64,000 nt of DNA from Candidatus Woesearchaeota archaeon. Lineage in GTDB: Archaea; Nanobdellota; Nanobdellia; SCGC-AAA011-G17; JACPIM01. Positions 1 to 64,000 of this stretch are shown here, piece after piece; position 1 is the stretch's first letter, and every line of letters starts with the position of its first letter. The notes beneath the pieces are model-generated. The model had not been told where the DNA came from. It saw nothing but the letters and a program-made list of their open reading frames with translations, and did not search any database. Where the stretch lies: contig CAZELK010000002.1 in NCBI GenBank assembly GCA_964513145.1, positions 65,113-129,112 of the forward strand. The letters run 5' to 3'. A program made the translations under genes and the position numbers.

Positions 1-246
1 AACTATATCATATTTAGCCATCTTTAAGCCAAGATTTCGTTGAAAAGAAACATTTCTTTTATCAGATTTAAAGATTCTTAAATCTAATTTTTTATTAAAT
101 CTTTTAGCATTAAAAACAGTATTGTCATCTGAGTCAGCATCAACCATAATAACTTCAAAATTTTTAAAGGTCTGTTTGCTTAAGCATTCCAATAGGCAAT
201 GTATATAGTTTTCTTCATTTAAAGTAGGTATTACAATAGATAACAT
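1..246 (-). CDS. Glycosyltransferase family 2, N-terminal part (runs off window edge)
   Basis: Manual translation of minus strand from ATG at 246: MLSIVIPTLNEENYI...EVIMVDADSDDNT...RNLGLKMAKYDIV, the classic GT2 N-terminus; not in ORF track. Confidence 0.8.
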   Translation of the reverse strand, partial: MLSIVIPTLNEENYIHCLLECLSKQTFKNFEVIMVDADSDDNTVFNAKRFNKKLDLRIFKSDKRNVSFQRNLGLKMAKYDIV

Positions 247-302
247 AATTAAAAAAGTCTAACAATATTTATAAATATATTTAAGAATTATATAAGTAAA
301 AG

Positions 303-1550
303 ATGGTAAATATTTATAGTTCGGTAATTTATTACCTATCGTTTTTTGGACTTTTTGCTACTATCTTTTATACTATTAATTTATACTCTTATTACAAAAA
401 ATATAATTATCAAGAAGCCGAAGATAAAACAGTTAGTGTAATTATACCAGCTTATAATGAAGAAGAAAGTATTGAAAAAACGATAAAATCAGCATTATCA
501 TTAAATTACCAAAAAGATAAAATAGAAATAATGATTATAGATGATGGAAGTAAAGATAAGACTTATGAAATAGCAAAGAGATTTAGTTCGAGAAAAGATC
601 CCAAAGTTAAAGTATTAACAAAATCAAATGGTGGAAAAGGTTCTGCCTTAAATTTTGGTATTAAGCACTCTAAAGCGGAAATAATAGTGACTATGGATGC
701 GGATACATTTGCAGAGAAAGATTCGTTAAGAAAAATGGTGGGATATTTTTATAACAAAGATATTACAGCAGTAACACCATCAATGGGAGTATATAAACCT
801 AAAAATATATGGCAAAAAATTCAACAAATTGAATATGCTATGGGTGTCTTTCTAAGAAAATCTTTTTCTACTATAAATGCTATACATGTAACACCTGGTG
901 CTTTCTCAGCTTACAGAAGAGACTTTTTTGAAACATTTGGGGGTTATGATGAAAAAAATATTACAGAAGATCTAGAAATTGCTCTAAGAATACAAAGTAA
1001 GAATCTAAAAATTGAAAACGCTTCAAAAGCTATAGCTTATACAATTGCTCCAAATAGTTTTAAAACCCTACTTATCCAAAGAAGAAGATGGTATTCGGGA
1101 TTAATAAAGAATTTATGGAGCTATAAAAGTTTATTTGGTCCGAGAAAAGGCTCTTTAGGGATATTAGTTCTTCCGATGGCTATAATAACCATTATATTCC
1201 CAACAGCACTAACAACTTACTTAATAACCCAAAGAATAATAAAAATAAAAAATGATTTATCTTACTTAAGCTCAATAAACTATAAATTTAACAATATATT
1301 AGATTTAAATTATTATATAATCGAAAATTATTTGTTTAATCTTTTTAGTCAACCGATATTTTTATTAACTATTTTGTTTTGTACAATTATAATTTTATAT
1401 ATTTACTTTTCAAAGAAAAACAATTTAAAGTTAGATGGTATAAAAATAAATTTCTTTTTATTTATTATGTGTTATTCCATATTATTAGCGATTTGGTGGA
1501 TAATTTCTTTTATTTACATTTTAACAAATAAGAAAATATCATGGAGATAA
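303..1550 (+). CDS. Processive-type membrane glycosyltransferase family 2 (PgaC/CesA-like)
   Basis: VIIPAYNEE, IDDGS, GKGSALN, DAD, TEDLE and QRRRW motifs; N- and C-terminal TM segments. Confidence 0.85.
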   Translation: MVNIYSSVIYYLSFFGLFATIFYTINLYSYYKKYNYQEAEDKTVSVIIPAYNEEESIEKTIKSALSLNYQKDKIEIMIIDDGSKDKTYEIAKRFSSRKDPKVKVLTKSNGGKGSALNFGIKHSKAEIIVTMDADTFAEKDSLRKMVGYFYNKDITAVTPSMGVYKPKNIWQKIQQIEYAMGVFLRKSFSTINAIHVTPGAFSAYRRDFFETFGGYDEKNITEDLEIALRIQSKNLKIENASKAIAYTIAPNSFKTLLIQRRRWYSGLIKNLWSYKSLFGPRKGSLGILVLPMAIITIIFPTALTTYLITQRIIKIKNDLSYLSSINYKFNNILDLNYYIIENYLFNLFSQPIFLLTILFCTIIILYIYFSKKNNLKLDGIKINFFLFIMCYSILLAIWWIISFIYILTNKKISWR

Positions 1551-2240
1551 ATGGAGTCCATAAATATAAAGAAAGATCCGAGTTTATTAAAGTATATTAT
1601 ATCTTTTTTAATAACAACTATAATATTTACATTAATATTTATATTTGCTTACTCAATATCATATATAAACTATCAAAGACTTTCTTATGAAAATAATTTA
1701 ATTAAAGATAATCTTCTCAAACTCGATGAAATATCAACTCTGTTTGAAGATGAAATAAATTGTAGTAACAAAATACTTCTTGAATCATCAAGAAGGCTAG
1801 ATTTTTCTGGAGATAAAATAAATATATTAGAAACAAAATTTGAGAAAGAAGATAAAAGAGTAATAGAACAGAAAAAGATTTATACTCAACTAGAACTAAA
1901 GCATTTTAATATAATTAAAAAATTAAACTTAGTATGTGAAGGGAATTTTATAACCATCTTGTTTTTTTATTCAAATAAAGATGAAAATAAAGATAAAAAT
2001 GAAAAAATAAGCTTTATATTAAGCGCATTTAAAGAAGAAAGTCCTGAAAGAGCAATGATCTATTCATTTGACGACAACTTAGACTTTGATATTATTAAAA
2101 AATTAAAAGAAAGATATAATATAAAAAAAATACCAATAATAATAGTAAATGAAGAAGATTTAATAGAACTGAATAATATCAATTTATTAACAAATTATTT
2201 AAAGCAGAATATAACAAAAGGAGTTAAAAATGGGTTGTGA
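1551..2240 (+). CDS. Hypothetical membrane-anchored protein, possible thioredoxin-like C-terminal fold without CxxC
   Basis: Single N-terminal TM helix; C-terminal FFYSN...IYSFD...IPIIIVNE pattern. Confidence 0.55.
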   Translation: MESINIKKDPSLLKYIISFLITTIIFTLIFIFAYSISYINYQRLSYENNLIKDNLLKLDEISTLFEDEINCSNKILLESSRRLDFSGDKINILETKFEKEDKRVIEQKKIYTQLELKHFNIIKKLNLVCEGNFITILFFYSNKDENKDKNEKISFILSAFKEESPERAMIYSFDDNLDFDIIKKLKERYNIKKIPIIIVNEEDLIELNNINLLTNYLKQNITKGVKNGL

Positions 2241-2679
2241 TTTATGCGGCAGTAATAGTGATTTATTTTCTTCTATTATAGAAAATAGTTTGATGAATGT
2301 CTGCCAAAGATGCTTGAAATTCGGAAAAAAAGTTGAGAGGAACAAAAATTTTAATGTTAATGAAGTAATAAAAAGAAAGCCTAAAGAAGAAACAGTAATT
2401 TTAAGAGATAATTATAATTTGTTAATAAAAGAAAATAGGGAAAAACAAAAGTTAACCCAGGATAAATTAGCTGAAAAATTAAATGAAAAAGTTTCATTAA
2501 TACAAAAAGTCGAGAATAAAGAAATAATACCAAGTGATGAATTCGTGAAAAAACTTGAGAATTTCTTTCATATAAAATTATTTGAAAAATATAAGGAAGA
2601 TCATGAAATGAAATTGAATTTTCAAAGTGGTGCTTTAACAATTGGAGACTTGTTAAGATTAAAAAAGAGAAATCAATAA
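2230..2679 (+). CDS. mbf1: Archaeal multiprotein bridging factor 1 (Zn ribbon + HTH)
   Basis: CDLCG...VCQRC Zn ribbon, [26 protein letters not shown]-terminal LTIGDL. Confidence 0.85.
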
Positions 2680-2713
2680 GTTTCATAAATACTTTTCACA
2701 AAAGTGTTCTAAA

Positions 2714-3325
2714 ATGGTTACAATGAACAAAAAAGAACTGGCAATAAATCTGTCTAAATTAAATATATTAGAAGAATTTAATGTTAACCTGGAACAATAT
2801 CAGTCTGAAGGCGAGTTAGCTGGCAATATTTTATGGGAAGCCTTCTTAAATAATGACGTAAAAGATAAAATAATAGCTGACCTCGGTTGCGGAAATGGAA
2901 TCTTTGGCATAGGTGCTTTATTATTGGGTGCAAAGAAAGTTTTTTTTATAGACCTAGATAAAAATGCAATACAAATAACTAAAGATAATTATAAAAGATT
3001 AAAATTAAATAATGGAAAATTCATAAATTCACCAATATCAGAATTCAATCAAAAAGTTGATACTGTCATTATGAATCCGCCGTTTGGAGTTCAAAATGAA
3101 CATAGTGACAGGGAATTTCTTGAAAAGGCCTTTAAAATAAGCAAGTCTATTTATTCAATACATAAAATAGAAAGCAAAAAATTCATTAAAAAGATTTCTG
3201 AAAAATTTTATTTTAAAGTAATTAAAATTTATAAGCTTGATTTTTTGATTAAAAAAACATACAACTTTCATAAAAGTGATAGATATTATGTTAAAACTGG
3301 TTGCTGGCATTTAAGAAAAGAATAA
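2714..3325 (+). CDS. METTL5-family RNA N6-adenine methyltransferase
   Basis: [18 protein letters not shown] motif I, NPPFG motif IV. Confidence 0.85.
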
Positions 3326-3349
3326 ATACAGTGAAAATTTTAAAATGAT

Positions 3350-3709
3350 ATGAAAAATAATAAACTTTTGATTTTGGTTTTAATTATATCGTTTCTTGTC
3401 GGTTTTTTAATAAGAGGTCAAATTACAAGCAATATAATTTTAGACAAAGAACTAGATAAGAAAATAATAATTCTAGATACATGTATTTACCAGACTAGAA
3501 CCGGTGTAAATATAATTCCAAATAAGGAAATTTGTTGTAAATCAATAAAAGAATTTTTCAAATGTGATTCAATTGATGAAACAGAAATAGAATATGGTAA
3601 CTATTATACTAAAATTAACAGGCAATGTTATAATGACAAAGATTCGGAATTAAAAGTTTATTTCAGAGAAGGTTTGGAGAACTTCTGTAAAAATGAAGGC
3701 TATCTATAA
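3350..3709 (+). CDS. Hypothetical exported/membrane-anchored protein with Cys pairs
   Basis: N-terminal hydrophobic helix followed by ITSNI; several Cys. Confidence 0.5.
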   Translation: MKNNKLLILVLIISFLVGFLIRGQITSNIILDKELDKKIIILDTCIYQTRTGVNIIPNKEICCKSIKEFFKCDSIDETEIEYGNYYTKINRQCYNDKDSELKVYFREGLENFCKNEGYL

Positions 3710-4721
3710 AATAATTATTATATTATTCTTTTTAATAATAATCAATTCATGTGCAAGAAATAATTATGATGCCGTAAAAATAAAAGAAGTTAGATTTTCT
3801 GATCTATCACTAAGAGATAAAATTGGGCAGATGTTAATAATAGAGGGAAAAGAAGAAAATTTGGATGATGTTGCAAAATTAAATATTGGTGGTATTTTTT
3901 TCTTTGCTTTGAAAAACGAAAAAACGTATAAAAATTTAATAAATAAATTTCAAGAAAATTCTCATTACAGTCTCTTTATATCTACAGATTTAGAGGGGTG
4001 TGTTAATATGTTGGAAAACGTAAAAAAATTTAGATACTTTAATGAGATAGAAACAAGCAGAGAAGCTTATGAACTAGGTTTAGAAATGGGAAAATTATTG
4101 AAGAGACTTGGATTTAATTTAAATTTTGCCCCAGTTTTGGATTTAAAGGATACAATTTGGAATTGCAGATCTTTTACTGGGTCAACAGAAGAGATTAAAG
4201 ACAAGGGGTTTGCATTTATTAAAGGCCTGCAATCAACAGGAATTCTCGGAACTATAAAACATTTCCCTGGCAGAACCTTGGACATTGACGATACGCACAA
4301 AATAGAAACCAAGGCAATTATTTCAAAAGAAGATTTATTTCCATTCTATCATCTTGAAAATATAACTAAAGTAATAATGATAAATCACCTAATAGTAGAC
4401 GGAGAAATAAACAGCAGCAATCTTCCGTCATCAATTTCACCCAAAGTTATTAACAATATTAAGGATAGAGGATATCAAAATTTAATAATAACTGATGATT
4501 TAAAAATGAGAGGTGTGAGTGAAAGATTTTCAGATAAATATGAAGTATATGTAGCTGCAATTAATGCTGGAAATGATTTGTTATTAAATGTCTATGAAAA
4601 AGACCCTGAAAAAGCAATAAATTATATTGAAACTGCAGTAAAGGAAAAGAGAATAAATCAAATTTTAATAGACCAGGCAGTTAGAAAAATATTCAAAGCT
4701 AAAGATATAACTATTCTCTAA
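3693..4721 (+). CDS. Glycoside hydrolase family 3, single-domain NagZ-like beta-N-acetylhexosaminidase, probable lipoprotein
   Basis: KIGQML, STDLEG, FAPVLD, KHFPG, DTH dyad and ITDDL nucleophile motifs; N-terminal IIINSC lipobox-like signal. Confidence 0.85.
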   Translation: MKAIYKIIIILFFLIIINSCARNNYDAVKIKEVRFSDLSLRDKIGQMLIIEGKEENLDDVAKLNIGGIFFFALKNEKTYKNLINKFQENSHYSLFISTDLEGCVNMLENVKKFRYFNEIETSREAYELGLEMGKLLKRLGFNLNFAPVLDLKDTIWNCRSFTGSTEEIKDKGFAFIKGLQSTGILGTIKHFPGRTLDIDDTHKIETKAIISKEDLFPFYHLENITKVIMINHLIVDGEINSSNLPSSISPKVINNIKDRGYQNLIITDDLKMRGVSERFSDKYEVYVAAINAGNDLLLNVYEKDPEKAINYIETAVKEKRINQILIDQAVRKIFKAKDITIL

Positions 4722-4784
4722 TGGGATAATTTGTGCTAAAAGCCTAACGAAAGTTTTAAAAATGCCGGTTTAAATAACAAATTC

Positions 4785-5057
4785 ATGGAATTAAAAATTA
4801 TAGAATATAGCAAAACAAAGCTTAAATTTAATATTTTGGGCGAGGATCATACATTTGCAAATATATTAAGAAAAGAGCTTTGGAATGACAAAAATACTGA
4901 GAAAGCAGGTTATAGTTTGGAGCATGCACTTGTTACTTCTCCATTATTTTTTTTGGAAACAACAGGAAAAGATCCCAAAGAGATAATGGAAAATGCAGTT
5001 AAGAGGTTGGTAAAACTTAATGAAAGTTTAACAACCAATATAAAAAAATTATTTTAA
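4785..5057 (+). CDS. rpoL: RNA polymerase subunit Rpo11 (L)
   Basis: GEDHTFANILRKEL...AGYSLEH motif. Confidence 0.9.
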   Translation: MELKIIEYSKTKLKFNILGEDHTFANILRKELWNDKNTEKAGYSLEHALVTSPLFFLETTGKDPKEIMENAVKRLVKLNESLTTNIKKLF

Positions 5058-5599
5058 TGAAAAAATTTTTAAAAAAAGTTTGGTATTTTATATGGTATGA
5101 GGACTCATTGTTATCATGGATAATTAATGTTCTTCTTGCTTTTATAATTGTAAAATTTCTTATTTATCCCGGGTTGGGCTTTGTACTTGGAACAACCCAC
5201 CCGTTAGTAGCTGTTGTGAGTTGTTCAATGGAACATAACACTGATTTTGAGACTTGGTGGAATTTAAATAAAAACTGGTATGAAAAGCAAGGAGTATCAA
5301 AAGATCAGTTTGCTAGTTTTCCTTTTAAAAATGGAATAAATCAGGGTGATATCATGGTTCTGGCTAATGGCGGGGAGTTGGAACTAGGTGATGTAATTGT
5401 ATTTAACAGCCAAAGTACAAACCCAATTATTCATAGAATAGTTAATATAAAAAATTTACAGACAAAAGGAGATAATAATCAAATACCTGACAGCAATACT
5501 GGTGATGTTATAGGAAAAGCAGTATTTAAAATACCTTATTTTGGCTGGGTAAAAATATTTTTTAATGGCATAATTGGACAAAAGATTATTAAATGTTAA
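5057..5599 (+). CDS. Archaeal signal peptidase I (Sec11 type)
   Basis: VVSCSMEH, IIHRIV, TKGDNN motifs. Confidence 0.85.
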   Translation: MKKFLKKVWYFIWYEDSLLSWIINVLLAFIIVKFLIYPGLGFVLGTTHPLVAVVSCSMEHNTDFETWWNLNKNWYEKQGVSKDQFASFPFKNGINQGDIMVLANGGELELGDVIVFNSQSTNPIIHRIVNIKNLQTKGDNNQIPDSNTGDVIGKAVFKIPYFGWVKIFFNGIIGQKIIKC

Positions 5600-5619
5600 C
5601 AAAGTATAAAAAATAGAAA

Positions 5620-5940
5620 ATGTTATTTTGCGAAAAATGTGGCAATTTAATCGTGCCAAGAAAAGATGGAAAGAAAGTTGAGATTAGTTGTACATGTGGT
5701 TTCATTCCAAAAAAAAGACCTGACTTAATTTTAAAAGAGGAAGTAAAGCTTGATAAAAAAGATGAAATAGAAGTTGTAGATAAAAAAATTGAAATTCTGC
5801 CCAAAACAAATGAAGAATGTCCGAAATGCAGGTATAAAGAAGCTTACTATTGGTTAGTTCAGACAAGAGCATCAGATGAAGCCTCGACCAGATTTTTTAA
5901 ATGTGTAAAATGCTCATATACTTGGAGAGCTTACTCCTAA
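5620..5940 (+). CDS. tfs: Transcription factor S
   Basis: Two Zn ribbons and QTRASDEASTRFFKC acidic hairpin. Confidence 0.9.
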   Translation: MLFCEKCGNLIVPRKDGKKVEISCTCGFIPKKRPDLILKEEVKLDKKDEIEVVDKKIEILPKTNEECPKCRYKEAYYWLVQTRASDEASTRFFKCVKCSYTWRAYS

Positions 5941-6011
5941 TCCATATTTTCTAAAAAATAATTTTACAAGAATATAAATCTATATAAACTAGGTTTTTCG
6001 TAAGAAGGGCA

Positions 6012-6767
6012 ATGAAATTAATGCTAAACGATCCAAAATTAATGAGCGATAGTGTTTCTGTAATTTCTGAGTTAGTCAGTGATGCAAAATTTAAAATTGA
6101 TTCTGAAAAACTTGAATTAATTGCAATGGATCCTGCTAATGTTGCTATGGTTGCTTTTCAAATATTAAGCTCAGCATTTACGGAATATAAAGTAGAAAAA
6201 GAAATAGAGATAGCTTTAAATCTTGATTCTCTTAAGCAGATTTTAAGAAGGTCAAAGCCGAGTGACAATTTAACTATAGAACTTGATGAAGAAAAAAACA
6301 AATTAAATATAAAAATAAAAGGTGATAGCACAAGGACTTTTAGTCTGGGTTTAATTGACTTGGGTGAAAAACAGCATAAAGTTCCAAAATTAACATTTCC
6401 CTTAAGCATCAACACAAGCACCTATATTTTCGACGAAGCTATTGAGGATATGGGGATTTTTGCAGATTCAGTAATATTTAATGTTAATAAAAATAAATTC
6501 ATAATTGAAAGTGAATCACGTATTAATAATGCAAAAGTGGAAATTCCAAATGATGGTGAAACAAAAATTGACTGGTTGTCTGAAAACGAAGAAAATATCA
6601 AAGCAAAATACTCTATTGAATATCTTAAAAAAATCAGCAAGGGTGGAAAATTAGCAGACAATGTAATGCTGCAATTTGGCAATGATTACCCATTAAAAAT
6701 AGAATTTAAAGCAAAAGATAAATTAGATTTAGTTTTTGTTTTAGCTCCAAGAGTCAGCGAAGAATAA
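6012..6767 (+). CDS. pcn: DNA sliding clamp PCNA
   Basis: AMDPANVAMV, KYSIEYL, FVLAPRV. Confidence 0.95.
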   Translation: MKLMLNDPKLMSDSVSVISELVSDAKFKIDSEKLELIAMDPANVAMVAFQILSSAFTEYKVEKEIEIALNLDSLKQILRRSKPSDNLTIELDEEKNKLNIKIKGDSTRTFSLGLIDLGEKQHKVPKLTFPLSINTSTYIFDEAIEDMGIFADSVIFNVNKNKFIIESESRINNAKVEIPNDGETKIDWLSENEENIKAKYSIEYLKKISKGGKLADNVMLQFGNDYPLKIEFKAKDKLDLVFVLAPRVSEE

Positions 6768-6774
6768 TTTTAAA

Positions 6775-8133
6775 TTATACTATTTTCTCTAAATCTGTTG
6801 CTTTTTTAGTTCTATTAATTATTTTTTCAGAATGTTCTTTAAATGAAGTCTCCAATTTATCTAGTTGTCTTCCTGCTAAATCAACTTCACTTGGAGGCAC
6901 TCTTAAGCGAATTGCGAAATGATCATCAGCCATCTCCTCTAAATTAGAAAAATGTTTTTGGTTTTCTGCTTTTAATGTTGTAACTTTTCTACCAGCCTCA
7001 TAAAGAGGCACATCAGAAGGCACGACCTTTGCTGGGTCGGGAAGCAAACAGCATAAGACAGGTATTCCCTTTAATTCGTCTGTTAATGCTGTTTCCAGTT
7101 CTGTTAATCTAAGGGGATTTTTAAAAGTGTTTACAAAATCTTTTTTAAACTCTTTGTCTATGCTTTGTACTCTTTGACCCCTGACCTGTTCTTTTTTAAT
7201 TCCAGAATATTTGAAAGCTAAAATAGAAACATACGGATCTCTTGACATCAAACCTTGTAAAAATTCTTTTGCTTGCTGGGCAAGATGATTTTTTTGGGAG
7301 TTTTTATGATTCCCATTATTAATCTTATTTAAAAGAGTGTCATCTCCCAAATCCCAGATTTCATCTGCAGAAATAATTTCAGCCCTTATCCCTAATTCAA
7401 TAGCTTTCTGCAGGTGTCTTTCATAAGCCATGCTTTCTGGAGACAAATAAACCTCAGTATACATTTTAAAATAAAAATATTGCATTGCTGCCAAAATCCC
7501 AGTTTGATCTAAAGTTTGTTTTGGTGACTTTCTTATATCTACACCGTAATCATCAATAAATGTAAGAAAAGGCAATAAAGATTCCCAGTCCGGAGGGTTC
7601 CAATAATAATCACACATATCCGCATCCATTAAAGTATAGGCTAATTTATCAGCGCCAACACTTTTATCAGTGCAGATTTTTGCCTCTCTTCTTTTGCCTT
7701 GAAACATTTCTTTCAAAAAATCTACACAAGCACCTGAGTATTCTAAAACATCCCTCAATGTTCTTCCCTTTGAATCTTTTTTATCAGAATCTAAAAGAAC
7801 TAAGGCTCTTTTATTGTGATTTATTCCTGTAACTGCCTCTAAAACATATTCAGCAGCATGTGAAAATGGCGGATGTGCCATATCATGAATTTTTGTAAAC
7901 TGAACTATATTATTTCTTGAACCTGGGAGATTGCCTTTTTCTTCTAAATGCTTGCAAATTCTGTCAGCTATATATTTTGCAAAACCAAAATGATTGAAGC
8001 GGGAATGTTTGGCTTGTGGAAAAACATAAGCTACCTGTCCTAATTGCTTATGGTCTGATTGAACCTGAAGTGTAGGATGATTCAGCACAGGGTCATCAAC
8101 TTCAAATCCCCATTGATATTTTGGTTTAGGCAT
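6775..8133 (-). CDS. HD-domain phosphohydrolase, dNTPase/SAMHD1-like
   Basis: KQLG..YVFPQAKHSRFNH, HDMAHPPFSH, ADKLAY, MYTEVY motifs. Confidence 0.8.
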   Translation of the reverse strand: MPKPKYQWGFEVDDPVLNHPTLQVQSDHKQLGQVAYVFPQAKHSRFNHFGFAKYIADRICKHLEEKGNLPGSRNNIVQFTKIHDMAHPPFSHAAEYVLEAVTGINHNKRALVLLDSDKKDSKGRTLRDVLEYSGACVDFLKEMFQGKRREAKICTDKSVGADKLAYTLMDADMCDYYWNPPDWESLLPFLTFIDDYGVDIRKSPKQTLDQTGILAAMQYFYFKMYTEVYLSPESMAYERHLQKAIELGIRAEIISADEIWDLGDDTLLNKINNGNHKNSQKNHLAQQAKEFLQGLMSRDPYVSILAFKYSGIKKEQVRGQRVQSIDKEFKKDFVNTFKNPLRLTELETALTDELKGIPVLCCLLPDPAKVVPSDVPLYEAGRKVTTLKAENQKHFSNLEEMADDHFAIRLRVPPSEVDLAGRQLDKLETSFKEHSEKIINRTKKATDLEKIV

Positions 8134-8253
8134 ATCTCCAAAAAAATTATTTTCTTATTTAAATATTATTATAAAACAAAATAGAAATAAATATGTAACC
8201 AATTAAAGACAAAAGTTTCCTAAAAATAATAATTTAATTTTCTCAAAAAGCTA

Positions 8254-8285
8254 CCAGTTTTGCTTAAGCTTTTTTTGAAAGCTTA
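8254..8285 (-). repeat. Dispersed hairpin-tail element, AAGCTT type, overlapping fttA stop
   Basis: TAAGCTTTCAAAAAAAGCTTAAGCAAAACTGG on minus strand. Confidence 0.8.
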
Positions 8286-10184
8286 TCTTAATCGAATAGC
8301 TTCTAAATTCTTGGGAGATAATGTTTCTAGTTTAGTTAATTTATGCAAAGTAGAAGCTAATTCAAGACATTTTGAACTTTCACCATGACACATAACAAGC
8401 TTTTTTGGTCTTGGTTCCAAATTATTTACAAAATTAATTAATTGTGTTCTGTTGCTGTGCCCTGAAAATCCATGGATAACATGAACATCCATTTTAACTT
8501 CTAAAACTTCTTGTTTATTGCCATTCATAAAAGTAATCTGTCTTTCTCCATCTTCAAGCCTTCTGCCTATAGACCCTGGTCCTTGATAACAAGTCATTAC
8601 TATTGAATTTTTTGCATTGTCTGCTAGCATTTTGAAATATTCTAAAGACGCGCCGCCAGTCAACATTCCTGAAGTTGCTAAAATAACACATGGTCCTTTT
8701 TCTTCTACAACTTCCTGCATTTCTTTTCTTGACCCTACTCTTATAAACATATCAGATAAAAATGGATTTTGATCCTTGTGATAAATTAATTTTCTCACTT
8801 TGGAATTAAAAAAATCTGGATATGCTGTATGTATAGCAGTAATGTCCCAAACCAAACCCTGAACATACACTGGTATTTTTGGTAAAGTTCCTTCTCTAAC
8901 TAGTTTGTCTAAAATAACCATAATTTCTTGTGATCTTCCAGAACCTAAAACAGGAACTAAAACCTTTCCATTTCTTTCTAAAGTTTTTTTGATTATGTCA
9001 GTAAAAAATAATTCACATTCTCTTCTTGTTGGTGGCGTATCATTTTTCCCACCATAAGTAGCTTCCATTATGACAGTTTCTAGTCTTGGAAACCTTGTGT
9101 TTGCTGCTGAAAGCAAGTTGGAATTTTCATACAAAAAGTCGCCTGTATAGGCCAGGTTGTGTAAACCGTTGCCAATATGCAAATGACAAATAGCGCTTCC
9201 TAATTTGTGTCCAGCATCATAAAAAGTTAATCTGACATCTGGAGTAATATCGCTAACTTCTCCATAGTCTAAACATATTGTATGCATCACCATTTCTTTT
9301 ATATCTGAGGAAGAATAAATTGCCTTGTTTGCTTCTTTTTGTGCAATACTTATTAAATCCAAACATAGTAATGCAGCTATGTCTCTTGTTGGCATAGTCA
9401 TAAAAGATGGTCCTTTAAATCCCATTTTATATAAGTAAGGTAAAAAAGCAACATGGTCGACATGCGAATGGGAAATTATTACAGCATCAAGTTCCTCTAT
9501 TTTAAATTCAGGTGCTTCAAGTAATGGAAACATTTCTTCATTTGATTGTGCAGCAACATTTATTCCACAATCAAGTAATATTTTTGATTCCGGGGTTTGT
9601 AAAAATAAGCAGCTTCTTCCAACTTGTCTTCCTGCACCTAAAAAAGTTACTCTGACCCATTCGTCTACTCTTCCTTTTGTCCATCCGCCGTAAATTCTTT
9701 TTCCAACTTTGTTCAAGAATTTTTTCCTGTATTCAGAATTTTCAAATAAAGCATAATTAATAGTTTCAATTAATTTTGATCTTATTGGGGGTGTTCTTCT
9801 GACAATAGGTATCCAAAAAGTTTGTTTTCTTATCTCTCTTAGTACTTCCCCTTGTTTTCCTATAGCAATTCCAGGTTTTTCAACTTCTAAAGTGACTAAA
9901 GATCTTTGATTATCAAATAATAAATTTACTTCGCCAGCGTCTTTTGGTATTATTTCTTTTATTGTTTTTTCAGCTTTTTCAATATCCATTGTAATAGCAG
10001 GGTCTGGTCTTAATTCAACTCTTTTTTTTATAGTGTCAACTATAGTTTTTATAGTACCATTATTGTTCAAGAAAAAATCCTTGTCTTTTGTGTACAAAAC
10101 TATGTTTGCTCCTTCAAAACAAGAATCACTAATCTTAGAGCTATCTGGTATCAGCTTCATTATTTCTTCTAATATGTCTGGCAT
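8283..10184 (-). CDS. fttA: beta-CASP ribonuclease aCPSF1 / transcription termination factor FttA
   Basis: N-terminal KH domains, GAGRQVGRS, HSHVDH, FSGHS motifs; adjacent to proteasome beta. Confidence 0.95.
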   Translation of the reverse strand: MPDILEEIMKLIPDSSKISDSCFEGANIVLYTKDKDFFLNNNGTIKTIVDTIKKRVELRPDPAITMDIEKAEKTIKEIIPKDAGEVNLLFDNQRSLVTLEVEKPGIAIGKQGEVLREIRKQTFWIPIVRRTPPIRSKLIETINYALFENSEYRKKFLNKVGKRIYGGWTKGRVDEWVRVTFLGAGRQVGRSCLFLQTPESKILLDCGINVAAQSNEEMFPLLEAPEFKIEELDAVIISHSHVDHVAFLPYLYKMGFKGPSFMTMPTRDIAALLCLDLISIAQKEANKAIYSSSDIKEMVMHTICLDYGEVSDITPDVRLTFYDAGHKLGSAICHLHIGNGLHNLAYTGDFLYENSNLLSAANTRFPRLETVIMEATYGGKNDTPPTRRECELFFTDIIKKTLERNGKVLVPVLGSGRSQEIMVILDKLVREGTLPKIPVYVQGLVWDITAIHTAYPDFFNSKVRKLIYHKDQNPFLSDMFIRVGSRKEMQEVVEEKGPCVILATSGMLTGGASLEYFKMLADNAKNSIVMTCYQGPGSIGRRLEDGERQITFMNGNKQEVLEVKMDVHVIHGFSGHSNRTQLINFVNNLEPRPKKLVMCHGESSKCLELASTLHKLTKLETLSPKNLEAIRLR

Positions 10185-10235
10185 TTTCTTTGTTTAACTT
10201 GAGAAAAATTTCATTTATTTAAAAATAAAAAATGA

Positions 10236-10883
10236 TTAAACTATGATGTTTGTTTCTAATCTCTTTGTTAAGACTTTCTTTACACCATCTTTGGTAATTG
10301 TAAAGACGTCTATAGCTTCTCCTGTTGCTGCATCCCTTTGAATTGCTGCATTAACTGCTTTAACACCCAATTTTATTCCATCTTGGACAGTTATGCCCTC
10401 TTTGTATAAAGTGTCTAGTACACCCCAGGCCATAACCATTCCAGATCCGTCTGTAGCATAATTTTTATGTTCTAAAACAGAACCATCTGGACCTAATTCA
10501 TATAAATAAAAACCAGTGTCATCTTTTCCACCCAATAAAAATCCTGTAATACCAGGTATTGGACTGAATTTCCTTATATTTTGATAAACAATAGCACCCA
10601 ATAAATTAGCAGTAGTTTTAACTCCAACCTCTCTTCCTGATCTAATTTTTAATAATGTTAATTCAGCTTTTATTAATTTAGTAATTAATTGAACATCAGA
10701 AACTGTTCCTGCTGTAGTAATAGCCATATTATTTGATATCTGTGCAATTTTATCAACATTTTTATCTGCAATTATTCTTCCGGCAAAAGTAGCCCTTTTA
10801 TCAGCAGTCAACACTATTCCATCTTTACAAACTATTCCTACTGTAGTAGTTCCTTTTTTTACATAATCATTTACATCTTCCAT
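10236..10883 (-). CDS. psmB: Proteasome subunit beta
   Basis: Propeptide then G|TTTVG, ADKRAT, GSG. Confidence 0.95.
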   Translation of the reverse strand: MEDVNDYVKKGTTTVGIVCKDGIVLTADKRATFAGRIIADKNVDKIAQISNNMAITTAGTVSDVQLITKLIKAELTLLKIRSGREVGVKTTANLLGAIVYQNIRKFSPIPGITGFLLGGKDDTGFYLYELGPDGSVLEHKNYATDGSGMVMAWGVLDTLYKEGITVQDGIKLGVKAVNAAIQRDAATGEAIDVFTITKDGVKKVLTKRLETNIIV

Positions 10884-11023
10884 ATACTTTTTCTCCTTTT
10901 TAGGTTCGAAGAACTCAATTTAAATATCTATGAACTAAACATATTTATAAAACTTACGATTTCTAAATTTTTGCTAGGTTTAATAGATATTGCCTTATTA
11001 TCTTTATTTTAAACCTTCCTTAA

Positions 11024-11242
11024 TTATTCTATAAATTTAAATCTTGGAACTCTTTTGCTGTCTACAATTACATCTTCAAAAAACATTTTTTTAGGCCTAA
11101 TCCATATTGAATCTTTTCCATATTCCTTGCTGTCATGTTTGTAAATAACAAATTCTTCTAAAGTCTCGCTGTGTCTTCCTAAGCCAATAACATCACAAAT
11201 AATGCCTTTATAATGCAGATATTTTCCTTTTTTTATTTCCAT
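11024..11242 (-). CDS. DUF1653 family protein
   Basis: GKYLHYKG...RHSETLEEFVIYK...WIRPKKMF...RF. Confidence 0.8.
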   Translation of the reverse strand: MEIKKGKYLHYKGIICDVIGLGRHSETLEEFVIYKHDSKEYGKDSIWIRPKKMFFEDVIVDSKRVPRFKFIE

Positions 11243-12408
11243 AATTTAATTTCTTTTACCCTTTCTTTTATATAATTATTTCTGGATATTTTTTTAAAAT
11301 AATCTTCAACTTTAGTAAATTCTCTTTTAATATTTGTATAGCAAGTCCCATTTTTAATAAAAACCTTTTTGTGTTTCTTTTTAAATTCCCTGACATTATT
11401 AACCATATTTTCTGGAGGTCCTTTATGTAAATAATATTCACCTATTTTTTTCTCCCTTAAAAAAAACCAAAAAATAACTTCATCTCCCCAAAACCAATTA
11501 TTGTCCTTGATTATAAAACCATTTTTAGTCAGTTCATTTTTTATAAAGTCAATTGTCTTGACAATCTTGTCTCCTATTAGGTCCTTTTTGCCTGGTAAGG
11601 GGATAATTTTTATAACCAAAGCACCAGAAGGAATTTTATTTTCTTTAAAGAAAAATCTTTCAGAAGGTTCTCGCAAATATAATTGTGATAATTTTACAAA
11701 TTTATTAAAATTATCTAAAGACAATGAAGCAGCAATATTTCTATTTTTGTCTACAGGATCAATTAATATCAAAGGTGAAACTGTTTTTGATGGATTAAGT
11801 TCAAATAACGGATTTTTTAATTTTTTATTTATATCAATAATTACCTTTGGTTTCCATTTTGCAGCATTTTTTAAAACATTTTTAAAAGATTTGTAGTAAA
11901 TAGTTAAAACTTCTAAAGCGTAACCAGAAAAACCTGAAATATATGACTCAGCCCCATATAATGAATTTGCCTTGCAAAAAGCCTTTAATAATCTAATTTC
12001 ATCCTTTAATTTGGAAAACTTTTTAACAAATTTAATATGCAAAGGGCTTAAATCAGTTACATTTTGGGCTTGTTCAGGTTTTTTAATGTCCAGAATTGGA
12101 ACAATTTCAAAAATTAAATTCCTGTAATTAATATGAAAATAATCCCTAGAACCATGCACTATATCCACATCAAACTTTTTTTTAAGCTGCTTATATAAAA
12201 TATCAGAAATATTTTTATCATAATTTTTAAATTTTGCAAAAATATCAACTTCTTTTGTTGCTTTTAGCCACGTATCTTTTGAAACTGACCCGCCAACTAT
12301 AAAGTTTACTTTTTTAATATAACTTAATTTTTTAAGAAATTCTTTCGTAATATTTTCAACTAATAATTGTTCATCTTTAGACGGCTTTATCTGAGAAATT
12401 ACATTCAT
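11233..12408 (-). CDS. cca: Class I CCA-adding tRNA nucleotidyltransferase
   Basis: GGSVSKDTWL..EVDIF, YGAESYISGFSGY, LIDPVDKNRNIAAS. Confidence 0.9.
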   Translation of the reverse strand: MNVISQIKPSKDEQLLVENITKEFLKKLSYIKKVNFIVGGSVSKDTWLKATKEVDIFAKFKNYDKNISDILYKQLKKKFDVDIVHGSRDYFHINYRNLIFEIVPILDIKKPEQAQNVTDLSPLHIKFVKKFSKLKDEIRLLKAFCKANSLYGAESYISGFSGYALEVLTIYYKSFKNVLKNAAKWKPKVIIDINKKLKNPLFELNPSKTVSPLILIDPVDKNRNIAASLSLDNFNKFVKLSQLYLREPSERFFFKENKIPSGALVIKIIPLPGKKDLIGDKIVKTIDFIKNELTKNGFIIKDNNWFWGDEVIFWFFLREKKIGEYYLHKGPPENMVNNVREFKKKHKKVFIKNGTCYTNIKREFTKVEDYFKKISRNNYIKERVKEIKLWK

Positions 12409-12535
12409 TAAATAAGGTAAACATAGTTCATTAATATAAAACTTTCGAATACTAGCTTTAAAATCCGTAATTATTTCGAAATTTTTTCAGTTATTAATAT
12501 TAAGAAGTTCACTCTAATAGTTAATGTGAATAAAA

Positions 12536-12742
12536 ATGACAATAAAATTGGAGGCTCGTCTTTGTTCAGATATGCTAAAAATATTTGAAAAAAATCCAGA
12601 AGAGAAATATCTTGGTTTTGCTTATATAGATAAAAAATTTACAGAACGCGATCTGGAAAATACAGCATTGTTAATCTATTCAAGAGTTTCGCGAGATATA
12701 AAAAAAGTTCCAAGAGTGGAAGTTAAGGTTGTTTATAGGTAA
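12536..12742 (+). CDS. Small hypothetical protein
   Basis: 68 aa ORF, protein-like composition, overlaps next ORF. Confidence 0.45.
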   Translation: MTIKLEARLCSDMLKIFEKNPEEKYLGFAYIDKKFTERDLENTALLIYSRVSRDIKKVPRVEVKVVYR

Positions 12743-12947
12743 GATAATTAATTATATAAGCAAGAAAAGCCTTATGATAAAAATGATAGAGAAAACATTT
12801 CATAAAACAATAGTAAAAAATGTTCCAAAAGAATTTATTGAGTATCTTGTAGAAAGCTCTAAAAAAAACAAACAAATCGATAAAAAATCAGAATGGATTT
12901 TTGAAACTTTGGGCTGGAGAAAATGTCAGAAGAAGCACAAGAATTAG
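12729..12947 (+). CDS. Small hypothetical protein
   Basis: 72 aa ORF overlapping neighbours. Confidence 0.4.
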   Translation: MFIGKIINYISKKSLMIKMIEKTFHKTIVKNVPKEFIEYLVESSKKNKQIDKKSEWIFETLGWRKCQKKHKN

Positions 12948-13099
12948 CTGAGTTTGGATTTGGAATTAAACTAATCAGAAACACAGATGAAAAATTAGAA
13001 TTTAAAATGCAAAGTGTGAATACATGTATAATAAAAGAAGTAGTTATTACGCAAATGAAGGCGTTTTTAAAAGATTTGGAAATAAACTATTTTAATTAA
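12923..13099 (+). CDS. Small hypothetical protein (58 aa, below ORF-track cutoff)
   Basis: Manual translation MSEEAQELAEFGFGIKLIRN...DLEINYFN; GGAGA upstream of ATG. Confidence 0.45.
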   Translation: MSEEAQELAEFGFGIKLIRNTDEKLEFKMQSVNTCIIKEVVITQMKAFLKDLEINYFN

Positions 13100-13129
13100 T
13101 TTAAAAAGAAGAACTCAGAACAATAAAAA

Positions 13130-14041
13130 TTAACCTTTTTTTATCTTTGCTATAAAAAATCCTTCAGTATCATAGAATTGCGGCCATAATTTAATGCATT
13201 TCCTGATTTCTTTTGAATATTTTTTTCCATTAAATTCTAAATTAACTTCTGATTTAATTTTCAAGTCTATTTTTTCTATTTTGGCATCAGTATTATCCAA
13301 TAAAAATTGTACCACGTCTTCTCCTTCTTCTGGCTCTAAAGAGCACACAGAATAGACTAAGCTTCCTTTTTTATTTAAATTATTATAAGCATTTAAAATT
13401 AATTTTTTTTGTAAAGTTGAAGTACTATAAATTTTATTTAAATTCCATGACTTTAACAAGTATTGTGAATTGCTTGTTAACCCCCTTATTGTGCCAGAAG
13501 AAGTGCATGGTGCATCTAATAAAATCTTGTCGAATTTATAATTAATATTTCTGGCATCCATTAAAGTTACAACAGTATTCATAACCCCACACCTGTTTAA
13601 GTTGGAAGTTAAAGCACTCATTCTTTCATAATTTTTTTCATTTGCAATAATAACACCTTTGTTTTTCATAAGTTCAGCCAAATGAGAAGTTTTCGCACCT
13701 GGTGAAGCACACATATCCAAGACAAGATCATTTTTAGCCGGATTTAAAATAACACAAGGGATCATTGACGCAGCTTCTTGTACAAAAATATATCCGAGTT
13801 TATGTTCTGTTAAATTTCCTAAATCCCTCTTTTCAGATTCAACCCAAAAGCCCTCCTTGCACCAGGGAATCTGTTTTAAATTTAAATATTCTAGTTCATC
13901 TTTTATTTTTTTGATATTTGACTTAATTGTGCTGACTCTTATTGCCTTTCTTAAAAATTTATTTAAATAAATTTCAAATTCTTCAAATTCAGTTAATTGT
14001 TTGTATCTTTCTATAAAAGATGGTTTTAATTTTAATTTCAT
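13130..14041 (-). CDS. NOL1/NOP2/Sun family RNA m5C methyltransferase
   Basis: FVQEAASMIP, LDMCASPGAKT, DAPCTSSG, YSVCSLEPEEGE. Confidence 0.9.
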   Translation of the reverse strand: MKLKLKPSFIERYKQLTEFEEFEIYLNKFLRKAIRVSTIKSNIKKIKDELEYLNLKQIPWCKEGFWVESEKRDLGNLTEHKLGYIFVQEAASMIPCVILNPAKNDLVLDMCASPGAKTSHLAELMKNKGVIIANEKNYERMSALTSNLNRCGVMNTVVTLMDARNINYKFDKILLDAPCTSSGTIRGLTSNSQYLLKSWNLNKIYSTSTLQKKLILNAYNNLNKKGSLVYSVCSLEPEEGEDVVQFLLDNTDAKIEKIDLKIKSEVNLEFNGKKYSKEIRKCIKLWPQFYDTEGFFIAKIKKG

Positions 14042-14250
14042 TTTATTTCAATTAATTTTAATCTTGATTTTTCTCCTTTAATTATTTTAATCCGATACTT
14101 TTTAACTTTTAAAAAATCAGATAGGAGTTCAATTAAAACTTTGTTTGCTTTTCCATCAACAGCTGGAGCATTTACATGAACTTTTAAAATTCCTTTTTCC
14201 ATTAAAACATTGTTTTTCTTAGAATTTGGGATTACTTTAACCTTTAGCAT
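14038..14250 (-). CDS. DUF167 (YggU/UPF0235) family protein
   Basis: VKVIPNSK...APAVDGKANK...GEKSRLK; start set at second Met. Confidence 0.8.
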   Translation of the reverse strand: MLKVKVIPNSKKNNVLMEKGILKVHVNAPAVDGKANKVLIELLSDFLKVKKYRIKIIKGEKSRLKLIEIK

Positions 14251-14339
14251 ATTAGATAAAAACAAAGTTCATTTATTAATATTTTTAAAAAGTGTAACTG
14301 CGCTGGCCGAGGTTTGAAATCCCGAAACTTCTTTTAGTC

Positions 14340-14365
14340 TTTGATTAAACTTTTTTGAAAAGTTT
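14340..14365 (-). repeat. Dispersed hairpin-tail element, AAACTT type, in tRNA-Gly T-arm intron
   Basis: AAACTTTTCAAAAAAGTTTAATCAAA. Confidence 0.8.
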
Positions 14366-14391
14366 GCTCGGGTCAGAGCCTCTTTACTCGC

Positions 14392-14418
14392 TTTTGATTA
14401 AACTTTTTCAAAAGTTTA
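14392..14418 (-). repeat. Dispersed hairpin-tail element, AAACTT type, in tRNA-Gly anticodon intron
   Basis: TAAACTTTTGAAAAAGTTTAATCAAAA. Confidence 0.8.
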
Positions 14419-14572
14419 TTGGCAAGGCCCAATACTAACCACTATACTACCAGCGCATCAGTAATCTTTTGTAAAACAATTATATTTAAACCTTTTTAGT
14501 CATGAGGCTTTGTTGTGGAGTCCTAAATTTATTTAGAAAGATATTTAATACAATAAAATCTAATTTATTCGT

Positions 14573-14962
14573 ATGATTTTAACAGGGATCATTGCTGGAC
14601 TCGGCTTATTAGTGTCTTTTTATGCCTTTAGAACAGAATTAAAAGTAAAGCTTAATAAAAAATACAAGGCATTTTGTGATAGAAATAATCGCATTTCCTG
14701 TTCAAAAACACTCTCAAGCAAATACGGAAATCTTTTTGGAATCCCAAATTCCTTGGCTGGAATTTTTTTCTACGCCTCTCTTCTTGTTCTTGCTTTTTTA
14801 AATATAACTAATTATATTTTTTATCTATCAATAATTGCTTTTTTAATTAGTATCTTGCTTGCATATCTATCATTTTTTAAAGTAAAAACAATATGTCCTG
14901 TTTGTATTTCGATTTATATAATAAATACAACTTTATTGATTGTATCTTATCCAAAAATATGA
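14573..14962 (+). CDS. Vitamin K epoxide reductase (VKOR) family protein
   Basis: Loop CDRNNRISC..LSSKYG and active-site CPVC in a TM helix. Confidence 0.9.
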   Translation: MILTGIIAGLGLLVSFYAFRTELKVKLNKKYKAFCDRNNRISCSKTLSSKYGNLFGIPNSLAGIFFYASLLVLAFLNITNYIFYLSIIAFLISILLAYLSFFKVKTICPVCISIYIINTTLLIVSYPKI

Positions 14963-14963
14963 A

Positions 14964-15097
14964 TGGGCCGAGAAGGATTTTCATTGCTTCTAGTTTTGTT
15001 TAAGCTTTTCTAAAAGCTTAATTTGAACCTTCGATCTAGACGGTGTAAACGTCTTGTCATTTGCAGAGTTAAAACTTAGCCACTAGACCACCGGCCC
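14964..15097 (-). tRNA. tRNA-Val(TAC) with two non-canonical introns: D-loop 20a/21 (15077-15061, 17 nt) and T-loop 59/60 (15021-14978, 44 nt)
   Basis: Acceptor GGGCCGG/TCGGCCC, anticodon stem AGACG/CGTCT with loop TTTACAC, T arm GAAGG-TTCAAAT-CCTTC after removing inserts; BHB motifs at both; CCA not encoded. Confidence 0.9.
14991..15020 (-). repeat. Dispersed hairpin-tail element, AAGCTT type, in tRNA-Val T-loop intron
   Basis: TAAGCTTTTAGAAAAGCTTAAACAAAACTA. Confidence 0.8.
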
Positions 15098-15164
15098 ACA
15101 CAAAGAAATTCTTACTTAGTCCCTATTTAAAATTATTGTTTTTTCTCAAAGCTTTTATTAAATA

Positions 15165-15500
15165 TTAGCTTCCAGAATTAAAAATACCAGCTACTTTTTT
15201 TTTATCTTTAAATAATTCATTAAATTTCTTGATAGCATCCTGTGTTTTTGCTGTAATCATTGAAATGCCTTTCGAACTAATTGCTTGTTTTACTGAATCA
15301 GGTACCTTCAGCAAGCCACCAGCCCCAGTTCCGATAACTATAAATTCTGGTTGAATCCTTAACAGTTCCTCTATATCCTTTACGTCTAAAACCAAATTTT
15401 CTCTTTCCCAGTATCTGACTTTTTTATCAACAATTTTTATGCTGCCAATAAATTGTTTTCCCTCAATAATAAATGCCCCTAGTTTATATTCTTGAATCAT
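15165..15500 (-). CDS. Mth938-like / DUF498 domain protein
   Basis: PEFIVIGTGAGG, T.DAIKKFNEL. Confidence 0.8.
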   Translation of the reverse strand: MIQEYKLGAFIIEGKQFIGSIKIVDKKVRYWERENLVLDVKDIEELLRIQPEFIVIGTGAGGLLKVPDSVKQAISSKGISMITAKTQDAIKKFNELFKDKKKVAGIFNSGS

Positions 15501-15584
15501 AGTTATATGCTGTCATAAGAATTTTTAAACTTATGCCTGAAATAACTCAAAAAGGTTTATAAATTAACATATTCTTTTCATTCT

Positions 15585-17384
15585 ATGGATGAGCATCCTA
15601 AGCAAATAGTAATACCTGAAGAAGTAAAAGAAAAGTTTAAGGAAACAAAGGCAAATTTAACTAAATTCAAAAAAGATATTTTAAAGAAATTTGATAAATA
15701 TATTCTTGGAATAACCCTTCTTCCAAATGCTAAACTTTTAGATGAAGATTTAAGAGAGGAAAAGCCTGATGAGAAAAAAGGAAATAATCCGAAAGATATA
15801 GGTGTCTTAATTCTTATTGATGATTCAGATAGCAAAAAGTTGAGTAAGTTTGAATTGAAAGATAAATTAACAGCAATAATCGGCAAAAGTGCCAAAGATA
15901 TAAATGATAATTTAAAAACTCAGGTAATGTTATTGTCAGAGTTAAGAGAAAATTGTTTTGATTCAAAATACGAAGTTCTGGAAGCAATCGCCTTGTCAGC
16001 TATATTCTACGATCCAAGCGATATTTTGGCTGCTTTCAAGATTGCTGAAGTACATAAAAAAATGACTATAAAAAAATTTGAGAAATATATCATAAGTTAC
16101 ATTGCAATTGGCTCTTTATTCAGGGGAGAAAAATCAAATGACATAGATGTTCTTATTGTTGTTGATGATACAGATGTTAAAAAAATGACTAGGGGTGAAC
16201 TAAAAGATAAACTAAGGGCAATAATTATAGGCTTGGGATATGATGCAAGCAAAATAACTGGAGTAAATAAAGCATTCCATATTCAAGTCCACATACTTAC
16301 AGACTTTTGGGAAAGTTTAAAGGATGCTTCACCAGTAATTTTCACTTTTTTAAGAGATGGTGTCCCTTTATATGATCGTGGTGTATTCATGCCGTGGAAA
16401 CTCTTGCTTCAGATGGGCAGAATAAAACCCAGTCCAGAAGCAATAGATATGCACATGGATATAGCTGATAAATTAATACAAAGGGCTAAAGGAAAACTGC
16501 TAAGCGTTGTTGGTGAAGATTTATATTATGCAACATTAAATCCTGCACAAGCAGCATTGATGTTATATGGCATTCCGCCGCCGACACATAGGGAGACGAT
16601 AAAATTATTAAATGATATATTTGTAAAGAAAGAAAAACTTTTGGAAAAAAAATATGTTGATATTTTAGACAAGACCTTCAGGTATTTCAAGGATATTGAG
16701 CATGGAAAAGTAAAAGAAATTTCTGGAAAAGAAGTTGATAGCTTGTTAAAGGATGTTGATGATTATTTAAAAAGATTAAATAAATTATTTAGCGCAATTG
16801 AAACAAAAGCAGAAAAAAATAGAGTACTGGAATTTTATGATGGTTGCATTTCTATTGCCCAGGATTTATTAAATACAAATGGGATAAAAGGCAATATAGA
16901 AAAAGGATTTGAAGAATTGGTTAAAAAAGGAAAAATCCCTGAAAAATTCTTAAGAACATTAAAAATAGTCGTGAAAGCGAAAAATGATTATATAAAAAAT
17001 AAAATAACTAAACAGGAAGTTGAGAAAGTAAGAAAAGAAGCAAATATATTTATTCGTGCCTTGGTTGAAATTGTGCAGAGAAAAAGAGGCTTAGACTTAG
17101 AAAGGGCAAAAATCAAAGTCAAGTATAATGACAAAATTGGCGAGGTATTTGTTTTGGATAATTCAGTTTTCATAATAAAAGATGTTAATAGTGAAGAAAA
17201 AGAAATATTAAAGGGAGTTTTTACAGAAAACTATTGCATTGGCGAACTTAAAAAAAGTAATATGAGTGAAATGGAAGACTATCTAAAGAATATGAAGATA
17301 ATAAGAAAAGTATCTTTTAATGAAAATACTATGAGTGACCTAAAAAAGGTTTTTGGAGATAAAATAGAAATTTTAGTAAATTAA
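15585..17384 (+). CDS. Tandem nucleotidyltransferase (MNT-like) domains fused to HEPN-like helical region
   Basis: Internal repeat D..VLI.IDD.D.KK....ELKDKL.AII (x2); intact GS-x8-DID in second copy; LYYATLNPAQAALML..PPTH HEPN-like helix. Confidence 0.7.
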   Translation: MDEHPKQIVIPEEVKEKFKETKANLTKFKKDILKKFDKYILGITLLPNAKLLDEDLREEKPDEKKGNNPKDIGVLILIDDSDSKKLSKFELKDKLTAIIGKSAKDINDNLKTQVMLLSELRENCFDSKYEVLEAIALSAIFYDPSDILAAFKIAEVHKKMTIKKFEKYIISYIAIGSLFRGEKSNDIDVLIVVDDTDVKKMTRGELKDKLRAIIIGLGYDASKITGVNKAFHIQVHILTDFWESLKDASPVIFTFLRDGVPLYDRGVFMPWKLLLQMGRIKPSPEAIDMHMDIADKLIQRAKGKLLSVVGEDLYYATLNPAQAALMLYGIPPPTHRETIKLLNDIFVKKEKLLEKKYVDILDKTFRYFKDIEHGKVKEISGKEVDSLLKDVDDYLKRLNKLFSAIETKAEKNRVLEFYDGCISIAQDLLNTNGIKGNIEKGFEELVKKGKIPEKFLRTLKIVVKAKNDYIKNKITKQEVEKVRKEANIFIRALVEIVQRKRGLDLERAKIKVKYNDKIGEVFVLDNSVFIIKDVNSEEKEILKGVFTENYCIGELKKSNMSEMEDYLKNMKIIRKVSFNENTMSDLKKVFGDKIEILVN

Positions 17385-17443
17385 ATAATTTTTAAAAAAG
17401 CAAAAGAAAGCTTTTTATATCCTTATTTTGTACAAATTTTAAA

Positions 17444-17701
17444 ATGGAAGGAACAATAGCTAGTTTTCGAAGGGGAAGGCATACCCAGACAAACAATCAG
17501 ATGTTAATATATGTAAATGGAATTACTAATAATGATAAAGCTAAGCCACTAATAGGAAAAAGCATAAAATGGAAAAGCCCTTCTGGAAAAGAATTCGTAG
17601 GAAAAGTAGCTAGCACGCATGGAAATAAAGGGGCTTTAAGAGTCATATTTGAAAAAAACTTACCTGGTCAAAGTCTGGGTAACAAGGTACAAGTAGCATA
17701 A
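17444..17701 (+). CDS. rpl35ae: 50S ribosomal protein eL33 (L35Ae)
   Basis: FRRGRHTQ, GKV..THGNKG, LPGQSLG. Confidence 0.9.
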   Translation: MEGTIASFRRGRHTQTNNQMLIYVNGITNNDKAKPLIGKSIKWKSPSGKEFVGKVASTHGNKGALRVIFEKNLPGQSLGNKVQVA

Positions 17702-17702
17702 A

Positions 17703-18227
17703 ATGGCAGGATTAAGAAAAGGCAGAAGCTATAGAAAAGTAAAAAGAGCTTATACAAGAAAGTCAAAATTCAAAACTAAGGCATTTATCAAGACAGTACC
17801 GCCAAGCAAAATAGCAAGATTCAAAATGGGCGACTTGGCAAAAAAATTTAATTATGTTCTTGAATTGCACCCAAAAGAAAGCCTGCAGATTAGGCATAAT
17901 GCATTAGAGTCAGTAAGGCAAGTTGTAAACAGAAGGCTTGAAATTGCTTTAGGTCATGATTATTTGTTTCAAATAAGAGTTTTTCCGCATCATATTTTAA
18001 GAGAACATAAAATGTTAACTGGTGCTGGAGCAGACAGAATGTCGCCAGGTATGTCAAAAGCATTTGGAAAACCTGTAGGCATTGCTGCACAGTTAAGAAA
18101 AGGTCAGACCATATTCTCAGTTTCCGTAGATAAGGAAAATATTGACAAAGCTAAAGCAGCACTTGCACTTGCAAAACCAAGACTTCCAGGTAATTATTTA
18201 ATAAATATTAAAGAAATCAAAAATTAA
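17703..18227 (+). CDS. rpl10e: 50S ribosomal protein uL16 (L10e)
   Basis: QIRHNALES.R, REHKMLTGAGADR..GM.KAFGKP. Confidence 0.95.
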   Translation: MAGLRKGRSYRKVKRAYTRKSKFKTKAFIKTVPPSKIARFKMGDLAKKFNYVLELHPKESLQIRHNALESVRQVVNRRLEIALGHDYLFQIRVFPHHILREHKMLTGAGADRMSPGMSKAFGKPVGIAAQLRKGQTIFSVSVDKENIDKAKAALALAKPRLPGNYLINIKEIKN

Positions 18228-18348
18228 TTTGAGAGTTTATTTTCTGGTTTTTCTGTCTGCATAACAGTGATTTTGAAAATACAAAGGAATTGATGGATGC
18301 TGTTAAGACATTTATTGAAAAAGAACTGTGTTTAAATTGAAAGTGTAG

Positions 18349-18741
18349 TTAAGCTGATTTAGGTGCTTCTTCTTTCTTGCCTAATAAATTATCCAAAGAT
18401 TCAGATCCATATTTTTCAACTTTTAAATTAATCTGTGCAGTTTGGTCAGAAATTATTCCACCCCTGACTGTTTTTCTTATTCTGATTCCCTTTTCTTTGA
18501 CTTTTATTCCAGTGCTGTTTCCAGATAAAACTTTCTTTCTGCCAACAATTTCAATGTCTTTTCTCATTGGAAAACCAGCCTTGTCAGAGCCGCCTGTAAT
18601 CTTCAATTCATAATCTTTTAATCCTACTAAATTGCCTTCAACTTTCTCTCCCAATTTCTTTCCTAAAAAAGCCTCATTATTTACAGTCTTTTGATAACTT
18701 TTTCCAGTTTTTACATCATTTACAACGATTTTAAATTCCAT
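18349..18741 (-). CDS. rps6e: 30S ribosomal protein eS6
   Basis: ITGGSDKAGFPM, RKTVRG. Confidence 0.95.
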   Translation of the reverse strand: MEFKIVVNDVKTGKSYQKTVNNEAFLGKKLGEKVEGNLVGLKDYELKITGGSDKAGFPMRKDIEIVGRKKVLSGNSTGIKVKEKGIRIRKTVRGGIISDQTAQINLKVEKYGSESLDNLLGKKEEAPKSA

Positions 18742-18796
18742 TTTTTATTTTTGTTAACTTTTTCTTAAAAGTCTTTTTGGTTTTCCGCAAAAAAGG

Positions 18797-20518
18797 TTAA
18801 ATTCCCCATAAAGGTTCTTTCTTCCTTTTGAGTTCTGCAATTTCTTTCAAAAGTTCAATTTCTTCCCTATTTAAATATTTCTTAAGCTGCTTAAGTTTTA
18901 CAAAATCTGCCTCTCTTAAATCAGAAATCAATACATCCCTTTCCTTTATCTGCCTTCCAACAGTTACATTTGGCAGGGCTATGGCAACCTCATTATTTTT
19001 AACAGCAGATTCTACATTTTTACCTTCTAGTTGCATGCTTTTTACTTCAGAAATTTTATCTCCATTTAACTTGATTAAGGGTGTGCTGTTCTTAACTTGC
19101 CCACCCAAAACAATAACACCAACAACAGCAGGGTTTGACTGTCTAAAAATGCAGCCTGGTAATATCTGGATCTTGCAAGGTTTGATTACATTTTCAAGTT
19201 CTTTTTTCTCCTGTTCTTCCAGTTTTGATTTTTTCCAATTTTCATAATCTTCAATTAATTTGTAAATAACATCATGAGTTATTACTTTAACTTCTGCAGT
19301 ATTAAAATTTTTAATATTAAATCCCAAAATAACTTTGTTCAATTCATCTTCATCAGCAAGAGCATCTGAAATGTCTTTTTTAGAAATATTTCCAAGTGAA
19401 GCCTTTTTAATATTAATTTTATTTTGTTTTAGTAAATTGGTTAAAGCTTCCAAAGAACCAAGTGTATCTGCTTTGACAACTATTCCTTGTCTGTCAGTTT
19501 GAATTAAAACCTCTTCAACTTCTTTTTGTGCTTGCTCTTTGGCTTCATCTAAATTTTTGTTTGCAACAATTAAAGGCATTCCAGAAATTACATCCCTTAC
19601 ATTTGAAGCCAAGATTTTTGTTCCTGCTGCAGCAACTACTTCTTTAACTTCATTAAATTTAAATTTTTCATCAGCAATAGACAATGAACGTATTTTTGTC
19701 ACAATAGGTTTGTCAACACCACCAATTACAGCCTGGTCATTTTTCTTCAAAATGCCGTCATAAACAATAGCATAAATAACTGTTCCAGCATTTTCTTCTT
19801 TAACCTCAAGTATTGTTCCCTTTCCAGCAACATCCTTGTGAATTTCAAGATTTTTTTCTAAATATTTTTGAGCTAGACCGCAAAGAACCATTAATAATTC
19901 TGGTATTCCTTCTCCTGTTTTTGCAGAAACAGGAACAATTGAAACAGTTTTTGTATAATCGTCAACTCTGTCAAATCTTTCTGAATTAAATCCTAATTCA
20001 GAAAGTTTTCCAACCAAGGAATAAATTTTAGAGTCTAAAGCCTGCTTAACTCTGTCCTGCTGTAAACTTATGTTTTTAATCAAAAAATTATCTTTTTTCA
20101 GCCATCCTGGAGTAAGGTCTATTTTGTTTGCAGCAATTATAAATGGAGTCTTATATTGTTTCAAAATATTTATGCTTTCAATTGTTTGTTCTTTAATGCT
20201 TTCATTTATGTCTATAACTAAGACAGCTATATCAGCTAAATTTCCTCCTCTTTTTCTAAGGTTGTTAAAAGCAGCATGCCCTGGTGTGTCTAAAAATAAA
20301 ATTCCCGGGATGCTTAATTTAATTTTTAAGGTATCCAACAAAGTGCCGCATAACTGTCTTACAGTTTTAATGCTTAGGTTGGTAAAAGAAATTGCTTGAG
20401 TAATTCCTCCAGCCTCATTTGAAACAATATCAGTGTTCCTAATTTTGTCTAATATAGAGGACTTTCCATGGTCAATATGTCCTACTACTACGCATATTGG
20501 TGATCTGATATTGTTCAT
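18797..20518 (-). CDS. infB: Translation initiation factor aIF5B (IF-2)
   Basis: IRSPICVVVGHIDHGKSS, GGITQ, DTPGH, NKID; start reassigned to MNNIRSP at 20518. Confidence 0.95.
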   Translation of the reverse strand: MNNIRSPICVVVGHIDHGKSSILDKIRNTDIVSNEAGGITQAISFTNLSIKTVRQLCGTLLDTLKIKLSIPGILFLDTPGHAAFNNLRKRGGNLADIAVLVIDINESIKEQTIESINILKQYKTPFIIAANKIDLTPGWLKKDNFLIKNISLQQDRVKQALDSKIYSLVGKLSELGFNSERFDRVDDYTKTVSIVPVSAKTGEGIPELLMVLCGLAQKYLEKNLEIHKDVAGKGTILEVKEENAGTVIYAIVYDGILKKNDQAVIGGVDKPIVTKIRSLSIADEKFKFNEVKEVVAAAGTKILASNVRDVISGMPLIVANKNLDEAKEQAQKEVEEVLIQTDRQGIVVKADTLGSLEALTNLLKQNKINIKKASLGNISKKDISDALADEDELNKVILGFNIKNFNTAEVKVITHDVIYKLIEDYENWKKSKLEEQEKKELENVIKPCKIQILPGCIFRQSNPAVVGVIVLGGQVKNSTPLIKLNGDKISEVKSMQLEGKNVESAVKNNEVAIALPNVTVGRQIKERDVLISDLREADFVKLKQLKKYLNREEIELLKEIAELKRKKEPLWGI

Positions 20519-20731
20519 AAAAATGCTAAGAAAAAGTATACTTTTAAAGGTTTTTATATATTGTAAATTTTTAAATAGGATATAATCTAAATAACAAAGT
20601 TTAATAAAAGCTTTAAATGACAAAATTCATTTAATTGGAAGAAGATGGAAGAACTACCTTATTTAAGTGCTATAGTACATAATTTTGAAAAAGTAAATAA
20701 AAAGAAAGTTAATTGCATATAAACTAGTAAA

Positions 20732-21499
20732 ATGAAAAAAGAATACAAAGCAGAATTTGATCATAGTACAAGAAGAATACACTATATTCAAGCAAATGAA
20801 GAAATGCCGTCAGTAAGGAAATTAGAAATATACTTAATGATGCAAAAGATAGGGGCTGCTCGAGGTGAAACAATCGCAGATTATGGTTCTGGAAAAGGTG
20901 CTCTAACATTCATGTTAGCTAAAAAAGTTGGAAAAAATGGGTATTTAATTGCTTTAGATAACTCAAAGAAAACTTTGGATATTATCAAAGAGAAGAAAAA
21001 ACCAAATATAGAAACAAAGCTCCTAAAAGATGAAACAATCCCATTAAGAGACAACTCTGTTGATAAGCTAGTTTCTTTAGCAAGTTTTCATCATGTATTA
21101 AATAAAGAAAAAGCTTTCAAGGAATTCTATAGAGTAATAAAAAAAGGCGGAAAATTAATAATTGGCGATGTTGCTGATCAAACCAATGTTCAAAGATATT
21201 TTGATGGTCCTGTTAATAGTTTCTGCAGTACTGGGCATAAACATATATTTTTAGATGAAAATAGAGCTAAAGAATTATGTAGATATGCTGGGTTTAGTGA
21301 AATGAAATTTAGTATTGAACAAACTCCATGGGTATTTTGTAATGAAAAAGAAGCAGGAAGATTTTTACATTTAATTCATGATGCTACTTGTACGCCAGAA
21401 GAATGTTTAATGATGGCTAAAGAATATCTGGGTTTTTCACAAAAAAAAGATAAATTCAGCTTAAATTGGCAATTGTTTTACCTTGTAGCTGAAAAATAA
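20732..21499 (+). CDS. Class I SAM-dependent methyltransferase (UbiE-like)
   Basis: ADYGSGKG motif I, SFHH, RVIKKGGKLIIGD. Confidence 0.8.
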   Translation: MKKEYKAEFDHSTRRIHYIQANEEMPSVRKLEIYLMMQKIGAARGETIADYGSGKGALTFMLAKKVGKNGYLIALDNSKKTLDIIKEKKKPNIETKLLKDETIPLRDNSVDKLVSLASFHHVLNKEKAFKEFYRVIKKGGKLIIGDVADQTNVQRYFDGPVNSFCSTGHKHIFLDENRAKELCRYAGFSEMKFSIEQTPWVFCNEKEAGRFLHLIHDATCTPEECLMMAKEYLGFSQKKDKFSLNWQLFYLVAEK

Positions 21500-21588
21500 A
21501 GATAAATCAGATTTGTATTTCCAGATACTACAATTCTAAAAATATATCGAAACGTTTATAAAATAAATAACGGCTGGTTTTTATTGAT

Positions 21589-22668
21589 ATGTTAATTAAA
21601 AAAAATGTAGGTGAAGATAATTGGATCCATATGGTTAGTTATAAAAAAAACGGTAAATGTGAAAGGAAACTAGAACTTGGTATAATTGGTGTAGGAAAAG
21701 TTGGAAGTCTTGTTGTGAATCAATTACTTAAAAAATACCCTGATATTAATATTAATCTTAATTCAAGGGATGACAGATACTTAAGATTGCTTCTGCCAGA
21801 TATGGCTAAAATAGAAATTGACGGCAGGGAAATTCCAACAAATCAGACACTTAGCAGACTAAGGGTTTATGAAACTGTTGATGGAAAAGTGACTGTTGGA
21901 GATTCAAAAAAAAGACTACTAGATTCTGACATAATAATTCTTGCGGCACGTAAATACCGTGAGGCATATTTTAAAGAAAGAAGTGAAGAATATCTTTACA
22001 ATAAGGAGCTTATTGATGATATTGGAAGAAGATTGGAAGGGTTTACAGGAGTTTTAGTTGATTTAACAAACCCATTAGAACTTACATGTGAACGGCTCGC
22101 TCAAATAAGCAAAATACCCAGGGAAAAAATTGTTGGTGTTGCCTATTCTAGTACAATAAGATTTAGAGATGCATTACAGTCAGAAATAAAAAAAAATTCA
22201 GAGTTTAGAAATAAAAAAATAAATTTGGAAAATGCTGTTGTCATAGGAGAACATGGTGCCAATATGGTTCCAATATACCATGGCGTAATAATTGGTGATA
22301 AAAGACTTTCTCAAATACCAAATACTGAAAATATGAGGCGCAGAATACGAAAAGCAGTAAAAAAAGTACCTGCAGAAAGCCAGTCAGGAGATACATCAGC
22401 AAAAAATATTTTTGTTCCATCAATGGCTGTAGTTTATACAATTGAAGCTTTATTAGAAGGGTATCAATTGCCAATGTCATCTTTTGATGGCGATTGCTTT
22501 ATTACAAATAAAACCCGCTCAGTAAGTCTGGAAGGGAAAATTGAAAGAATTGAACCAATAAAGAAATTCTTGGAAAAAGGAAGTATTAGCAATAGTGAAA
22601 GAATTAAATATAAAAAAGCCAAAGAAGAAATCATCAAAAAATTAAAAAAAGTTGGATTGATTAAGTAA
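21589..22668 (+). CDS. Divergent lactate/malate dehydrogenase-fold protein
   Basis: GVGKVG, SDIIILAAR, TNPLE, VIGEHG; the LDSAR motif reads YSSTIR. Confidence 0.7.
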   Translation: MLIKKNVGEDNWIHMVSYKKNGKCERKLELGIIGVGKVGSLVVNQLLKKYPDININLNSRDDRYLRLLLPDMAKIEIDGREIPTNQTLSRLRVYETVDGKVTVGDSKKRLLDSDIIILAARKYREAYFKERSEEYLYNKELIDDIGRRLEGFTGVLVDLTNPLELTCERLAQISKIPREKIVGVAYSSTIRFRDALQSEIKKNSEFRNKKINLENAVVIGEHGANMVPIYHGVIIGDKRLSQIPNTENMRRRIRKAVKKVPAESQSGDTSAKNIFVPSMAVVYTIEALLEGYQLPMSSFDGDCFITNKTRSVSLEGKIERIEPIKKFLEKGSISNSERIKYKKAKEEIIKKLKKVGLIK

Positions 22669-22670
22669 TT

Positions 22671-23435
22671 TTAATTTTTCAATACTTCGTTGGGATCATC
22701 CTTTTGAGAATAAGAAAATAAAATATCAAAATATTTTCTATAAGCATCAGCCATTCTTCTGCTTTCTATTAAAATACTTAGTATTGGTTCAGACCATATC
22801 CAAAAAGCTACCTTGCAATTGTAAATTGTTGTTGTCGCTGGACTATTAATAGCATTAGGTAAATAAGCAGCCTGAGTAAGTGGTAACCTATTAAGAAAAG
22901 CAATTCTCCTCTTTGCATTTTCATCATAAAGATGTTTCTGTTTAAGTTTAAGTGCTATTCTTCGTTTATGATAATGATTCACAAAAGACTTTGTTCTTAT
23001 TGCTGCATCTTTAGGAATTCCAAAAGCCACAACTTCATCAAAAGAATCATCTTGCTCTTTCTCTTTTATTATATCATTTAAAATTGCTTTTATTCCATTT
23101 AGGCCCTCATAGATTGTTACTTTTTCCTTATTTTTATTCAGCTTGCTATTAAGTGCCAGTCTTGGGAGAACTTTTGCAAAAGCAGCTTTTTTTTCTTCTA
23201 AAGAGTCTAAGATTTTAGTCGGGTCTTCAGCTTGAAATAATTTTTGATGTCCTTTGTAAATATAAGAAACTAGCCCCCGCTCTATTAATCTATTTAATGC
23301 TTCGTAAACATTTGTTCTATAAACTTTGCTTTTTTCAGCTATAATTCCTGCAGCACTAGACCCAAGTTGAAGTAAAGTCAAATAAACTTTTGATTCATTT
23401 TTGCTCAAGCCTGTATTTTCTAATTCTTTTTCCAT
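22671..23435 (-). CDS. TrmB-family transcriptional regulator
   Basis: GLSKNESKVYLTLL..G...A..IA..SKVYRTNVYEAL.RL..RGLV wHTH; YEGLNGIK. Confidence 0.85.
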   Translation of the reverse strand: MEKELENTGLSKNESKVYLTLLQLGSSAAGIIAEKSKVYRTNVYEALNRLIERGLVSYIYKGHQKLFQAEDPTKILDSLEEKKAAFAKVLPRLALNSKLNKNKEKVTIYEGLNGIKAILNDIIKEKEQDDSFDEVVAFGIPKDAAIRTKSFVNHYHKRRIALKLKQKHLYDENAKRRIAFLNRLPLTQAAYLPNAINSPATTTIYNCKVAFWIWSEPILSILIESRRMADAYRKYFDILFSYSQKDDPNEVLKN

Positions 23436-23565
23436 AAATTATTAAGAATCAAAATTATTATTTAAATGTGTTGTTTATGATACTGCAACACAGATTTATA
23501 TATAAAATTGAATAATTAGAAGTTACCAGAAAAAATCTGGTGACAAAAGAGGTGCGGGGGTAAAA

Positions 23566-23709
23566 ATGTATTATGAAGAAGATGAATTCTATGAAGAAGA
23601 GGAAGATATATACAAAAAAGCCATGAGAAGCTTAATGCTTGAAGATGATGAAATAGACCCTGAAGAAGAAGGATTTATGTCTGGTTATGAGGGAGACGAA
23701 GATTTATAG
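23566..23709 (+). CDS. Small highly acidic protein (47 aa, not in ORF track)
   Basis: MYYEEDEFYEEEEDIYKKAMRSLMLEDDEIDPEEEGFMSGYEGDEDL; GAGGTG-type RBS upstream. Confidence 0.65.
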   Translation: MYYEEDEFYEEEEDIYKKAMRSLMLEDDEIDPEEEGFMSGYEGDEDL

Positions 23710-23716
23710 GGGAAAT

Positions 23717-23845
23717 ATGAAAAGGAAAAAATGCATACTATGTGGAAATAGTATTTTTAAAAGTGCAGAAACAGACGCATATGTTTGTAGAGATTGTGAA
23801 AAAGAAAATATAGAATCAAGGTACATAAATAATTGGCAGTTATGA
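23717..23845 (+). CDS. Small Zn-ribbon protein (42 aa, not in ORF track)
   Basis: MKRKKCILCG...VCRDC; AGGGG RBS. Confidence 0.6.
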   Translation: MKRKKCILCGNSIFKSAETDAYVCRDCEKENIESRYINNWQL

Positions 23846-24037
23846 TTTCTTAAAAGAAGCTATGATATCAATTAAGTCGACGTGACCCAAGAAAATTGCT
23901 CTGCAGCAATATCTTTTCAAGCCTAAACTGTCCATTATTTTGCCTTTTTCTTCGCCTTTTTTGGATCTTTCTTTAAATTCGTCGAAAGATTGGGCTATTG
24001 GCTTACCACATGAAACACACCTGATCGGAATTATCAT
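23840..24037 (-). CDS. rpoN: RNA polymerase subunit Rpo10 (N)
   Basis: MIIPIRCVSCGK...LKRYCCR; start reassigned to 24037. Confidence 0.95.
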   Translation of the reverse strand: MIIPIRCVSCGKPIAQSFDEFKERSKKGEEKGKIMDSLGLKRYCCRAIFLGHVDLIDIIASFKKS

Positions 24038-24216
24038 AAAACTAAAGTACAAATCCAATTTTTAAAACTTTCGAAAATCTGTTTTACTGTAGTATCATGA
24101 AATATTGGATGTTTAGCTAAGTAAAAATCCCAAATATTCTTTCAATTTCATTAAATGAGTCTTTTATAGTTTAATAATTATATAGTTTTAAAAACCCATA
24201 AAATCTAGTTTAAATT

Positions 24217-25536
24217 ATGATAGAAATAGCAAGCATAGGCGGTTATAATGAAGTAGGCAAAAACATGACTGCAGTTAAGGTAGATGATGAAGTAATAATT
24301 TTAGATGTTGGCTTGTATTTGCCTGCAGTTGTTGGTTTCGAAGATGAACAAAATTTTCTTTCAAGTGATGAAATGATAAAAATTGGGGCAATACCAAATG
24401 ATACAAGCATAAAAGACTGGTGGTCCAAGATAAAAGGTGTGGTAATTAGTCATTGTCATTTGGATCATTCAGGCGCAGTCCCATATTTATGTAATAAATA
24501 TAATGCCCCGATTATAGGGACGCCATTTACAATAGAAGTTTTAAAAAAAATATTGAGAGACAAGGAAGTCAAAGTACAAAATAAATTAATGTCAATACAA
24601 CTGGGGAAGAAGTTTGATATAACAAAAAATATTCAATGTGAATTAGTCAATGTAACTCACTCGACCCTGGAAACTGCAATCGTAGTTCTATTCACAAAAT
24701 ATGGTAATATTGCTTATGCAAATGATTTCAAGTTAGATGAAACTCCGACATTGGGCAAAAAAACAAATTATGAGAGTTTAGGCAATTTAAAAAATACAAA
24801 AGTTCTGATAATGGACTCATTGTATTCTGAATCAAAATCAAAAACTCCCTCTGAAAATGTTGCAAAGGAAATGTTAAAAGATATTCTGTTAAATAAAAAC
24901 CATAAAGGAAACGCAATTATAGTCACAACATTTTCATCGCATCTAGCCAGATTAAAAAGCATAGCCGAATTTGGGAAAAAAATGAATAGAAAAGTTGTTT
25001 TTTTCGGAAGAAGCCTGAATAAATATGTAGAATCTGGAGAAAATTTAAGTCTGGTAAAATATGATGTTGAATCAGTTTTTTGGCCGAGAAAAATAGCAAA
25101 AAAAATAAGGGAAATTGAAAAAGAGGGTCGTGGAAAATACTTGATAGTTTGCACAGGCAACCAGGGCGAACCAAAATCAGTTTTGTCAAAATTAGTTAAT
25201 AAAACATTTAATTTTGAGTTTTTGCCAAATGATGTAGTAATATTTTCATGTCATGTCATACCAACAGAAGTCAGCATAAATAACAGAAGATTAATAGAAG
25301 AAAAATTGGAAAAATATAAAGTAAAAATATATAGGGATATACACCAGTCAGGTCATGGTTCTGGAGAAGACATGAAAACTTTAATAAATCTGTTAAAGCC
25401 CTCACATATAATACCAACTCATGGGGATCATGATAAACTAATCCACCTAAGCAATATAGCAACAGAAATTGGTTATGTTTATGGAAAAACAGTCCATTTG
25501 TTAAATGATGGAGAAAGACTAAAAATAGAAAAATGA
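24217..25536 (+). CDS. rnj: Archaeal ribonuclease J
   Basis: GGYNEVGKNM, SHCHLDH, HSTLE, GNQGEP, HQSGH, PTHG. Confidence 0.9.
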   Translation: MIEIASIGGYNEVGKNMTAVKVDDEVIILDVGLYLPAVVGFEDEQNFLSSDEMIKIGAIPNDTSIKDWWSKIKGVVISHCHLDHSGAVPYLCNKYNAPIIGTPFTIEVLKKILRDKEVKVQNKLMSIQLGKKFDITKNIQCELVNVTHSTLETAIVVLFTKYGNIAYANDFKLDETPTLGKKTNYESLGNLKNTKVLIMDSLYSESKSKTPSENVAKEMLKDILLNKNHKGNAIIVTTFSSHLARLKSIAEFGKKMNRKVVFFGRSLNKYVESGENLSLVKYDVESVFWPRKIAKKIREIEKEGRGKYLIVCTGNQGEPKSVLSKLVNKTFNFEFLPNDVVIFSCHVIPTEVSINNRRLIEEKLEKYKVKIYRDIHQSGHGSGEDMKTLINLLKPSHIIPTHGDHDKLIHLSNIATEIGYVYGKTVHLLNDGERLKIEK

Positions 25537-25847
25537 AAAAACCAGTTAAAGAAGATAAAAAGGAAAAAATAATTGATGTATTAAAAAAAGTAAATGATCC
25601 TGAAATTCATGTTGATGTATGGACTTTGGGATTAATTTATAATATAGAAATAAGTAAGGAAATAGTGGAAATAAGAATGACCTTTACTTCACCAATGTGC
25701 CCTTATGGTCCTTTCTTAGTAGATGATATTAAAAATAAAATAAAGGAAGCAAATAAATGGGTAAAGGAAGTAAAAGTTGAAGTTGTTTTTCAGCCAGTAT
25801 GGCAGCCTTCTGACGAATTAAAAGAAATGCTGGGCATTCCAATATAA
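25533..25847 (+). CDS. DUF59 / SufT-like Fe-S assembly protein
   Basis: V.DPEI..DV..LGLIY, MTFTSPMCP, W.PS. Confidence 0.85.
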   Translation: MKKPVKEDKKEKIIDVLKKVNDPEIHVDVWTLGLIYNIEISKEIVEIRMTFTSPMCPYGPFLVDDIKNKIKEANKWVKEVKVEVVFQPVWQPSDELKEMLGIPI

Positions 25848-25918
25848 AATATACATTATTTAATAATCATTCTTAAAAACTAGTTCATCATTTTTTGTTT
25901 GGGGGTGTAGAAAAGTTA

Positions 25919-25946
25919 TTTTGATTAAACTTTTCCAAAAAGTTTA
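25919..25946 (-). repeat. Dispersed hairpin-tail element, AAACTT type, abutting mre11 start (antisense orientation)
   Basis: TAAACTTTTTGGAAAAGTTTAATCAAAA on minus strand. Confidence 0.8.
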
Positions 25947-25947
25947 G

Positions 25948-27150
25948 ATGAAATTTGCGCATCTCTCTGACTGCCATATCGGCGGCTGGCGTGAGCTGGA
26001 ATTAAGAAACCTGGGTATAGAAAGTCTCAGAAAAGCAGTCGAAATATGTATTGAAGAAAATGTAGGATTTATTCTAATTGCAGGAGACTTATTTGATACT
26101 GCCTTGCCACAGACAGAACTAATAAAAGAAGTAGCCTTAATTCTAAAAAAACTAAATGAGCATGATATTGGTGTTTATGCCATACCAGGAAGTCACGACT
26201 TTTCTCCATCTGGAAAAACAATGATGGATGTTCTTGAAAATGCCGGGTTATTGCATAATGTAGTTAAATTTGATGAAAATGGAAAACTACAATTTACATT
26301 AGACAAAACAAACACAAAAATCACAGGTTTATACGGAAAAAAGTTAGGTTTGGAAAAATTTGATTACGCAAGATTGGATAAATCAAATTTAGAGAAAGAA
26401 AAAGGCTTCAAGATATTTATGTTTCATACAGCACTGGAAGAATTCAAGCCAGCTGAAATGGAGAAAATGGAATCTTATAGTTATAGAGACTTGCCAAAAA
26501 ATTTCAATTATTATGCCGGGGGCCATGTACATTATATTTTTGATATAAAAAAAGAAAATTACGGTTTGATAACATTTCCAGGCCCGATGTTCCCAAATAA
26601 TTTCAAGGAATTGGAAGAGCTAAGTTGCGGCGGGTTCTATATAATAGATCATGATCTAAATTTAAAACATATAAAAGTAAAATTAAAAGAAACTTTAAAC
26701 TTAAAAGTTAATGTAAATAATTTAAGCAGCCAAGAAGCAGAAGAGAAAATAATAAATGAAATAAAGACTAATGATATTAAAGATAAGATTATTCTATTAA
26801 GGGTATTCGGAACTTTAATAACAGGAAAAGTAACAGACATAAATTTTAGGAAAATTACAGTTTTGGCTAAAGAAGCATTTATACTTCTGAAAAATACCCA
26901 TAAATTAACAAGCAAGGAAAATGAAATTTTGGAGAATGAAAACTATAATAGTGTAAAGGAAATTGAAGATTCAATTATAGAAAAAAATCTGCCAGAACTT
27001 GTTCTAAGCAAAAAAGGAAAAGAAAATGATTTTGCTTTAATAAAAGAAATAATGAAGACACTGGATAAAGAAAAAGATGAGGGCGAAAAAAATACAGATT
27101 TCGAAAAAAGAATTATAAAAGACAGTGAGAAAATTCTAGAACTATGTTAA
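25948..27150 (+). CDS. mre11: DNA double-strand break repair nuclease Mre11
   Basis: SDCH, AGDLFD, GSHD, FHT, GGHVH phosphoesterase motifs. Confidence 0.9.
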   Translation: MKFAHLSDCHIGGWRELELRNLGIESLRKAVEICIEENVGFILIAGDLFDTALPQTELIKEVALILKKLNEHDIGVYAIPGSHDFSPSGKTMMDVLENAGLLHNVVKFDENGKLQFTLDKTNTKITGLYGKKLGLEKFDYARLDKSNLEKEKGFKIFMFHTALEEFKPAEMEKMESYSYRDLPKNFNYYAGGHVHYIFDIKKENYGLITFPGPMFPNNFKELEELSCGGFYIIDHDLNLKHIKVKLKETLNLKVNVNNLSSQEAEEKIINEIKTNDIKDKIILLRVFGTLITGKVTDINFRKITVLAKEAFILLKNTHKLTSKENEILENENYNSVKEIEDSIIEKNLPELVLSKKGKENDFALIKEIMKTLDKEKDEGEKNTDFEKRIIKDSEKILELC

Positions 27151-29195
27151 TAAAAAAAGTCAGATTAAATAATATCCGCAGCTATATTAATGATGAAATA
27201 AATCTGGATAAAGGCATAACATTACTGGCTGGGAATATTGGTTCTGGCAAGTCAACTATTTTATTGGCTATAGATTTTGCTTTATTTGGATTAAGAAAGG
27301 GTTATCTAAGCGGAAGTTCTTTGTTAAGAAATGGAGAGCAAAATGGATATGTAGAGTTAACATTTGAAATTGACAGTAAAGAAATTACAATAAGAAGAAC
27401 ACTTAAAAGAACACAAAATTCAATATCCCAGGATTATGGTTATTTAAAAATAAATGAAAATGAAAAAGAATATGCAGCAGTTGAATTAAAACAATTTATC
27501 ATAAATACGCTAAACTATCCAAAAGAATATTTAACAAAATCAAAGTATTTTATTTATAATTACACAATTTATACGCCTCAGGAAGATATGAAACAAATTC
27601 TTCTCGGAGAAAGGGAACACAGATTAGATACAATAAGAAAGGTTTTTGGTATAGACAGATATCAGAGAATAAAAGAAAATTCAAAAATAATAAACGATTT
27701 TCTCAAATCAAAAAAAAGAGAATTATCATTGATAGCTGACAATTACCATAATCAAGTGGAAGAAAAGATCAAAAAAGAAAATAAGCTAACAGAAAATAAG
27801 CAAATTGCAGAAGAATGCAGGATTAAACTGGGATATGTCTTAAAGATTGTTTCGGATAAAAACGAAGAGATAAAGGTTGTTGAAGAGAGCATTAAGGATC
27901 TAAACAATGATAAAAAAGAAGCTGAATTAAAAACTTTGGAGATTAATTATAAAAATAACCAGATTAAAAAGAATGATGCTGAAATAAACAGACTGGAAAA
28001 AGACATTGAGAAATTAATATCCGAAGTAAAAGATGAGATATTAATTGATAATAATATTAAAATAGATAAAGAAAATCAATTCAAAAAATTAAATGATGAG
28101 CTTAATGATCTTAAATCAAAAGAAAAAGTTATTGCTCTAAAAAAGATTTCATCTTCAGAAGTAAAAAAAAGCATAGAAAAGCTCGATATTTGCCCGACAT
28201 GCCTGCAAAAAGTTTCTGAAGAATATAAAGACAACATAATAAGCAAGGAAAATGAAATAAACTACAATCTAGAAAAAGAGAAAGTTGAGATAAATAACAA
28301 AATAGAGCAGATAAATAAGGAAATTTATGCATTAAAAGGAGAAATTGACTTAATAAATAAGAAAGAAGGTTTTATAGAAATATCAAAACTGAAAAAAATA
28401 AATTTAGAAGAAAAGATTAAAAAAACTGAAGATTTAAAGACTAATAATAAAAATTTAAACATAGAAATAATAAAATTAAATGAAATAATAGTCAAAATAC
28501 AGCTAAAAATATCGGGGTTCTTGGATATTGAAAAAATTTATAATAGTTTAAAAGAAGAATTAATTAAAAATCAGTCTGAACAAAGAGATTTTGAAATAAA
28601 GAAAGGAATTATAGAACATGAAATTATTTTAATAAACAAAGACCTGGAAAAAATAAACAAAGAATTAGATTTTATAAAGGAAACAAAAAAGAAGCTGGAA
28701 AAAAATAATTTATTGCAGAATTTTTTTGAAAATAAATTTATAAATATTTTAGAAGCAATAGAGAAAAGAGTTTTAATAAAAATAAAAAATGATTTTGATA
28801 ATTTCTTTCAAAAATGGTTTTATATGCTGGTAGAAAGTGAATCAATAAAAGTTAAATTAGATGAAGAATTCTCGCCGATAATTGAAATTGCCGGGCATGA
28901 AATTGAATATATTAATTTGTCAGGCGGTGAGAAAACAGCAGCAGCTTTAGCTTATAGGCTAGCCTTAAATCAAATAATAAACACATTCGTAAGCGAAATA
29001 AAAACAAAGGATGTCTTGATTTTAGATGAACCAACAGACGGGTTTTCAGCAGAACAATTGGATAGGTTAAGATTTGTTTTAGAAGAATTAAATATCAACC
29101 AAATAATCATAGTTAGTCATGAAAGCAAAATAGAGAGTTTTGTTGACAGGATAATTAAATTGCAAAAATATAATCATATAACCCAGATTATTTAA
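27144..29195 (+). CDS. rad50: Rad50/SbcC SMC-like ATPase
   Basis: GNIGSGKS Walker A, coiled coil with CPTC Zn hook, LSGGE signature, ILDEPT, VSH. Confidence 0.9.
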   Translation: MLIKKVRLNNIRSYINDEINLDKGITLLAGNIGSGKSTILLAIDFALFGLRKGYLSGSSLLRNGEQNGYVELTFEIDSKEITIRRTLKRTQNSISQDYGYLKINENEKEYAAVELKQFIINTLNYPKEYLTKSKYFIYNYTIYTPQEDMKQILLGEREHRLDTIRKVFGIDRYQRIKENSKIINDFLKSKKRELSLIADNYHNQVEEKIKKENKLTENKQIAEECRIKLGYVLKIVSDKNEEIKVVEESIKDLNNDKKEAELKTLEINYKNNQIKKNDAEINRLEKDIEKLISEVKDEILIDNNIKIDKENQFKKLNDELNDLKSKEKVIALKKISSSEVKKSIEKLDICPTCLQKVSEEYKDNIISKENEINYNLEKEKVEINNKIEQINKEIYALKGEIDLINKKEGFIEISKLKKINLEEKIKKTEDLKTNNKNLNIEIIKLNEIIVKIQLKISGFLDIEKIYNSLKEELIKNQSEQRDFEIKKGIIEHEIILINKDLEKINKELDFIKETKKKLEKNNLLQNFFENKFINILEAIEKRVLIKIKNDFDNFFQKWFYMLVESESIKVKLDEEFSPIIEIAGHEIEYINLSGGEKTAAALAYRLALNQIINTFVSEIKTKDVLILDEPTDGFSAEQLDRLRFVLEELNINQIIIVSHESKIESFVDRIIKLQKYNHITQII

Positions 29196-29769
29196 AAAGT
29201 TTCATAAAAAAATAAATAATTATGCCAAATAAACCCCCAATTAAATTAAATATCATATCCAAAGAAGAATTTATCCATGCCCCAATTAATGGGTCTTGCT
29301 TAAAACCTAAATCTCCTGTGCCGCCAAAATAAAAAAGTCCGTCTCCCTGACCAAAAACCAAATACCCGAGATATTCAATTATTTCAATTACAGATCCAAC
29401 ACCCAAGGCCGTACATAAAGCCAATAAAATTATTATGGCTTTATTTTTAGACCATCTGGAAAAATAATTTAAGAAAAATAAACTCAGAGAGAACCCACCA
29501 ATAAAATGAGTTAAATGATCATATTGAAAATAAACTGGTGAATTATTGTAAAATCCAAAGACACCAAGATTATGAGATAATAAAGATAAAAATATCAAAG
29601 AAAAGATTGCGTTGTTTAAATTAAATTCTTTATAAGACTTGAATAAAAAAATAAGGATGATAACGGAAGCTGATAAATCGAGGACATAAGGGCTTCTTTT
29701 TTGTATAGAATAAATAATTAATAATATAAAAATAATAATAAATCCATGAAATAAATTCTCTTTTTTCAT
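29188..29769 (-). CDS. DUF2238-like integral membrane protein (possible metal-binding hydrolase)
   Basis: Multi-TM; HN.G, YDHLTHF, EIIEY, D...NLIG. Confidence 0.65.
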   Translation of the reverse strand: MKKENLFHGFIIIFILLIIYSIQKRSPYVLDLSASVIILIFLFKSYKEFNLNNAIFSLIFLSLLSHNLGVFGFYNNSPVYFQYDHLTHFIGGFSLSLFFLNYFSRWSKNKAIIILLALCTALGVGSVIEIIEYLGYLVFGQGDGLFYFGGTGDLGFKQDPLIGAWINSSLDMIFNLIGGLFGIIIYFFMKLFK

Positions 29770-29787
29770 TTTGGGATTAAAAAATAA

Positions 29788-30137
29788 AATAGGTGTGTTA
29801 TAAGCCAGCTTCTGTTGAATTTCCTTTCGGAAAAATTCAGGCTAACATTTTACTAAGCGTCTGTAATAGACTTGCACTAGTCAGGGCTTGCCGTTTCATC
29901 CATTCCTATGGAATGTCTTTGGGTTAACTCATTTCCATTTCAGGAAATTTCGCCATGTTCATCCTACCCATAGGGGGTCTCGTTTCTGAGCAGTTGCCAA
30001 CTTTTTCAAGTTCTTTTTTTCAAAAGTGACACTTTCACTTTCAAAAAAAGTTTTTTATAGCTTTTTCAAAAGTTTAAGTGGCTGGACTTTCCTCAGACAA
30101 GTTTAAGGCTTATCCGATAGTTAGCTGCACACCTATT
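29788..30137 (-). ncRNA. rnpB: RNase P RNA
   Basis: P1 AATAGGTGTG/CACACCTATT, CR-I GAGGAAAGTCC, GAAAC elements, CR-V AACAGAAGCTGGCTTAT; carries an AT-rich hairpin insert around 30001-30076. Confidence 0.9.
30057..30076 (-). repeat. Degenerate hairpin element inside RNase P RNA
   Basis: TAAACTTTTGAAAAAGCTAT followed by further T-run/A-run hairpins. Confidence 0.6.
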
Positions 30138-30339
30138 TAAAAAAATTAAGGCTGTGATGCCTTTTAAATTTTTCTCTTGGTCTTCTCTGGTGCATAATCA
30201 AAACTTTTTAGTATAAATTTTCCTAAATTAGCAATAAAATCAGACTTTTACTTTAAAGATTTAGGCATTGCAGAATTATGGAAACTCTATTTCGCATTAA
30301 CCCAGAAAATAATTATTTCTTGTGCAAAGCTCAATTAAA

Positions 30340-30900
30340 TCAGGTAATAAATAACTTATATTTGTCTTCTCCTTTTATTTCTATTAGTATTCTTTTTACA
30401 ATTAATTTTCTTGGATCTGGTATTAATTTTACCCTGTTTCTAATATCATCATAACTTTCAAAAGGTTTTTCATTTCTTTTTTCCAGAATATCAGCCATAT
30501 GTTTCTTCCCAATTCCAGGCAATAGCTCTATTTGATGTCTTCTTGTATTTATGGGGTCGGCTTTGTTAAAAAACTCGACAAATTTAGCTTCATCTTTAGT
30601 AACAAGATCAGAAATAATTACTTCCAATTCTGTTTGGGCTGTTTGGGTGAGTTTATCAGCAGGAATTCTGCCTAGAATATGATGTATTTTATCCCTTTTT
30701 CCTTCACCCATATAAACTTCTTCATATGGCTGTAAAAAAACATCTCTTTTAGGAACTAATTCTAGAATTATAAAGTGTTCTTTACCAAGAGCTTGAGCTA
30801 TAGGAGTCTTTCTGTGCATTGGTCTTGTGTCGAACGGGTATCCATTCGGAAGAAAATCCAATATTATTGCTTTTTCTTCTTTTACATCTTTCTTGAACAT
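30340..30900 (-). CDS. DUF655 (COG1491) HhH RNA-binding protein
   Basis: RRHQIELLPGIGKK, PFESYDDI; conserved position after rpoF. Confidence 0.9.
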   Translation of the reverse strand: MFKKDVKEEKAIILDFLPNGYPFDTRPMHRKTPIAQALGKEHFIILELVPKRDVFLQPYEEVYMGEGKRDKIHHILGRIPADKLTQTAQTELEVIISDLVTKDEAKFVEFFNKADPINTRRHQIELLPGIGKKHMADILEKRNEKPFESYDDIRNRVKLIPDPRKLIVKRILIEIKGEDKYKLFIT

Positions 30901-30945
30901 TTTCTTCTACTTTTCCATTCTTGGTTAATTCTTTTTCTAAAATGG

Positions 30946-31281
30946 TTACTTTAAACATTCTAATATTTTTTTTAAATCCTCTTGCTTCAATGTAAGATTG
31001 TCACCAGTAAGTATGGATTTTAAACTATCTATGTCCTTAGGCATTAAATCAATAAGCTTTGTTATTTGCTTTTCTTTTAGTCTTTCAACCCCTAATTCAG
31101 ACAACTTCTTTTTCATTTCAATTGATTCCTTAGATTTTATTGCTGCTATCTTGGAAATATATTCTAAAACCTTCGTACCTTTTGGGGACAAAACTTTGTC
31201 TCTTTTGTTTATACTTTCTAAAGAATCTTTCACATCTAATAAACTAAGTGGTAATTCTTCTAATATTTCAATTTCTGCCAT
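30946..31281 (-). CDS. rpoF: RNA polymerase subunit Rpo4 (F)
   Basis: KLIDLMPKD...L; rpl21e-rpoF-DUF655 synteny. Confidence 0.85.
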   Translation of the reverse strand: MAEIEILEELPLSLLDVKDSLESINKRDKVLSPKGTKVLEYISKIAAIKSKESIEMKKKLSELGVERLKEKQITKLIDLMPKDIDSLKSILTGDNLTLKQEDLKKILECLK

Positions 31282-31287
31282 TTTTAT

Positions 31288-31578
31288 CTATAATCTTGTA
31301 ATATGAACTGGATGTACTATTAATTTCTTTGGTTTGTTCTTGTCTTTTATATGAACAAAATAACATTCACCTTTTTTGTCTCCTATTATGCCTTTGGCCC
31401 CATGAAATCTTGGGAAATACATCCCCTTATGTACTGAAGGGTTCATATCTAAATAAACTCTATCTCCTAATTTAAAATTTTGTAAATACTTTCTAAGGCT
31501 AACCTTCCCCTTATCATTAACATTTCGTCTAAGTTTGGAACGGGTTTTTCTTCTGCTTCCGCCTTTTCTTCTAGCCAT
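31288..31578 (-). CDS. rpl21e: 50S ribosomal protein eL21
   Basis: RRKTRSKL, GMYFPRFHG, VHPVH. Confidence 0.95.
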   Translation of the reverse strand: MARRKGGSRRKTRSKLRRNVNDKGKVSLRKYLQNFKLGDRVYLDMNPSVHKGMYFPRFHGAKGIIGDKKGECYFVHIKDKNKPKKLIVHPVHITRL

Positions 31579-31694
31579 AAAATTATAATAAAAGTTTCCT
31601 TTATAAAGCTTTTTGTAGAAATGCTGTGTTGTAGTATACAGATACTGGTTTAATTGAAAAGGTTTTTAAATACCCTATTCTATAAAAATCAAAA

Positions 31695-32153
31695 ATGAAT
31701 GAAATGAAACAAATAGTCAGAATAGCTAATGCAGATATAAATGGAGAGACAAAGATTTTTTATGCTTTAACAAAAATTTATGGGGTAAGTTATAGCTTTT
31801 CAAATGCTGTTTGCAATCACTTAAATCTAGATAAATTTAAACAAATAGGTGATTTAAATGATGAAGATGTAAAAAAAATTGAGGATGTAGTTAAAAACCC
31901 CTTAAAATATAATTTTCCTACTTTTATGTTAAACAGGAGAAAAGATATTGAAACTGGGGAAGACAGACATTTACTTGGACCTGACTTAAAATTGAGAAAA
32001 GATTTCGATATAAAGAGAATGAAAAGTGTAAAGACTTACAAAGGAATAAGACATGCTTTGGGCTTACCAGTAAGAGGACAGAGCACAAGATCACATTTCC
32101 ATAAAGGCAAATCTTTGGGAGTAAAGAAACCAAAAAAGAGTAAAAAAGGCTAA
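31695..32153 (+). CDS. rps13: 30S ribosomal protein uS13
   Basis: ALTKIYGV, YKGIRHALGLPVRGQST. Confidence 0.95.
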   Translation: MNEMKQIVRIANADINGETKIFYALTKIYGVSYSFSNAVCNHLNLDKFKQIGDLNDEDVKKIEDVVKNPLKYNFPTFMLNRRKDIETGEDRHLLGPDLKLRKDFDIKRMKSVKTYKGIRHALGLPVRGQSTRSHFHKGKSLGVKKPKKSKKG

Positions 32154-32184
32154 TAAGCTTTTAGAAAAAGCTTAAGCAAAAAAC
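32154..32184 (+). repeat. Dispersed hairpin-tail element after rps13 stop
   Basis: TAAGCTTTTAGAAAAAGCTTAAGCAAAAAAC. Confidence 0.8.
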
Positions 32185-32249
32185 GACAAAGCACTTAGGG
32201 AAAAACTAAAAATTAACAAAAAAATGGAAAAAAACTAGGAAAAATAAAC

Positions 32250-32855
32250 ATGGGAGATCCAAAGAAAAACAGAAAAAAGTATTCAACACCTGCGCATCCT
32301 TGGCAGGCGACAAGACTTAAGGAAGAAGCAGAACTAGTAAATAATTTTGGCTTAAAAAACAAGAAAGAAGTATGGAAAATGATTTCAATTATTAAAAGAT
32401 TTAAATCTCAGGCAAAGAGTTTAATTGCCGGATATACTGAGCAGAGCGAGAAAGAAAAGAAGCAATTAATTTCTAAACTTTTTAAACTTAATCTAGTAAA
32501 TGAAAATGCAACACTTGATGATGTTTTAGGATTAAAGATAGAAAATATCTTCGAGAGAAGACTTCAGACTTTAGTTTTTAAAAAAGGACTGGCCAGAACA
32601 ATTAAACAATCAAGACAATTTATTACAAATGGGCACATTTCTGTTAATGGGAGAAAATCCAATATTCCTTCTTATTTGGTTTTAAAAGATGAGGAAGCAA
32701 AAATATCTTTTAATTTAAACTCAAAATTAAGCAATGAAAATCATCCAGAGAGATTTAAAAAGGCTATAGAAGAATTAAAAGAAGAAAAGAAACATGTGAA
32801 AGAAGAAATTGAGGGTGGAAAAAAAGAATCATTAGTTGAGGTAAAAGCTTTTTAG
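32250..32855 (+). CDS. rps4: 30S ribosomal protein uS4
   Basis: MGDPKK, ERRLQTLV, ARTIKQSRQFITNGHI. Confidence 0.95.
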   Translation: MGDPKKNRKKYSTPAHPWQATRLKEEAELVNNFGLKNKKEVWKMISIIKRFKSQAKSLIAGYTEQSEKEKKQLISKLFKLNLVNENATLDDVLGLKIENIFERRLQTLVFKKGLARTIKQSRQFITNGHISVNGRKSNIPSYLVLKDEEAKISFNLNSKLSNENHPERFKKAIEELKEEKKHVKEEIEGGKKESLVEVKAF

Positions 32856-32876
32856 AAGAAAGCTTTAGCAAAAAAC
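32844..32876 (+). repeat. Dispersed hairpin-tail element overlapping rps4 C-terminus/stop
   Basis: AAAGCTTTTTAGAAGAAAGCTTTAGCAAAAAAC. Confidence 0.8.
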
Positions 32877-32885
32877 GGAAAATAA

Positions 32886-33287
32886 ATGGAAAAACAACAA
32901 AAATTAAAATGGGGAATAGCACATATTTATTCATCTTATAATAATACTATAATTCATATAACTTCGTTATGCGGTACAGAAACAATTTCAAAAGCTTCTG
33001 GCGGAATGATGGTAAAAGCAGACAGATTAGAAAGCAGTCCGACTGCTGCAATGGGTGCTGCGAGACAGGCAGCTGAGGAAGCAAAAGAAAAAGGAATTAA
33101 TGCTATTCACATAAAAATAAGAGCGCCTGGCGGTCATAATGGGCCTACAAGTCCAGGACCAGGAGCACAAGCAGCAATTAGAACTTTATCTAGAGTAGGA
33201 TTAAAAGTGGGTATAATTGAAGATGTAACTTCAGTTCCTAGTGATGGTTGTAGAAAAAAAGGTGGACGCAGAGGTCGCCGAGTTTAA
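32886..33287 (+). CDS. rps11: 30S ribosomal protein uS11
   Basis: [28 protein letters not shown]. Confidence 0.95.
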
Positions 33288-33304
33288 CTAAATAGTAGTA
33301 ACAA

Positions 33305-34486
33305 TTATTTAATTCCAAAAATTTCTTCTTTGGCATAACCTCCCTTTCTTAAAATTCTCTCACCAGTTTTTATAACTTGACCTGAGCTTATTAACGATTT
33401 GGAATAAGTTTTATTCCCTTTGATATGACTTCTTATTACAGAATTTCCGACTTGAAGTTCTTTTGCTAGTTCAGATACGCTTTTTGGTTTTTCTTTTAAA
33501 GAATTAATAATTAAATCTTTAGTTTCTTTTGGTTTTCTTTTAAACCATGGGTGAAGTTGAATATTGCATAAAGCAAAAAGATTTTCTTCTTTGTAATTTA
33601 TAGGTAATGGAGAGATTGACTTATATAAATCTTGAAAACTAGACGCACTAAAACAAAATTTCCATACTGTACTTATATAATTGTATATCTTACCTTTTTC
33701 TTTTATGTTTATTTTTCTTGTTCTTGATGCTATTTTGTTTAATTTATAATAAATACTAAAAATTTCATGAAGATCTTCAACTAATTTTTTATTTGATAAT
33801 TCTATTCTTACTTTTTCATTTATATCACTTTCATCAATAATTAATGCTTTTACTATTTCATCTGTTAAGAATTTATTTTCTTTTGCAAGTTTCTTGAATT
33901 TTTCTGATAAAATACAAAGTTTTGAATTAAATGAATTAATTTCTAGAATTTTTATTGTTAAATAGGCGATAGTATATGAAAAGTATAATTGGTTTTCTTT
34001 TTCCATTAAATTTATTGGAACTTCTCCAAATATATTTAATCTCTTTTTATGATATTCAGTTAATGTTTCTTCATAAGAATAAAAATAATTTCCTCTTTTA
34101 AATCTGAACGAACCATCAAATATTAAATGAGGAGCAACATAAAATAAATCTTTTAAATTAAATGGGAGTTTGGGATTTTTTATTATTGTTCCATCTTCTT
34201 GATTCCCAATAGTTCCTATATTTTCTTCGACCTCTTCTTTTGATATATCTGAAAATTCTATTAATTGATTTAATTCTTTTATTGTAAGTCTTATTTCTTG
34301 ATTGAATAATCTTTTAGAGTGATAATCTTTACAGTCTAAAATGTATTGAAAGCAATTTTTGTACTTACATTTTAATTTAACTTGAATTATATAACATAAT
34401 TTTTCATGAAAATCTCTTTTTAAACTCACAAATATATCTTCAGGCAATTGCCAATAATGAATTGACAAATCCCCTTTTTTATCCAT
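33305..34486 (-). CDS. Free-standing LAGLIDADG-like two-motif protein with C-terminal HTH
   Basis: Motif 1 VAPHLIFDGS, motif 2 IVKALIIDES about 95 aa later; C-terminal KPKSVSELAKELQVGNSVIRSHI HTH. Confidence 0.65.
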   Translation of the reverse strand: MDKKGDLSIHYWQLPEDIFVSLKRDFHEKLCYIIQVKLKCKYKNCFQYILDCKDYHSKRLFNQEIRLTIKELNQLIEFSDISKEEVEENIGTIGNQEDGTIIKNPKLPFNLKDLFYVAPHLIFDGSFRFKRGNYFYSYEETLTEYHKKRLNIFGEVPINLMEKENQLYFSYTIAYLTIKILEINSFNSKLCILSEKFKKLAKENKFLTDEIVKALIIDESDINEKVRIELSNKKLVEDLHEIFSIYYKLNKIASRTRKINIKEKGKIYNYISTVWKFCFSASSFQDLYKSISPLPINYKEENLFALCNIQLHPWFKRKPKETKDLIINSLKEKPKSVSELAKELQVGNSVIRSHIKGNKTYSKSLISSGQVIKTGERILRKGGYAKEEIFGIK

Positions 34487-34756
34487 AGATATGAAAAGAC
34501 TCCAAACTATATAAGTTTCAGGCTGGTCTTTGTCTTGTCCAGTAGTTTTGTCCTGTTGTTAAAATGTTGTTATGAGCTTTATAGCTTAATTTTAATCCGG
34601 AAGAATTACGACTGTCTTGTATAAATTTCCGAGAAAACCAGAAAGTTTACGAAATAAAATAATTTTTTATCACTCGCGCGTTTATCCACATATATATATA
34701 TATTCTTTAATCAACATAATTTTTAAAATATTTTATTATAAATGAGGTGAATATTT

Positions 34757-35260
34757 ATGGATAAAGATAGTAAAATTATTTTTAGTGTTGTTTTAGTTTT
34801 GTTAGTTGCAATGGTTTCTTTTAATTTTGTGAATGGAAATGAAATTACGGGAAATCAAGTTAGGTTACCCACTTTTACATTAGGCAATTCAGCTTGTATT
34901 TTTCTAGATGGTCAATATGTTGCTAATCAAGCACAAAAGAGTATATTAGCAAATAGCAATGCTGGTGATATTTGTCAAAAAATGTTATCAAATAGATATA
35001 AACCGGCAGCTTACCAAATAAAATATTATAAGGCTTCTTTCTCTGATGCTAGTTGTTCAAATGCTGTTATGGAACAAGAATGGAGTGAAGTTATAATCCC
35101 ACAGGCTCTTGCAGGAAAATTTGGTGGAAATACTCCTCGTTTACAAGATGATTATATTTATCAACAATGTGCTCCAGCAGCTAACCCTAGTGTTACTTGG
35201 TTGTCTTATGCTAGAACAGAATCTTGGAGGTTAACTGGTGTACTTTGTTGTACTAAATAA
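34757..35260 (+). CDS. Hypothetical exported protein
   Basis: Signal-like N-terminus followed by ITGNQV; GAGGTG RBS; Cys at both ends. Confidence 0.6.
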   Translation: MDKDSKIIFSVVLVLLVAMVSFNFVNGNEITGNQVRLPTFTLGNSACIFLDGQYVANQAQKSILANSNAGDICQKMLSNRYKPAAYQIKYYKASFSDASCSNAVMEQEWSEVIIPQALAGKFGGNTPRLQDDYIYQQCAPAANPSVTWLSYARTESWRLTGVLCCTK

Positions 35261-35284
35261 TTTTTTAATTTTTATTTTTAAAAA

Positions 35285-35995
35285 GTGGCTAGATTGAACA
35301 AAACTTTGATTTTGCAAATTGTAATCTTATTCTTATTTCTACCTATAACTATTTCTGAAAATAAGGGAATATTAACTGGAACTGTTGTTGATAGTTTAAA
35401 TAATTTGGTTGGCAATGTTGATGTTCAAGTTTATTGCGGTTCATCTATTATTGCTGGAAAAACTGATGAATATGGAACTTTCATTATAAGAAATTTACCA
35501 AGTGGTTCTTGTAAAGCTTATGCAAAATATAAAGATGCAATTGGTTTTAGCAATGTAGTTTTAATTCAGAATGAGACAAAAGAGATAAGCATAGTTTTAG
35601 ATAAGACAATAATTGATATTTCTAAAGCAAATAATAATTATTTAGTTTGGATTTTGATTGTGTTTTTAATAGTTTTGATTATTCTTTTTTTGACAAAGAA
35701 TAAAAAATTCAAAAATATATTTGAAATGAAAGCAAAAATTAAAAAAAGAAAACATAAAAATAAGATTTCCATTTCTAAGATTGATACTTTAATGAAGGCA
35801 CTATCTCAAAGAGAAAGACAAATAATAGAGGCTTTAATCACGCATAATGGAGAAACTACACAAGCTAAAATACGTTACGATACAAACATACCAAAAGCAA
35901 GTCTTTCTCGTCACATAAAGAATCTAGAACAGAAAAAAATAATTGAAGTAAAAAGAATTGGGAAGGTAAGCAAAATAGAATTACTTGAAAAATGA
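35285..35995 (+). CDS. Membrane-spanning regulator: extracellular carboxypeptidase-regulatory-like beta-sandwich, TM helix, cytoplasmic winged HTH
   Basis: GILTGTVVDS..NLVGNVDV..TDEYGTF..RNLPSG; TM YLVWILIV..; LSQRERQII...GETTQAKI...KASLSRHIKNLEQKKII. Confidence 0.75.
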   Translation: MARLNKTLILQIVILFLFLPITISENKGILTGTVVDSLNNLVGNVDVQVYCGSSIIAGKTDEYGTFIIRNLPSGSCKAYAKYKDAIGFSNVVLIQNETKEISIVLDKTIIDISKANNNYLVWILIVFLIVLIILFLTKNKKFKNIFEMKAKIKKRKHKNKISISKIDTLMKALSQRERQIIEALITHNGETTQAKIRYDTNIPKASLSRHIKNLEQKKIIEVKRIGKVSKIELLEK

Positions 35996-36048
35996 TTGTT
36001 CCATTAATTGTTCCACATTGTTCCAGAAAAATCTTATATATAGTTCCA
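35995..36048 (+). promoter_or_regulatory. Three ATTGTTCCA direct repeats upstream of a TATA box, plus a downstream half-site
   Basis: 35995-36003, 36007-36015, 36017-36025; TTATATAT at ~36034; AGTTCCA at 36042. Confidence 0.6.
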
Positions 36049-36089
36049 CTAAAATAAATATCATAAATCAAATTTCGGAGGATATAAAA

Positions 36090-38231
36090 ATGAATATAAA
36101 AAAGATTGTAAATTTAATTTTATTTATTGTATTAATAAGTGTGTTAAGTAATATGTCTTTTGCACAAAATAATCAAAGTAATAACACAAATGGCAGTACA
36201 GGTACATTTTATTCTTGTACTGATTCTGATGGTGGATTAAATTATTTTACAAATGGTTTTGCCCAAAGTGGTGGAATTATTACTGAAGATACTTGTTTTT
36301 TAAGATATAACGCTGGTGGAGGTCAAGCTGTAAGTTCTTGTTCTGGTCAATATTGTGCTTTAGAAGAAGCATTTTGCAGTGCTAATAATCCCGCAATTTA
36401 TTCCCCCAATGGGTTAGGTGTTCCCTGTCCAAATGGTTGTCAATATGGTGCTTGTATAAATCCAAATGAAACAAATCAAACTTATCCAGAATATGAGAAA
36501 ATTATTAACGGTCTAAAAATTAAAGTTTTAGGGACTACTTTTGCAACAACCCAAAGTGAGAGAAGTGCTACATTATTAGTAAATGGCAATAAAGTTTTCT
36601 TAAATGTTGGGCAATCTACCAATATTAATGGAAAAGTTATAACTTTAGTTAATGTTGGCAGTAGTGGAGCAGTATTAATCGATGTAAGTGGCCAAACTGA
36701 AACTATTAATGGTTCGCCTAATTCAATTCCAACAACTGAGGAAAATCCAGAAGTAGCCCCTTATACAAAAATAATTAATGGGATTGAAATAAAAGTATTA
36801 AATACACAATATGCTGTAGCTAAAAGCGATAGAAGAGCTACCCTATTGATTAATAAAAATCAATTTGACTTGGGAGTTGGAGCTGTTGTAACTGTTGAAG
36901 GCAAGAAAGTAACTTTGCAAAATGTAGGTAGCAGCGGTGCAGTTTTAGTTGACGTTAATGGTGTTATTGATACAATTAATGGACCAGCTTCAACAAGTTC
37001 AGAACAAACAGGAACAGATTCAGATTCTAGTCAAGGTATTGAAGTAAAGCCAGTTGTCAAAGATATAATAATATTGAAAGGATATTCTTCTGATGGGGAT
37101 TTATCTAACTTGCCAGAGCCCTTTGTTTCAAAGGAAGGAGTTTACAATGATAATACAGTTATTGTTGTAGGAAGCAGGTCTGATGCGCAAGATGTATTAG
37201 GGGCAGGAGACATTACAGAAAAATTACAATTTTTAGCAAAAAAGAACAACAAAGTTACTGTTACAATTCTCAAAGATACAGAATTATTTGACCCTTTTTC
37301 AAAAAATACAATAGCATTATCAAGTCTTGACAGTAACAATAATTGTGTAAATACTATTGTTGAAAAATTCATTAGATGTAGAGATTTAAATTTAAAATCT
37401 GGTGAAGCTATATTTAAATTTGTATCTCAAAATAATAAACAATCTCTAATGATTGTAGGAAAAGCTAGTATGGATGTTCGTTTTGCAACAAAAGTCTTTA
37501 AGGATTTTGAAAATTATAGACTTTCTGGAAATGAAGTAAAAATAATTGGTATTTTAAGCACAAGCAATGTTCCTTATCAATCTGAAGAAAGAAATAGACA
37601 AACCGATAATGAACAAACTTGTAACATACCTGTTTCAAATGCTTTAATGTATGCTGTTTCATTAAATCCAGATGGAATATGTATGGGTGGCGAATTAGGG
37701 GATTTAATTGTACCTCCAGCATTTGTTGATAACTCAAATCATCCAATACCAAATTTACAACCAAGAGGTTATTTAGACCAAAATAGAGGAATTTTATCCT
37801 GTAGTATACCTTGCAGTGTTCCTGTTAAAAGAACTTGCTTAAAAGATTTTGGAGTAACTTATCAAGGAGCTAATTATGAAGAGAATTTAGTTGATAGAAC
37901 AAGATGTCAATCAACTTCAACTCCTATAGGACCAAATGGAGAATGCAATAATGGCTGTAAGGTTGATAACAGATGTTTGCAATATGGATCTAGATTTGTT
38001 AGAAATGAAAAGCCAGTTTATTGTGACTTGGATGCTGATGTTAGAACACAAAAACAAAACAGAGATTCTTGCCAAAATAACTACGAATGTCTAAGCAATA
38101 GCTGTGGAAATGGGATTTGCCAAGACATTAATGAGAGGATAGAAGGGATTGAACAGGAACTTAAGGAACAAAGAAGTTTATTACAGAAAATTTTAGATTT
38201 CTTTTCTAGATTATTTAGTAGAGAGGAATAA
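36090..38231 (+). CDS. Cell-surface/S-layer-like protein with internal repeats and Cys-rich modules
   Basis: Start reassigned (GGAGG RBS, signal peptide); CTDSDGG Cys module; duplicated KIING..KVL...NVGSSGAVL.DV.G repeat; VVGSRSDAQDVLGAGDI S-layer-like motif; C-terminal coiled coil and FFSRLF. Confidence 0.65.
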   Translation: MNIKKIVNLILFIVLISVLSNMSFAQNNQSNNTNGSTGTFYSCTDSDGGLNYFTNGFAQSGGIITEDTCFLRYNAGGGQAVSSCSGQYCALEEAFCSANNPAIYSPNGLGVPCPNGCQYGACINPNETNQTYPEYEKIINGLKIKVLGTTFATTQSERSATLLVNGNKVFLNVGQSTNINGKVITLVNVGSSGAVLIDVSGQTETINGSPNSIPTTEENPEVAPYTKIINGIEIKVLNTQYAVAKSDRRATLLINKNQFDLGVGAVVTVEGKKVTLQNVGSSGAVLVDVNGVIDTINGPASTSSEQTGTDSDSSQGIEVKPVVKDIIILKGYSSDGDLSNLPEPFVSKEGVYNDNTVIVVGSRSDAQDVLGAGDITEKLQFLAKKNNKVTVTILKDTELFDPFSKNTIALSSLDSNNNCVNTIVEKFIRCRDLNLKSGEAIFKFVSQNNKQSLMIVGKASMDVRFATKVFKDFENYRLSGNEVKIIGILSTSNVPYQSEERNRQTDNEQTCNIPVSNALMYAVSLNPDGICMGGELGDLIVPPAFVDNSNHPIPNLQPRGYLDQNRGILSCSIPCSVPVKRTCLKDFGVTYQGANYEENLVDRTRCQSTSTPIGPNGECNNGCKVDNRCLQYGSRFVRNEKPVYCDLDADVRTQKQNRDSCQNNYECLSNSCGNGICQDINERIEGIEQELKEQRSLLQKILDFFSRLFSREE

Positions 38232-38250
38232 TTTTATTTTTTCTTTTATA

Positions 38251-38709
38251 TTTTTAAATCTTTTAAAAAAAAATAAAATAAAAAAAGTCGGCAAGGGATT
38301 TTATACAAAATATGATGAAAGTTCCCTCTCTGTTTTTGCATTTAAACCGGCTTATTTGGGGCTGCAAAGCGCCTTAAGTTTCTATAATTTATGGGAGCAA
38401 GAAACAATACCTGTAATTCTAACTACAAAAAAAGTTAGAAGGGGAATTAGAAAAATCTTAGGGACAAATGTTTTGATAAGAAATCTTAATAAAAAGTATT
38501 TTTTTGGTTTCGGGCTTTTGAAAGAAGGCAGCTTTTACTTTCCATATTCAGATATAGAAAAAACATTTATTGATCTGGTTGTTTTTAATCAGCCAATTGA
38601 TAAACAATTATTAAAAGAAATAAAAAAGAAGATGAATTTTAAAAAATTAGAAGCTTATCTGAAAAGATATCCAGAAAAGTTAAGAATTAGAGTTAAAAAG
38701 TTAATTTAG
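38251..38709 (+). pseudogene. 5'-truncated AbiEi-like (type IV TA antitoxin-like) gene
   Basis: Frame reads FLNLLKKNKIKKVGKGFYT...PAYLGLQSALSFYNL.EQ...YFFGF...SDIEKTFID; no ATG between the in-frame stop at 38194-38196 and the homologous region. Confidence 0.55.
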
Positions 38710-38879
38710 GAGAATTTTTCTTTATAAGCCCAAAAACATACAATCTTTAGTTATTAATAAATTTATAGCGAGTGTATTTTAATAAAACTAAGTATTTAAT
38801 CAATGTAATACTTATGGTGCAAAAAAGCACCAATCAGTTCTATAGAAATGTTTAAAATTCATTTAGGCAATTTAATTAA

Positions 38880-39431
38880 ATGCTGTCAAATAATGACCAA
38901 AAAGTTTTGAGTTTAATTGAAAATTTAATTAATTTGTGCTTAAGAAAGTTAAATGATTCTTATTTTGTTCAAAGTACTTTTGCAGATCTTAAAAGATTAT
39001 ATGAAAATTTAGATGACAAAGACTTAAAGTTCAATATTAAAATTAAATCTGAAGAAATTTTAACTGAAAGAAATCAAGGCAAGATTAAAAAATATCTGGA
39101 AGAACTTTTATTTATTATTTCTAAGACCATGTATATAAATAAAACTTACTTGGATGTGCCTTTAGATGATGAGCATGTAGGAAGAAGTAATGATTATAAA
39201 AATGACTGCAGAAGATATATTGCTTTTGAAAAAAATATAAATGAGATGGAAAATAGAATTCTAACTTCTTCAGTTTATCAGAAGAAACTGCATGAATTTC
39301 TTAAAGAAGGCAATTGGAAAAATTATTATCATGCCAGATTAACTGATAATTTAAGAATAATTTTTAGATGGGATAAGGAAAATAAAAAAGTAAAATTTGA
39401 AGCTATAGTTACTCATGATGAAATTTACTAA
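38880..39431 (+). CDS. Unknown N-terminal domain fused to RelE/YafQ-like mRNA interferase domain
   Basis: C-terminal KLHEFLKEGNWKNYYHARLTDNLRIIF...AIVTHDEIY matches RelE-superfamily pattern. Confidence 0.6.
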   Translation: MLSNNDQKVLSLIENLINLCLRKLNDSYFVQSTFADLKRLYENLDDKDLKFNIKIKSEEILTERNQGKIKKYLEELLFIISKTMYINKTYLDVPLDDEHVGRSNDYKNDCRRYIAFEKNINEMENRILTSSVYQKKLHEFLKEGNWKNYYHARLTDNLRIIFRWDKENKKVKFEAIVTHDEIY

Positions 39432-39949
39432 TGGTTTTTTATTGTATATTTTATATGTTCTTTTACAAAATTATAAATTTCATCGAAATTTGGAACTGAT
39501 ATGTTTGTTGAAACAAGAGTGTTTTTCTCGTCTGCTTGAGACCATAATTCTTTTTTTGTTAATGTTCTTGCAATATCCAAATCTAAAGTTTTTAAAAAAC
39601 CCACGCTTTCTTCAAAATATGCCTTTCTTATTTGATAACCAAGCATTAATTTCCAAGAATCTCTTAATTCTTGATTATGTCTGAAATTAAAACTTTCATC
39701 CCCATTGAAACCAAGAATTTCTGTATCTTCTGGATCTTCTGAAGTTTCTTTTTCCCAAAAATCATATTCTAATCTATAAAACAAGCCTACAAATTTAGCG
39801 TGGAATCTCTCTCCATAAACTTTCTTTCTTCTTTCTTCTGCCAATCTATGAAAAATATCTTCTAATTTTAATCTGTCTTTTGGACTAGGAACTAACATGG
39901 GACTATCTTTCTTTCTTGAGTTCATAAGTTTTATGAATTTTTTTGACAT
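39428..39949 (-). CDS. Hypothetical protein
   Basis: 173 aa ORF, no recognisable motif. Confidence 0.55.
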   Translation of the reverse strand: MSKKFIKLMNSRKKDSPMLVPSPKDRLKLEDIFHRLAEERRKKVYGERFHAKFVGLFYRLEYDFWEKETSEDPEDTEILGFNGDESFNFRHNQELRDSWKLMLGYQIRKAYFEESVGFLKTLDLDIARTLTKKELWSQADEKNTLVSTNISVPNFDEIYNFVKEHIKYTIKNH

Positions 39950-39955
39950 TTTATT

Positions 39956-40828
39956 TTAATTCTCTAGGAATCTTTTAATCCAGTTTTTATGTCTATTGGA
40001 AATTAATTTTAAGTATTCTTTTTCTTTTCTCTCTTTTTCATTATCATCTCCTGATTCAATAGAAAATCTAACTGTATCTAAGAAATCATTATAATCTTTT
40101 ATATTTTTTTCACCAATAAATCTTGCTAAATAAGTTCTTTGCATTTCATCTCTATGAATTACTTGTTCATTTTCTAACCTATCAAAAAGAACATCACTAT
40201 ATTTGCCTCCCCGCATATTAATATGTTCTAGTCTATCAGCTTCTGCCTTGCCTTCAAAAAAACGTGTACTTAAGAAGACATTTGTATCTCTGGAAATTTT
40301 TTCTTTAGATATTTTAACTGCTTTTTTCAAAACTTCTTCGGGAATATTTTTTCTTTTAAAAAAATCTGCATATTGAGAGAATATTCCAGGTAAATAATCT
40401 TCCAATGTTAAAATAAATGCTTTTTCTTTGGGGGATTTCTCATTTTGTTCTGCTAATTTAGCCCTATTTAAGGCAAAATTTCTTAAAAATAAATCTTTTG
40501 CAGGTTCGGTAATTTGCTCATTATATTCTATCCTATTTTTTGACGATAAGAATTTACCCATAAACATTTTATAAGTTGCTTCTATAGTGCCATTAATTGA
40601 ACTTGTTATGTCTTTTATACATTCTTTTATTTCTTCTAATTCTAGGTAAGAAGGGCCAAATTTAGATTTTATTCCTTCTTTAGAAATGTCTTCTTTTAGC
40701 TTGTGTTCTAAATTTAAAGATCCTTCAGTTTCTTTTACTAAATGAAGAGCTGATTTACTACCTATGTAATATTGGGTTTTTAATTGTTTTACAGCTTCCA
40801 ATTTAGCTTTTAATTTTTCTTTATCCAT
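39956..40828 (-). CDS. Hypothetical charged helical protein
   Basis: 290 aa ORF, no recognisable motif. Confidence 0.6.
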   Translation of the reverse strand: MDKEKLKAKLEAVKQLKTQYYIGSKSALHLVKETEGSLNLEHKLKEDISKEGIKSKFGPSYLELEEIKECIKDITSSINGTIEATYKMFMGKFLSSKNRIEYNEQITEPAKDLFLRNFALNRAKLAEQNEKSPKEKAFILTLEDYLPGIFSQYADFFKRKNIPEEVLKKAVKISKEKISRDTNVFLSTRFFEGKAEADRLEHINMRGGKYSDVLFDRLENEQVIHRDEMQRTYLARFIGEKNIKDYNDFLDTVRFSIESGDDNEKERKEKEYLKLISNRHKNWIKRFLEN

Positions 40829-40941
40829 TAGAAATTTTTAATTTTTAACTATTATTAAATCTTTCTGTTTTTATTACTTATAAGTGTATACAATTTTAGT
40901 AAAACAGCAAACTAGCAGGGACAAAAGCAATGTTTATAAAC

Positions 40942-40969
40942 TAAACTTTTATAAAAAGTTTAATCAAAA
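40942..40969 (+). repeat. Dispersed hairpin-tail element upstream of rpoD (plus degenerate copy at ~40985-41003)
   Basis: TAAACTTTTATAAAAAGTTTAATCAAAA. Confidence 0.8.
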
Positions 40970-41006
40970 TGCTTCATATCTTGGAAGCTTTTCATAAAAG
41001 GTTCAA

Positions 41007-41786
41007 ATGAATGTTCAATTATTAGACAAACAGGAAAACAGCTTAAAGTTTGTATTTAAGGGTATAAATTCAGTCATAGCTAACACAATAAGAAGACTAA
41101 TAATTAATGAAGTTCCTGTAATGGCTATTGAAACTGTTGAATTTAATAAAAATAATTCTGCTTTATATGATGAGACTGTTGCACACAGGATGGGGCTAAT
41201 TCCATTAACAACTGATTTAAAATCTTATAATCTGCCTAAAGACTGCAAATGCGAAGGAAAAGGCTGTCAAAACTGCCAATTAAAATTAGTTTTAAAAGCT
41301 AAAGGACCTTGTACTGTTTATTCTTCTGAACTAAAATCACAAGATCCAAAAGTAAAACCAGTTTATGATAAAATTCCAATTGTAATTTTATTGAAAGAAC
41401 AGGAATTAGTTTTAGAGGCAACTGCTATTTTGGGCAAAGGATTGGAACATATGAAATTTAGTCCTGGCTTAGTTGTTTATATGGGTTATCCGGAATTTAT
41501 TATAAAACAAAACAGCAAAATCAAGGAATTTATTGAACAATGCCCAAAAGGCTTATGCAAAGCTGATGGAAAGAAAATTGAAATAATTGATATTTTAAAA
41601 TGGAATGAAGCTTGTTTTGATTATGCAAAAGAGAACAATATTGATGTTAAATTAAGTGAAGAAGATTTTATTTTCGAAATAGAATCTTGGGGACAATTAA
41701 GTACAAAAGAAATGTTAATAAATGCGTTAAAGACTTTTGATGAAAAATTAGAAGAATTTAATAAATTAATAAAAAAGGTTAAATAA
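41007..41786 (+). CDS. rpoD: RNA polymerase subunit Rpo3 (D)
   Basis: ANTIRR..INEVP.MAI, NNSALYDETVAHRMGLIPL. Confidence 0.95.
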   Translation: MNVQLLDKQENSLKFVFKGINSVIANTIRRLIINEVPVMAIETVEFNKNNSALYDETVAHRMGLIPLTTDLKSYNLPKDCKCEGKGCQNCQLKLVLKAKGPCTVYSSELKSQDPKVKPVYDKIPIVILLKEQELVLEATAILGKGLEHMKFSPGLVVYMGYPEFIIKQNSKIKEFIEQCPKGLCKADGKKIEIIDILKWNEACFDYAKENNIDVKLSEEDFIFEIESWGQLSTKEMLINALKTFDEKLEEFNKLIKKVK

Positions 41787-41849
41787 GAAAACCCTTTTGA
41801 GAAAAGCGTTTACGGAAAAAACGAAGAAAATTCACTAAATTAAAATAAA

Positions 41850-42200
41850 ATGAAAAAAATTACAAAAACAAACAATTTGTTGCTGGAATTAGTTACAGAA
41901 CTAAAGAAAACAAGTACAAGCAAGAAAGCAAAAATCTGGAAAGTTATTGCTGAAGAATTATTAAAACCAACTAGAAAAATGAGGGAAGTTAATATTGATA
42001 AAATCAACAGACTAACTAAAGAAAATGAAGTCATAGTAGTGCCTGGTAAAGTTTTGGGCAATGGTAATTTAGACCATAAAGTTACAGTATCAGCTTTTAA
42101 TTTTTCAGAAAGTGCAAAGAAGAAATTAAGTAATGTTTTAAGCATACAAGATTTAATGAAAAAAAATCCCAAAGGCAGCGGAGTAAGAATAATTGCGTAA
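41850..42200 (+). CDS. rpl18e: 50S ribosomal protein eL18
   Basis: REVNIDKINR, VVPGKVLG.G. Confidence 0.95.
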   Translation: MKKITKTNNLLLELVTELKKTSTSKKAKIWKVIAEELLKPTRKMREVNIDKINRLTKENEVIVVPGKVLGNGNLDHKVTVSAFNFSESAKKKLSNVLSIQDLMKKNPKGSGVRIIA

Positions 42201-42228
42201 GCTTTAGAAAAAAATTTAAAAAAATAAA

Positions 42229-42525
42229 ATGAGACAAAAAAGTTCAACAAACGAAAGAATTAGATTAAGAGAATTGGAGATGTTAGCAAAAAAAAGTGCA
42301 GGAGAATATTCAAAACTTATAGGACACTTTTTTAGATATGATTTAATTTGTATTGGATTTGAAAAATGGAGGGAATGTTTAGATTGTGGGCATTTTAAAC
42401 AAGTCGGTGATTTATTCTATCATAGATCATCAAATTTTAAAGATTTATATTGTCAAAAACGAAGCATAGATCTAGCAAAAGAAAAAGGAACTTTTAATCC
42501 TTTCTATGCGGAGAAAATTGAATAA
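42229..42525 (+). CDS. Hypothetical protein inserted between rpl18e and rpl13
   Basis: 98 aa ORF with CLDC; ends just before rpl13 start. Confidence 0.5.
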   Translation: MRQKSSTNERIRLRELEMLAKKSAGEYSKLIGHFFRYDLICIGFEKWRECLDCGHFKQVGDLFYHRSSNFKDLYCQKRSIDLAKEKGTFNPFYAEKIE

Positions 42526-42526
42526 A

Positions 42527-42955
42527 ATGATAATAGATGCAAAAGATTTGGTATTAGGAAGACTGGCTAGTTTTAGCGCTAAACAAGCTTTGTTAGGAGA
42601 AGAAGTTACTATAATAAATGTTGAAAAAGCTGTAATTAGCGGAAGCAAAGAAGATGTTTTAGCCAAATATAAATGGAGAGATAATTTGGGCGAACCTTTT
42701 AAAGGACCTTTTATGCCAAAAATACCAATGAAATTTGTTAAAAGAGTTATAAGGGGAATGTTGTCTTATAAAAAAGGAAGGGGAAAAGAAGCGTTTAAAA
42801 GAATTAAATGCTATCCAGGAAATCCAATGAATGTCAATGGCGTAACTTTAGAAAAAGCCAAATCAACAAAATTAAATAAGAGTAATTACATAACTGTAGA
42901 TGAACTTTGCAAAGAATTAAAAAACAAAGGAAAACCAGCAAAGAAAGCTTTTTAG
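42527..42955 (+). CDS. rpl13: 50S ribosomal protein uL13
   Basis: MIIDAKDLVLGRLAS, NVEKAVISG, KRVIRGML; start reassigned to 42527. Confidence 0.95.
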   Translation: MIIDAKDLVLGRLASFSAKQALLGEEVTIINVEKAVISGSKEDVLAKYKWRDNLGEPFKGPFMPKIPMKFVKRVIRGMLSYKKGRGKEAFKRIKCYPGNPMNVNGVTLEKAKSTKLNKSNYITVDELCKELKNKGKPAKKAF

Positions 42956-42976
42956 AAAAAAGCTTTAACAAAAAAC
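42944..42976 (+). repeat. Dispersed hairpin-tail element overlapping rpl13 C-terminus/stop
   Basis: AAAGCTTTTTAGAAAAAAGCTTTAACAAAAAAC. Confidence 0.8.
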
Positions 42977-43060
42977 AGATAAGAAAGAGTTTTATCAAAG
43001 GATTTTTTTACTGAGCCTTACCAAAAACTTTAAAAAAGTCTGTTGAAAATTTAAGATAAA

Positions 43061-43477
43061 ATGACAGAGAAAAAAACCAAAGAAACAAAGGTTATTCAAA
43101 CATCTGGAAAAAGAAAGAGAGCTATAGCCAGGGTAACTTTGAAATCTGGAAAAGGATTAGTGAGAATAAATCATTTACTTTTAGACCATTATCAACCAGA
43201 AATTTCAAGACTAAGAATACAAGAGCCTTTATTTTTGGCTGGAGAAATTGCAAAAAAAGTTGACATTAATGTCACTGTTTCTGGCGGCGGATTTAATGCA
43301 CAAGCTGATGCTTGCAGAACTGGTGTTGGAAAAGCATTAGCACAATTTAACCCATCTTTGAAAAAAACATTTTTAGAATATGACAGAGCACTTTTAGTTT
43401 CAGATATACGTATGGCTGAAGCGAGTAAACCAAACGATTCTAAACCAAGAAAAGCACGACAAAAAAGCTATCGCTGA
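43061..43477 (+). CDS. rps9: 30S ribosomal protein uS9
   Basis: GKRKRAIAR, V.GGGFNAQADA, QKSYR. Confidence 0.95.
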   Translation: MTEKKTKETKVIQTSGKRKRAIARVTLKSGKGLVRINHLLLDHYQPEISRLRIQEPLFLAGEIAKKVDINVTVSGGGFNAQADACRTGVGKALAQFNPSLKKTFLEYDRALLVSDIRMAEASKPNDSKPRKARQKSYR

Positions 43478-43531
43478 TGTGTGATGTTTTATGCTTTTGA
43501 AGCTTTTAAATTTTTTAGAAATATTTAAATA

Positions 43532-44143
43532 ATGTATTTTATACATAATATTATGGTATTAATACATAATACAATTGATAAAGTTTTAAGTTTATTATTA
43601 TATAATAAAACAAAAGAATTTACTATTCGAGAAATTTCTAAAAAGATTAATGTTGATTATAAAACTGTTTATTTAATTACGCAGGGACTTATAAAGAATA
43701 AAGTAATTACAGCAAAAAAAATGGGACAAACTACTTTATGCTTAATTAATCAAAAAGAATTTAGTTCAGATATTTTTAAAGCTGAATTAATAAGAAGAGA
43801 GAATCTATTAAATAATAAGAATTTTTATTCCTTATATAATTATTTTAAAGAAATTAAAGAACCTTTTTTTATACTATTATTATTTGGGTCTTATGCTAGT
43901 GGAAATCAAACAAAAAAATCTGATATTGATTTAATGTTAATTACTGAGAATAATTCTATAGAGAAACAAATAAAAAATTTAATATCTATTATTCCTTTAA
44001 ATATACATTTACTAAATTTTACTTCTAAAGAATTTCTTTCTATGTTAAAGACTACAGAATTTAATATTGGTAAAGAGGTCTTTAGAAATAATATTATTTT
44101 ATTCGGAATTGAAGATTATTATAGATTAATTCAAAATGCTTGA
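43532..44143 (+). CDS. HTH-fused minimal nucleotidyltransferase (MNT antitoxin-like)
   Basis: N-terminal TIREISKKI HTH; FGSYASGNQTKKSDID = GS-x10-DxD. Confidence 0.85.
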   Translation: MYFIHNIMVLIHNTIDKVLSLLLYNKTKEFTIREISKKINVDYKTVYLITQGLIKNKVITAKKMGQTTLCLINQKEFSSDIFKAELIRRENLLNNKNFYSLYNYFKEIKEPFFILLLFGSYASGNQTKKSDIDLMLITENNSIEKQIKNLISIIPLNIHLLNFTSKEFLSMLKTTEFNIGKEVFRNNIILFGIEDYYRLIQNA

Positions 44144-44666
44144 AGATAAGAGAATAAAAGAAGCACAGGAAAATATAAAGAAAAATCTTGAAGATGGTCT
44201 TATTCTGAAATACAAAACTTTTAACCCAAATATATCTGAAACTTATAATAGAAATTATATAGAATCTATTAAATTGGCAGAAGAAATTTTTAAACAAAAT
44301 TTATCAAATTTATGGGTTATTGTTGTCTCTTATTATTCTATGTATTATATCGCTAATGCGGTTTTATATAGATTAGGATATAAAATTGGAACTAAAATAA
44401 GCCATAAAATAACATCAGATGCTTTGATTGTTTTTGTTAGAAATAAATTAAAAAAAGAATTATTAGAAAAATATGAGACAGCAAAAGAAGAAGCTTTAGA
44501 GATTGAAGGAAAAAGAGCTGATGAAATTATTGAACATTTTCACAAAGAACTAGAAAAAAGATCTATTTTTCAATATGAATCTACAGAAGAGATTAAAAAA
44601 GCGAAGGCTGAAACTTCTCTTAAAAGATCTAAAGAATTTATTTTTGAGATGAAAAAATTATTATAG
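44136..44666 (+). CDS. HEPN domain protein (partner of upstream MNT)
   Basis: SYYSMYYIANAVL..SH; KRSIFQY; overlaps MNT stop. Confidence 0.8.
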   Translation: MLEDKRIKEAQENIKKNLEDGLILKYKTFNPNISETYNRNYIESIKLAEEIFKQNLSNLWVIVVSYYSMYYIANAVLYRLGYKIGTKISHKITSDALIVFVRNKLKKELLEKYETAKEEALEIEGKRADEIIEHFHKELEKRSIFQYESTEEIKKAKAETSLKRSKEFIFEMKKLL

Positions 44667-44831
44667 TTTTCTTAGCTAATTTTTTAAATCCTTAATGTTA
44701 TAAAATTTAATCAATGAAGGAAAATTTTTCAAGAAATTTATTTTTAATTTACCACTCGCGTGTGCATCTATAGATGTGTTCAAATATTTATGTCGGTGAT
44801 TATATATAGCCCCATTTTTATTTTCTGTTAA

Positions 44832-46136
44832 TTAACCAGAGTTTTTAAATTTTTTTAATAATATTCTCTCCAGAATTATTCCGACTAATATTAATAATAT
44901 CCCACTTAAAATTATTTTTAACTGCAAATTAATTATAAAAAATACTGACGAGATCATCCCCAATAAACCAGTTATTGGAAAATTATAAATATTTAACGGA
45001 GCTTTAAATTTCCTTTTTATATTTGGCTTTTTGTACCTTAAAATTATTAATGATAAATTTACAAAGAAAAATGTCAAGTAAATTGTAAAGTTAGTTATGC
45101 TGGCAACTATTTCTATATTTCCTATTAACACAAAAATTAGTGATAAAATTACAGTTGATATTATAGCAATATACGGGGTTCTATTTTTAGACAATCGGGA
45201 AAATATCTCTAATTTTTTAATGTCTTTTCCAACACCATATAACATTCTTGAGGTAGCCAATATTATCAACAAGCTTGTTGTAAATGTTGATAATAAAGCT
45301 ATAATGCTTATTATTATAGAATACTCCTTTCCTAAAATCTGATTAACTACGTCTGCTAACGGGGCTTTTGATTTTGACAGGGTTTCATAACCTAAAACAG
45401 AAACTGCAGACAAAGAAACTAAAATATATATTATTGTGGCAATTAAGATTGATGAAATTAAGGCTATAGGAATTACTTTTTTTGCGTTTTTTGTTTCTTC
45501 TGACAGTTTAACCAAGCCTTCAAAACCAATGTATGCGAAAAATATTAATGAGGCTCCACTAAATATGCCTGAAATTCCTTTCGGAGATTCCAAATAATTG
45601 ACAGAACCAAAATATTTTAGTGAGATAATTATTATGAATAACATACCTAAAATCTGCAAACCTGTAAATATTATATTAAAGTATGATGAATCTTTAATAC
45701 CCATTAGGTTAACTATCCCCAAAATTATCAATAATAAAATTGCAAAAGGTATTATGTAAGTGTAATTGATTAATGAACTTAAATAACCTGCAAACCCCAA
45801 TGCAACAGTTGAGGCTGAAATTGCCCCGCCTAAAAGTATTGTGTAACCAATTAGAAAAGCTAATTTTTTATTAAATGTATTTTCTACATAAATATATTCA
45901 GAACCATCTTCAGGATATAATGAGTTTAGTTCTGCATAACTAAATCCTGTTAATAATGCCAATAATGCTGAAATAATAAAAGAAATCCATACTGAATTAC
46001 CTGCCAAACCTGCTGCAGGTCCTAACAAGACAAAAATCCCAGCACCAACTATTATTCCGACACCACAAGCTATTGCCTGTATTAAACCTAAGTCTTTTCT
46101 TAATGTTAATTTCTTTATATGGTGTTTATGCCTCAT
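44832..46136 (-). CDS. APC-family amino acid permease
   Basis: IVGAGIF, SYAEL, FFAYIGFE, AEETKN-like, SRMLYG. Confidence 0.9.
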   Translation of the reverse strand: MRHKHHIKKLTLRKDLGLIQAIACGVGIIVGAGIFVLLGPAAGLAGNSVWISFIISALLALLTGFSYAELNSLYPEDGSEYIYVENTFNKKLAFLIGYTILLGGAISASTVALGFAGYLSSLINYTYIIPFAILLLIILGIVNLMGIKDSSYFNIIFTGLQILGMLFIIIISLKYFGSVNYLESPKGISGIFSGASLIFFAYIGFEGLVKLSEETKNAKKVIPIALISSILIATIIYILVSLSAVSVLGYETLSKSKAPLADVVNQILGKEYSIIISIIALLSTFTTSLLIILATSRMLYGVGKDIKKLEIFSRLSKNRTPYIAIISTVILSLIFVLIGNIEIVASITNFTIYLTFFFVNLSLIILRYKKPNIKRKFKAPLNIYNFPITGLLGMISSVFFIINLQLKIILSGILLILVGIILERILLKKFKNSG

Positions 46137-46212
46137 TTTTTAAGTAATTATTTGATTTGGTTATTAATTAACTTTTTGAAATCCAAAAGTTTTATTTACT
46201 TAAATTATTTAA

Positions 46213-46575
46213 ATGACTTTTATGTCGAATATTCAAGAGAAAAAATATCTGTATAATTTAGGTTATCATACTTACGAAGAGAGCATGTATAATCAACTTT
46301 ATCATAATAAGAAATTTACAAAAGAAGAATTTGAGGAGTTAGTTATAAAAATCATTTTGAAAATATTAAGTACTCATAAACATAAACGTGTTTCTTATCA
46401 AGATATTCATTTTGAAGTTTTTGAAGAGCTTATTAATAATTTTGGATTTAAAGAAGTTGAATTTGAAGGAGAGTTTAGTGTATTTGGGTGGGCTAATCTT
46501 TTAGATAAAACTGATTGGAAACGTGATTGCGATGAAACTTTGGAAAAAATCAGAAGTAAAATTCTTAATCTTTAA
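46213..46575 (+). CDS. Hypothetical protein
   Basis: 120 aa ORF, no recognisable motif. Confidence 0.55.
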   Translation: MTFMSNIQEKKYLYNLGYHTYEESMYNQLYHNKKFTKEEFEELVIKIILKILSTHKHKRVSYQDIHFEVFEELINNFGFKEVEFEGEFSVFGWANLLDKTDWKRDCDETLEKIRSKILNL

Positions 46576-46743
46576 ACAAAAAAATTATGCTGATTATTCT
46601 TACATTTAATGCTTAAATAACTTAGTTATTTCTACAAAAGTTGTAATATTTATTAAGTTATAAAATCTGACAACTCTTAAATTGTTATCATTATATATAT
46701 CAATTTTTTGTCTACCAAAACATTTATATATATGTTTACTTAA

Positions 46744-46761
46744 TTCAAACAATTGTTTGAA
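46744..46761. promoter_or_regulatory. Perfect 18-bp palindrome before HTH-MNT start (likely autoregulatory operator)
   Basis: TTCAAACAATTGTTTGAA between TATA (TTTATATATA) and ATG. Confidence 0.6.
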
Positions 46762-46763
46762 AA

Positions 46764-47363
46764 ATGAAAACTATTTTTAAACCAGCAATTTGGAAGATAT
46801 TAAAATTATTTTATGAAAATAAGAATAAACCTATTCACCTTAGAGAAATCTCTCGTTTAGTGAAATTAAATGAGAGCACGATCTCAAGACATTTGAATAA
46901 CTTAATAAAAATGGATATTTTAAAAGCATTAACTGATGGAAACTTAAAAAAATTTTATGTAAATAAAAAGCATATACCTGACTTATTTCCTTTATTTGAT
47001 TCTGAAAAATTAGAATCTTTACCTATTCTAAGAAGAGATGCTATAAAACTATATCTCTCTAAAATAGAAAAAAAACCGGTTTTTTTAATTGTTTTCGGTT
47101 CAACAGCTAAAGGTAATTTTAACAAAGAATCAGATTTGGATTTATTAGAGATAATTTATACAAAAAATAGTAATGAAAAAGCCAAAGCATATGTTGAGGC
47201 TCAAACAGGAATTAAACTTCAAATTTTTAGAATAAGAGAGATACAATTTTATAAAGAATTAAGACTAAAAAATGACCGGGTTGTTCAAGCAGCTTTAGAA
47301 ACTGGTTTTCCTGTCTTTAATGGAAAATATTTTTATGAAGGGGTATTTAATGAAAGAAAATGA
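46764..47363 (+). CDS. HTH-fused minimal nucleotidyltransferase (MNT antitoxin-like)
   Basis: IHLREISRLV HTH; FGSTAKGNFNKESDLD = GS-x10-DxD. Confidence 0.85.
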   Translation: MKTIFKPAIWKILKLFYENKNKPIHLREISRLVKLNESTISRHLNNLIKMDILKALTDGNLKKFYVNKKHIPDLFPLFDSEKLESLPILRRDAIKLYLSKIEKKPVFLIVFGSTAKGNFNKESDLDLLEIIYTKNSNEKAKAYVEAQTGIKLQIFRIREIQFYKELRLKNDRVVQAALETGFPVFNGKYFYEGVFNERK

Positions 47364-47898
47364 ACTTATTAAAATCTTAAATGATAATGAAGGATTAAAC
47401 AATAAGATAAAGTTTTTTCTAAAAATAAAAAAATTAAGAAAACAAACTCTTAATGAGCAGGAACTGAGAGGACATATTGAAAAAGCAGAGCATAATCTTA
47501 ATTTTGTTAAAGATACTCTGGATAAAGAATATTCTGACTGGGCTATTGTTGGTTGTTATTATTCAATTTATCATATAGCTTTAGCACTTATTTTAATTAA
47601 AGGATATTACTCTAAAAATCATGATGCCACTTTATGTACTTTGATAAAAGAATATTATAAAAAAGAATTAACTGAAGAAGAAATTAAAATGTTGAATATT
47701 ATATATTTGGATAATGAAGATATTTTATTTTATGCTAATTCAAAAGACCAAAGAGAAAATGCCTCTTATTCAACTCAAATATCTTTTGACAAGAAATCTA
47801 TAGAAAGTTTAAGAGAGAAAACTTTATTATTCGTAAGAAAAGCTAATGATATAATTAATAAAAATACTGATTTTATTAATACGGGCTTAAATAAGTGA
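47350..47898 (+). CDS. HEPN domain protein (partner of upstream MNT)
   Basis: HIEKAEHNL, WAIVGCYYSIYH, SKNHDAT, QRENASY; start reassigned. Confidence 0.85.
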   Translation: MKENELIKILNDNEGLNNKIKFFLKIKKLRKQTLNEQELRGHIEKAEHNLNFVKDTLDKEYSDWAIVGCYYSIYHIALALILIKGYYSKNHDATLCTLIKEYYKKELTEEEIKMLNIIYLDNEDILFYANSKDQRENASYSTQISFDKKSIESLREKTLLFVRKANDIINKNTDFINTGLNK

Positions 47899-47921
47899 GA
47901 ATATATAAAAAAAGAGGTCAA

Positions 47922-47948
47922 TAAACTTTAAAAAAGTTTAATCAAAAA
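47922..47948 (+). repeat. Dispersed hairpin-tail element abutting start of Cys-rich paralog 1
   Basis: TAAACTTTAAAAAAGTTTAATCAAAAA. Confidence 0.8.
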
Positions 47949-47951
47949 AAG

Positions 47952-50900
47952 ATGAGACTATTAAAAGAGAAATCTATATCTATGATTTTTTTAATAATTA
48001 TTTCGACTATTTATTTCGGGTTGAATTTTCAAGATGTTGAATCGCAGAGAACTACTGGTCAAAATGCCTGCTGTGAAATAACTAAAAATGGCGAGTCTTG
48101 TGTTTATACTGACATTTCCCAATGTGATGTTACAAATGGACAAGCAAGCAGGTCGAGATGCGAAGACACTTCTTACTGCACTAATATTTGTTGTGTTGAC
48201 CAGGCTAACGGCTGTTTTCCAAATACACCAAAAGGGGCTTGCCAGAAACAACAAAATAGCATTAATAATGATGCTTCCTGCAAGTCTGTGAATGAATGTG
48301 CTTTGGGATGCTGTGTTGCCGGCAACCAGTATAGTTTTACTTCTGAAAATAACTGCAAAAATTTACTTAACACGATTTACGGAACTAATTATGATTTTTC
48401 TGATAAATTTAAGACTGCTGGAAGTGAGCAAGAGTGCTTAAAATTAAGTTTGAATGATAAAGAAGGCTGCTGTGTTGATAACTGCAAATATGGAATAAAA
48501 TCTTCATGTGGCGATGATTTTAAACTAGATACTAAATGCAGCTCTTTAAATAAGTGCAGTAATTGCAAGGAACGTTCTTATAAAGAGTGCAAGGATGGAA
48601 ATATTTACTGGTTTGATTCCTGCGGTAATCCTGAAGATTTAATTCAAAGTTGTGATTATTCACAAGGAAATTTATGTGCCAATGAAAATGGAAATGTTTA
48701 CTGCAGAAGTTTAGATTGTTCAACAACCAAAAAATATTCTGAATGGGATTATACTGGAAAATCCAGGCAACATGGGGAAAGCTGGTGTGTTTATGAAAGC
48801 CCAACTGGTAATTTTTTAGACAGGCCAGGAAGCATACAATATAGAAATAACTGTTTAAACAATGAAGAAGTAAGTGAAAGCTGTGGTGATTTTAGAAAAC
48901 AAGTTTGCGTACAAGCTAATTTTAATAATTCCGGGTTTTCTGAAGCTAGCTGTGTTAATAATAATATTTACAATTCTCCTGTAAACGCTAATATATCTAC
49001 AGTTCCTGTTGGATTTAAATTTTGGGAAGCAAATAAAAATAAGGATCAATGCAAAAAAGGATCAACAAAATGCACTGTTTATTATGCAAAAAAAGACAGA
49101 ATTTCTGACTGGGAATGCAAAGGAAATTGTTTTTGCGAGACTCAGGAATTTATAGATGAGGCAAATAATTACTGCAAAAGTTTTGGAGACTGTGGTTTTA
49201 ATTATAATACTTTAGGAAAAGAAGGAAGCGGCGGATTAAATGTTTACTGGACTGGTTCTGAAATTGGAGACAATCCAACAACTTTATCACAAGCTTATTT
49301 AGAAAGTTTGAAAAAATTTGGAATTTATGGTGGGATGAGTTTTTTAAGTACTGAAACTGAAAAAGTTATTCCAAGTTTAGATATTGATAATGAAGATATT
49401 TTCGAGGAAGTTTTGATTAGTGGGATTGTTGGTTATTCAATTTTTACGATTATTAATATTGCTTTTCTCTCTTTAGGTCAAGTAACTTTAGGGTTTTCTT
49501 TATTACTTCCACTTATTACTGGGGGTCTTATTGTAGCTCCAGGCGCAGGTGCATTGAGTGGTGGAATTTTTGTGACTGGTAGTGTTGGGGGTATTATTTT
49601 TGGTGTTATTGCTGTTGCTATTTTAATTACAACAGCTATTTTAGGTATACTTTCTAGCGGTGGCAGTGTAAAAGAGAAGACGATAAATATAGACTGCAGT
49701 CCTTGGCAGGCTCCTTTAGGTGGAAAGGATTGTGGGAAGTGCACAGAAGATTCTTCCAAGGAATGTACTGAATATAAATGCAGAAGTTTAGGTGCCAGCT
49801 GCAGATTAGTTAATACTGAAGCACAAGATTTGAGCAAAATAAAATGTGTAGATTCTAATCCAAATGATGTTGGTGCGCCAAAATTGAGTCCTTATGCTGA
49901 AGGATATAGTCCTGTAGTTGAAAGATTAGGGTATAGAGTTGAAAATGTTGAGCCATTGAAATTATTTAATTTCGGTGTTATTACTGATGAAGATGCAACT
50001 TGCAAATATGATTTTAAATTTTCTACAAAATATGATGAGATGCAATATCCATTAAGTGATTTTTTAGGAACAAAGCACAATATGACCTTAATTTTACAAG
50101 GAGGCAAGGAATTTAAGTATTATGTAAAATGCAGAGACATGAATGGAAATGCTGGAACAGATTATTTAATTACAATTAAAACAAAGAAAGAACCAGATAA
50201 ACAGGCACCAATAATAATCGATACAAGCATTAAAAATAATGGTGTAATACCAAGCAATCTTGAAGCAGTTCCTTTGGATTTAGTGCTGAATGAACCTGCA
50301 ACTTGCAAATATGATACAAAAGATAATAAAAAATATGAAGACATGAATAATTTGTCGCTTTGCAATGCCCAGTTTAGCTTAATTCCTACAGAATACAAAT
50401 GCACTACAGCCTTAACTGGCTTGAAGAAAGGAATCAATACTTTCTTTTTCAAATGCAGGGACTTAATGAATAATACTAATACTGGATCTATATTTAGCGT
50501 AATCAGAAGTGAATCTTTGAATATTACTATTGATCCTATTACTCCCAAGGATTCTGTAGTTTCAAATAATATTGTTTTAAGTTTAACAACTATTGGCGGA
50601 AGTGAACAAGGAAAGAGCATTTGCAAATACAGTGACAGGGATTTAGCTTATGAAGGGATGACTTTGTTTTTAACTACAGACAGTTCACATCATGTACAGC
50701 CCCAAACCAATCTAAAAAAAGGAAATTATAATTATTATGTTAAATGCAGGGATAATGCAGGGAATGAAGACAGCAAAAAGATTAATTTTAAAATTCTGGG
50801 TGAAAATGTTGGCAGTTCTGTAATTTATGTTTACAAGGATTCTTTTAATATAAATGTTGTTTTGAATGCAGAATCAAGTTGCGAATACAGTAATAAACAA

Positions 50901-51038
50901 TTCTCATTTGGGGCTGGGGAGAAAATGAGCGATGACAATACAGCTATGCATTCAGCACCTTTAGTTTATAATGAATATTATATCCAATGTAAAGATAGTG
51001 AAGGAAAAAACATTAATGGTTTGAGAGTATCAGTTTAA
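47952..51038 (+). CDS. Large Cys-rich exported protein, paralog 1
   Basis: Signal peptide ending QDVES|Q; many Cys modules; central Gly-rich hydrophobic block; C-terminal repeated beta-sandwich-like units. Confidence 0.85.
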   Translation: MRLLKEKSISMIFLIIISTIYFGLNFQDVESQRTTGQNACCEITKNGESCVYTDISQCDVTNGQASRSRCEDTSYCTNICCVDQANGCFPNTPKGACQKQQNSINNDASCKSVNECALGCCVAGNQYSFTSENNCKNLLNTIYGTNYDFSDKFKTAGSEQECLKLSLNDKEGCCVDNCKYGIKSSCGDDFKLDTKCSSLNKCSNCKERSYKECKDGNIYWFDSCGNPEDLIQSCDYSQGNLCANENGNVYCRSLDCSTTKKYSEWDYTGKSRQHGESWCVYESPTGNFLDRPGSIQYRNNCLNNEEVSESCGDFRKQVCVQANFNNSGFSEASCVNNNIYNSPVNANISTVPVGFKFWEANKNKDQCKKGSTKCTVYYAKKDRISDWECKGNCFCETQEFIDEANNYCKSFGDCGFNYNTLGKEGSGGLNVYWTGSEIGDNPTTLSQAYLESLKKFGIYGGMSFLSTETEKVIPSLDIDNEDIFEEVLISGIVGYSIFTIINIAFLSLGQVTLGFSLLLPLITGGLIVAPGAGALSGGIFVTGSVGGIIFGVIAVAILITTAILGILSSGGSVKEKTINIDCSPWQAPLGGKDCGKCTEDSSKECTEYKCRSLGASCRLVNTEAQDLSKIKCVDSNPNDVGAPKLSPYAEGYSPVVERLGYRVENVEPLKLFNFGVITDEDATCKYDFKFSTKYDEMQYPLSDFLGTKHNMTLILQGGKEFKYYVKCRDMNGNAGTDYLITIKTKKEPDKQAPIIIDTSIKNNGVIPSNLEAVPLDLVLNEPATCKYDTKDNKKYEDMNNLSLCNAQFSLIPTEYKCTTALTGLKKGINTFFFKCRDLMNNTNTGSIFSVIRSESLNITIDPITPKDSVVSNNIVLSLTTIGGSEQGKSICKYSDRDLAYEGMTLFLTTDSSHHVQPQTNLKKGNYNYYVKCRDNAGNEDSKKINFKILGENVGSSVIYVYKDSFNINVVLNAESSCEYSNKQFSFGAGEKMSDDNTAMHSAPLVYNEYYIQCKDSEGKNINGLRVSV

Positions 51039-51049
51039 TTTTGTGGAAT

Positions 51050-54000
51050 ATGTATAAATTTAAATTTTTTAAAAAAGAGGAAGCTGTTTTTATGATTTAC
51101 TTGATAGTTTCTTTAAGCTTAGTTTTTCAGATTTCCCAGGATGTTGAAGCACAATCGAATAATGTTTGCTGCGAATTAACCAAGCCTGGAGATTCTTGTG
51201 TTTATACTAGCAGAGACCAATGCAATACGCAAAATGGCAGGCAGATTAGTCCACTTAGATGTGAAGATTCTTTTTTTTGTGTTGATATCTGTTGTGTTGA
51301 CCAGAATAGCTGTTCACCAAATACACCAAAATCTTCTTGCCAGACCAGAACAAATACAAGAATTTTTAGTGACAATACTTGTTTGAGCGTAAGCCAATGC
51401 AATCTTGGTTGCTGTACTGTTGGAAATGATAAAAGATTTATCCAAGAAATTCAATGCAAGAATTTAGCTGACATTGTTTTGGGAAGTAATTATAATTTTG
51501 GTGATGTTTTTAAAAAAATTCCAATTAATGAATGTATTTTGCAATCACAAAATGAAAACGGATGCTGCATTAGCAATGGGATTTGCAGCTCTGGAAATGA
51601 ATTAACCTGTGCTGGAAATTTTAATTCTGGGAAAGAATGCAGTACTTTAAATGAATGCAGTAATTGTGAAAGACATTCTTACAAAGACTGCAGAGACGGG
51701 AATATTTACTGGTTTGATTCCTGTGGCAATACTGAAGATTTAGCTGAAACATGTAATTTTAATGATGGAAGTTTATGTGTTAAAGAAAATGATAATGCTT
51801 TTTGCAGAAATTTAGACTGTCCAAATACTAAAAAATATGAAGGGTGGGATTATACTGGAAAACCCAGAAAAAATGGAGAGAGCTGGTGTATTTATGACGG
51901 TCCAACTGGAAATTTTACAGACAGGCCAGGAAGCAGGCATTACAAAGCCAGTTGTTTAAATGGGGAAGAGATTGTAGAAAATTGCAGAGACTATAGGGAA
52001 CAAGTCTGTATACCACTTAATTATAAAGAAGGATTTTCACAAGCAGAATGTGTTAATAATAATATTTATGATTCTATAGTTAAAGTTGATATTTCAAGTG
52101 TGCCAACAGGTTTTAAGTTTTGGGAAACTGAACAAGATCTTAAAAATAAATGCAATAAAGGATCAAGATCCTGCACTGTAGTTTATCTTAAGGAAGACAG
52201 GTTTTCTGACTGGGAATGTGAAGGAAATTGTTTTTGCGAGACTCAGGGATTTATAGATGAAGCAAATAATTACTGCAAAAGTTTTGGAGACTGCGGTTTT
52301 AATTATAATACTTTAGGAAAAGAAGGAAGCGGCGGATTAAATGTTTACTGGACTGGAACAGAATTAGGAGACAGCCCAAACACTTTAAGCGAGAATTATC
52401 TTAATTTTTTAAAAAAATTTGGAATTTATGGGGGCATGAGATTTCTTGATGATGAATCCAAAAAAATAATAAATGCACCTGAAACAGAAGCAAACAAGTA
52501 TCTCCATGATATTTTGATTTTTGGACCTATAGCTGCTTCCGGATCTTATGCTGTTTTGAATTATCTGGCGACAGGATTTATACCGAACTTAATGGGTCTT
52601 ATTATAGGCAGTGCTCTCGGGGCTTCATTAGCACCTATATTTGGAGAAGATCCCCTTGAAGGAGCTTATGTTGGGGCAGCAGTTACAGCTGCCGGAGCAT
52701 CATCCTCTCTTAGTACTGCAGCTACTACGTCCAGTTATTTTGGGCCCCCTGGGTGGATAGTTGCTGCAATTCTCGCTATTGCTTCTCTTGCTTTATCTGT
52801 TGTTTACAGTGGCGGGGGTGTAAGAGAAAAAACAATTAATATAGACTGCAATCCATGGCAAGCTCCTTTAGGTGGAAGTAATTGTGGGAAATGCACAGAA
52901 GATTCTTCAAAAGAATGTACAGAATACAGGTGCAGAAGTCTGGGAATAAATTGCAGAATATCAGATGAATTTACTGATCATGTTCAATGTGTAAATATTA
53001 ATACTAATGACATTAATTCACCAAAAATATCTCCTTTACTTATACAAGATTATAGTTTAATAGAGGATAGACTGGGCTATAAAATAAAAGAACCAGTTGA
53101 TCCTTCCGAGCAACTTACTTTTGGAATTATTACTGATGAAGATGCAACTTGCAAATATGATTTTACTGTTTTTACAAAATATGAAGACATGAGATATAGT
53201 TTTGGAGATACTTTATTTAAGAAAGAACGCAATTTAACTTTGTTTTTAGAAGGAAATAAAGAATTTAATTATTATGTTAAATGCCAGGATACAAATGGGA
53301 ATATTGGACATGATTATTTAATTAATTTTAGAACTAAAAAAGAGATTGACAAACAAGCACCAATAATTATTGATACAAGCATTGAAAATAACGCAATTGT
53401 ACCAAATATTTTAGATAAGACTTTACTTGAATTAGAATTAAATGAGCCCAGTATCTGCAGATATGATGTAAAAGATAAAAAATATGATGAAATGACAAAT
53501 CAGGGAATCTGCAATAATGAGTTTAGTTCAGTTCCTGTCAAATATAATTGCAAATTAGCTTTAAACAATCTGAAAAAGGGAGCTAATGGTTATTATTTTA
53601 GATGCAGAGATTTCTTTAATAATACAAATCCACAATCTTACAAATTTAGCTTAATTAAAAGCGAGCCTTTAGTAATTACTGTAAATGATGTTACTCCAAA
53701 AGATTTTAGCTATCAGAATGATATTACTTTAAGCCTGACTACTTCTTTAGGAAGCAATCAAGGAATAAGTGTTTGCAAATTTAGTGAACAGAATTTACCT
53801 TTTGAAAGAATGATTGAATTTAAAAATACAAACGGCGTGAATCATTTACAATTACAGACTGACTTGAAAAAAGGAAATTACAATTATTATGTCAAATGCA
53901 GAGACAATGTTGGAAATGAAGACAGTGAAAAAATTAGTTTTAAAGTTGTTTTAGACGGCAAGAGAAAAGACATTGTTTCTTTTTATAAAGATGCCAATGC

Positions 54001-54190
54001 CCTGTATTTAATTTTAAATGTTGAGTCTAATTGTGAGTATAATAATAAAGATTTTATTTATGGTCAAGGAATTAAAATGGGCGGAGAAGATACGACGACA
54101 CATGTTGCACCATTAACTTTTAATGATTATTATATTAAATGCAAAGATAATGATTACAAGGATATTAAGGGAATTAAAATAAATGTTTAA
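51050..54190 (+). CDS. Large Cys-rich exported protein, paralog 2
   Basis: Same architecture (QDVEA|Q; GESWC.Y; CKSFGDCG; PWQAP.GG.C.KC). Confidence 0.85.
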   Translation: MYKFKFFKKEEAVFMIYLIVSLSLVFQISQDVEAQSNNVCCELTKPGDSCVYTSRDQCNTQNGRQISPLRCEDSFFCVDICCVDQNSCSPNTPKSSCQTRTNTRIFSDNTCLSVSQCNLGCCTVGNDKRFIQEIQCKNLADIVLGSNYNFGDVFKKIPINECILQSQNENGCCISNGICSSGNELTCAGNFNSGKECSTLNECSNCERHSYKDCRDGNIYWFDSCGNTEDLAETCNFNDGSLCVKENDNAFCRNLDCPNTKKYEGWDYTGKPRKNGESWCIYDGPTGNFTDRPGSRHYKASCLNGEEIVENCRDYREQVCIPLNYKEGFSQAECVNNNIYDSIVKVDISSVPTGFKFWETEQDLKNKCNKGSRSCTVVYLKEDRFSDWECEGNCFCETQGFIDEANNYCKSFGDCGFNYNTLGKEGSGGLNVYWTGTELGDSPNTLSENYLNFLKKFGIYGGMRFLDDESKKIINAPETEANKYLHDILIFGPIAASGSYAVLNYLATGFIPNLMGLIIGSALGASLAPIFGEDPLEGAYVGAAVTAAGASSSLSTAATTSSYFGPPGWIVAAILAIASLALSVVYSGGGVREKTINIDCNPWQAPLGGSNCGKCTEDSSKECTEYRCRSLGINCRISDEFTDHVQCVNINTNDINSPKISPLLIQDYSLIEDRLGYKIKEPVDPSEQLTFGIITDEDATCKYDFTVFTKYEDMRYSFGDTLFKKERNLTLFLEGNKEFNYYVKCQDTNGNIGHDYLINFRTKKEIDKQAPIIIDTSIENNAIVPNILDKTLLELELNEPSICRYDVKDKKYDEMTNQGICNNEFSSVPVKYNCKLALNNLKKGANGYYFRCRDFFNNTNPQSYKFSLIKSEPLVITVNDVTPKDFSYQNDITLSLTTSLGSNQGISVCKFSEQNLPFERMIEFKNTNGVNHLQLQTDLKKGNYNYYVKCRDNVGNEDSEKISFKVVLDGKRKDIVSFYKDANALYLILNVESNCEYNNKDFIYGQGIKMGGEDTTTHVAPLTFNDYYIKCKDNDYKDIKGIKINV

Positions 54191-54277
54191 TAAGCTTTTA
54201 AGAAAAGCTTAAGCAAAACTGGCAGTCTTTAAAAAAACTTAAGCAAAAACAAACTTTTTAAGAAAAATTTCAAAAAA
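54191..54277 (+). repeat. Cluster of one full and two degenerate hairpin-tail elements after Cys-rich paralog 2
   Basis: TAAGCTTTTAAGAAAAGCTTAAGCAAAACTGG (AAAAGCTTAAGCAAAACTGG identical to the copy at 8254) then ..AAAAAAACTTAAGCAAAAAC and AAACTTTTTAAGAAAAATTTCAAAAAA. Confidence 0.75.
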
Positions 54278-54343
54278 ATAAAGACAATATTTCTGCTGCT
54301 CACTAGTAATTGAAATTTTTGTGTATTAGTAATTAATATATCA

Positions 54344-54391
54344 TTCGATTGTAATCGAAAGCTTTATATAATTCATTCGATCATAATCTAG
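54344..54391. promoter_or_regulatory. Palindromic operator-like pair flanking TATA of first DUF4143 ATPase
   Basis: TTCGATTGTAATCGAA, TTTATATA, then TTCGATCATAATCTAG. Confidence 0.55.
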
Positions 54392-55665
54392 TGATGAAAG
54401 ACATATTATATGAATGGAACCCCTGGTGGTCAGGAAATTACACTTTTAAAGGCATTTCTAGAGAGAAAATTAAGGATATTATTCCATGGATAACAAGAAA
54501 AGAAATAATATCCATACTTGGAGTAAGAAGATCCGGAAAAACAACTATTTTATTTGAAATAATTGAGTTTTTAATAAATAACAAAACTAATTCTAAAAAT
54601 ATTTTATTTATTAAAGCAGATGATGATAGGATTAAGAAAGAAGAATTAATAGATCTGGCCTTAGATGAATATCAAAAATTAATTAATCCTGACTTGAATA
54701 TTTTTGTTTTTATTGATGAAATTCAAGAAATAAAAGATTGGCAAAAAACACTAAAAAGAATATATGATTTACACCCTGAATTTAAATTATTTATTACCGG
54801 ATCAAATGCTTCACTTTTAAAGGAAGAATTAGGTTCGTTTCTAGCTGGTAGATTTTCTTATTTTGAAATTTTTCCATTTAATTTCCGTGAATTTTTACAA
54901 GCAAATAAAGTATTATTAAAAAATGAAAAGGATATAATTAATAATAAAAATAAAATAAGAAATCTATTAATAGAATATGTTAGTTATGGTTCGTTTCCCG
55001 AAGTCTCGCTTGAAAAAGATGAGAAAATAAAAAAAGAATTAATAAACTTTTATTTTGATTCTATATTTTATAGGGACATATTAAAAAGAAAAGAAATAAG
55101 AAACACAGACAAACTGGATAAGTTGGCAAAATATTATTTACAAAATATATCCAGCTTTAGCAATTTTACAAAGGTAGCTAAATTACTAGAATTAACAACA
55201 GATAGTATAGTTGAATATACCAGGGCTTTAGAGGATGCTTATTTAATATTTTCTATAAATCTTTTTGAATTTTCTTATAAAAAACAAATAATAAACCCCA
55301 AAAAAATTTATTGTGTTGATACAGGAATTAGAAACATTGTCGGATTTAAATTTTCTGAAGATATTGGGAAATTATATGAAAATATAGTTTTTATTTTATT
55401 AAAACGAACTACAAAAGAGATTTATTACTGGAAGAATAAATATGAGTGCGATTTTATAGTTAAAAATGGAAAGAATTTAAGCGCAATACAAGTTTGTTAT
55501 GATATTAATAGTTCTAAGGAAAGGGAACTTAAGGGGATAATAGAAGCTCTAAGAGAATTTAAAATAAAAGAAGGGCTTATAATTACAGACAACTATGAAG
55601 CAGAAGAGAGATTAGAAGGTAAAATAATTAAGTTTATTCCTTTATGGAAATGGCTGTTAGATTAG
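54391..55665 (+). CDS. AAA_14 + DUF4143 ATPase (COG1373-like)
   Basis: GVRRSGKT, FIDEIQ, TGSNA, LAGR, KIYCVDTG, ECDF..IQVC. Confidence 0.9.
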   Translation: MMKDILYEWNPWWSGNYTFKGISREKIKDIIPWITRKEIISILGVRRSGKTTILFEIIEFLINNKTNSKNILFIKADDDRIKKEELIDLALDEYQKLINPDLNIFVFIDEIQEIKDWQKTLKRIYDLHPEFKLFITGSNASLLKEELGSFLAGRFSYFEIFPFNFREFLQANKVLLKNEKDIINNKNKIRNLLIEYVSYGSFPEVSLEKDEKIKKELINFYFDSIFYRDILKRKEIRNTDKLDKLAKYYLQNISSFSNFTKVAKLLELTTDSIVEYTRALEDAYLIFSINLFEFSYKKQIINPKKIYCVDTGIRNIVGFKFSEDIGKLYENIVFILLKRTTKEIYYWKNKYECDFIVKNGKNLSAIQVCYDINSSKERELKGIIEALREFKIKEGLIITDNYEAEERLEGKIIKFIPLWKWLLD

Positions 55666-55749
55666 TTTCTTAGAAGAAACTAATAAATATATATTAGTTT
55701 CCTATATGAAACGAAAATCTTATATATTAGTTCCTTTTAAGAAACTAAT
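55661..55749. promoter_or_regulatory. Three ATTAGTTTC-N6-GAAACTAAT palindromes upstream of second DUF4143 ATPase
   Basis: Sites at 55661-55684, 55693-55716, 55726-55749, spaced 32-33 bp. Confidence 0.65.
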
Positions 55750-55767
55750 AAGGTGAGGTTTACATAG

Positions 55768-57024
55768 ATGGATATCATAGAATTATTTAACCCGTGGTGG
55801 AAAGAGAACAAAATAAGCAAGGAATTAGCTTTAGATTATAGAAGAAAAATTTTTCCAGAAATCAAGAATTTAGTTAAATTAAGACAAATTCTTATTTTAT
55901 CCGGATTGAGAAGAGTAGGCAAAACCACAGCAATGTACCAATTAATGGAAGACTTGCTTAAAGAAGATATAAAACCAGACAAAATATTTTATTTTTCTTT
56001 TGATGAAAAAATTGAAAATTTATTAGATATTTTACAAAAATACAATGAATTAGTTAATGTTGATTGGAGAAAAGAAAAATGTTATTTATTTTTTGATGAA
56101 ATACAAAAATTAAGAGACTGGAGCAATAAATTAAAAATTATTTATGATGGCTACCCAAATTTGAAAATAATTATATCGGGATCAAGCAGTTTCGAATTAG
56201 AAAAAGAAGCTAAAGTAAATCTAGCTGGAAGACATTTTGTCATCGACGTTAAACCATTAGAATTTATTGAATATCTGGAATTAAAAAATATTAAAATAGA
56301 TTTAAATAAAAAAATTTATGATGAAGAAATAAAAAATGAATTTAAAAATTATTTAATAAAGCCTTTTCCTGAAATTGTAAATGTTAATGAACAAAGCATT
56401 ATAGCTAATTACATTAAGCAGAATGTTATTGAAAAAGTCTTAAAAATAGACTTGTCAAAAAGATTTAAGCATATTAATGAGGATCTTCTTGAAAGATTAA
56501 TTAATATTTGTTTTGATAAACCTGGTTTTTATATAAATTATGATGATCTTGCAAAAGAATTTATGATAAGCAAGAAAACTTTGATGCAACATTTTTATTA
56601 TTTGGAATTTGCTTATATAATAAGAAAAGTAAAAAATTACAGGGTTGGGGCAAGGGCTACATCAAGAAAATTACAAAGGGCTTATCCTTTTCATTGGTCT
56701 TTAAGATTTGGTTGGAATGGAAACATAGATTATGAAAGCGTAGTTTCTACGTTTTTAGATGCAAAGTATTACTGGAGAGAAAATGGGAAGGAAGTAGATT
56801 TTTTGCATTTTGACAAGAAAAACATTATTCCAATAGAGGTTAAAGAAGGAACTATTGGAAATAATGATTTAAAATCATTAATTTATTTTTTAACCAAATT
56901 TAATATTAAAAATGGGGTTGTTTTTTATAATGGAAAAGAGGAAGACTTTAAATATGATAAGATTACAATTAAAAAGATACCAATTTGGAAAATAATTGAT
57001 AAAACTAATATTTATAAATTTTAA
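55768..57024 (+). CDS. AAA_14 + DUF4143 ATPase (COG1373-like), second copy
   Basis: GLRRVGKT, FFDEIQ, SGSSS, LAGR, EVDF..PIEVK. Confidence 0.9.
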   Translation: MDIIELFNPWWKENKISKELALDYRRKIFPEIKNLVKLRQILILSGLRRVGKTTAMYQLMEDLLKEDIKPDKIFYFSFDEKIENLLDILQKYNELVNVDWRKEKCYLFFDEIQKLRDWSNKLKIIYDGYPNLKIIISGSSSFELEKEAKVNLAGRHFVIDVKPLEFIEYLELKNIKIDLNKKIYDEEIKNEFKNYLIKPFPEIVNVNEQSIIANYIKQNVIEKVLKIDLSKRFKHINEDLLERLINICFDKPGFYINYDDLAKEFMISKKTLMQHFYYLEFAYIIRKVKNYRVGARATSRKLQRAYPFHWSLRFGWNGNIDYESVVSTFLDAKYYWRENGKEVDFLHFDKKNIIPIEVKEGTIGNNDLKSLIYFLTKFNIKNGVVFYNGKEEDFKYDKITIKKIPIWKIIDKTNIYKF

Positions 57025-57040
57025 AAAGGAGTGAATATTT

Positions 57041-57826
57041 ATGAAAAAGAGAGGGCAGGTTTCTGTTTTTGCAATAGTTGGAGTTATAATTGTTGCCCTA
57101 GTTGTTTTATTTTTATTTGCAAGAAATAAAGTTTATATTGGCGGTGTAAGCTTAGAAAATCTTGAAAAAGAATTTCCACCAATTCAGTCGCATGTGGAAA
57201 ATTGCCTGCAGGAAGTTGGGGAAAAATACATCCCCTTTCTAGGAAAACAAGGAGGGTATTTAAATACAAACCCAGGAACATTTAGACAATATAAAGGAGA
57301 CAATATAAACTATTTATGCTACAATATCCAAGGAAAAGCTGAATGCAGCAACCGTGGATTAAGATTAAGTGATATTGAAAATTCTTTAGAAAAGGGCATG
57401 ATACAAGATATCAATAGATGCTTAGACATAGACCAATTTGATAAATTTGGATTAGATGTGAGCAGGAGTGAGGCAAGCTTAGATGTTGATGTTGGAGAGG
57501 ATAAAGTAATATTAAAAGCTAATTTACCTGTCAAGATCAGCAAGGGTGATGTAGAAGCAAGAAGGGATCAATTTGTTACAGAATTAAATTATCCTTTAGG
57601 AAGATTGTATAATAGTGTTAAGGATATAGTTGACAGCGAGGCTTTAAATGGAAATTTGGATACTTTAACTTATTCAGTTTTAAAAACAAGAACTACTGGA
57701 AAACCCTATATTGTTCAAAAATTGCAGCCTTATCCTGACAAGCTTTATATTTTAAAAATAAAAGATGTTCCTAGTGAGAAAAATGAATTTGTATTTCAGT
57801 TTTTTATCCAGGATGAACCTCTTTAA
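57041..57826 (+). CDS. Protein with class III (pilin/archaellin-type) signal peptide
   Basis: MKKRG|QVSVFAIVGVIIVALVVLFLF N-terminus. Confidence 0.75.
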   Translation: MKKRGQVSVFAIVGVIIVALVVLFLFARNKVYIGGVSLENLEKEFPPIQSHVENCLQEVGEKYIPFLGKQGGYLNTNPGTFRQYKGDNINYLCYNIQGKAECSNRGLRLSDIENSLEKGMIQDINRCLDIDQFDKFGLDVSRSEASLDVDVGEDKVILKANLPVKISKGDVEARRDQFVTELNYPLGRLYNSVKDIVDSEALNGNLDTLTYSVLKTRTTGKPYIVQKLQPYPDKLYILKIKDVPSEKNEFVFQFFIQDEPL

Positions 57827-57920
57827 CTTATTCTTTTATGTTTAATATTCATTTATAAACACTAAAGAAAGCTTTATAAGAACTTATTAAGAAAATGAAA
57901 AACTAAAGATTTAAATACTT

Positions 57921-57934
57921 CTATAGTACTATAG
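57921..57934. promoter_or_regulatory. 14-bp palindrome upstream of AbiEi-like antitoxin
   Basis: CTATAGTACTATAG just after TTTAAATA box. Confidence 0.45.
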
Positions 57935-57960
57935 TTATCAAGAAAGATAACTAAGGTAAA

Positions 57961-58677
57961 ATGAAAAGTATAAACTTAATAAAAGAACTACAAAAATATC
58001 CAATATTTAATTTAAAAATAATCAGGGATATTCTAAAAAAGAATGGAAATTACACAAAAATAGTTGTTTACAGGCTTAAAAAGAACGGGCTTATATTTGA
58101 AGTAGAAAAAGACAAGTATAGTGTCAACGAAAATGCCTTGATTGCGGCAAGTTTTATCACTTGGCCTTCTTATGTTTCCGGGTGGGCTGGATTAAGATTC
58201 TATAATTTAACAGAACAATTGCCACAAACAATCAATGTTATTACAACGAGACAAAGAAAAAACAAAAAGGTCACGTTTAAAAACGTGAAAATAGAATTTA
58301 CAAAAATAAAACCAAGCTTGTTTTTTGGATATAAAAAAGAAAGGTATCTTGATTTTGACATTTTTTTAGGAGAGAAAGAAAAAATATTAATTGACTGCGC
58401 ATTATTTAAACTGATTTCTTTTTCAGAGATTCATGAAATAATATCATTGAATATTGAAGAGATTAACATAGACAAACTTATTGATTTTTTAAAACGAATA
58501 AAAAATAAAACTCTTATCAAGAGATTTGGATATTTGCTTGATAAATTAAATATAGACAAACATAATATCTTAAAAAAATTTGTTGATCCTAAATATGTGA
58601 TTTTAGATTATTTTCTGCCAAATAAAGGCTTAAAAAATAAAAAATGGAAGGTTATTGAAAATGCAAAACTTGAATGA
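57961..58677 (+). CDS. AbiEi-like type IV TA antitoxin
   Basis: N-terminal wHTH; PSYVSGWAGLRFYNLTEQLP; EKILID. Confidence 0.8.
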   Translation: MKSINLIKELQKYPIFNLKIIRDILKKNGNYTKIVVYRLKKNGLIFEVEKDKYSVNENALIAASFITWPSYVSGWAGLRFYNLTEQLPQTINVITTRQRKNKKVTFKNVKIEFTKIKPSLFFGYKKERYLDFDIFLGEKEKILIDCALFKLISFSEIHEIISLNIEEINIDKLIDFLKRIKNKTLIKRFGYLLDKLNIDKHNILKKFVDPKYVILDYFLPNKGLKNKKWKVIENAKLE

Positions 58678-59428
58678 ATTAAATGAAATTGCAAAATTGA
58701 AAAATTTATCCCCGATAAATGCAGAAAAAGATTATTTGCAGGATTTAATTTTATTTAGCATTTATGGCAAATTAGGCAGAGAACTGGTTTTTAAGGGTGG
58801 CACGTGCTTATACAAAATTTACAAATTAAACAGATTTTCTGAAGACTTAGACTTTACACTTAATCAAAATATAGATATTGAAAAACTTGGAAGCCAAATA
58901 ATTTCAAATTTAAGCTTGTTAAATATAAAATCCAAAATAAAGGAAATAAAAGATTATAGAAATGAAACTAACATCAAGTTATTAATAAACGGTCCGATGT
59001 ACAATGGCAGCAAGGAAACCCAGTGCTTTATACCCCTGAATATCAGCAAAAAAGAAAAGATTATTGAGGAGCCCAATAAATCAAATATATTTTCCTTTTA
59101 CAATGAAATTCCAAATTTTCAAATCTTTTCCATGAAGGAAGAAGAGATTTTAGCTGAAAAGATCAGAGCTATATTTACAAGAATGAAAGCAAGAGATATT
59201 TATGATGCGTGGTTTTTGCTTAAAATAAAAAAAATTAATTTTGATTCTGAACTGGTAAATAAAAAATTAGAGTTATATTCATTAAAATTTGATAAAAAGA
59301 TTTTAATTGGGAGAATCAACAGCATGAGTAAACTCTGGTCAGCAGATCTGAAAAATTTGATTTTTAATGAATTACCTGATTTTGAAATTGTAAAAAAAGA
59401 AATATTCAGCATTTTCAGCAAGATTTAA
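58661..59428 (+). CDS. AbiEii-family nucleotidyltransferase toxin
   Basis: AEKDYLQ, VFKGGT, RFSEDLDF, AEKIRA, RDIYD. Confidence 0.9.
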   Translation: MQNLNELNEIAKLKNLSPINAEKDYLQDLILFSIYGKLGRELVFKGGTCLYKIYKLNRFSEDLDFTLNQNIDIEKLGSQIISNLSLLNIKSKIKEIKDYRNETNIKLLINGPMYNGSKETQCFIPLNISKKEKIIEEPNKSNIFSFYNEIPNFQIFSMKEEEILAEKIRAIFTRMKARDIYDAWFLLKIKKINFDSELVNKKLELYSLKFDKKILIGRINSMSKLWSADLKNLIFNELPDFEIVKKEIFSIFSKI

Positions 59429-59488
59429 CAAAACTTAATATTTATATAGATAATATTTTTAATAAATAGCATAGGAACTGTTTTAAGA

Positions 59489-59550
59489 AAAGCCTTTAGA
59501 ATATTTGAAAGCTTAAGCAAAATAACTTTTTAAATAAAAAGTTGACAAAA
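59489..59550 (+). repeat. Two degenerate hairpin-tail elements between abiEii and Cys-rich paralog 3
   Basis: AAAGCCTTT..GAAAGCTTAAGCAAAA and AACTTTTTAAATAAAAAGTTGACAAAA. Confidence 0.6.
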
Positions 59551-59593
59551 ACTATAAAAATAATTTACTGAAAAATTTAATATTAAAAAAGAG

Positions 59594-62500
59594 ATGGAAT
59601 TTAGATTTATTAAAGAAAAAGCATGGTTTATGGCGTTTATTTTAATTTGTTCTACAATTTATTTTGGATTGAACTTTCAAGATGTAGAAGCGCAGCAAAG
59701 AAGAAGCTCTTCTAGTTCTGCAGGACAAAAAGCGTGCTGTGAAGTTACAAAGTCAGGAGATTCCTGTGTTTATACAGAAAAAAATGAATGCAATACTAAT
59801 TTTAAGACTTCTTTAACAACTTGTGAGAATACAAATTATTGCAGTTTGGGAACCTGCATTTATGACAAAGAGGGAGAATGTTTTAGCAATACTCCAAAAT
59901 CTTTGTGCGAAAAAAATAATGGAGTCTGGAGCAGTGAATTTATTGAAGAAATTCCACAATGCAAAAGAGGTTGCTGCCAGATAAGCAATCAATGCAGTTT
60001 TGTTACACAAACAAAATGCAAGGCAGAGACTTCGAAATTTCCATTTGTCAATACTATTTTTGACAAGAATATAGACAATGAAGTACAGTGCATAGATAAA
60101 TGCAGGAGTGAAGAAAAAGGGGCTTGTGTTTCTGAAGATGGAAGCTGTGTATTTGCAACAAGAACATCATGTATAGAAAAAGGCGATGATGATACTGCAA
60201 GCCTGAATAAAACTATTTTGAAAACTGGTTTTCATCCAAATGTACTTTGCAGCAATCCTTTACTTGGAAGTAATTGTGCAAGACAACAAAAAACCGGATG
60301 CTTTGATGAAAAAGTTTACTGGTTGGATTCATGCGGAAATCCTGAAAATGTTTATGACAGCAATAAAGATTCTTCTTATAATAAGGGTTTTATTTTATCT
60401 TCAGACAAAAGCTGCAAATTGAATGGAGCAAATGATCCAAATTGCGGAAACTGCAATTATGCACAAGGAAATTTATGCGGCAAATCTCCTTCAAATGTTG
60501 ACATGAAATTTGGAGATTATAGCTGCAATGATTTAAGCTGCAAAACAACGACTGAAAATATTGCAAGCCCAGATTCCAAAGGAGAAAAAGAAACTGGAGA
60601 AAGCTGGTGCTTATATGATGCAAGAGTTGGTTTTGGACAGGATGTTGTTGGAAGCAGACATTACAGGTCTTTATGTTTAAATGGAGAAGAAGTTATTGAA
60701 CCTTGCAAAGATTACAGGGAGGAAATCTGTATTCAAGGAACTTCTGGGGCAATAAATAATTTTAATTTAGGACAAGCTTTTAATGTTGGTGACGGCTACT
60801 TGGAAGCTGCATGTAGGACTAACAGATATAAAGAATGTAATTCCTGCAATCAAATTGGTGGTGAGTGTGGTGGGGTGTGCAATAATTTACAAGGTGCTGA
60901 AAAAGTAGCTTGCTGCAGACAAACCTGCTGTAATAATATTGAAAATAAAGACTGTTATTATGTTCCTGCTGGAATAACTGATTTTGGCGGAATGTGTGTT
61001 CCTACAGTTCCTCCTGGTTTAAGATTCTGGGAGACTGGTGAAAAAGGCGGTGGAAGCAAGGAAGGTACACAAACAGGGGCACAATCTGTTTGCAATGAAG
61101 GAAATGTTGCCTGTGATGTAAAATTTGTTCGCGGAGGAACTGCCAGAATTGGTATTGGGGGTTTGGGAACTGAAACAGACTGGACTTGCATAAAAAATTG
61201 CCATTGTCTGGAAAAAGAATGGGTAGTTGCTGCAGCAACACAGTGCAAGGCTCGAGGTGATTGCGGAGCCAAGTATAATATTAAAGGTGTTTTTAGTTCG
61301 GGAGGAATTAGCGAAGATACTGATTTTGTTTTAACACAAAAAGATTTTGAAGACTGGAGTACGATTTCAAGACAGAGCTTAAGAAAAGATGATCCAACAA
61401 ATTTAGGTGCTTTTTTTGAAAGAACCTGGCCAGCTTTTTTAATTATTTTTGGAACTGGATTAGCTGCTGGAATAATTAGTGCAGCAGTTCCAGGAGCTGT
61501 TGCTGGGACATTTGTTAGTGCTTTAGGTTCTGGTTTAACGTTAGCGCCAAAATCAGTTCTTTCTTTTTTTCCCAAGGTATCAAGCACTCCACAAAGTGTT
61601 TATGGCGAAGCTTTTAGATCTGCAAAACAATTAAGCTCTTTTGATTTACAAAGTTTGGGATATTCTCCGTCTGATGCTACAAGGTACGTAAGAGAAGGAG
61701 CAGAACTTGTTTATCAAAAGACTGGTTCTGAAGCGCAATGGGTTTTAAGAAATGCTAAAGGGCAGGTGTTTATAGATCCGGTTACTAAATCACCTGATAC
61801 TGTTCCAGATGCTAAGGTGGCTGAACTTGTAGATGTAAGCGGGGGTGCATTTGGAGACTTTGCTGTTGTAGCACTTGAAGTTATAACTATTTTAGCCTGG
61901 TTATATACTATATATAGTCTGACTGATATTTTGTTTAAGGAAAGTAAGACTGAAACTTTTAGTGTTACCTGCAATGCATGGGAAGCTCCAAAAGGAGGAG
62001 AAGACTGCGAGAAATGCAATGAAAAAGGAAAAACCTGCAGTGAGTATAGATGCAGAAGCTTAGGAAGATTATGCAGACTAATTAATGAAGGAACTGAAGA
62101 AGAAAAGTGTGTTGCACAAACACCTTTGGATGTAACTTCACCTATAATAAATGCTATTAAACCAAAGAATTTACAAATTGATGAAAAGAAAAATCAAGGA
62201 TATATTGTTACAACTTTAATTAAACCTTTTACACCAGTTGAATTAGGAATATCAACTGACGAACCAAGCAGATGCAAATTTGATACTAATATTTCTGTTA
62301 AATATGAGAACATGAGATTTGATTTTGGAGACAATTTATTCAGATACAATCATACAATGTTGTTTTCACTGCCATCTGAATTACAACAAGAACAGGCTTT
62401 GAAGTTAACTAATGGAGGAAAATATAATATTTATGCAAGATGCAAAGACAATAATGACAATGCAAACAATAAAGATTATTATATAAGATTTGAAATTGAC

Positions 62501-63382
62501 AAAGGTCCTGATTTAACTGCACCAAAAATTGAATTGACATCAATTAAAAACAATGGGTTTGTAAGCAGCGAGTTAAATGAATTGGGCTTGGATATTTTTG
62601 TAAATGAGCCCAGTGAATGCAAGTGGGATACTAAAGATGTAGACTTTGAATTAATGGGTCAGAGATTTATATGCCCAACTTCAGGGACACAAGTTACACC
62701 TATAAATCAAGGATTGTACAGATGTGGGGCTTTATTGAAAGAATTAAAGAAGGGAAAAAATACTTTTTACTTTAGATGCAAAGACAAGCCTACACAAACT
62801 AATGACAGAAATGTCAATAAGGAAGGATATAAATTTGATGTAACAAGAACAGAAAAATTGGTAATTAATAATATACAGCCAAGGGGAAGGGTATTTTTAT
62901 CAAATCCAAAAATTGTAGTCAAGACATCTAGCGGAGCTGAAAATGGGGTAAGTGTATGCGGCTTGAGCACAAATAAAAATGCTCAGATTTCAAATATACC
63001 TTTATTTTTGAATACAAATTCAACAGAACATGTACAACAATTGAGAAATTTAAGAAGGGGTGCTTATAATTATTATATTACTTGTGTTGACAAGGCTGGA
63101 AATATTGAAAAAGGAGATGTACAATTTGAAATTATATCTGATGCAACAACCCAGCCAGTAATAAGCCAGGTTTACAAGGATGTAAGCAACAATGTTTTGG
63201 TTGTCAGAACAAATGAAGATTCAAGCTGCCAATGGGACAACAAGCAGTTTAGTTTTGGAGACGGAATTGCAATGACAGATCCTAACACGAAGAGCCATCA
63301 GACTTTGTTATCCAACAATTATTACTTCATAATCTGCAAAGACATATTTAACAACGAAGAGACAGCAACAGTTTATCCATAA
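59594..63382 (+). CDS. Large Cys-rich exported protein, paralog 3 (1262 aa)
   Basis: Same architecture; central hydrophobic block split by an ~89 aa Cys-free insert. Confidence 0.85.
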   Translation: MEFRFIKEKAWFMAFILICSTIYFGLNFQDVEAQQRRSSSSSAGQKACCEVTKSGDSCVYTEKNECNTNFKTSLTTCENTNYCSLGTCIYDKEGECFSNTPKSLCEKNNGVWSSEFIEEIPQCKRGCCQISNQCSFVTQTKCKAETSKFPFVNTIFDKNIDNEVQCIDKCRSEEKGACVSEDGSCVFATRTSCIEKGDDDTASLNKTILKTGFHPNVLCSNPLLGSNCARQQKTGCFDEKVYWLDSCGNPENVYDSNKDSSYNKGFILSSDKSCKLNGANDPNCGNCNYAQGNLCGKSPSNVDMKFGDYSCNDLSCKTTTENIASPDSKGEKETGESWCLYDARVGFGQDVVGSRHYRSLCLNGEEVIEPCKDYREEICIQGTSGAINNFNLGQAFNVGDGYLEAACRTNRYKECNSCNQIGGECGGVCNNLQGAEKVACCRQTCCNNIENKDCYYVPAGITDFGGMCVPTVPPGLRFWETGEKGGGSKEGTQTGAQSVCNEGNVACDVKFVRGGTARIGIGGLGTETDWTCIKNCHCLEKEWVVAAATQCKARGDCGAKYNIKGVFSSGGISEDTDFVLTQKDFEDWSTISRQSLRKDDPTNLGAFFERTWPAFLIIFGTGLAAGIISAAVPGAVAGTFVSALGSGLTLAPKSVLSFFPKVSSTPQSVYGEAFRSAKQLSSFDLQSLGYSPSDATRYVREGAELVYQKTGSEAQWVLRNAKGQVFIDPVTKSPDTVPDAKVAELVDVSGGAFGDFAVVALEVITILAWLYTIYSLTDILFKESKTETFSVTCNAWEAPKGGEDCEKCNEKGKTCSEYRCRSLGRLCRLINEGTEEEKCVAQTPLDVTSPIINAIKPKNLQIDEKKNQGYIVTTLIKPFTPVELGISTDEPSRCKFDTNISVKYENMRFDFGDNLFRYNHTMLFSLPSELQQEQALKLTNGGKYNIYARCKDNNDNANNKDYYIRFEIDKGPDLTAPKIELTSIKNNGFVSSELNELGLDIFVNEPSECKWDTKDVDFELMGQRFICPTSGTQVTPINQGLYRCGALLKELKKGKNTFYFRCKDKPTQTNDRNVNKEGYKFDVTRTEKLVINNIQPRGRVFLSNPKIVVKTSSGAENGVSVCGLSTNKNAQISNIPLFLNTNSTEHVQQLRNLRRGAYNYYITCVDKAGNIEKGDVQFEIISDATTQPVISQVYKDVSNNVLVVRTNEDSSCQWDNKQFSFGDGIAMTDPNTKSHQTLLSNNYYFIICKDIFNNEETATVYP

Positions 63383-63444
63383 GGATTGTACCCTTACAAC
63401 CTGCTTGAGAAAAGCCTTAAAATAACTTTAGTAACTAATTATTT

Positions 63445-63625
63445 TTAAAATTTTCTCACTAAATCTTTGGTAGATTTTTTTCTTAAATTATAAATATCTT
63501 CTTTTATTTTTCTTGCTTCTTTATCACTAGTATTTTTCCAGGCACCAGCAAAATCCATAATGTTCTTATTCTTTTTTGTTTTTCTTCTTATTACACTAGA
63601 AAAACTTTCTCTTTTACGCTTATTT
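63445..63625 (-). pseudogene. Remnant of VapB-like/DUF217 RHH antitoxin (N-terminus replaced, no partner toxin)
   Basis: RESFSSVIRR...IMDFAGAW...EARKIKEDI pattern; upstream in-frame sequence does not resemble the family N-terminus. Confidence 0.5.
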
Positions 63626-63906
63626 TTATGAAAGCCGTACCCAGGAAAACCATGTTCTTCAGAACATGGATGAATTGGGGTATATTTTTTATTCTTAAAA
63701 ATTTCTGCAGTTAATCTCATGTCGGAAACTTTTCATAAATCCCGTAAGTCTTCCGAAGAAACCGAAAATCTTCCGAAAATCCTTTTAAAATATCTTTGAA
63801 CCACAATAACATTTAAATATCCTAGCTCTTTAATATCATTCACTGCTTCAGCAGTCTATCGCTGGACAAGCGAAAAGTGACGCCTGTTTGAGATAATGTA
63901 AGACCT

Positions 63907-63976
63907 GAACATTTTTGGAAAAAATCTTCACCAAAAAACAATGAAGAACATTTTTGGAAAAAATCTTCACCAAAAA
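63907..63976 (+). repeat. 31-bp direct repeat x2 (period 39), hairpin-tail variant
   Basis: GAACATTTTTGGAAAAAATCTTCACCAAAAA at 63907-63937 and 63946-63976. Confidence 0.85.
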
Positions 63977-64000
63977 CTATTAAGGCATGTGTCGTTGATT

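Follow-up and report, generated by a model that had tools for sequence, protein, structure and literature searches.

Transposed BHB introns are known from the tRNA genes of Thermoproteales (Fujishima et al. 2010, summarised in PMC4090602); their gain was inferred from close relatives, and the mechanism is thought to act at the DNA level. A 2026 census of Asgard tRNAs found that intron gains are frequent, with an arrival route that could not be identified (bioRxiv 10.64898/2026.10.13.758758). The REP/BIME sequences of bacteria are imperfect palindromes of 20-40 nt from one side of which a conserved single-stranded extension protrudes; they are extragenic, often lie directly behind genes and in operons, form tandem or alternating clusters, and reach tens to hundreds of copies. 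They are mobilised by RAYT (Y1 HUH) transposases, and the cognate gene in the same genome is typically REP-flanked. To our knowledge, REPs are species-specific. Rickettsia palindromic elements (RPE) are found in frame in coding genes and in a stable RNA.

We analysed a window of 64 kb (the whole stretch of DNA under study) together with the 0.98-Mb genome to which it belongs, G000, and describe a DNA repeat of 27-45 bases that consists of a short hairpin followed by an A-rich tail. The hairpin of 8-10 bp combines a core of 4-5 nt with T4/A4 runs, its foot mostly reads TAA, and 3' of it stands a single-stranded tail, A-N-C-AAAA, whose variable base is linked to one stem position. The tail N-A-N-C-AAA is one-sided in 35 of 46 hairpins of the type AA[AG]CTTT..AAAG[CT]TT. 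Two main variants with a compensatory G-C to A-T change in the stem had been predicted, and they are confirmed both by the stem-pair counts (A-T 22, G-C 12, a recurrent C.C mismatch 6, others 3) and by the linkage to the tail base, which is T in 22/22 A-T stems, G in 9/12 G-C stems and C in 5/6 C.C stems. The linkage joins three segments, the two arms and a tail in which the A-run of the 3' arm is mirrored, in the manner of the enterobacterial BoxC and PIT intrastrand-triplex repeats as these are described; unlike them, however, the element has a variant, the C.C mismatch with tail C, that fits no standard triplet. Single copies are found, and so are head-to-tail rows and inverted pairs whose feet point outward. 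Both the 5' arm and the opposite strand contain T4-T7 runs, and the sequence AAAAG-TTTAATCA bears a loose likeness to BRE plus TATA. Rfam covariance models run on the window at E<=1 matched RNase P alone, placing the element in no family, and euryarchaeal composites gave weak generic hairpin matches only; we found no published description of it in the literature, searching by topic or by motif letters. A tRNA-minihelix mimic (T-loop-like loop and A-N-C-A tail), or RNase P/Z 'punctuation', is not proposed, as position 74 of the supposed CCA varies.

To set copy number against chance, we counted the core 14-mer AAAGYTTNANCAAA (3' arm plus tail), a measure that makes the census a lower bound. The window holds 12 exact matches, compared with 0.33 +/- 0.60 (maximum 3) in 100 dinucleotide shuffles of it, and the whole genome holds 57, compared with 3-8 in Markov simulations. 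The dispersed family of at least 12 copies that had been predicted is therefore real and not AT-rich noise. A generic scan for any core with a T-run/A-run hairpin did no better than the Markov background, and iterating an nhmmer search brought no extension of the family. Just one of the 57 copies in G000 lies within a called ORF. The element thus shares with REP/BIME the short imperfect palindrome, the conserved one-sided extension, the tens to hundreds of extragenic copies, the frequent position directly behind genes and in operons, and the tandem or alternating clusters; it differs in that its extension is A-rich and on the 3' side, and in having copies inside tRNA genes and in common between several phyla.

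The copies of the window that lie outside tRNA genes, with gene identities checked by Pfam, are the following.

8258..8285, minus strand: forward copy of the G-C variant that opens with TAA, the stop codon of fttA.
25919..25946, minus strand: inverted copy, foot 1 nt before the mre11 ATG.
30053..30078, minus strand: degenerate element-like stretch in RNase P RNA (29789-30136), with no tail and no stable hairpin.
32154..32181, plus strand: forward copy immediately 3' of the rps13 stop; G008, L044, L046 and L047 have an empty junction here.
32844..32873, plus strand: forward copy providing the last codons of rps4 and its TAG stop.
40942..41006, plus strand: composite of a forward A-T copy (40942-40969) and an inverted mismatch-type hairpin whose foot adjoins the rpoD ATG at 41007.
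41789..41820, plus strand: fourth variant, AACCCTTTT..AAAAGCGTT plus TACGGAAAA, right behind the rpoD stop.
42944..42973, plus strand: forward copy including the rpl13 stop; the rpl13/rps9 junction of G008 is an ATGA overlap.
47922..47947, plus strand: forward copy, with a HEPN gene on one side and the first, 1028-aa paralog on the other.
54191..54285, plus strand: head-to-tail row of an intact copy behind the stop of the 1049-aa paralog and two decayed copies.
59482..59552, plus strand: tandem forward copies, one of the long-loop G-C type and one of the TAACTTTTT..AAAAAGTT type.
63907..63977, plus strand: mismatch-variant pair, 39 nt apart, in a TnpB 3'-end remnant at the contig end.

All the gene-end copies of the original prediction are in place, the foot sitting at the stop codon in the case of fttA, rps13, rps4, rpl13 and the second, 1049-aa paralog, as are those ahead of mre11, rpoD and the first paralog (identities by Pfam); 41789-41820, 59482-59552 and the two decayed copies after 54218 extend that list. 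The tandem third variant reported at 63907/63946 is present but is no independent insertion, being part of the TnpB 3' remnant, and the same mismatch pair is also found in frame within an intact TnpB on contig 12. The copy claimed in RNase P RNA is doubtful: only the first 16 bases of the stretch (~30053-30078) are common to the element, the A-N-C-AAAA tail is missing, and it does not fold (dG 0). This stretch sits in a ~40-nt expansion missing from the RNase P RNA of a genome of the same genus (G001). As with RPE, short palindromes are tolerated at normally lethal sites, here the rps4 C-terminus, the in-frame TnpB pair and tRNAs, but RPE are 100-150 bp long and retained in the product, whereas the tRNA copies of the element are predicted to be spliced out via BHB.

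Three classes of site recur: behind stop codons and tRNA 3' ends, in sense orientation and sometimes supplying the stop codon; inverted, immediately preceding a start codon, a mature tRNA 5' end or a 3' exon; and within tRNA loops. Inverted copies, known also in the tRNA-Arg intron and the tRNA-Arg 5' leader, obey a mirror rule, with the foot toward the start codon, mature 5' end or 3' exon. The foot falls at a stop codon in 13 of the 57 copies, compared with 1.5 +/- 1.2 under random placement, and the position rule is the same on viral contigs (nine feet at stops, five at starts). Copies are hence not confined to 3' ends, since they also lie before starts and in tRNAs. Within the window they are co-oriented with transcription, the mre11 copy excepted, as originally predicted. 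The strand bias proposed along with this survives in part: it exists in the operons of G000 (19 sense and 8 antisense copies) but is absent on viral contigs (22 sense, 26 antisense). Because the bias is found in the former and not in the latter, it looks like the result of selection rather than a property of insertion, and the operon bias may arise from selection against the T-richer antisense strand.

Could the copies be no more than signals of transcription, either bidirectional oligo-T terminators or BRE-TATA promoters or both, that resemble one another through the AT-richness of the genome? The T-runs would suit the former, yet the fttA copy has only T3 in sense, and copies lie within tRNA genes and co-transcribed ribosomal-protein operons. 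The BRE/TATA likeness and the inverted copy at -30 to -19 of the mre11 ATG would suit the latter, yet the G-C variant (CTTAAGCA) makes a poor TATA box and canonical TATA boxes stand upstream of tRNAs, one of them ahead of the tRNA-Arg leader copy; moreover, conservation of the 27-mer at 40-49% GC goes beyond AT-richness. We consider this explanation very improbable. The 3' arm and tail as a BRE/TATA promoter were set aside, as the tRNA genes use TTTATATA boxes, one preceding the tRNA-Arg leader copy, and an intrinsic terminator does not fit an A-run that follows in sense, with copies in tRNA introns, leaders and operon interiors.

Comparison with relatives reveals filled and empty sites, both at ORF junctions and at tRNA genes, so that the presence/absence polymorphism to be expected of an insertional family is observed. 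The junctions rps13|rps4, rps4|rps11 and rpl13|rps9 read stop-0-2 nt-ATG in G008, L044, L046 and L047, and the same three hold different variants of the element in G000, L041, G001-3 and L045 (L041 is the closest metagenome relative, with 82% rps4 identity and synteny limited to rps13-rps11). The distribution among relatives is patchy: genomes of the genus carry 57-95 copies, G008 carries 75 and G019 carries 62, and of the 30 relatives searched 21 have 0-7. Units have been gained and lost at the DNA level within the time that separates species of one genus. The nearest genomes compared are ~73% identical in coding DNA, and a recent insertion with identical flanks was not seen among them; contigs from four groundwater metagenomes of the source site gave contig breaks at copies, with no strain-level gain or loss. 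No general target duplication was seen at the copies, nor could a clean one be defined.

The family had been taken as a DPANN feature, which does not hold. It is abundant in genomes of ANME-1, Methanosarcinales and Methanobacteriota, and is found on more than 116 GTDB contigs from many archaeal phyla as well as on 28 virus-like IMG/VR contigs, where 5 of 277 ORFs have a G000 homologue. Three mcrA-bearing genomes carry 46, 55 and 22 copies (0-2 for a control pattern), and the 16 genomes listed first among the relatives of G031, itself included, carry 28-152 each. The 23 sites in 20 loci sampled from ANME-1 are mostly intergenic, one being behind a tRNA, and conservation of the 27-mer extends to genomes of 40-49% GC. 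The family reaches across archaeal phyla and onto virus-like contigs, and the link that it makes between DPANN and methane-cycling archaea appears to be new.

These distributions bear on the possibility that hairpin and tail are a selected boundary signal, an RNA/DNA punctuation for a host factor, spread by selection and gene conversion rather than by selfish transposition, that would act in 3'-end formation or protection behind stops and tRNAs, in 5'-end definition if inverted, and as the inner BHB helix. Identical sequence and sub-variants are retained across phyla, but most genera of the same family either lack the element or have no more than background levels of it. Its foot lies at stops, starts, tRNA ends and splice sites well beyond chance, but orthologous junctions are empty in some relatives and hold other variants or orientations in others, and ribosomal-protein genes that overlap in relatives can have no need of it. 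Forward copies follow look-alike tRNA 3' ends (GGTTGCCGCA-TC) in one ANME-1 and one Methanosarcinales genome, yet an A-run, not a T-run, stands 3' of the hairpin in sense orientation. Between two genera, the inverted leader copy of tRNA-Arg and the forward-plus-inverted pair of the tRNA-Arg intron are kept at 91% identity. Against a signal, the tRNA promoters here are ordinary TTTATATA boxes. Finally, each of the three spacers of the viral contig L078 holds exactly one copy, while the decaying rows and in-frame TnpB copies look selfish. On this evidence, we regard a boundary signal as unlikely.

Neither default ARAGORN nor Rfam, whether at gathering score or at E<=1, detected a tRNA in the window; its tRNA genes became recognisable only once their introns were removed by hand.

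14299..14456, minus strand: tRNA-Gly(GCC) gene with two element-bearing introns, missed by default ARAGORN and Rfam.
14319..14366, minus strand: tRNA-Gly intron 53/54, 48 nt, in G000 only; its last 6 nt, CGGGAT, are site-specific.
14382..14419, minus strand: tRNA-Gly intron 37/38, 38 nt, an A-T variant hairpin and tail, then GCGAGTAAAG.
14963..15098, minus strand: tRNA-Val(UAC) gene with an ancestral, element-free 17-nt D-loop mini-intron and an element-bearing T-loop intron.
14978..15021, minus strand: tRNA-Val T-loop intron of 44 nt at 59/60, in G000 only; G001, G002, G003 and G008 lack it.

The three predicted intron copies, two in tRNA-Gly and one in tRNA-Val, were all recovered, and their in-silico excision yields canonical cloverleafs of tRNA-Gly(GCC) and tRNA-Val(UAC) in ARAGORN. 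By inspection, the central helix of each is 4 bp long, namely TTGC/GTAA (Gly 37/38), CCCG/CGGG (Gly 53/54) and TTCA/TGAA (Val 59/60), and each intron has two 3-nt bulges. The inner helix is the hairpin of the element, which in two of the three is parted from the central helix by an 11-17-nt tail, giving a relaxed motif. In each intron the element is joined by a short exon-complementary segment on the 3' side, and this segment forms the 4-bp central helix and the 3' bulge. The EndA alpha subunit gene of G000 is a 197-aa ORF.

The intron at 37/38 of tRNA-Gly occurs in 5/5 relatives compared, with a different hairpin variant in each; a D-loop intron of the same tRNA is limited to G002 and G003, and the D- and T-loop introns of tRNA-Ser occur in the genus and are missing from G008. 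Because the introns that vary among relatives all carry the element, the link between element and intron gain is real. The predicted direct route, landing in a tRNA loop with neutralisation by BHB splicing, gains support from the presence of the element in all these introns, but an extra step or selection is needed, because the introns contain an exon-complementary 3' segment beyond the element. The 4-nt repeat AAAT at the tRNA-Val intron may be either a duplication or a BHB requirement.

Homologous introns sit here at different positions of different tRNAs and are present or absent among relatives, the pattern by which transposed introns are recognised, and at least 12 of the 57 copies in G000 lie in or beside tRNA genes. 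Both would suit a mobile BHB intron of the Thermoproteales type that moves from one tRNA gene to another, with the intergenic and post-stop copies as its escaped or decayed forms, as would the likeness between the 3' parts of the tRNA-Ser and tRNA-Val T-loop introns (ATTGAAAG and AATGAAAAT). However, the new tRNA-Val intron resembles intergenic copies and not other introns, matching other copies in bases 2-30 alone (best match, the intergenic copy at 54191) and having a unique 3' part, and the body of the tRNA-Gly 53/54 intron shares 97% identity over 31 nt with an extragenic copy behind tRNA-Ile. Copies are mostly extragenic and extend to viral contigs and to the mostly intergenic ANME-1 sites, sense-only reverse splicing of RNA cannot yield inverted copies, and a search of G000 for a reverse transcriptase (RVT_1) gave no match. 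An origin as introns is thus improbable. Set beside the Thermoproteales introns, the shared unit here is a 27-45-nt module and not a whole intron, copies are mostly extragenic (behind stops, before starts, on viral contigs), new introns match extragenic copies, and the family spans DPANN and methane-cycling Euryarchaeota.

The original prediction named no mobilising enzyme in the window, and this holds genome-wide for Y1_Tnp and RVT_1. Y1_Tnp (PF01797) was not found in G000-G003, G019 or G020, and matches lie in copy-poor relatives; in this respect the element differs from REP/BIME, as Y1/RAYT was found neither in G000 nor in copy-rich relatives, and no cognate Y1 gene flanked by the repeat was identified. 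The Y1 genes of ANME-1 were rejected as movers, having no element copies flanking them, and TnpB is not favoured either, with 6 matches in G000 and counts unrelated to element copy number across 31 genomes.

To account for these observations, we propose that the element is probably a REP/MITE-like insertional repeat, predicted to be spliced out on landing in tRNA loops. It would be a short, non-autonomous, insertional palindromic repeat, and its insertion would take place at the DNA level, because inverted copies occur, introns included. In a tRNA loop, the hairpin would become the inner helix adjoining the 5' splice-site bulge and the A-rich tail a linker, and four exon-complementary nucleotides with the bulge bases would complete the BHB, so that EndA would excise the insert. 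The strict sequence conservation may reflect a sequence-specific partner. Counting against a REP/MITE-like repeat, near-identical sequence and sub-variants across phyla would equally fit a selected signal. The conserved tRNA-Arg leader copy (five genomes) and the one-per-spacer layout of L078 are also compatible with such a signal.

A broader proposal, which we put forward only tentatively and think may well be wrong, is that a pan-archaeal, virus-borne element is the raw material of BHB introns, its three linked segments being read by horizontally spreading or universal machinery. If true, ~6 site-specific bases would be all that turns an extragenic copy landing in a tRNA loop into a spliceable intron, and there would be a general archaeal route of intron gain as well as sequence exchange among DPANN, methane-cycling archaea and their viruses.

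The element accounts for the fact that only about half of the tRNA genes expected in genomes of this kind are found by standard tools. In G000, newly gained intron sequence can be traced to an extragenic repeat, with a handful of extra bases building the splicing motif, and the element is thus a concrete lead on the origin of archaeal introns. That it occurs in DPANN archaea and ANME-1, in Methanosarcinales and Methanobacteriota, and on virus-like contigs is a sign of so far unrecognised traffic of sequence among subsurface archaea, or else of a recognition system conserved among them.

The hairpin-plus-tail element, which the original prediction described as a dispersed family, exceeds chance expectation. 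The window (contig 2, 65113-129112) contains 12 instances of its core 14-mer AAAGYTTNANCAAA, comprising the 3' arm and the tail, compared with 0.33 ± 0.60 in shuffled sequence, and the whole genome that holds the window (G000; 0.98 Mb, 29% GC, 98.8% complete) contains 57, compared with 3-8 in Markov simulations. Among 46 hairpins that fit AA[AG]CTTT..AAAG[CT]TT, 35 have a tail of the form N-A-N-C-AAA on one side only, indicating an asymmetric element with a defined orientation. Counted from the foot, the fourth pair is A-T (22 copies), G-C (12) or a recurrent C.C mismatch (6), and the outermost pair is T-A (30), A-T (6) or G-C (2). The tail base is tied to the stem variant, with T accompanying A-T in 22 of 22 copies, G accompanying G-C in 9 of 12 and C accompanying C.C in 5 of 6. 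Perfect copies fold as RNA with -4.7 to -7.4 kcal/mol (z from -1.8 to -4.4); no significant fold was obtained for the mismatch variants or for the stretch in the RNase P RNA. The element matches no Rfam family, and we found no paper describing it.

The neighboring genes named previously (FttA, S13, S4, S11, L13, a Mre11-like phosphoesterase and RpoD) agree with the Pfam assignments. Throughout G000, 13 of the 57 copies are forward copies whose start coincides with a stop codon of the same orientation or lies only a few bases from it, compared with 1.5 ± 1.2 (maximum 6 in 300 trials) for copies placed at random in non-coding DNA. The stop codon of fttA is the hairpin's own TAA, and those of rps4 and rpl13 lie within the hairpin loop. 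Copies are not confined to 3' ends: they also occur in tRNA introns, in the leader of tRNA-Arg and, inverted, with the foot adjoining a start codon, although the excess at starts is marginal (6 versus 1.8 ± 1.2 expected). Decaying copies are often lined up head to tail within a spacer (54191-54285, 59482-59552), and other spacers combine a forward and an inverted copy with their feet pointing outward (40942-41006). Two adjacent paralogous open reading frames of 1028 aa (47952-51038) and 1049 aa (51041-54190), neither with a Pfam match, follow directly upon a HEPN-domain gene (47320-47898). This positional rule of feet at stops and starts, together with the strict sequence conservation of the element, would suit a selected boundary function or a universal recognition partner. 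We regard this explanation as rather unlikely. Turnover, rows, inverted pairs, copies on viral contigs and patchy spread are best explained by an insertional REP/MITE-like repeat.

The proposed strand bias was recovered in G000, where copies between genes of the same direction are sense in 19 cases and antisense in 8, but it is missing on viral contigs, so that we prefer selection to biased insertion as its cause; most simply, the sense bias in operons would reflect selection against the T-richer antisense strand.

The copies in stable RNAs of the window concern three genes:

14299-14456, minus strand: tRNA-Gly(GCC), with predicted introns of 38 nt at 37/38 (14382-14419) and of 48 nt at 53/54 (14319-14366)
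14963-15098, minus strand: tRNA-Val(UAC), with a D-loop mini-intron of 17 nt that lacks the element and an element-bearing T-loop intron of 44 nt (14978-15021), both predicted
29789-30136, minus strand: RNase P RNA (115 bits), with a doubtful copy

As was proposed, the tRNA copies behave as predicted introns, since their removal in silico restores canonical cloverleafs for tRNA-Gly and tRNA-Val, and BHB-type pairing can be drawn. Every element-bearing intron of the window has its predicted 5' splice site at the foot of the hairpin, with 4-bp central helices (TTGC/GTAA, CCCG/CGGG, TTCA/TGAA) that each have 3-nt bulges on both sides, and each ends in bases complementary to the exon. In these predicted structures the hairpin is a stand-in for the inner helix, and the tail is an 11-17-nt linker. 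Elsewhere in G000, tRNA-Ser(UGA) holds three element-bearing introns, and tRNA-Arg(TCG) has an intron with a forward and an inverted copy as well as an inverted copy in its leader. In total, tRNA genes contain or adjoin at least 12 of the 57 copies, in a nearly complete genome for which the Rfam tRNA model yields only 26 matches, 18 of them above the cut-off. A single EndA alpha gene is present in G000 (a 197-aa open reading frame, contig 7, 33779-34039), in keeping with a study in which heavy disruption of tRNA genes in DPANN is reported to go together with alpha4-type EndAs that have an extra loop (PMC5829648).

The similarity of the tRNA-Val T-loop intron to other copies is limited to bases 2-30, with the intergenic copy at 54191 as its best match, and the tRNA-Gly 53/54 intron shares 97% identity over 31 nt with a copy located behind tRNA-Ile, outside the gene (contig 2, ~34325-34355). 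These matches indicate that the new introns consist of extragenic repeat copies plus ~6-14 site-specific bases. The tRNA-Ile(GAT) gene itself (contig 2, 34270-34520, outside the window) bears the element in a D-loop intron, and the forward copy 4 nt past its 3' end is the nearest relative of the tRNA-Gly 53/54 intron. The D-loop mini-intron of tRNA-Val(UAC) occurs in all five genomes compared, at 15-22 nt, with a different sequence in each and no element, and looks like an older intron class.

Presence/absence polymorphism among relatives was seen both at tRNA introns and at ribosomal-protein junctions. Coding DNA of G000 is only ~73% identical to that of three genomes of the same genus (G001-G003), whereas element copies are 90-100% identical. 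With G008 representing another genus, the introns are distributed as follows:

tRNA-Val T-loop intron: present in G000 only; absent from G001, G002, G003 and G008
tRNA-Gly 53/54 intron: present in G000 only
tRNA-Gly D-loop intron: present in G002 and G003 only
tRNA-Gly 37/38 intron: present in all genomes compared, but the hairpin variant differs in each
tRNA-Ser D- and T-loop introns: present in the genus, absent from G008

The T-loop intron of tRNA-Ser in G002 has an unrelated hairpin. The tRNA-Arg intron is a bare hairpin leading to a canonical BHB in G001, contains the forward copy only in G002 and the inverted copy only in G003, and combines both in G000 and G008, where the pair of copies is 91% identical across the two genera. 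The junctions rps13/rps4, rps4/rps11 and rpl13/rps9 are empty (stop-0-2 nt-ATG or overlapping genes) in G008 and in three relatives from metagenomes, L046, L047 and, for one junction, L044. They are occupied by differing variants or orientations in G000, G001-G003, L041 and L045; the copy behind rps13 in L041, the closest relative, is the same as that of G000.

The inverted copies within introns favor insertion at the DNA level and count against RNA reverse splicing, which would operate in the sense orientation only. A fresh insertion into a tRNA gene would be made spliceable by exon-complementary bases. The 5' leader of tRNA-Arg(TCG) (contig 11, 25290-25540, and loci L268-L271) is occupied by an inverted copy in each of the five genomes compared. 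Only 1-2 nt separate the foot of this copy from the 5' end of the mature tRNA, a conserved TTTTTA(T/A)ATA box lies upstream, and such conservation of position hints at a function.

The proposed copy in RNase P RNA is doubtful. Relative to G001, the RNA of G000 has ~40 extra bases at the P8 region; the element-like stretch has only 16 bases in common with the element, gives no fold, and is possibly a decayed copy. Insertions at the same place in G008 and G019 (a genome of another family) differ, that of G019 being a clear hairpin plus tail. The P8 region is an insertion hot spot, short in G001 and expanded by 40-70 nt of hairpin-rich sequence, each time different, in G000, G008 and G019; the RNA of G019 has a further 33-nt insertion near its 3' end. 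The third variant is indeed tandemly duplicated at 63907/63946, but the pair sits where the contig ends, within what is left of the 3' end of a TnpB gene (63860-64000), and an intact TnpB (contig 12, ~5400-5720) has the same mismatch-variant pair, 39 nt apart and in frame, encoding EHFWKK..SPK twice. At two other loci (contig 7, ~19045-19130, and contig 1, ~189700-189800) a fourth-variant copy lies near the 3' end of TnpB, with a downstream A-T copy inside a GCCAC/GTGGC stem.

The statement that the window offers no mobilizing enzyme extends, for Y1_Tnp and RVT_1, to the whole of G000. Y1_Tnp has no match in G000, G001-G003, G019 or G020, while copy-poor relatives do have it, and RVT_1 has no match in G000 at E ≤ 0.001, although a reverse transcriptase may be missing from the assembly or have diverged too far. 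TnpB has 6 matches in G000; there are none in G002, with its 92 copies of the element, and 13 in G029, with a single copy, so that TnpB does not correlate with copy number.

Among 30 relatives, motif copies number 70-95 in the genus, 75 in G008, 62 in G019, 17 in G020 and 12 in G017; with one exception, the remainder have no more than 7 (7 each in G009 and G010). The exact 27-mer pattern was found on 28 contigs of IMG/VR, on some as tandem rows with a period of 29-30 nt, and only 5 of the 277 open reading frames on these contigs have a homolog in G000. Their copies are intergenic in 66 of 67 cases and lie in both orientations, with the foot adjoining a stop codon in 9 and a start codon in 5. 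More than 116 GTDB contigs likewise contain the pattern, with titles that include Woese-, Pace-, Nano-, Aenigmat-, Micr-, Iain- and Altiarchaeota as well as Methanosarcinales, Methanophagales, Methanobrevibacter and Methanobacteriota.

In those of these genomes that have 40-49% GC, the neighbors of the copies are housekeeping genes. Three such genomes, which bear mcrA, contain 46, 55 and 22 copies, compared with 0-2 for a control pattern, and the first 16 genomes among the listed relatives of genome G031, itself included, contain 28-152. Copies in these genomes have an additional conserved AYGCTTCGCAG past the tail and are placed behind tRNA 3' ends and stop codons. One Methanosarcinales genome (G032) has ~110-nt composites with outer inverted repeats; five near-identical ones (L216-L220), with outer repeats GACACAGATTTACACAC.., combine a forward mismatch-type copy with an inverted copy, have a TATATAAAG box ahead, and could represent either a MITE or a small-RNA gene in several copies. 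In a genome of the Methanobacteriota (L224, L225), tandem ~97-nt units each join an element (CAAACTTTTCACAAAAGTTTGATCAAAA) to a diverging GC-rich part, and these are not CRISPR-like because the "spacers" are mutually homologous. On a contig of a Methanosarcinales MAG (L176), a direct repeat of 25 nt lies on either side of a copy, takes in the 3' end of an opposite-strand tRNA gene and looks like an att-type duplication at a tRNA. The identity of the element across phyla may connect the hairpin-plus-tail families of DPANN genomes and of ANME-1.

Follow-up and report, generated by a model that had tools for sequence, protein, structure and literature searches.

A predicted three-exon tRNA-Gly(GCC) gene with two introns built on a dispersed hairpin repeat in a Woesearchaeota-type archaeon

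A 158-nt stretch on the minus strand of the DNA analysed here (14456-14299) is, with a probability of about 0.8, a functional single-copy tRNA-Gly(GCC) gene comprising three exons and two introns that arrived separately, each bearing a copy of a dispersed repeat. Its introns measure 38 nt at tRNA position 37/38 and 48 nt at 53/54, and both intron bodies are copies of a dispersed hairpin-plus-tail micro-element of about 26-40 nt. The window, to which coordinates refer unless a genome and contig are given, is a stretch of 64,000 nt from contig CAZELK010000002.1 (GCA_964513145.1). The genome, referred to as G000, is that of a tiny Woesearchaeota-type DPANN archaeon from groundwater and comprises 978 kb in 18 contigs with 29% G+C, at 98.8% completeness.

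Structure and integrity of the tRNA-Gly(GCC) gene

A GC-rich acceptor strand and a standard D arm open the 158-nt stretch, and the T loop, the T stem, the acceptor strand and the discriminator A close it (Table 1). CCA is not encoded at its 3' end. When both introns are removed, ARAGORN folds the 72 nt that are left (37 + 15 + 20) into a regular cloverleaf and assigns it as Gly(gcc), whereas removal of intron 2 alone yields a tRNA-Gly with a canonical 38-nt intron. Archaeal RNA polymerase terminates at oligo-T, which makes the T5 run that follows the gene its likely terminator.

Table 1. Positions in the window of the elements of the tRNA-Gly(GCC) gene and of example repeat copies at stop codons.
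Feature	Position	Strand	Description
TATA box (TTTAAATA)	14483..14490	-	27-34 nt upstream of the mature 5' end
Exon 1, 37 nt	14420..14456	-	tRNA positions 1-37: acceptor 5' strand, D arm, anticodon stem 5' strand, anticodon GCC
Intron 1, 38 nt	14382..14419	-	at 37/38
Repeat copy in intron 1	14393..14417	-	8-bp AT hairpin and AATCAAA tail; starts 2 nt past the 5' splice site
Exon 2, 15 nt	14367..14381	-	positions 38-53: anticodon stem 3' strand, 4-nt variable loop, T-stem 5' strand
Intron 2, 48 nt	14319..14366	-	at 53/54; strict hBHBh'
Long-form repeat copy in intron 2	14325..14365	-	left arm, right arm, tail, second right-arm-like segment
Exon 3, 20 nt	14299..14318	-	positions 54-73: T loop, T-stem 3' strand, acceptor 3' strand, discriminator A
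T5 run	14287..14291	-	likely terminator (putative role); 7 nt past the 3' end
Repeat copy at or overlapping a stop codon (example)	32155..32180		sense
Repeat copy at or overlapping a stop codon (example)	42945..42972		sense
Repeat copy at or overlapping a stop codon (example)	54192..54217		sense
Repeat copy at or overlapping a stop codon (example)	8259..8284		sense

Neither ARAGORN on the raw window nor Rfam, at gathering and at permissive thresholds, reports a tRNA at 14299-14456. These misses are taken as no evidence either way. So that boundaries were not picked by eye, candidate introns were enumerated as all position pairs that give a 4-bp helix, 3-nt bulges and an outer helix of 2 bp or more. 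Every set of one to three candidates without overlap was removed in turn, and each product was run through ARAGORN. Among 268 motif-compatible combinations, one gave a glycine tRNA starting at base 1 (72 nt), namely the 37/38 and 53/54 pair. The two-intron gene proposed in the preliminary description of this DNA, with 38 nt at 37/38 and 48 nt at 53/54, is thus the sole glycine solution.

Both introns keep a 3-4-3 bulge-helix-bulge (BHB) core, with cut sites after the second bulge nucleotide. Intron 2 is of the strict hBHBh' form. Its outer helix is UGA/UCA (3 bp), its central helix CCCG/CGGG and its bulges AGC and AUU, and in its 8-bp inner helix the left arm of the repeat pairs with the second right-arm-like segment, located towards the intron's 3' end; this is the textbook geometry that had been attributed to it. 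Intron 1 is of a relaxed, bulge-helix-loop-like form. The central helix and bulges first described for it were found (UUGC/GUAA with one G-U pair; CAA and AGA) and its outer helix is the 5-bp anticodon stem, but the inner helix measures merely 1 bp and the 5' bulge sits in a larger loop. The 37/38 introns of all relatives, including those of G001-G003, G008 and GW2011_AR20, have the same relaxed shape. Folding of the precursor with the cloverleaf and both motifs constrained gave -37.4 kcal/mol against a minimum of -44.3; we judged this uninformative, because the mature cloverleaf also lies 5 kcal/mol above its own energy minimum. A T4 run is present inside each intron and could cause some termination.

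Exon 1 has a single match in the genome at up to 3 mismatches. To cover split genes, exon matches were chained to 65 guide tRNAs from two intron-poor relatives. With the two Gly(gcc) guides, the search of the 18 contigs (98.8% complete) finds this locus and tRNA-Gly(CCC) only, and no second GCC gene. An intact copy elsewhere, which the preliminary description had named, along with the absence of a spliced product, as the mark of a pseudogene, was thus sought genome-wide and none was found. One gene copy is present together with one EndA and RtcB, and tRNA-Gly(GCC) is therefore not a pseudogene by this reasoning. A TATA box lies at identical distance upstream of the orthologues in G001, G002 and G003. 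The enumeration was repeated in each of 18 orthologues with and without introns (G000 and 17 other genomes), and all 18 give a Gly(gcc) tRNA of 72-73 nt. Among the 16 unique spliced sequences, 333 of 336 stem cells are paired and double (compensatory) changes occur in 9 of 21 pairs. Pairing is kept across orthologues, and selection therefore acts on the spliced product, whatever introns are present.

A pseudogene disrupted by two repeat insertions, with the GGC and GGU codons read by another tRNA, would also be missed by standard gene finders, and its inserts would likewise belong to the dispersed repeat. We regard this explanation as hardly credible. The ends of both inserts coincide exactly with 3-4-3 motifs, and no other pair of boundaries restores a cloverleaf. 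The genome holds no other GCC gene, the exons are structurally constrained across the 18 orthologues and the promoter is conserved. Finally, in a reference-guided census 30 of the 35 tRNA loci of the genome are interrupted likewise and five are uninterrupted, so that nearly all tRNA genes would be dead.

The dispersed hairpin-plus-tail repeat

The repeat consists of an arm ending in CTTTT, a short loop, AAAAG with the complementary arm, and a tail like AAKCAAAA, which echoes the first four bases of the left arm; ACTAAAAGAAG often comes after it. The copy in either intron starts 1-2 nt past the 5' splice site and opens with an 8-bp AT hairpin, after which comes AATCAAA; a single substitution and one additional A set the two intron cores apart. 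The 25-nt pattern has a chance expectation of 0.01 in the window, and a structural search recovered about 45 oriented copies in the genome; the dispersed element that the two introns had been proposed to share is thereby confirmed. The copies form three subfamilies, whose arms differ by compensatory changes (AAAC/GTTT, AAGC/GCTT and TATC/GATA).

Twelve of the copies are located in tRNA introns. Repeat-bearing introns were found in Gly (two), Val, Ile, Phe, two Arg genes, a three-intron Ser (three) and another type II tRNA. An antisense copy is found within a tRNA-Arg intron. Of the canonical copies, 27 of 39 are located outside tRNA genes, some of them directly 3' of tRNA genes. Thirteen of these 27 start between -13 and +3 nt relative to a stop codon on the same strand, whereas 3% of random intergenic positions would do so under the null (p = 2e-13). 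The T-runs of the left arm measure 4-5 nt in all 12 intron copies and 6-8 nt in 8 of the 27 others; the shorter runs would fit selection against termination inside tRNA genes. Copies at stop codons mostly fail a BHB criterion of H = 4, h >= 2 and h + h' >= 5, which is a weak test, and were treated as non-introns. Since these copies are without a splice motif, the repeat is not an intron by itself, and each intron consists of the repeat together with a few bases specific to its site.

Two other roles were considered for the repeat and rejected. When intergenic copies were tested as BHB introns, 21 of 45 copies passed, but so did 43% of random sites, and the test is weak. As a promoter, the repeat stands at distances to the next start codon that vary from 5 to 176 nt, and true tRNA promoters read TTTAAATA. 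At two places in G000, C1:189705-189762 (two tandem copies) and C7:19045-19072, repeats interrupt the same conserved flank, GGATGCCACACAGT ... ACGTGGYTGTGACTGGGAGCTTCAC.

We then counted exact-pattern copies among relatives. Each genome of the genus (G000-G003) holds 26-34, and G008, from another genus of the same family, holds 31. Two genomes of other families, G019 and G020, have 34 and 12. The 34 other relatives, which include four genera of the same family, have 0-1 each, and reversed-pattern controls gave 0 copies. When the genomes of all species were scanned with the pattern, most matches were chance ones in bacteria, and 7 matches in Woesearchaeota/Nanoarchaeota were informative. The published complete genome GW2011_AR20 carries the repeat in its tRNA-Gly(GCC) too. 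A literature search on this repeat in Woesearchaeota or AR20 found no report.

Tandem arrays of 2-4 copies with a 34-nt period were observed at three loci of G008, including L032 (G008:C32:8250-8380) and L033 (G008:C28). Each array has the same conserved flanks, ATTCATCCC... on one side and AAGACTGAGTTTTCTTGCTTACTG... on the other. At orthologous gene junctions all congeners hold a hairpin element, but of another subfamily and sometimes in the opposite orientation. Antisense copies at these congener junctions end in AAAGGTT-AAA-ATG, directly before the next start codon.

The repeat might be a functional RNA module, such as a 3'-end/terminator hairpin or a protein-binding site, and not a mobile or selfish element. 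It would then be kept at junctions and reused in introns since it folds stably and presents a splice motif, with selection and gene conversion, not insertion, keeping the copies alike. The frequency of sense copies at stop codons, far above chance, agrees with such a module, as do the copies directly after tRNA genes, the hairpin element at orthologous junctions of all congeners and the compensatory changes in the arms. So do the lengths of the T-runs (4-5 nt in introns, up to 6-8 nt outside) and two negative results: no Y1/RAYT transposase (PF01797) was found in the genome, and filled and empty tRNA sites showed no target-site duplications. No terminal inverted repeats were seen either. However, the same junction carries different subfamilies and even opposite orientations among congeners, and related genera have either 25-35 near-identical copies or none, a patchy distribution. 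The tandem arrays in G008, the antisense copy in the tRNA-Arg intron and the copies at new tRNA positions within one genus also speak against it. On balance, we consider a functional module rather unlikely, though worth keeping in view.

Histories of the two introns

A comparison of intron status in orthologous tRNA-Gly(GCC) genes, which the preliminary description had called for, revealed different histories of the two introns. In G000, the 37/38 and 53/54 introns both carry the repeat. G001 has a repeat-bearing intron at 37/38 only, G002 and G003 have repeat-bearing introns at 22/23 and 37/38, and G008, AR20 and two other Woesearchaeota have one at 37/38. Mini-introns without the repeat are present at 22/23 and 53/54 in G005, at 22/23 in G013, and at 53/54 in G007, G009, G014 and G015. 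The gene is intronless in G004, G010, G011, G023 and G024. The mini-introns measure 17-29 nt overall and 18-28 nt at 53/54, where they occur in about four genera of the family, g3, g5 and g7 among them. The repeat is found at 53/54 in the G000 species only and at 22/23 in the two congeners G002 and G003. The 37/38 intron was seen in repeat-bearing genomes only and is common to every repeat-bearing relative examined.

Since relatives hold repeat-free mini-introns at 22/23 and 53/54, these are probably the older intron sites of the family, and the repeat would be a later filling. Most likely, the repeat filled or replaced an existing 53/54 intron rather than creating one: the older mini-intron site would have acquired a long-form repeat in this species only, and the inner helix now appears to be formed by the arms of this repeat. 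As the order of events is read by parsimony from unrooted, related genomes, the alternative is that 53/54 was gained afresh in this species. The 37/38 intron may have been made by the repeat. The shortest such intron, of 29 nt in one Woesearchaeota genome, equals 2 nt plus one repeat copy, and in it the repeat tail supplies GUAA, the 3' strand of the central helix. The tRNA-Gly(CCC) gene of G000 (C3:77406-77493, minus strand), which ARAGORN miscalls as tRNA-Ser(act), has a 16-nt mini-intron at 22/23, whose 3' end matches the repeat-bearing 22/23 introns of G002 and G003.

Two independent insertions of one element family had been suggested, with local intron copying as the other option. The closest relative of the intron 2 copy is a copy located 3' of tRNA-Ile (G000:C2:34340), with a score of 29 over 41 nt of homology; its score with the intron 1 copy is 21. 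The core of intron 1 is identical to the copy in a tRNA-Arg(TCG) intron. Different nearest copies and different histories in relatives thus support independent colonisation of the two sites and not local copying. The part of the suggestion that stands is independence; the creation of a new intron by insertion fits 53/54 less well, as this is an older mini-intron site. Duplication of one intron of the gene into the second position would account for the shared sequence, and the near-identity of two cores separated by 53 nt agrees with it. Beyond the family consensus, though, the two copies are not each other's closest relatives, their post-tail segments differ (AGCGAG against GACTAAAAGAAG), and repeat-free introns hold 53/54 in four genera of the family. 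Such a duplication is accordingly quite improbable. On the preferred reading, the two repeat copies would have reached tRNA-Gly(GCC) separately.

One observation is not accounted for by this favoured explanation. The spliced tRNA-Gly of G000 shares 66-67 of 72 positions with that of genus g5, against 61-62 of 72 with its own genus, and G000 and g5 have in common both the 53/54 intron and the T-stem CCGAG/CUCGG, a pair called derived. The locus of G000 is nevertheless syntenic with those of its congeners despite the closer spliced sequence in g5. The likeness could reflect retained ancestry, gene conversion or transfer.

A broader proposal, which we put forward tentatively as possible rather than probable, is that the repeat is the vehicle by which tRNA introns of these archaea enlarge and, at some sites, arise. 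The repeat would insert immediately next to the 5' splice site of a mini-intron that is already present. Where its tail or second arm completes a BHB motif, a single insertion would be spliceable at once. At 37/38 of tRNA-Gly(GCC), the tail GCAA-AA would pair with the loop nucleotides UUGC.

Splicing machinery, other interrupted tRNAs and known systems

The genome encodes one EndA of 188 aa, a one-unit protein matching PF02778 and PF01974 (E = 1e-30). A scan of all open frames of the genome found no second EndA subunit. Among relatives of known structure, the M. jannaschii alpha4 enzyme (1A79) and the alpha subunit of N. equitans are nearest to it. The alignment with 1A79 is gap-free from residue 25 to the C-terminus (M. 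jannaschii residues 25-171), and the protein is without the 6-residue insertion placed before the catalytic His in the N. equitans alpha subunit. The residues that we take to be the catalytic Tyr, His and Lys, by our assumed numbering of the triad, align with those of 1A79. No loops tied to broad specificity are evident in the EndA alignment. The subunit check proposed earlier thus points to a single one-unit EndA resembling the strict alpha4 type with no inserted loop, and the relaxed-specificity EndA that such introns had been said to need does not appear in the gene content. Judged from sequence, there is a tension between the relaxed form of intron 1 and a sole EndA that resembles the strict alpha4 type without loop insertions. 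Heavy tRNA disruption in DPANN has been linked to an alpha4 EndA with an extra loop, L3 (Kaneta et al. 2018; PMC5829648).

One RtcB ligase gene is present in the same genome. Its match is split (G000:C6:75368-78150), with profile positions 1-44 and 49-426 about 1.4 kb apart; the first part contains one TAG, and an intein or other insertion is possible. The EndA gene (L001, G000:C7:32279-35539) lies back to back with a 316-aa gene that has an HxHxDH metallo-beta-lactamase motif and looks like RNase Z. Rfam locates an archaeal RNase P RNA in the window (29789-30136, minus strand). Within it, 15 bases (30061-30075) are identical to the left arm, loop and right-arm start of the intron 1 repeat. 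This AT-rich stretch follows a conserved GAGGAAAGTCC block and has no tail, and 2 of 100 shuffles match equally, so that the resemblance is weak.

With this gene content, the TATA box of tRNA-Gly(GCC) itself would direct transcription of a 158-nt precursor core. EndA would cut between the second and third nucleotides of the four 3-nt bulges in the two BHB motifs, at 37/38 and 53/54, RtcB would join the three exons (37 + 15 + 20 nt), and RNase P and the CCA-adding enzyme would complete the ends.

The two-intron tRNA-Gly(GCC) is typical for its genome, in which interrupted tRNAs are the rule. Intervening sequences number about 47-50 in all, up to four per gene and about 1.4 per tRNA gene, and about a quarter of the introns in the genome carry the repeat family. 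An automated strict-motif catalogue resolved 11 of the 30 interrupted loci. In G000, ARAGORN detects 15 tRNAs and Rfam 18 at its cut-off. In G001-G003 and G008, which are rich in the repeat, Rfam detects 9-17 (E <= 1e-5), and in four repeat-free relatives of similar completeness 25-35 (E <= 0.001); the lower numbers in repeat-rich genomes are a trend only, as the genomes are mutually related. The neighbouring tRNA-Val(TAC) gene (14964-15097, minus strand) has a 17-nt D-loop mini-intron that is common to G001-G003 and G008, and a 44-nt 59/60 intron with an AAGCTT-type repeat in G000 only. In G001 and G003, a repeat lies just 3' of the tRNA-Val gene instead of the 59/60 intron. This pattern matches the history of tRNA-Gly(GCC), with a repeat-bearing intron in G000 only.

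Multi-intron tRNA genes are described for Thermoproteales (Sugahara 2008; Fujishima et al. 2010, Mol Biol Evol 27:2233; both via PMC4090602). Within a single genome, very similar introns occupy several positions and several tRNAs and differ between close relatives, and the mechanism of this intron transposition is called unknown (PMC4090602). The introns described here are alike in that tRNAs have several introns and similar intron sequences recur across positions and tRNAs of one genome. They differ in their host, a 1-Mb Woesearchaeota-type DPANN archaeon with a one-unit EndA. The shared sequence also differs: it is a genome-wide hairpin repeat, with most copies outside tRNA genes and half of these abutting stop codons, and not a family confined to tRNA introns. 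Moreover, repeat-free mini-introns at the same sites in relatives show the repeat as an addition.

Among other DPANN archaea, disrupted tRNA genes of ARMAN go with an epsilon2 EndA (PMC3239211), and Kaneta et al. predicted hidden disrupted tRNA genes in Woesearchaeota (PMC5829648). In this DPANN lineage, too, standard tools miss the full tRNA set, and its EndA is of alpha4 type; unlike the loop-bearing alpha4 enzymes (PMC5829648), the EndA described here is gap-free to that of M. jannaschii and shows no evident broad-specificity loop. A census of Asgard tRNA introns (bioRxiv 10.64898/2026.10.13.758758) found repeated gains and no general arrival route, with 1.5% of introns in cross-tRNA families. 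The heavy intron load, the recent lineage-specific gains, the many D-arm introns and the splice-motif sites are common to both, whereas in G000 about one intron in four belongs to a single repeat family that also lives outside tRNA genes.

The repeat may further be set beside short palindromic repeats of bacteria. Its copies recall the REP/MITE-like sequences of bacteria, such as REP (with RAYT), Correia and BOX repeats. They share with these the short hairpins, an asymmetric tail, tens of dispersed copies, positions after stop codons, tandem arrays and a patchy distribution that varies between close relatives. They differ in that neither a cognate Y1/RAYT transposase in the genome nor terminal inverted repeats or target duplications were found, in the archaeal host, and in copies inside RNA genes, which are tolerated because tRNA splicing removes them.

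Thus, multi-intron tRNAs and cross-position intron families were known already (PMC4090602), and hidden disrupted genes had been predicted for Woesearchaeota (PMC5829648). What is new is that the shared intron sequence is a genome-wide repeat that also marks gene ends, that the same sites are empty, occupied by mini-introns or filled in different relatives, and that repeat-filled introns coexist with a plain one-unit EndA. The interrupted genes show why Woesearchaeota tRNA sets look incomplete in standard annotation, and a very high intron load beside a plain EndA puts to the test the view that heavy disruption of tRNA genes depends on loop insertions. The arrival of archaeal tRNA introns is a standing question, and tRNA-Gly(GCC) gives a rare view of their growth and spread: one orthologous gene, within one family, has empty sites, mini-introns of 17-29 nt and repeat-filled introns of 29-57 nt at three positions. 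As the filling sequence is a recognisable repeat, intron growth and gain can be traced by population metagenomes and in vitro cleavage. If the repeat is indeed the vehicle of intron enlargement and origin, it would provide a concrete, testable arrival route for archaeal tRNA introns.

Follow-up and report, generated by a model that had tools for sequence, protein, structure and literature searches.

The 64,000-nucleotide stretch of Candidatus Woesearchaeota DNA analysed here (hereafter the window) carries what is very probably a functional, single-copy tRNA-Val(UAC) gene that is spliced twice, its transcription, cleavage and ligation being predicted from sequence. Two BHB introns interrupt this gene, one in the D-loop and one in the T-loop, both at non-canonical sites, and none is present in the anticodon loop. 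This reading, proposed in a preliminary description of the locus, is borne out by the parse of the spliced product and by orthologous genes.

The unspliced gene covers 134 nt on the minus strand of the window (14964-15097), in a gap between ORFs. Two inserts divide it into exons of 20, 39 and 14 nt, and its first part, the acceptor strand and the D-arm, is rich in GC. Exon 1 (15078-15097, minus strand, like all parts of the gene) contains positions 1-20a, that is, the 5' strand of the acceptor stem, U8, the 5' strand of the D-stem and most of the D-loop including G18 and G19. It is followed by intron 1 (17 nt, 15061-15077), which separates 20a from 21 in the D-loop. Exon 2 (positions 21-59, 15022-15060) supplies the 3' strand of the D-stem, an intact anticodon arm (TAC), the variable loop, the 5' strand of the T-stem and the T-loop up to A59. 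Intron 2 (44 nt, 14978-15021) lies at 59/60 in the T-loop, and exon 3 (positions 60-73, 14964-14977) brings T60, the 3' strands of the T- and acceptor stems and A73; CCA is not encoded at the 3' end. Joining the exons produces a 73-nt cloverleaf, collinear with intronless orthologues, which ARAGORN calls as tRNA-Val(tac). The anticodon arm is unbroken by a 37/38 intron, and the identity of the tRNA is given by UAC in a 7-nt loop (TTTACAC), a 5-bp stem (AGACG/CGTCT), the discriminator A73 and orthology with the Val(UAC) genes of relatives. A putative promoter element, the TATA-like box TTTTAAATA, is found 27-35 nt upstream of tRNA position 1 (15124-15132, minus strand), and comparable boxes occur at the same upstream distance in most of the 22 tRNA genes recovered in the genome. 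Seven nucleotides past the 3' end, a T5 run (14953-14957, minus strand) is likely an archaeal terminator; it overlaps the final codons of a convergent ORF (14573-14962, plus strand).

The locus was parsed with our own scanner, which walks a cloverleaf grammar along the DNA and may skip any segment whose ends form a 4-bp helix flanked by 3-nt bulges. A single solution was obtained (score 55), identical to the parse of the preliminary description. Only one other locus in the whole window scored high, a tRNA-Gly(GCC) gene (58), with a background maximum of 27 at non-tRNA loci. Since the scanner filters on the BHB, its intron census is not independent of this motif, and as a motif-free check every pair of deletions at the valine locus was enumerated under cloverleaf rules. 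The T-loop deletion was unique: 44 nt long, in five frames, all with an identical product owing to the AAAT at either end. For the D-loop, this enumeration left the boundaries ambiguous, several deletions of 15-18 nt also yielding cloverleaves, and cloverleaf rules were therefore rejected as sole arbiter at this site. The predicted boundaries are instead settled for the 17-nt intron by the BHB register together with the intronless orthologues, which invariably have T22 (...TTA TGAC...).

With the same splicing but shifted D-loop cut sites, the mature tRNA would have A22 in place of U22 and a D-stem of four perfect pairs (...GGCTA AGAC...), and the 17-nt deletion concerned does outscore the BHB-defined one in the motif-free cloverleaf enumeration. 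EndA, however, cleaves each of the two bulges at a fixed position, which in the BHB register means U22. Furthermore, all nine intronless orthologues carry T at position 22, corresponding to a U13.U22 pair in the tRNA. A mature product with A22 is accordingly very unlikely.

The motif predicted for the D-loop is a 3-4-3 BHB, GTGG CT/A ... CTGC AA/A (slashes mark the cuts), in which the central helix H is paired at 4 of 4 positions, including two G.U pairs, between an outer helix of 2 bp and an inner helix of 3 bp. In the T-loop, the motif TTCA AA/T ... TGAA AA/T has four Watson-Crick pairs in H (TTCA:TGAA), the 5-bp T-stem as outer helix, and an inner helix made of one pair, a small internal loop and then an 8-bp stem. 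The BHB strings given earlier for the two introns match these letter for letter. Each intron has two 3-nt bulges and a 4-bp helix, cutting after the second bulge nucleotide gives the correct product, and removal of both restores a canonical cloverleaf. Both motifs are canonical in shape and non-canonical in position only. At a fixed site and length in this genome, chance would produce the whole D-loop motif with a probability of 2.5e-4 and, in the T-loop, the H helix by itself with one of 8e-3. Folding placed the T-arm BHB no more than 0.5 kcal/mol from the optimum, and gave a structure other than the D-arm BHB as the minimum-free-energy fold at 37°C. The suboptimal D-arm fold, the two G.U pairs in the D-loop H helix, the interrupted inner helix of the T-loop motif and the strict-type EndA described below were counted against the reading of a twice-spliced gene.

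To follow the two introns across relatives, we used a set of 28 Val(UAC) orthologues, composed of the gene of this genome and those of 27 other genomes of the order. An intron at the same D-loop site (after nucleotide 20) is present in 15 of the 28, spread over nine families and 14 to 32 nt long; of the other 13 genes, nine have no intron, and the remaining four are interrupted after nucleotide 15 (two genes) or nucleotide 23 (two genes). Across the 15 genes, 60 of 60 cells of the H helix are paired. In three genomes the exon change from T16 to C16 is matched by a compensatory change from A to G in the intron, and the inner helix keeps its pairing although its sequence is entirely different among orthologues. 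This recurrence in 15 orthologues, with covariation, indicates a motif under selection. As far as these comparisons reach, the D-loop intron is old and its position is conserved for tRNA-Val(UAC) in the order.

The suggestion that the D-loop intron is an older insertion thus stands, given that 14 other genomes from nine families share it whereas the T-loop intron is unique to this genome. The idea that 17 nt is close to the minimum length does not hold: congeners have introns of 14-16 nt at the same site, and this genome itself contains introns of 11-16 nt, among them some of 11-13 nt in other tRNAs. Its supposed erosion is a possible reading compatible with these lengths, the versions found in the genus being the shortest (14-17 nt, as opposed to 19-32 nt elsewhere). 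We also considered, and rejected, an origin of intron 1 by decay of the hairpin repeat described below, as only low-complexity matches of 9-11 nt were obtained, consistent with chance.

All 73 exon positions are identical in four relatives (G001, G002, G003 and G188), exon 1 being the same letter for letter, and the flanking DNA is merely 73-79% identical. The MAGs of relatives in which exon 2 is unchanged are designated Candidatus Woesearchaeota or Nanoarchaeota. Intronless orthologues reach 67-71 bits with the Rfam tRNA model, and the one-intron gene of G002 54 bits. Congeners have also kept a tRNA-Gly(GCC) gene beside the valine gene. In the window this neighbour, likewise a hidden tRNA gene, lies about 500 nt downstream (14299-14456, minus strand) and has two introns, both containing the hairpin repeat: 38 nt at 37/38 (14382-14419) and 48 nt at 53/54 (14319-14366). 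Its orthologues have introns at 22/23 and 37/38 in G002 and G003, and at 37/38 alone in G001 and G008; these differing intron sets among congeners suggest fast intron gain and loss.

The unspliced valine gene was not called by ARAGORN, with or without its intron mode, nor by Rfam at the gathering threshold. Lax Rfam thresholds gave only a partial tRNA match of 14.5 bits at this locus, plus a spurious match to MALAT1. The warning that such genes are missed by standard callers is therefore true of the two that were run, ARAGORN and the Rfam tRNA model. Genome-wide, ARAGORN reported 8 tRNAs by default and 15 in intron mode, and Rfam 18 above its cut-off. If both inserts were retained instead of being spliced, the RNA would be either something other than a tRNA or a tRNA with expanded loops, a possibility that appears extremely remote. 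Its D-loop would be 25 nt and its T-loop 51 nt long, without precedent, and we know of no functional tRNA with two loops of these sizes. In addition, the BHB at the D-loop site is held by selection across families, and no other Rfam family scored above threshold at the locus.

The T-loop intron has a different distribution. It is absent from all 27 other Val(UAC) orthologues examined, whose uninterrupted T-arms provide the exact empty site, in four cases within identical exons. Scans of metagenome and genome contigs for the exact junction and for an 'insert after T60' gave no matches, and thus no second copy of the T-loop insert at the population level. Its core (14994-15019, minus strand) corresponds to one copy of a hairpin repeat dispersed in the genome, AAGCTTTT-AG-AAAAGCTT followed by the tail AAACAAAA, in agreement with the earlier remark that the body of this intron is the AAGCTT-type element. 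Over its first 28 nt, intron 2 shares about 93% identity with other genomic copies, among them those in introns of tRNA-Arg(TCG) and tRNA-Ser(TGA) and others located outside recovered tRNA introns. Using the hairpin plus an AAnCAAAA tail as search pattern, we found 48 loci in the genome: at least 10 within recovered tRNA introns, one in a long ORF and about 37 elsewhere (intergenic or unassigned). Copies within introns usually carry an extra purine-rich segment; by base-pairing with the first arm, this segment completes the inner helix of the BHB. Intron 2, and not intron 1, falls within a repeat-derived intron group in the sense of Fujishima 2010. Inspection of intron 2 by eye revealed no C or D box of a box C/D guide RNA. 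Judged from the empty sites and these repeat matches, the T-loop intron is a gain of this lineage, with one copy of the dispersed repeat as its body.

Eight copies of the repeat (AARCTTTT..AAAAGYTTAAnCAAAA) were found in the window outside the two recovered tRNA genes, at 8258-8284, 25919-25945, 32155-32181, 32845-32873, 40943-40969, 42945-42973, 47923-47947 and 54192-54218. Elsewhere in the genome some repeats form tandem pairs, and several genomic copies end directly at an ATG.

The genome is a draft of 18 contigs (978 kb, 29% GC, 98.8% complete). We rescanned it with the BHB scanner and recovered 22 confident tRNA genes, of which 19 are interrupted, by 35 introns in all; many anticodons are still missing from this motif-dependent and incomplete census. 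The introns are located at 37/38 (10 of 35), in the D-loop (9), at 59/60 (5, in Ala, His, Val and two Ser genes), at 53/54 (3) and elsewhere (8). The four other 59/60 introns have the same H helix as that of the valine gene, and the tRNA-Ala(UGC) gene shares its whole architecture. A tRNA gene with anticodon TAT (Ile, UAU) and introns at 29/30 and 37/38 was also found (G000:C1:145720-145846, plus strand); a UAU isoleucine tRNA is known from ARMAN-2 as well (PMC3239211).

Besides the Val(UAC) gene, a single other valine tRNA gene was recovered, Val(GAC) at C17:71-181, which itself has two introns; searches of the genome gave neither a second Val(UAC) nor any Val(CAC) gene. Among valine codons GTA ranks second in use (17.8 per 1000 codons), and the G34 of Val(GAC) is unable to read it. 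Such heavy use of GTA, combined with the finding of a sole Val(UAC) gene, implies that this gene is needed, and it is probably essential.

These data bear on the possibility that the locus is a fresh pseudogene, its T-loop inactivated by the hairpin repeat, and that GUA and GUG are read by a tRNA encoded elsewhere, for instance in the 1.2% of the genome that is not assembled. In favour of this scenario, none of the other 27 orthologues has the T-loop insert, this insert is a copy of a dispersed repeat, and the assembly is a draft. The scenario is nevertheless very unlikely. The insert sits in the correct 3-4-3 BHB register with an H strand complementary to the T-loop, which is not expected of a random insertion, and the same 59/60 design recurs in four other tRNAs of the genome. 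No exon position has changed relative to four other species, neither another Val(UAC) nor a Val(CAC) gene was recovered, and little of the genome is missing. We retain the reading of a functional gene spliced twice.

The genome encodes both a splicing endonuclease and an RtcB ligase. EndA is specified by one gene (188 aa; L001:1474-2040, minus strand, equivalent to G000:C7) that matches PF01974 and PF02778, with 1a79 and 3iey_A as best solved relatives. In pairwise alignments only, its residues 42-188 align without gaps to the M. jannaschii EndA, and the 6-residue Lys-rich insertion of the N. equitans alpha subunit is missing. This insertion, present in N. equitans and ARMAN-2, has been linked to broad specificity (PMC3239211, PMC5829648). 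We found no EndA paralogue or beta subunit in the genome; a weak phmmer candidate for the latter (G000:C1:128251-128742) was dropped, having no Pfam match. With neither beta or fused units nor a Lys-bearing loop insertion, the enzyme lacks the marks of broad-specificity EndA and looks like the strict homotetrameric (alpha4) type. Its gene is arranged head to head with a gene for an RNase Z-like metallo-beta-lactamase. RtcB was recognized by its match to PF01139 (G000:C6:75368-78150, plus strand). This match is split into two pieces (profile positions 1-44 and 49-426) about 1.4 kb apart, the second lying within an 879-aa open frame, and the ligase gene looks as if it contained an intein or another insertion. 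The window that contains both split tRNA genes also includes the genes for the archaeal RNase P RNA (29789-30136, minus strand; 115 bits with Rfam) and for a CCA-adding enzyme (11647-12003, minus strand; PF09249).

The following pathway can be proposed. Transcription would start from the TATA-like box and the ends would be trimmed by RNase P and RNase Z. EndA would then cut the two 3-4-3 BHBs, formed with nucleotides 15-19 of the D-loop and 54-57 of the T-loop, releasing introns of 17 and 44 nt while the acceptor, D and T stems hold the exons of 20, 39 and 14 nt together. RtcB would ligate the exons, after which CCA would be added. Motifs of canonical shape, with only their positions being non-canonical, fit a single EndA that looks like the alpha4 type. 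Even a strict enzyme could cut both introns, since each offers both bulges and a 4-bp helix.

The gene adds a new example to a known type, a well-supported assignment given that introns at 20/21 and 59/60 have been published for Crenarchaeota, Methanopyrus and ARMAN-2. Both positions are among the listed intron sites of archaeal tRNAs (PMC4090602). The closest parallel for the T-loop intron is provided by ARMAN-2, another DPANN archaeon, in which a 59/60 intron also uses the conserved T-loop in its central helix and was cleaved in vitro, and in which some genes have non-canonical introns only (2011, PMC3239211). In contrast to the three-unit epsilon2 EndA of ARMAN-2, with its extra loops, the enzyme found here is a single 188-aa protein of alpha type without the Lys-rich insertion, and the intron, 44 nt long, is built around a dispersed repeat.

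For the D-loop intron, the pre-tRNA-Glu(UUC) of M. kandleri offers a comparable case, with an intron where the D-loop ends on its 3' side, directly ahead of position 21 (20b/21), in a tRNA with several introns; this intron is spliced in vivo, the mature form having been detected by RNA-seq (Kaneta et al. 2018, PMC5829648). There, however, the motif is a relaxed HBh', the enzyme is of (alpha-beta)2 type and a canonical intron is also present, whereas the valine gene has both bulges at each site and no 37/38 intron. In Thermoproteales, genes contain up to three introns at sites including 20/21 and 59/60 (Sugahara 2007/2008; Fujishima 2010; PMC4090602), and related introns at different positions in unrelated tRNAs have been read as gain at the DNA level (PMC4090602). 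Like the members of these 'transposed' groups, intron 2 shares its sequence with introns located elsewhere in unrelated tRNAs. It differs from them in belonging to another phylum with another type of EndA (the Thermoproteales, which are Crenarchaeota, have an alpha-beta enzyme with a Crenarchaea-specific loop), in the presence of about 37 copies of the core outside recovered tRNA introns, and in the visibility of the empty site in sister species.

Hidden disrupted genes have already been put forward in print as a reason why the tRNA sets of DPANN archaea look incomplete (PMC5829648). Split genes such as this one account for part of the 'missing tRNAs' of DPANN genomes, and arguments on completeness or auxotrophy that rely on tRNA counts are unsafe in genomes of this kind. 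That so many tRNA genes are disrupted in a genome whose EndA is loop-less and alpha4-like is an apparent mismatch, and one open to a bench test.

A single gene here combines two intron ages, an old, conserved D-loop intron and a lineage-specific, repeat-made intron whose empty site is preserved in sister species, making it useful for the open question of how introns are gained in archaeal tRNA genes. We tentatively suggest, giving the idea somewhat less than even credence, that the T-loop intron is a case of intron birth caught in the act. The repeat would have inserted after the split from the sampled congeners, and the insertion would have been viable at once, because the 3' end of the repeat (TGAA) pairs with the universal T-loop TTCA to form a canonical BHB. 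If this holds, with an EndA that looks strict and alpha4-like, introns could reach non-canonical sites without a broad-specificity endonuclease, provided that each brings a canonical motif.

Follow-up and report, generated by a model that had tools for sequence, protein, structure and literature searches.

The window, by which we mean the whole 64,000-nucleotide stretch of DNA that was analysed, carries three genes for giant, Cys-rich exported proteins, two of a short type side by side and one of a long type further along the same strand.

47952-51038, + strand: short-type giant 1 (P0001), 1028 aa, from the ORF translation
47952-48044, + strand: giant 1 signal peptide, aa 1-31
48063-48551, + strand: giant 1 four CC-repeat modules, aa 38-200
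48564-49271, + strand: giant 1 conserved core, aa 205-440
49398-49670, + strand: giant 1 hydrophobic insertion, aa 483-573
49671-49871, + strand: giant 1 Cys knot, aa 574-640
49872-51035, + strand: giant 1 four Ig-like domains, aa 641-1028
51050-54190, + strand: short-type giant 2 (P0002/P0006), 1046 aa from ATG, or 1049 aa from TTG at 51041
52511-52825, + strand: giant 2 hydrophobic insertion, aa 491-595
59594-63382, + strand: long-type giant (P0003, gene 3), 1262 aa
61424-61936, + strand: long-type giant variable middle, aa 611-781 (hydrophobic 611-645, Cys-free loop 646-747, hydrophobic 748-781)

Translation confirms the three paralogous open reading frames (1028, 1046/1049 and 1262 aa) of the original prediction. 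In pairwise comparison gene 2 is 54% and gene 3 40% identical to gene 1. Giant 2 is a tandem duplicate of giant 1 that is absent from genomes of the same genus, and the long-type giant follows the short-type plan with extra Cys-rich inserts in the core. Exactly three copies of the family are carried by the 978-kb genome.

Architecture and distribution of the giants

The shared plan is largely the one first described. Each giant has a Sec signal peptide (ending in FQDVES, SQDVEA and FQDVEA, each before Q), and the N-terminal Cys repeats resolve into four CC-repeat modules per giant. The motifs GNIYWFDSCG, GESWC.Y, C.C...A...CK..GDCG, GS.HY..C.N.EE..E.C.D.R..C and C..W(Q/E)AP.GG..C.KC...C.EY.CRSLG occur in all three giants, mostly without variation, and are invariant or nearly so across 64-110 family members. 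The hydrophobic middle, in which 19-residue Kyte-Doolittle means peak at 2.0-2.8, lies where it had been placed in all three giants and is their least alignable part. The C-terminal units that had been likened to beta-sandwiches are four Ig-like domains (AlphaFold, Foldseek). A C-terminal anchor is absent, as expected, with no hydrophobic segment C-terminal of the knot in the three giants and none in the C-terminal region of the family (0/203 members).

The AlphaFold model of full-length giant 1 has a mean pLDDT of 82.5, with around 90 in the Ig-like domains and low values only at aa 25-36 and 490-554. For aa 196-645, the core and knot are predicted to form one compact domain (pTM 0.76), with pLDDT above 90 on either side of the hydrophobic block and below 50 inside it, where the model places a low-confidence helical insertion. 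The block had been proposed to be clamped in a Cys-rich scaffold, and it is indeed predicted to be inserted between the two halves of this single domain. The compact core has zero matches among PDB, viral (BFVD) or named-Atlas structures. Foldseek searches with both giant models return Ig/FN3 strings only, these being the sole matches of the Ig-like domains, or nothing. The three giants have zero Pfam matches above threshold; the C-terminal domains come closest to Big_13, which scores 22.1 bits where 27 is required, and DUF4625 also falls short of its gathering score.

The giants are a large unannotated DPANN family of Woesearchaeota/Pacearchaeota type (Nanobdellota). All 126 full-length homologues are labelled 'hypothetical', and homologues carry the names Woesearchaeota or Nanoarchaeota, consistent with the DPANN origin first suggested. 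The family comprises about 2,400 clusters at 50% identity (2,402 at E<=1e-3 in 1.84 billion representatives). Of 401 genomes sampled from the phylum, 107 carry it. In the order to which the window belongs it is near-universal, at 2-4 matches per genome; the exception is one family of that order, with giants in 0/12 genomes.

The gene cluster and a predicted pilin-like partner

The giants belong to a cluster with a conserved order: short giant, KRGQ pilin-like partner, long giant, four further pilin-like proteins and an S-layer gene. This synteny is seen at eight or more loci (L007, L008, L009, L010, L023 and three close genomes). In the genome under study a part of the cluster lies at each of two contig ends, and the end of contig C9 continues it with K(K/R)G(Q/V) proteins of 165, 289, 178 and 151 aa, the small proteins there beginning KRGQL, NKKGV, YKKGQV and NKKGQV, and also holds a 781-aa S_layer_C protein (E 1.8e-9). 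The operon with its five class-III-signal proteins and S-layer gene, and the docking predicted within it, had gone unremarked in the original prediction. Three further features lie in the window.

57041-57826, + strand: pilin-like partner, 261 aa (MKKRG start before Q, synteny, complex prediction)
57961-59428, + strand: AbiEi-like/AbiEii toxin-antitoxin pair (Pfam AbiEii, E 6.8e-28)
60662-60730, + strand: predicted partner-binding hairpin of the long-type giant, aa 357-379 (complex prediction)

In other genomes the partner lies directly upstream of the long-type giant, with a stop/start overlap in L008 and L023. Here the toxin-antitoxin pair separates the two; it is missing from that position in L007, L008, L010 and L023, and is an insertion outside the giant/pilin system.

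The N-terminus of the partner, MKKRG followed by QVSVFAIVGVIIVALVVLFLF, consists of a short basic stretch to Gly and then about 22 hydrophobic residues, and the remainder, a globular domain of roughly 220 aa, contains a PYPDK motif and 4 conserved Cys. The M.KRGQ start is conserved; among 49 homologues, at least 90% have Q6. All five small proteins have the look of a class III (prepilin-type) signal, with a basic N-terminus to Gly and then a hydrophobic helix. The KRGQ signal of the partner fits the pattern of M. maripaludis pilins, in which the signal ends in Gly with Gln at +1 (PMC3875500). From these signals we infer that the five would be processed as prepilins; a Peptidase_A24 gene lies elsewhere in the genome (G000:C5:62471-62851, E 7e-17). 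The five have no pilin-family match at E<=5 (Pfam, NCBIfam). The cluster holds no pilus ATPase, TadC or EppA gene and no linked major pilin, and T2SSE signatures occur only elsewhere in the genome.

The partner is predicted to dock on the conserved core of the giants. The complex has an ipSAE of 0.76 (runs 0.72-0.78, best control 0.00), which expresses model confidence with unpaired alignments and is a prediction rather than a measurement; the ipSAE mark is reached by 58/80 solved complexes and 2/110 mismatched pairs. Runs agree on at least 92% of contacts, and the partner has a pLDDT of at least 82. The predicted interface coincides with the blocks that are most conserved in the giants and are retained in genes 1 and 2 as well. 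Pilus adhesins of the PilY1/PilC or DUF2341 type are encoded with minor pilins and bound by them; here synteny shows the co-encoding, and binding is predicted by the complex.

Related arrangements are known. Clade 1 ('system 1', Epd-type) type IV pilus loci of Methanococcales, Methanobacteriales and Thermococcales encode at least five class-III-signal proteins and two large Sec-secreted predicted adhesins, and an S-layer-like gene frequently lies close by (Makarova et al. 2016, PMC4858521), and the Epd pilins of M. maripaludis are of this type (PMC3875500). The giants' cluster likewise combines several class-III-signal proteins, large Sec-secreted proteins and a nearby S-layer gene, and its short signals end in Gly with Gln at +1, as K(K/R)G before Q. 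Unlike the large Epd-type proteins, which carry DUF2341, the three giants have no Pfam match at E<=1 to DUF2341 or to the PilY1 beta-propeller (Neisseria_PilC). The small proteins match no pilin model, the cluster lacks the ATPase, TadC and EppA, and the internal hydrophobic insertion has no counterpart in Epd-type loci. The type IVa module FimU-PilVWX(E) with PilY1/PilC (roughly 1,100 aa) also pairs a large Sec-exported non-pilin with four or five co-encoded minor pilins, which carry it, and docking of the giant on a pilin-like protein is likewise predicted here. The giants have neither beta-propeller nor vWA domain; they are rich in Cys, end in four Ig-like domains and contain a hydrophobic hairpin internally. 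The two systems also differ in phylogenetic domain and signal type.

The cluster could also be read as a filament in which the hairpin mimics pilin helices, is extracted with the five pilin-like proteins and packs in the core of a short fibre, with the giant as tip cap. Conserved co-encoding with the five class-III-signal proteins and the predicted docking on one of them suit this arrangement, as do small-residue-rich helices capable of tight packing. Minor pilins with PilY1 offer a precedent, and so do the two large proteins and at least 5 minor pilins of archaeal clade 1 (Epd) loci (PMC4858521). The block nevertheless ranges from 0 to more than 300 aa among members and varies in helix number, which is too variable for defined packing, and the cluster has neither an assembly ATPase nor a major pilin linked to it. 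Such integration is unlikely.

Alternatively, the giants and pilin-like proteins may be pillars that tie the S-layer to the membrane, comparable in function to SlaB beneath SlaA or to the Sulfolobus bindosome, with no direct role in host contact. The S-layer gene is constantly adjacent; 2-4 copies, near-universally, in genomes of 0.5-1.7 Mb suggest a housekeeping role; and in the AlphaFold model a membrane-proximal core with Ig arms of roughly 16 nm would span the pseudoperiplasm. Class-III-signal proteins can form non-pilus envelope assemblies, such as the bindosome (cited in PMC3875500). Both the bindosome, made of prepilin-type proteins that form no classical pili, and Sulfolobales SlaB, which is beta-sandwich-rich and membrane-anchored, are envelope assemblies next to the S-layer or beneath it. 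No relation to either was detected in sequence or fold, and SlaB has its anchor in a C-terminal helix, while that of the giants would be internal and variable. Against a scaffold, short-type giants evolve much faster than their neighbours (46-52% identity within the genus vs 69-72% for the permease and partner) and show mosaic recombination, a combination more typical of exposed interaction proteins. The giant-free family of the order is a further objection, and we regard a purely structural role as doubtful.

Variability of the hydrophobic block

The block is 19-27% identical between genes 1 and 2, vs 90% just before and after it. Even close orthologues do not conserve it: in two pairs it is 40% identical against 92-96% in the flanks, and 24% against 95%. 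Omega is about 0.6-1.5 in the block vs 0.1-0.3 in the flanks, and recombination and conversion signatures lie at the block's edges. One tract shared by genes 1 and 2 stands out, with nucleotide identity of 0.91-0.93 and pS of 0.22-0.24, vs a pS of 0.5-0.85 elsewhere.

49095-49274, + strand: gene-conversion-like tract of genes 1 and 2, aa 382-441, just upstream of the variable block

A TM-grade block occurs in 84% of 203 members, and 80% have one that ends at most 15 aa from the closing Cys. In about 16% it is missing or below TM grade. P0015 is one of these, and an orthologue with 75% identity to it has the hairpin. Between the hydrophobic blocks the loops hold few charged residues (K+R 2.8%, D+E 4.8%) and are not K/R-rich like usual cytoplasmic turns, so the hairpin is not a textbook one. 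By a crude estimate the helix number is often odd, which would place the Cys-rich C-terminal half inside the cell.

The original prediction saw in the block a diversified polymorphic module. Its extreme variability and recombination signatures agree with this, but relaxed constraint would explain an omega of about 1 just as well as diversifying selection would. As judged from sequence comparison, the block's evolution is near-neutral, with indels and recombination. A diversity-generating retroelement was considered because the genome has one elsewhere; a BLAST search of the whole 978-kb genome with both variable blocks has no match apart from the blocks themselves, and thus no near-identical template repeat, and the block was rejected as its target.

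DPANN cells are mostly host-attached symbionts, and to our knowledge their contact and attachment factors are largely unknown, which leaves room for a device that inserts into the host membrane. A shielded block would enter the partner membrane as a fusion element, or as a GxxxG/glycine-zipper pore, and would diversify to match hosts. The block is Gly/Ala-rich, charge-poor, rich in small-xxx-small motifs and not a K/R-flanked hairpin, and gene 2 has a weak Gly-zipper_Omp match (Pfam, E 0.79). The extreme divergence with recombination signatures, the lack of any other anchor, and the short Trp/Tyr/Gly-rich amphipathic stretch that is all some members carry, P0053 and P0015 among them, are in keeping with such a device. 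Excess non-synonymous SNPs in hypothetical surface proteins of Nanoarchaeota (PMC6142677) point the same way. The pore, translocon or fusogen originally envisaged is not borne out by structure, with zero fold matches in PDB or BFVD to any fusogen or pore former. An exhaustive structure search (VIA) ranks archaeal Fsx1 (7p4l_A) first, at a Z of 3.9 (rmsd 4.6 A, 57 residues) that lies below the aligner's usual noise, and the class II three-domain fold was not found for either giant model (Foldseek). Fsx1/HAP2-type class II fusogens do share with the giants a large Cys-containing ectodomain and hydrophobic membrane-interacting elements; unlike them, the giants have no C-terminal TM anchor (three genes, 203 members). 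It would be odd for a functional business end to fall short of TM grade in about 16% of members and to be present in only one of two 75%-identical orthologues. Omega is not above neutral expectation, and the conserved, hence selected, surfaces are the core and Ig domains. An insertion device is unlikely, and the variable middle is more suggestive of a membrane anchor under loose constraint than of a proven fusion or pore device.

Proposed surface display and host contact

The explanation that we favour, as having slightly better than an even chance, is that the giants are surface proteins of adhesin type that dock on a pilin-like partner and have a variable hairpin as membrane anchor. They would be exported through the Sec signal peptide as disulfide-rich surface proteins, and the conserved blocks of the core would serve as docking face for the pilin-like partner. 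If the core blocks dock the partner, the giants would be displayed on a type-IV-pilin-like base or fibre, by analogy with the way in which minor pilins carry adhesins of the PilY1 type. The Gly/Ala-rich block, inserted in a loop of the core, would most simply anchor the protein in the archaeon's own membrane as a helical hairpin of 2-4 helices. If only its greasiness is constrained, then near-neutral drift, gain and loss of segments and shuffling by recombination would follow, and the block may be dispensable where the pilin partner provides anchorage.

We infer the membrane topology of the giants and an adhesion or host-contact function, and a surface or host-contact role is plausible. In a more far-reaching version, a giant on a pilin-like stalk beside the S-layer would drive its charge-poor, glycine-zipper-rich, hypervariable block into the membrane of the host archaeon and open a cytoplasmic bridge or nutrient conduit, with recombining alleles setting host range. 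This is improbable, but if true, the bridge or conduit would be the route by which Woesearchaeota-type DPANN archaea feed.

Architecture of the giant proteins

Three genes in the window encode giant Cys-rich paralogues, two of a short type (genes 1 and 2) and one of a long type (gene 3). All three open reading frames of the original prediction were located, with every motif listed for them, and they are the only copies in a 978 kb genome that is 98.8% complete.

Giant genes of the window, all on the same strand
47952-51038: giant gene 1, 1028 aa
51041/51050-54190: giant gene 2, 1049 aa from a TTG start or 1046 aa from an ATG start
59594-63382: giant gene 3, 1262 aa

The two other giants are 54% and 40% identical to gene 1. 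Each protein contains 58-69 Cys residues, nearly all kept across the family. By a Kyte-Doolittle scan, each of the three giants has a signal-type segment at its N-terminus and a single hydrophobic region in the centre (aa 483-573 in gene 1, aa 491-595 in gene 2, aa 611-645 and 748-781 in gene 3), with no hydrophobic segment at the C-terminus, in line with the lack of an anchor noted in the original prediction. The giant genes have a GC content of 0.32-0.38 (window 48001-54000 and 60001-62000) against 0.24-0.27 around them; the most likely cause is the base composition of Gly/Ala/Cys-rich coding, not foreign DNA, since related genomes hold orthologues at the same place.

An AlphaFold2 model of the whole of gene 1, built on a 64-sequence alignment, has a mean pLDDT of 82.5, with low confidence confined to the signal-peptide junction and aa 490-554. 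The fragment aa 196-645 is modelled with a pTM of 0.76 and a pLDDT >90 on either side of the hydrophobic block, so that a conserved Cys-rich core (aa 205-440) and a closing Cys knot (aa 574-640) form one compact predicted domain; in the model, the block is a helical insertion within it. Four CC-repeat modules of ∼40 residues each (CC at aa 40, 80, 120 and 173) precede the core, and the knot is followed by four Ig-like domains that each contain a pair of conserved Cys residues.

Against Pfam and NCBIfam, the giants gave only Ig-like matches below threshold and a PorU fragment match, rejected as spurious; a PDB sequence-profile search gave no match. Foldseek against the PDB returned only strings of Ig/FN3 domains for the full gene 1 model. 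For the core model, no known fold was found in the PDB by Foldseek (best E 0.1), among 48,161 chains by a wide VIA-align search (best Z 3.9) or in the BFVD viral structures (best E 0.058). The best VIA-align row was Fsx1, with Z 3.9 over 57 residues, well under the usual noise of the aligner. Shape searches of the ESM Atlas with the core returned Nanobdellota/DPANN hypotheticals only (TM 0.42), and feature searches returned the family itself or nothing named. As modelled, the core fold matches nothing solved.

Divergence of the hydrophobic block

The original prediction was of a clamped, hypervariable insertion that either anchors the protein or enters a partner membrane in the manner of a pore or fusogen. 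The clamped and variable hydrophobic insertion is real: in close orthologues the block is 24-40% identical against 92-96% in the flanks (40% against 92-96% for P0107/P0108, 24% against 95% for P0060/P0062). P0015, 75% identical overall to P0008, has lost ∼70 residues, TM-grade segments included. Across 203 representatives, the block is under 100 to about 490 residues long, contains at least one TM-grade segment in 84% and none in 16%, is free of Cys in 73% and ends at most 15 residues from the closing Cys in 80%. The loops between its hydrophobic segments are so poor in charge (K+R 2.8%) that the positive-inside rule gives no topology. For long giants of the same genus, omega is 0.6-1.5 in the block and 0.1-0.3 elsewhere; as the central alignment is poor and dS near saturation, a block value around 1 fits neutral drift as well as the diversifying selection that had been proposed.

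The simplest role for the block would be to anchor the giant, as a helical hairpin of even helix number, in the membrane of the cell itself; both halves of the giant would lie outside the cell, because both are disulfide-rich. Hydrophobicity may be the sole constraint on such a hairpin, which would lead to near-neutral drift, indels and occasional loss of the block. The block could instead insert into a host membrane, which we consider improbable. Fusexins have a C-terminal anchor and the giants have none, and no class II fold was detected in the giants. The original prediction is thus supported in part: its pore or fusogen function is unsupported.

The orthologous long giants L023 3001-6720 and L007 10001-13726, from two genomes, form a mosaic, with a dS of 0.05-0.3 over aa 121-360 and 772-1191 (core, Ig) and >1 over aa 1-120 and 421-711 (N-terminus, middle block), and P0071 and P0079 have a common N-terminus (96%) but not a common core. 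Such sequence patterns point to recombination between alleles or paralogues. A conversion-like tract between genes 1 and 2 lies at the block edge (49095-49274; nucleotide identity 0.91-0.93, pS 0.22); together with the L023/L007 mosaic, it suggests that recombination shuffles these modules. The block as a DGR target was rejected, the genome having no template copy. Within the genus, identity is 46-52% for short giants and 65% for long giants, against 69-72% for the pilin-like partner described below and a neighbouring permease.

A surface-gene cluster with pilin-like proteins

In loci L008 and L010 of other genomes, the gene order is short giant, a protein of ∼250-268 aa, long giant, four small proteins (about 165, 330, 180 and 140 aa) and an S-layer gene. 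L009, L022 and L023 are arranged similarly, and L007 has two pairs of a 249-aa protein and a long giant. The 261-aa partner protein of the window (57041-57826, forward strand) is the small protein that precedes the long giant elsewhere (E 1e-23 to the L007 copies). The window ends at the contig end; the reverse strand at the end of contig C9 carries the four downstream small genes, together with one for an S_layer_C protein of 781 aa. The entire cluster is contiguous in two same-genus genomes (G097 and G142), so the two contig ends are neighbours. Same-genus genomes have a ∼160-aa pilin-like gene directly after the long giant, and the short giant is duplicated in the window's genome alone.

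The cluster is dotted with mobile defence or toxin-antitoxin modules, and L026, in genome G060, carries small inserts of a similar sort in the same intergenic gaps. Small antitoxin-like ORFs flank the contig break (window 63383-64000 and L016 10563-10898, the C9 end): on C9 an AbrB/SpoVT-like fragment, and at 63445-63720 a basic ORF of 91 aa.

Modules inserted around the giant genes
43532-44666 and 46764-47898: two nucleotidyltransferase/HEPN-type pairs, upstream of the giants
54391-57024: two AAA_14/DUF4143 ATPases, after giant 2 and before the partner
57961-59428: AbiEi/AbiEii pair, separating the partner from the long giant

A secreted protein of 748 aa, rich in Cys (35985-38231, forward strand), has a weak S_layer_C match (E 0.0015) and is near-identical in stretches (NLP.PFVSKEGV..., TVEGKKVTLQNVGSSGA.LVDV.G) to the 781-aa protein of C9 (L016 4896-7241); its sequence suggests that it is a second paralogue of the S-layer protein.

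The partner family comprises 140 homologues, which start with M.KRGQ and ∼22 hydrophobic residues, the Gln being kept in at least 90%. The other four small proteins start with KRGQL, NKKGV, YKKGQV and NKKGQV. Pilins of Methanococcus maripaludis have a class III signal of 5-13 residues with a Gly end and Gln at +1 (PMC3875500), the same pattern as in the five small proteins. Curated pilin models match none of the five, so it is by this motif that they look like prepilins. A Peptidase_A24 prepilin peptidase is encoded in the genome. T2SSE-type secretion ATPase signatures (C14:2408-2731 and C6:65426-67315) fall within open frames of unusual length (1265 and 2013 aa), which may be intein-containing or fused genes, and are candidates for the motor that assembles the pilin-like proteins. 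A sixth KRGQ-type protein is encoded outside the cluster (649 aa; L012 247-2196, reverse strand, C7:48424-50373): its long extension comes after ∼217 residues that start with MTKRGQ and a hydrophobic helix and are homologous to the partner (E 6e-20). A search for a fused partner-giant form among longer partner relatives gave one protein of this kind, P0372 (704 aa), without similarity to the giants; a fusion was thus not reproduced for this partner family, which is only weak evidence against one.

Predicted docking and the reading of the family

The long giant (aa 190-852) and the partner, modelled with custom unpaired alignments, are predicted to form a complex with an ipSAE of 0.76 (runs 0.72, 0.76 and 0.78; best of three controls 0.00). 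Of 80 solved complexes 58 attained this mark, as did 2 of 110 mismatched pairs. At least 92% of contacts are common to the runs, with a partner pLDDT of at least 82. The model supports, but does not show, binding. The predicted interface involves the partner's residues 82-86, 207-232 and C-terminus, up to the first residues of its PYPDK motif, and the family's most conserved blocks in the giant (C.D, Y..G.LC, GES, L.LNGEE.V.EPC.DY.EE and SEY), which would give a reason for the existence of those blocks. Genes 1 and 2 retain most of the predicted interface residues.

The whole cluster resembles type IV filament modules of minor pilins and a large adhesin. The bacterial counterpart is FimU-PilVWX with PilY1, whose propeller the giants lack. 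In archaeal clade 1/Epd loci, two large DUF2341 proteins occur together with five or more class-III-signal proteins (PMC4858521); the giants are without DUF2341. Our best reading, somewhat better than even, is an adhesin-type surface complex that docks on a pilin-like protein and has a membrane-anchor hairpin under loose constraint, in which the anchored core would sit beside the N-terminal helix of the partner. The S-layer gene at the end of the cluster would also suit giants that act as S-layer scaffolding, an unlikely reading. Integration of the block into a fibre core appears improbable.

A word-indexed search found 126 full-length relatives of 950-1500 aa, all 126 annotated ‘hypothetical’ and the named ones from Woesearchaeota or Nanoarchaeota MAGs. 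Run against 1.84 billion representatives, a core profile matches 2,402 clusters (50% identity), with E<=1e-10 in 1,991 cases. The copy-number survey that had been proposed gives usually 2-4 matches per genome, close together, in 107 of 401 genomes sampled in the phylum; within the window's order the family is near-universal, except for one taxonomic family (0/12), as it is in another taxonomic family of the class. Literature searches found no paper that describes the giant family or operon.

DPANN archaea of the Woesearchaeota/Pacearchaeota type are abundant, uncultured and probably host-dependent, and to our knowledge none of their attachment or contact factors has been identified. The giants belong to an unannotated protein family of ∼2,400 clusters, whose core fold is unlike anything solved. 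Genomes of 0.5-1.7 Mb devote about 1-2% of their length to the cluster, which is nearly universal across a whole order and adjoins an S-layer gene; the giants are the fastest-evolving large surface proteins of the neighbourhood and their partner is well conserved. These features make them testable targets for cell attachment: the partner-core interface, the Ig arms and the variable hairpin are where to ask how such cells hold others.
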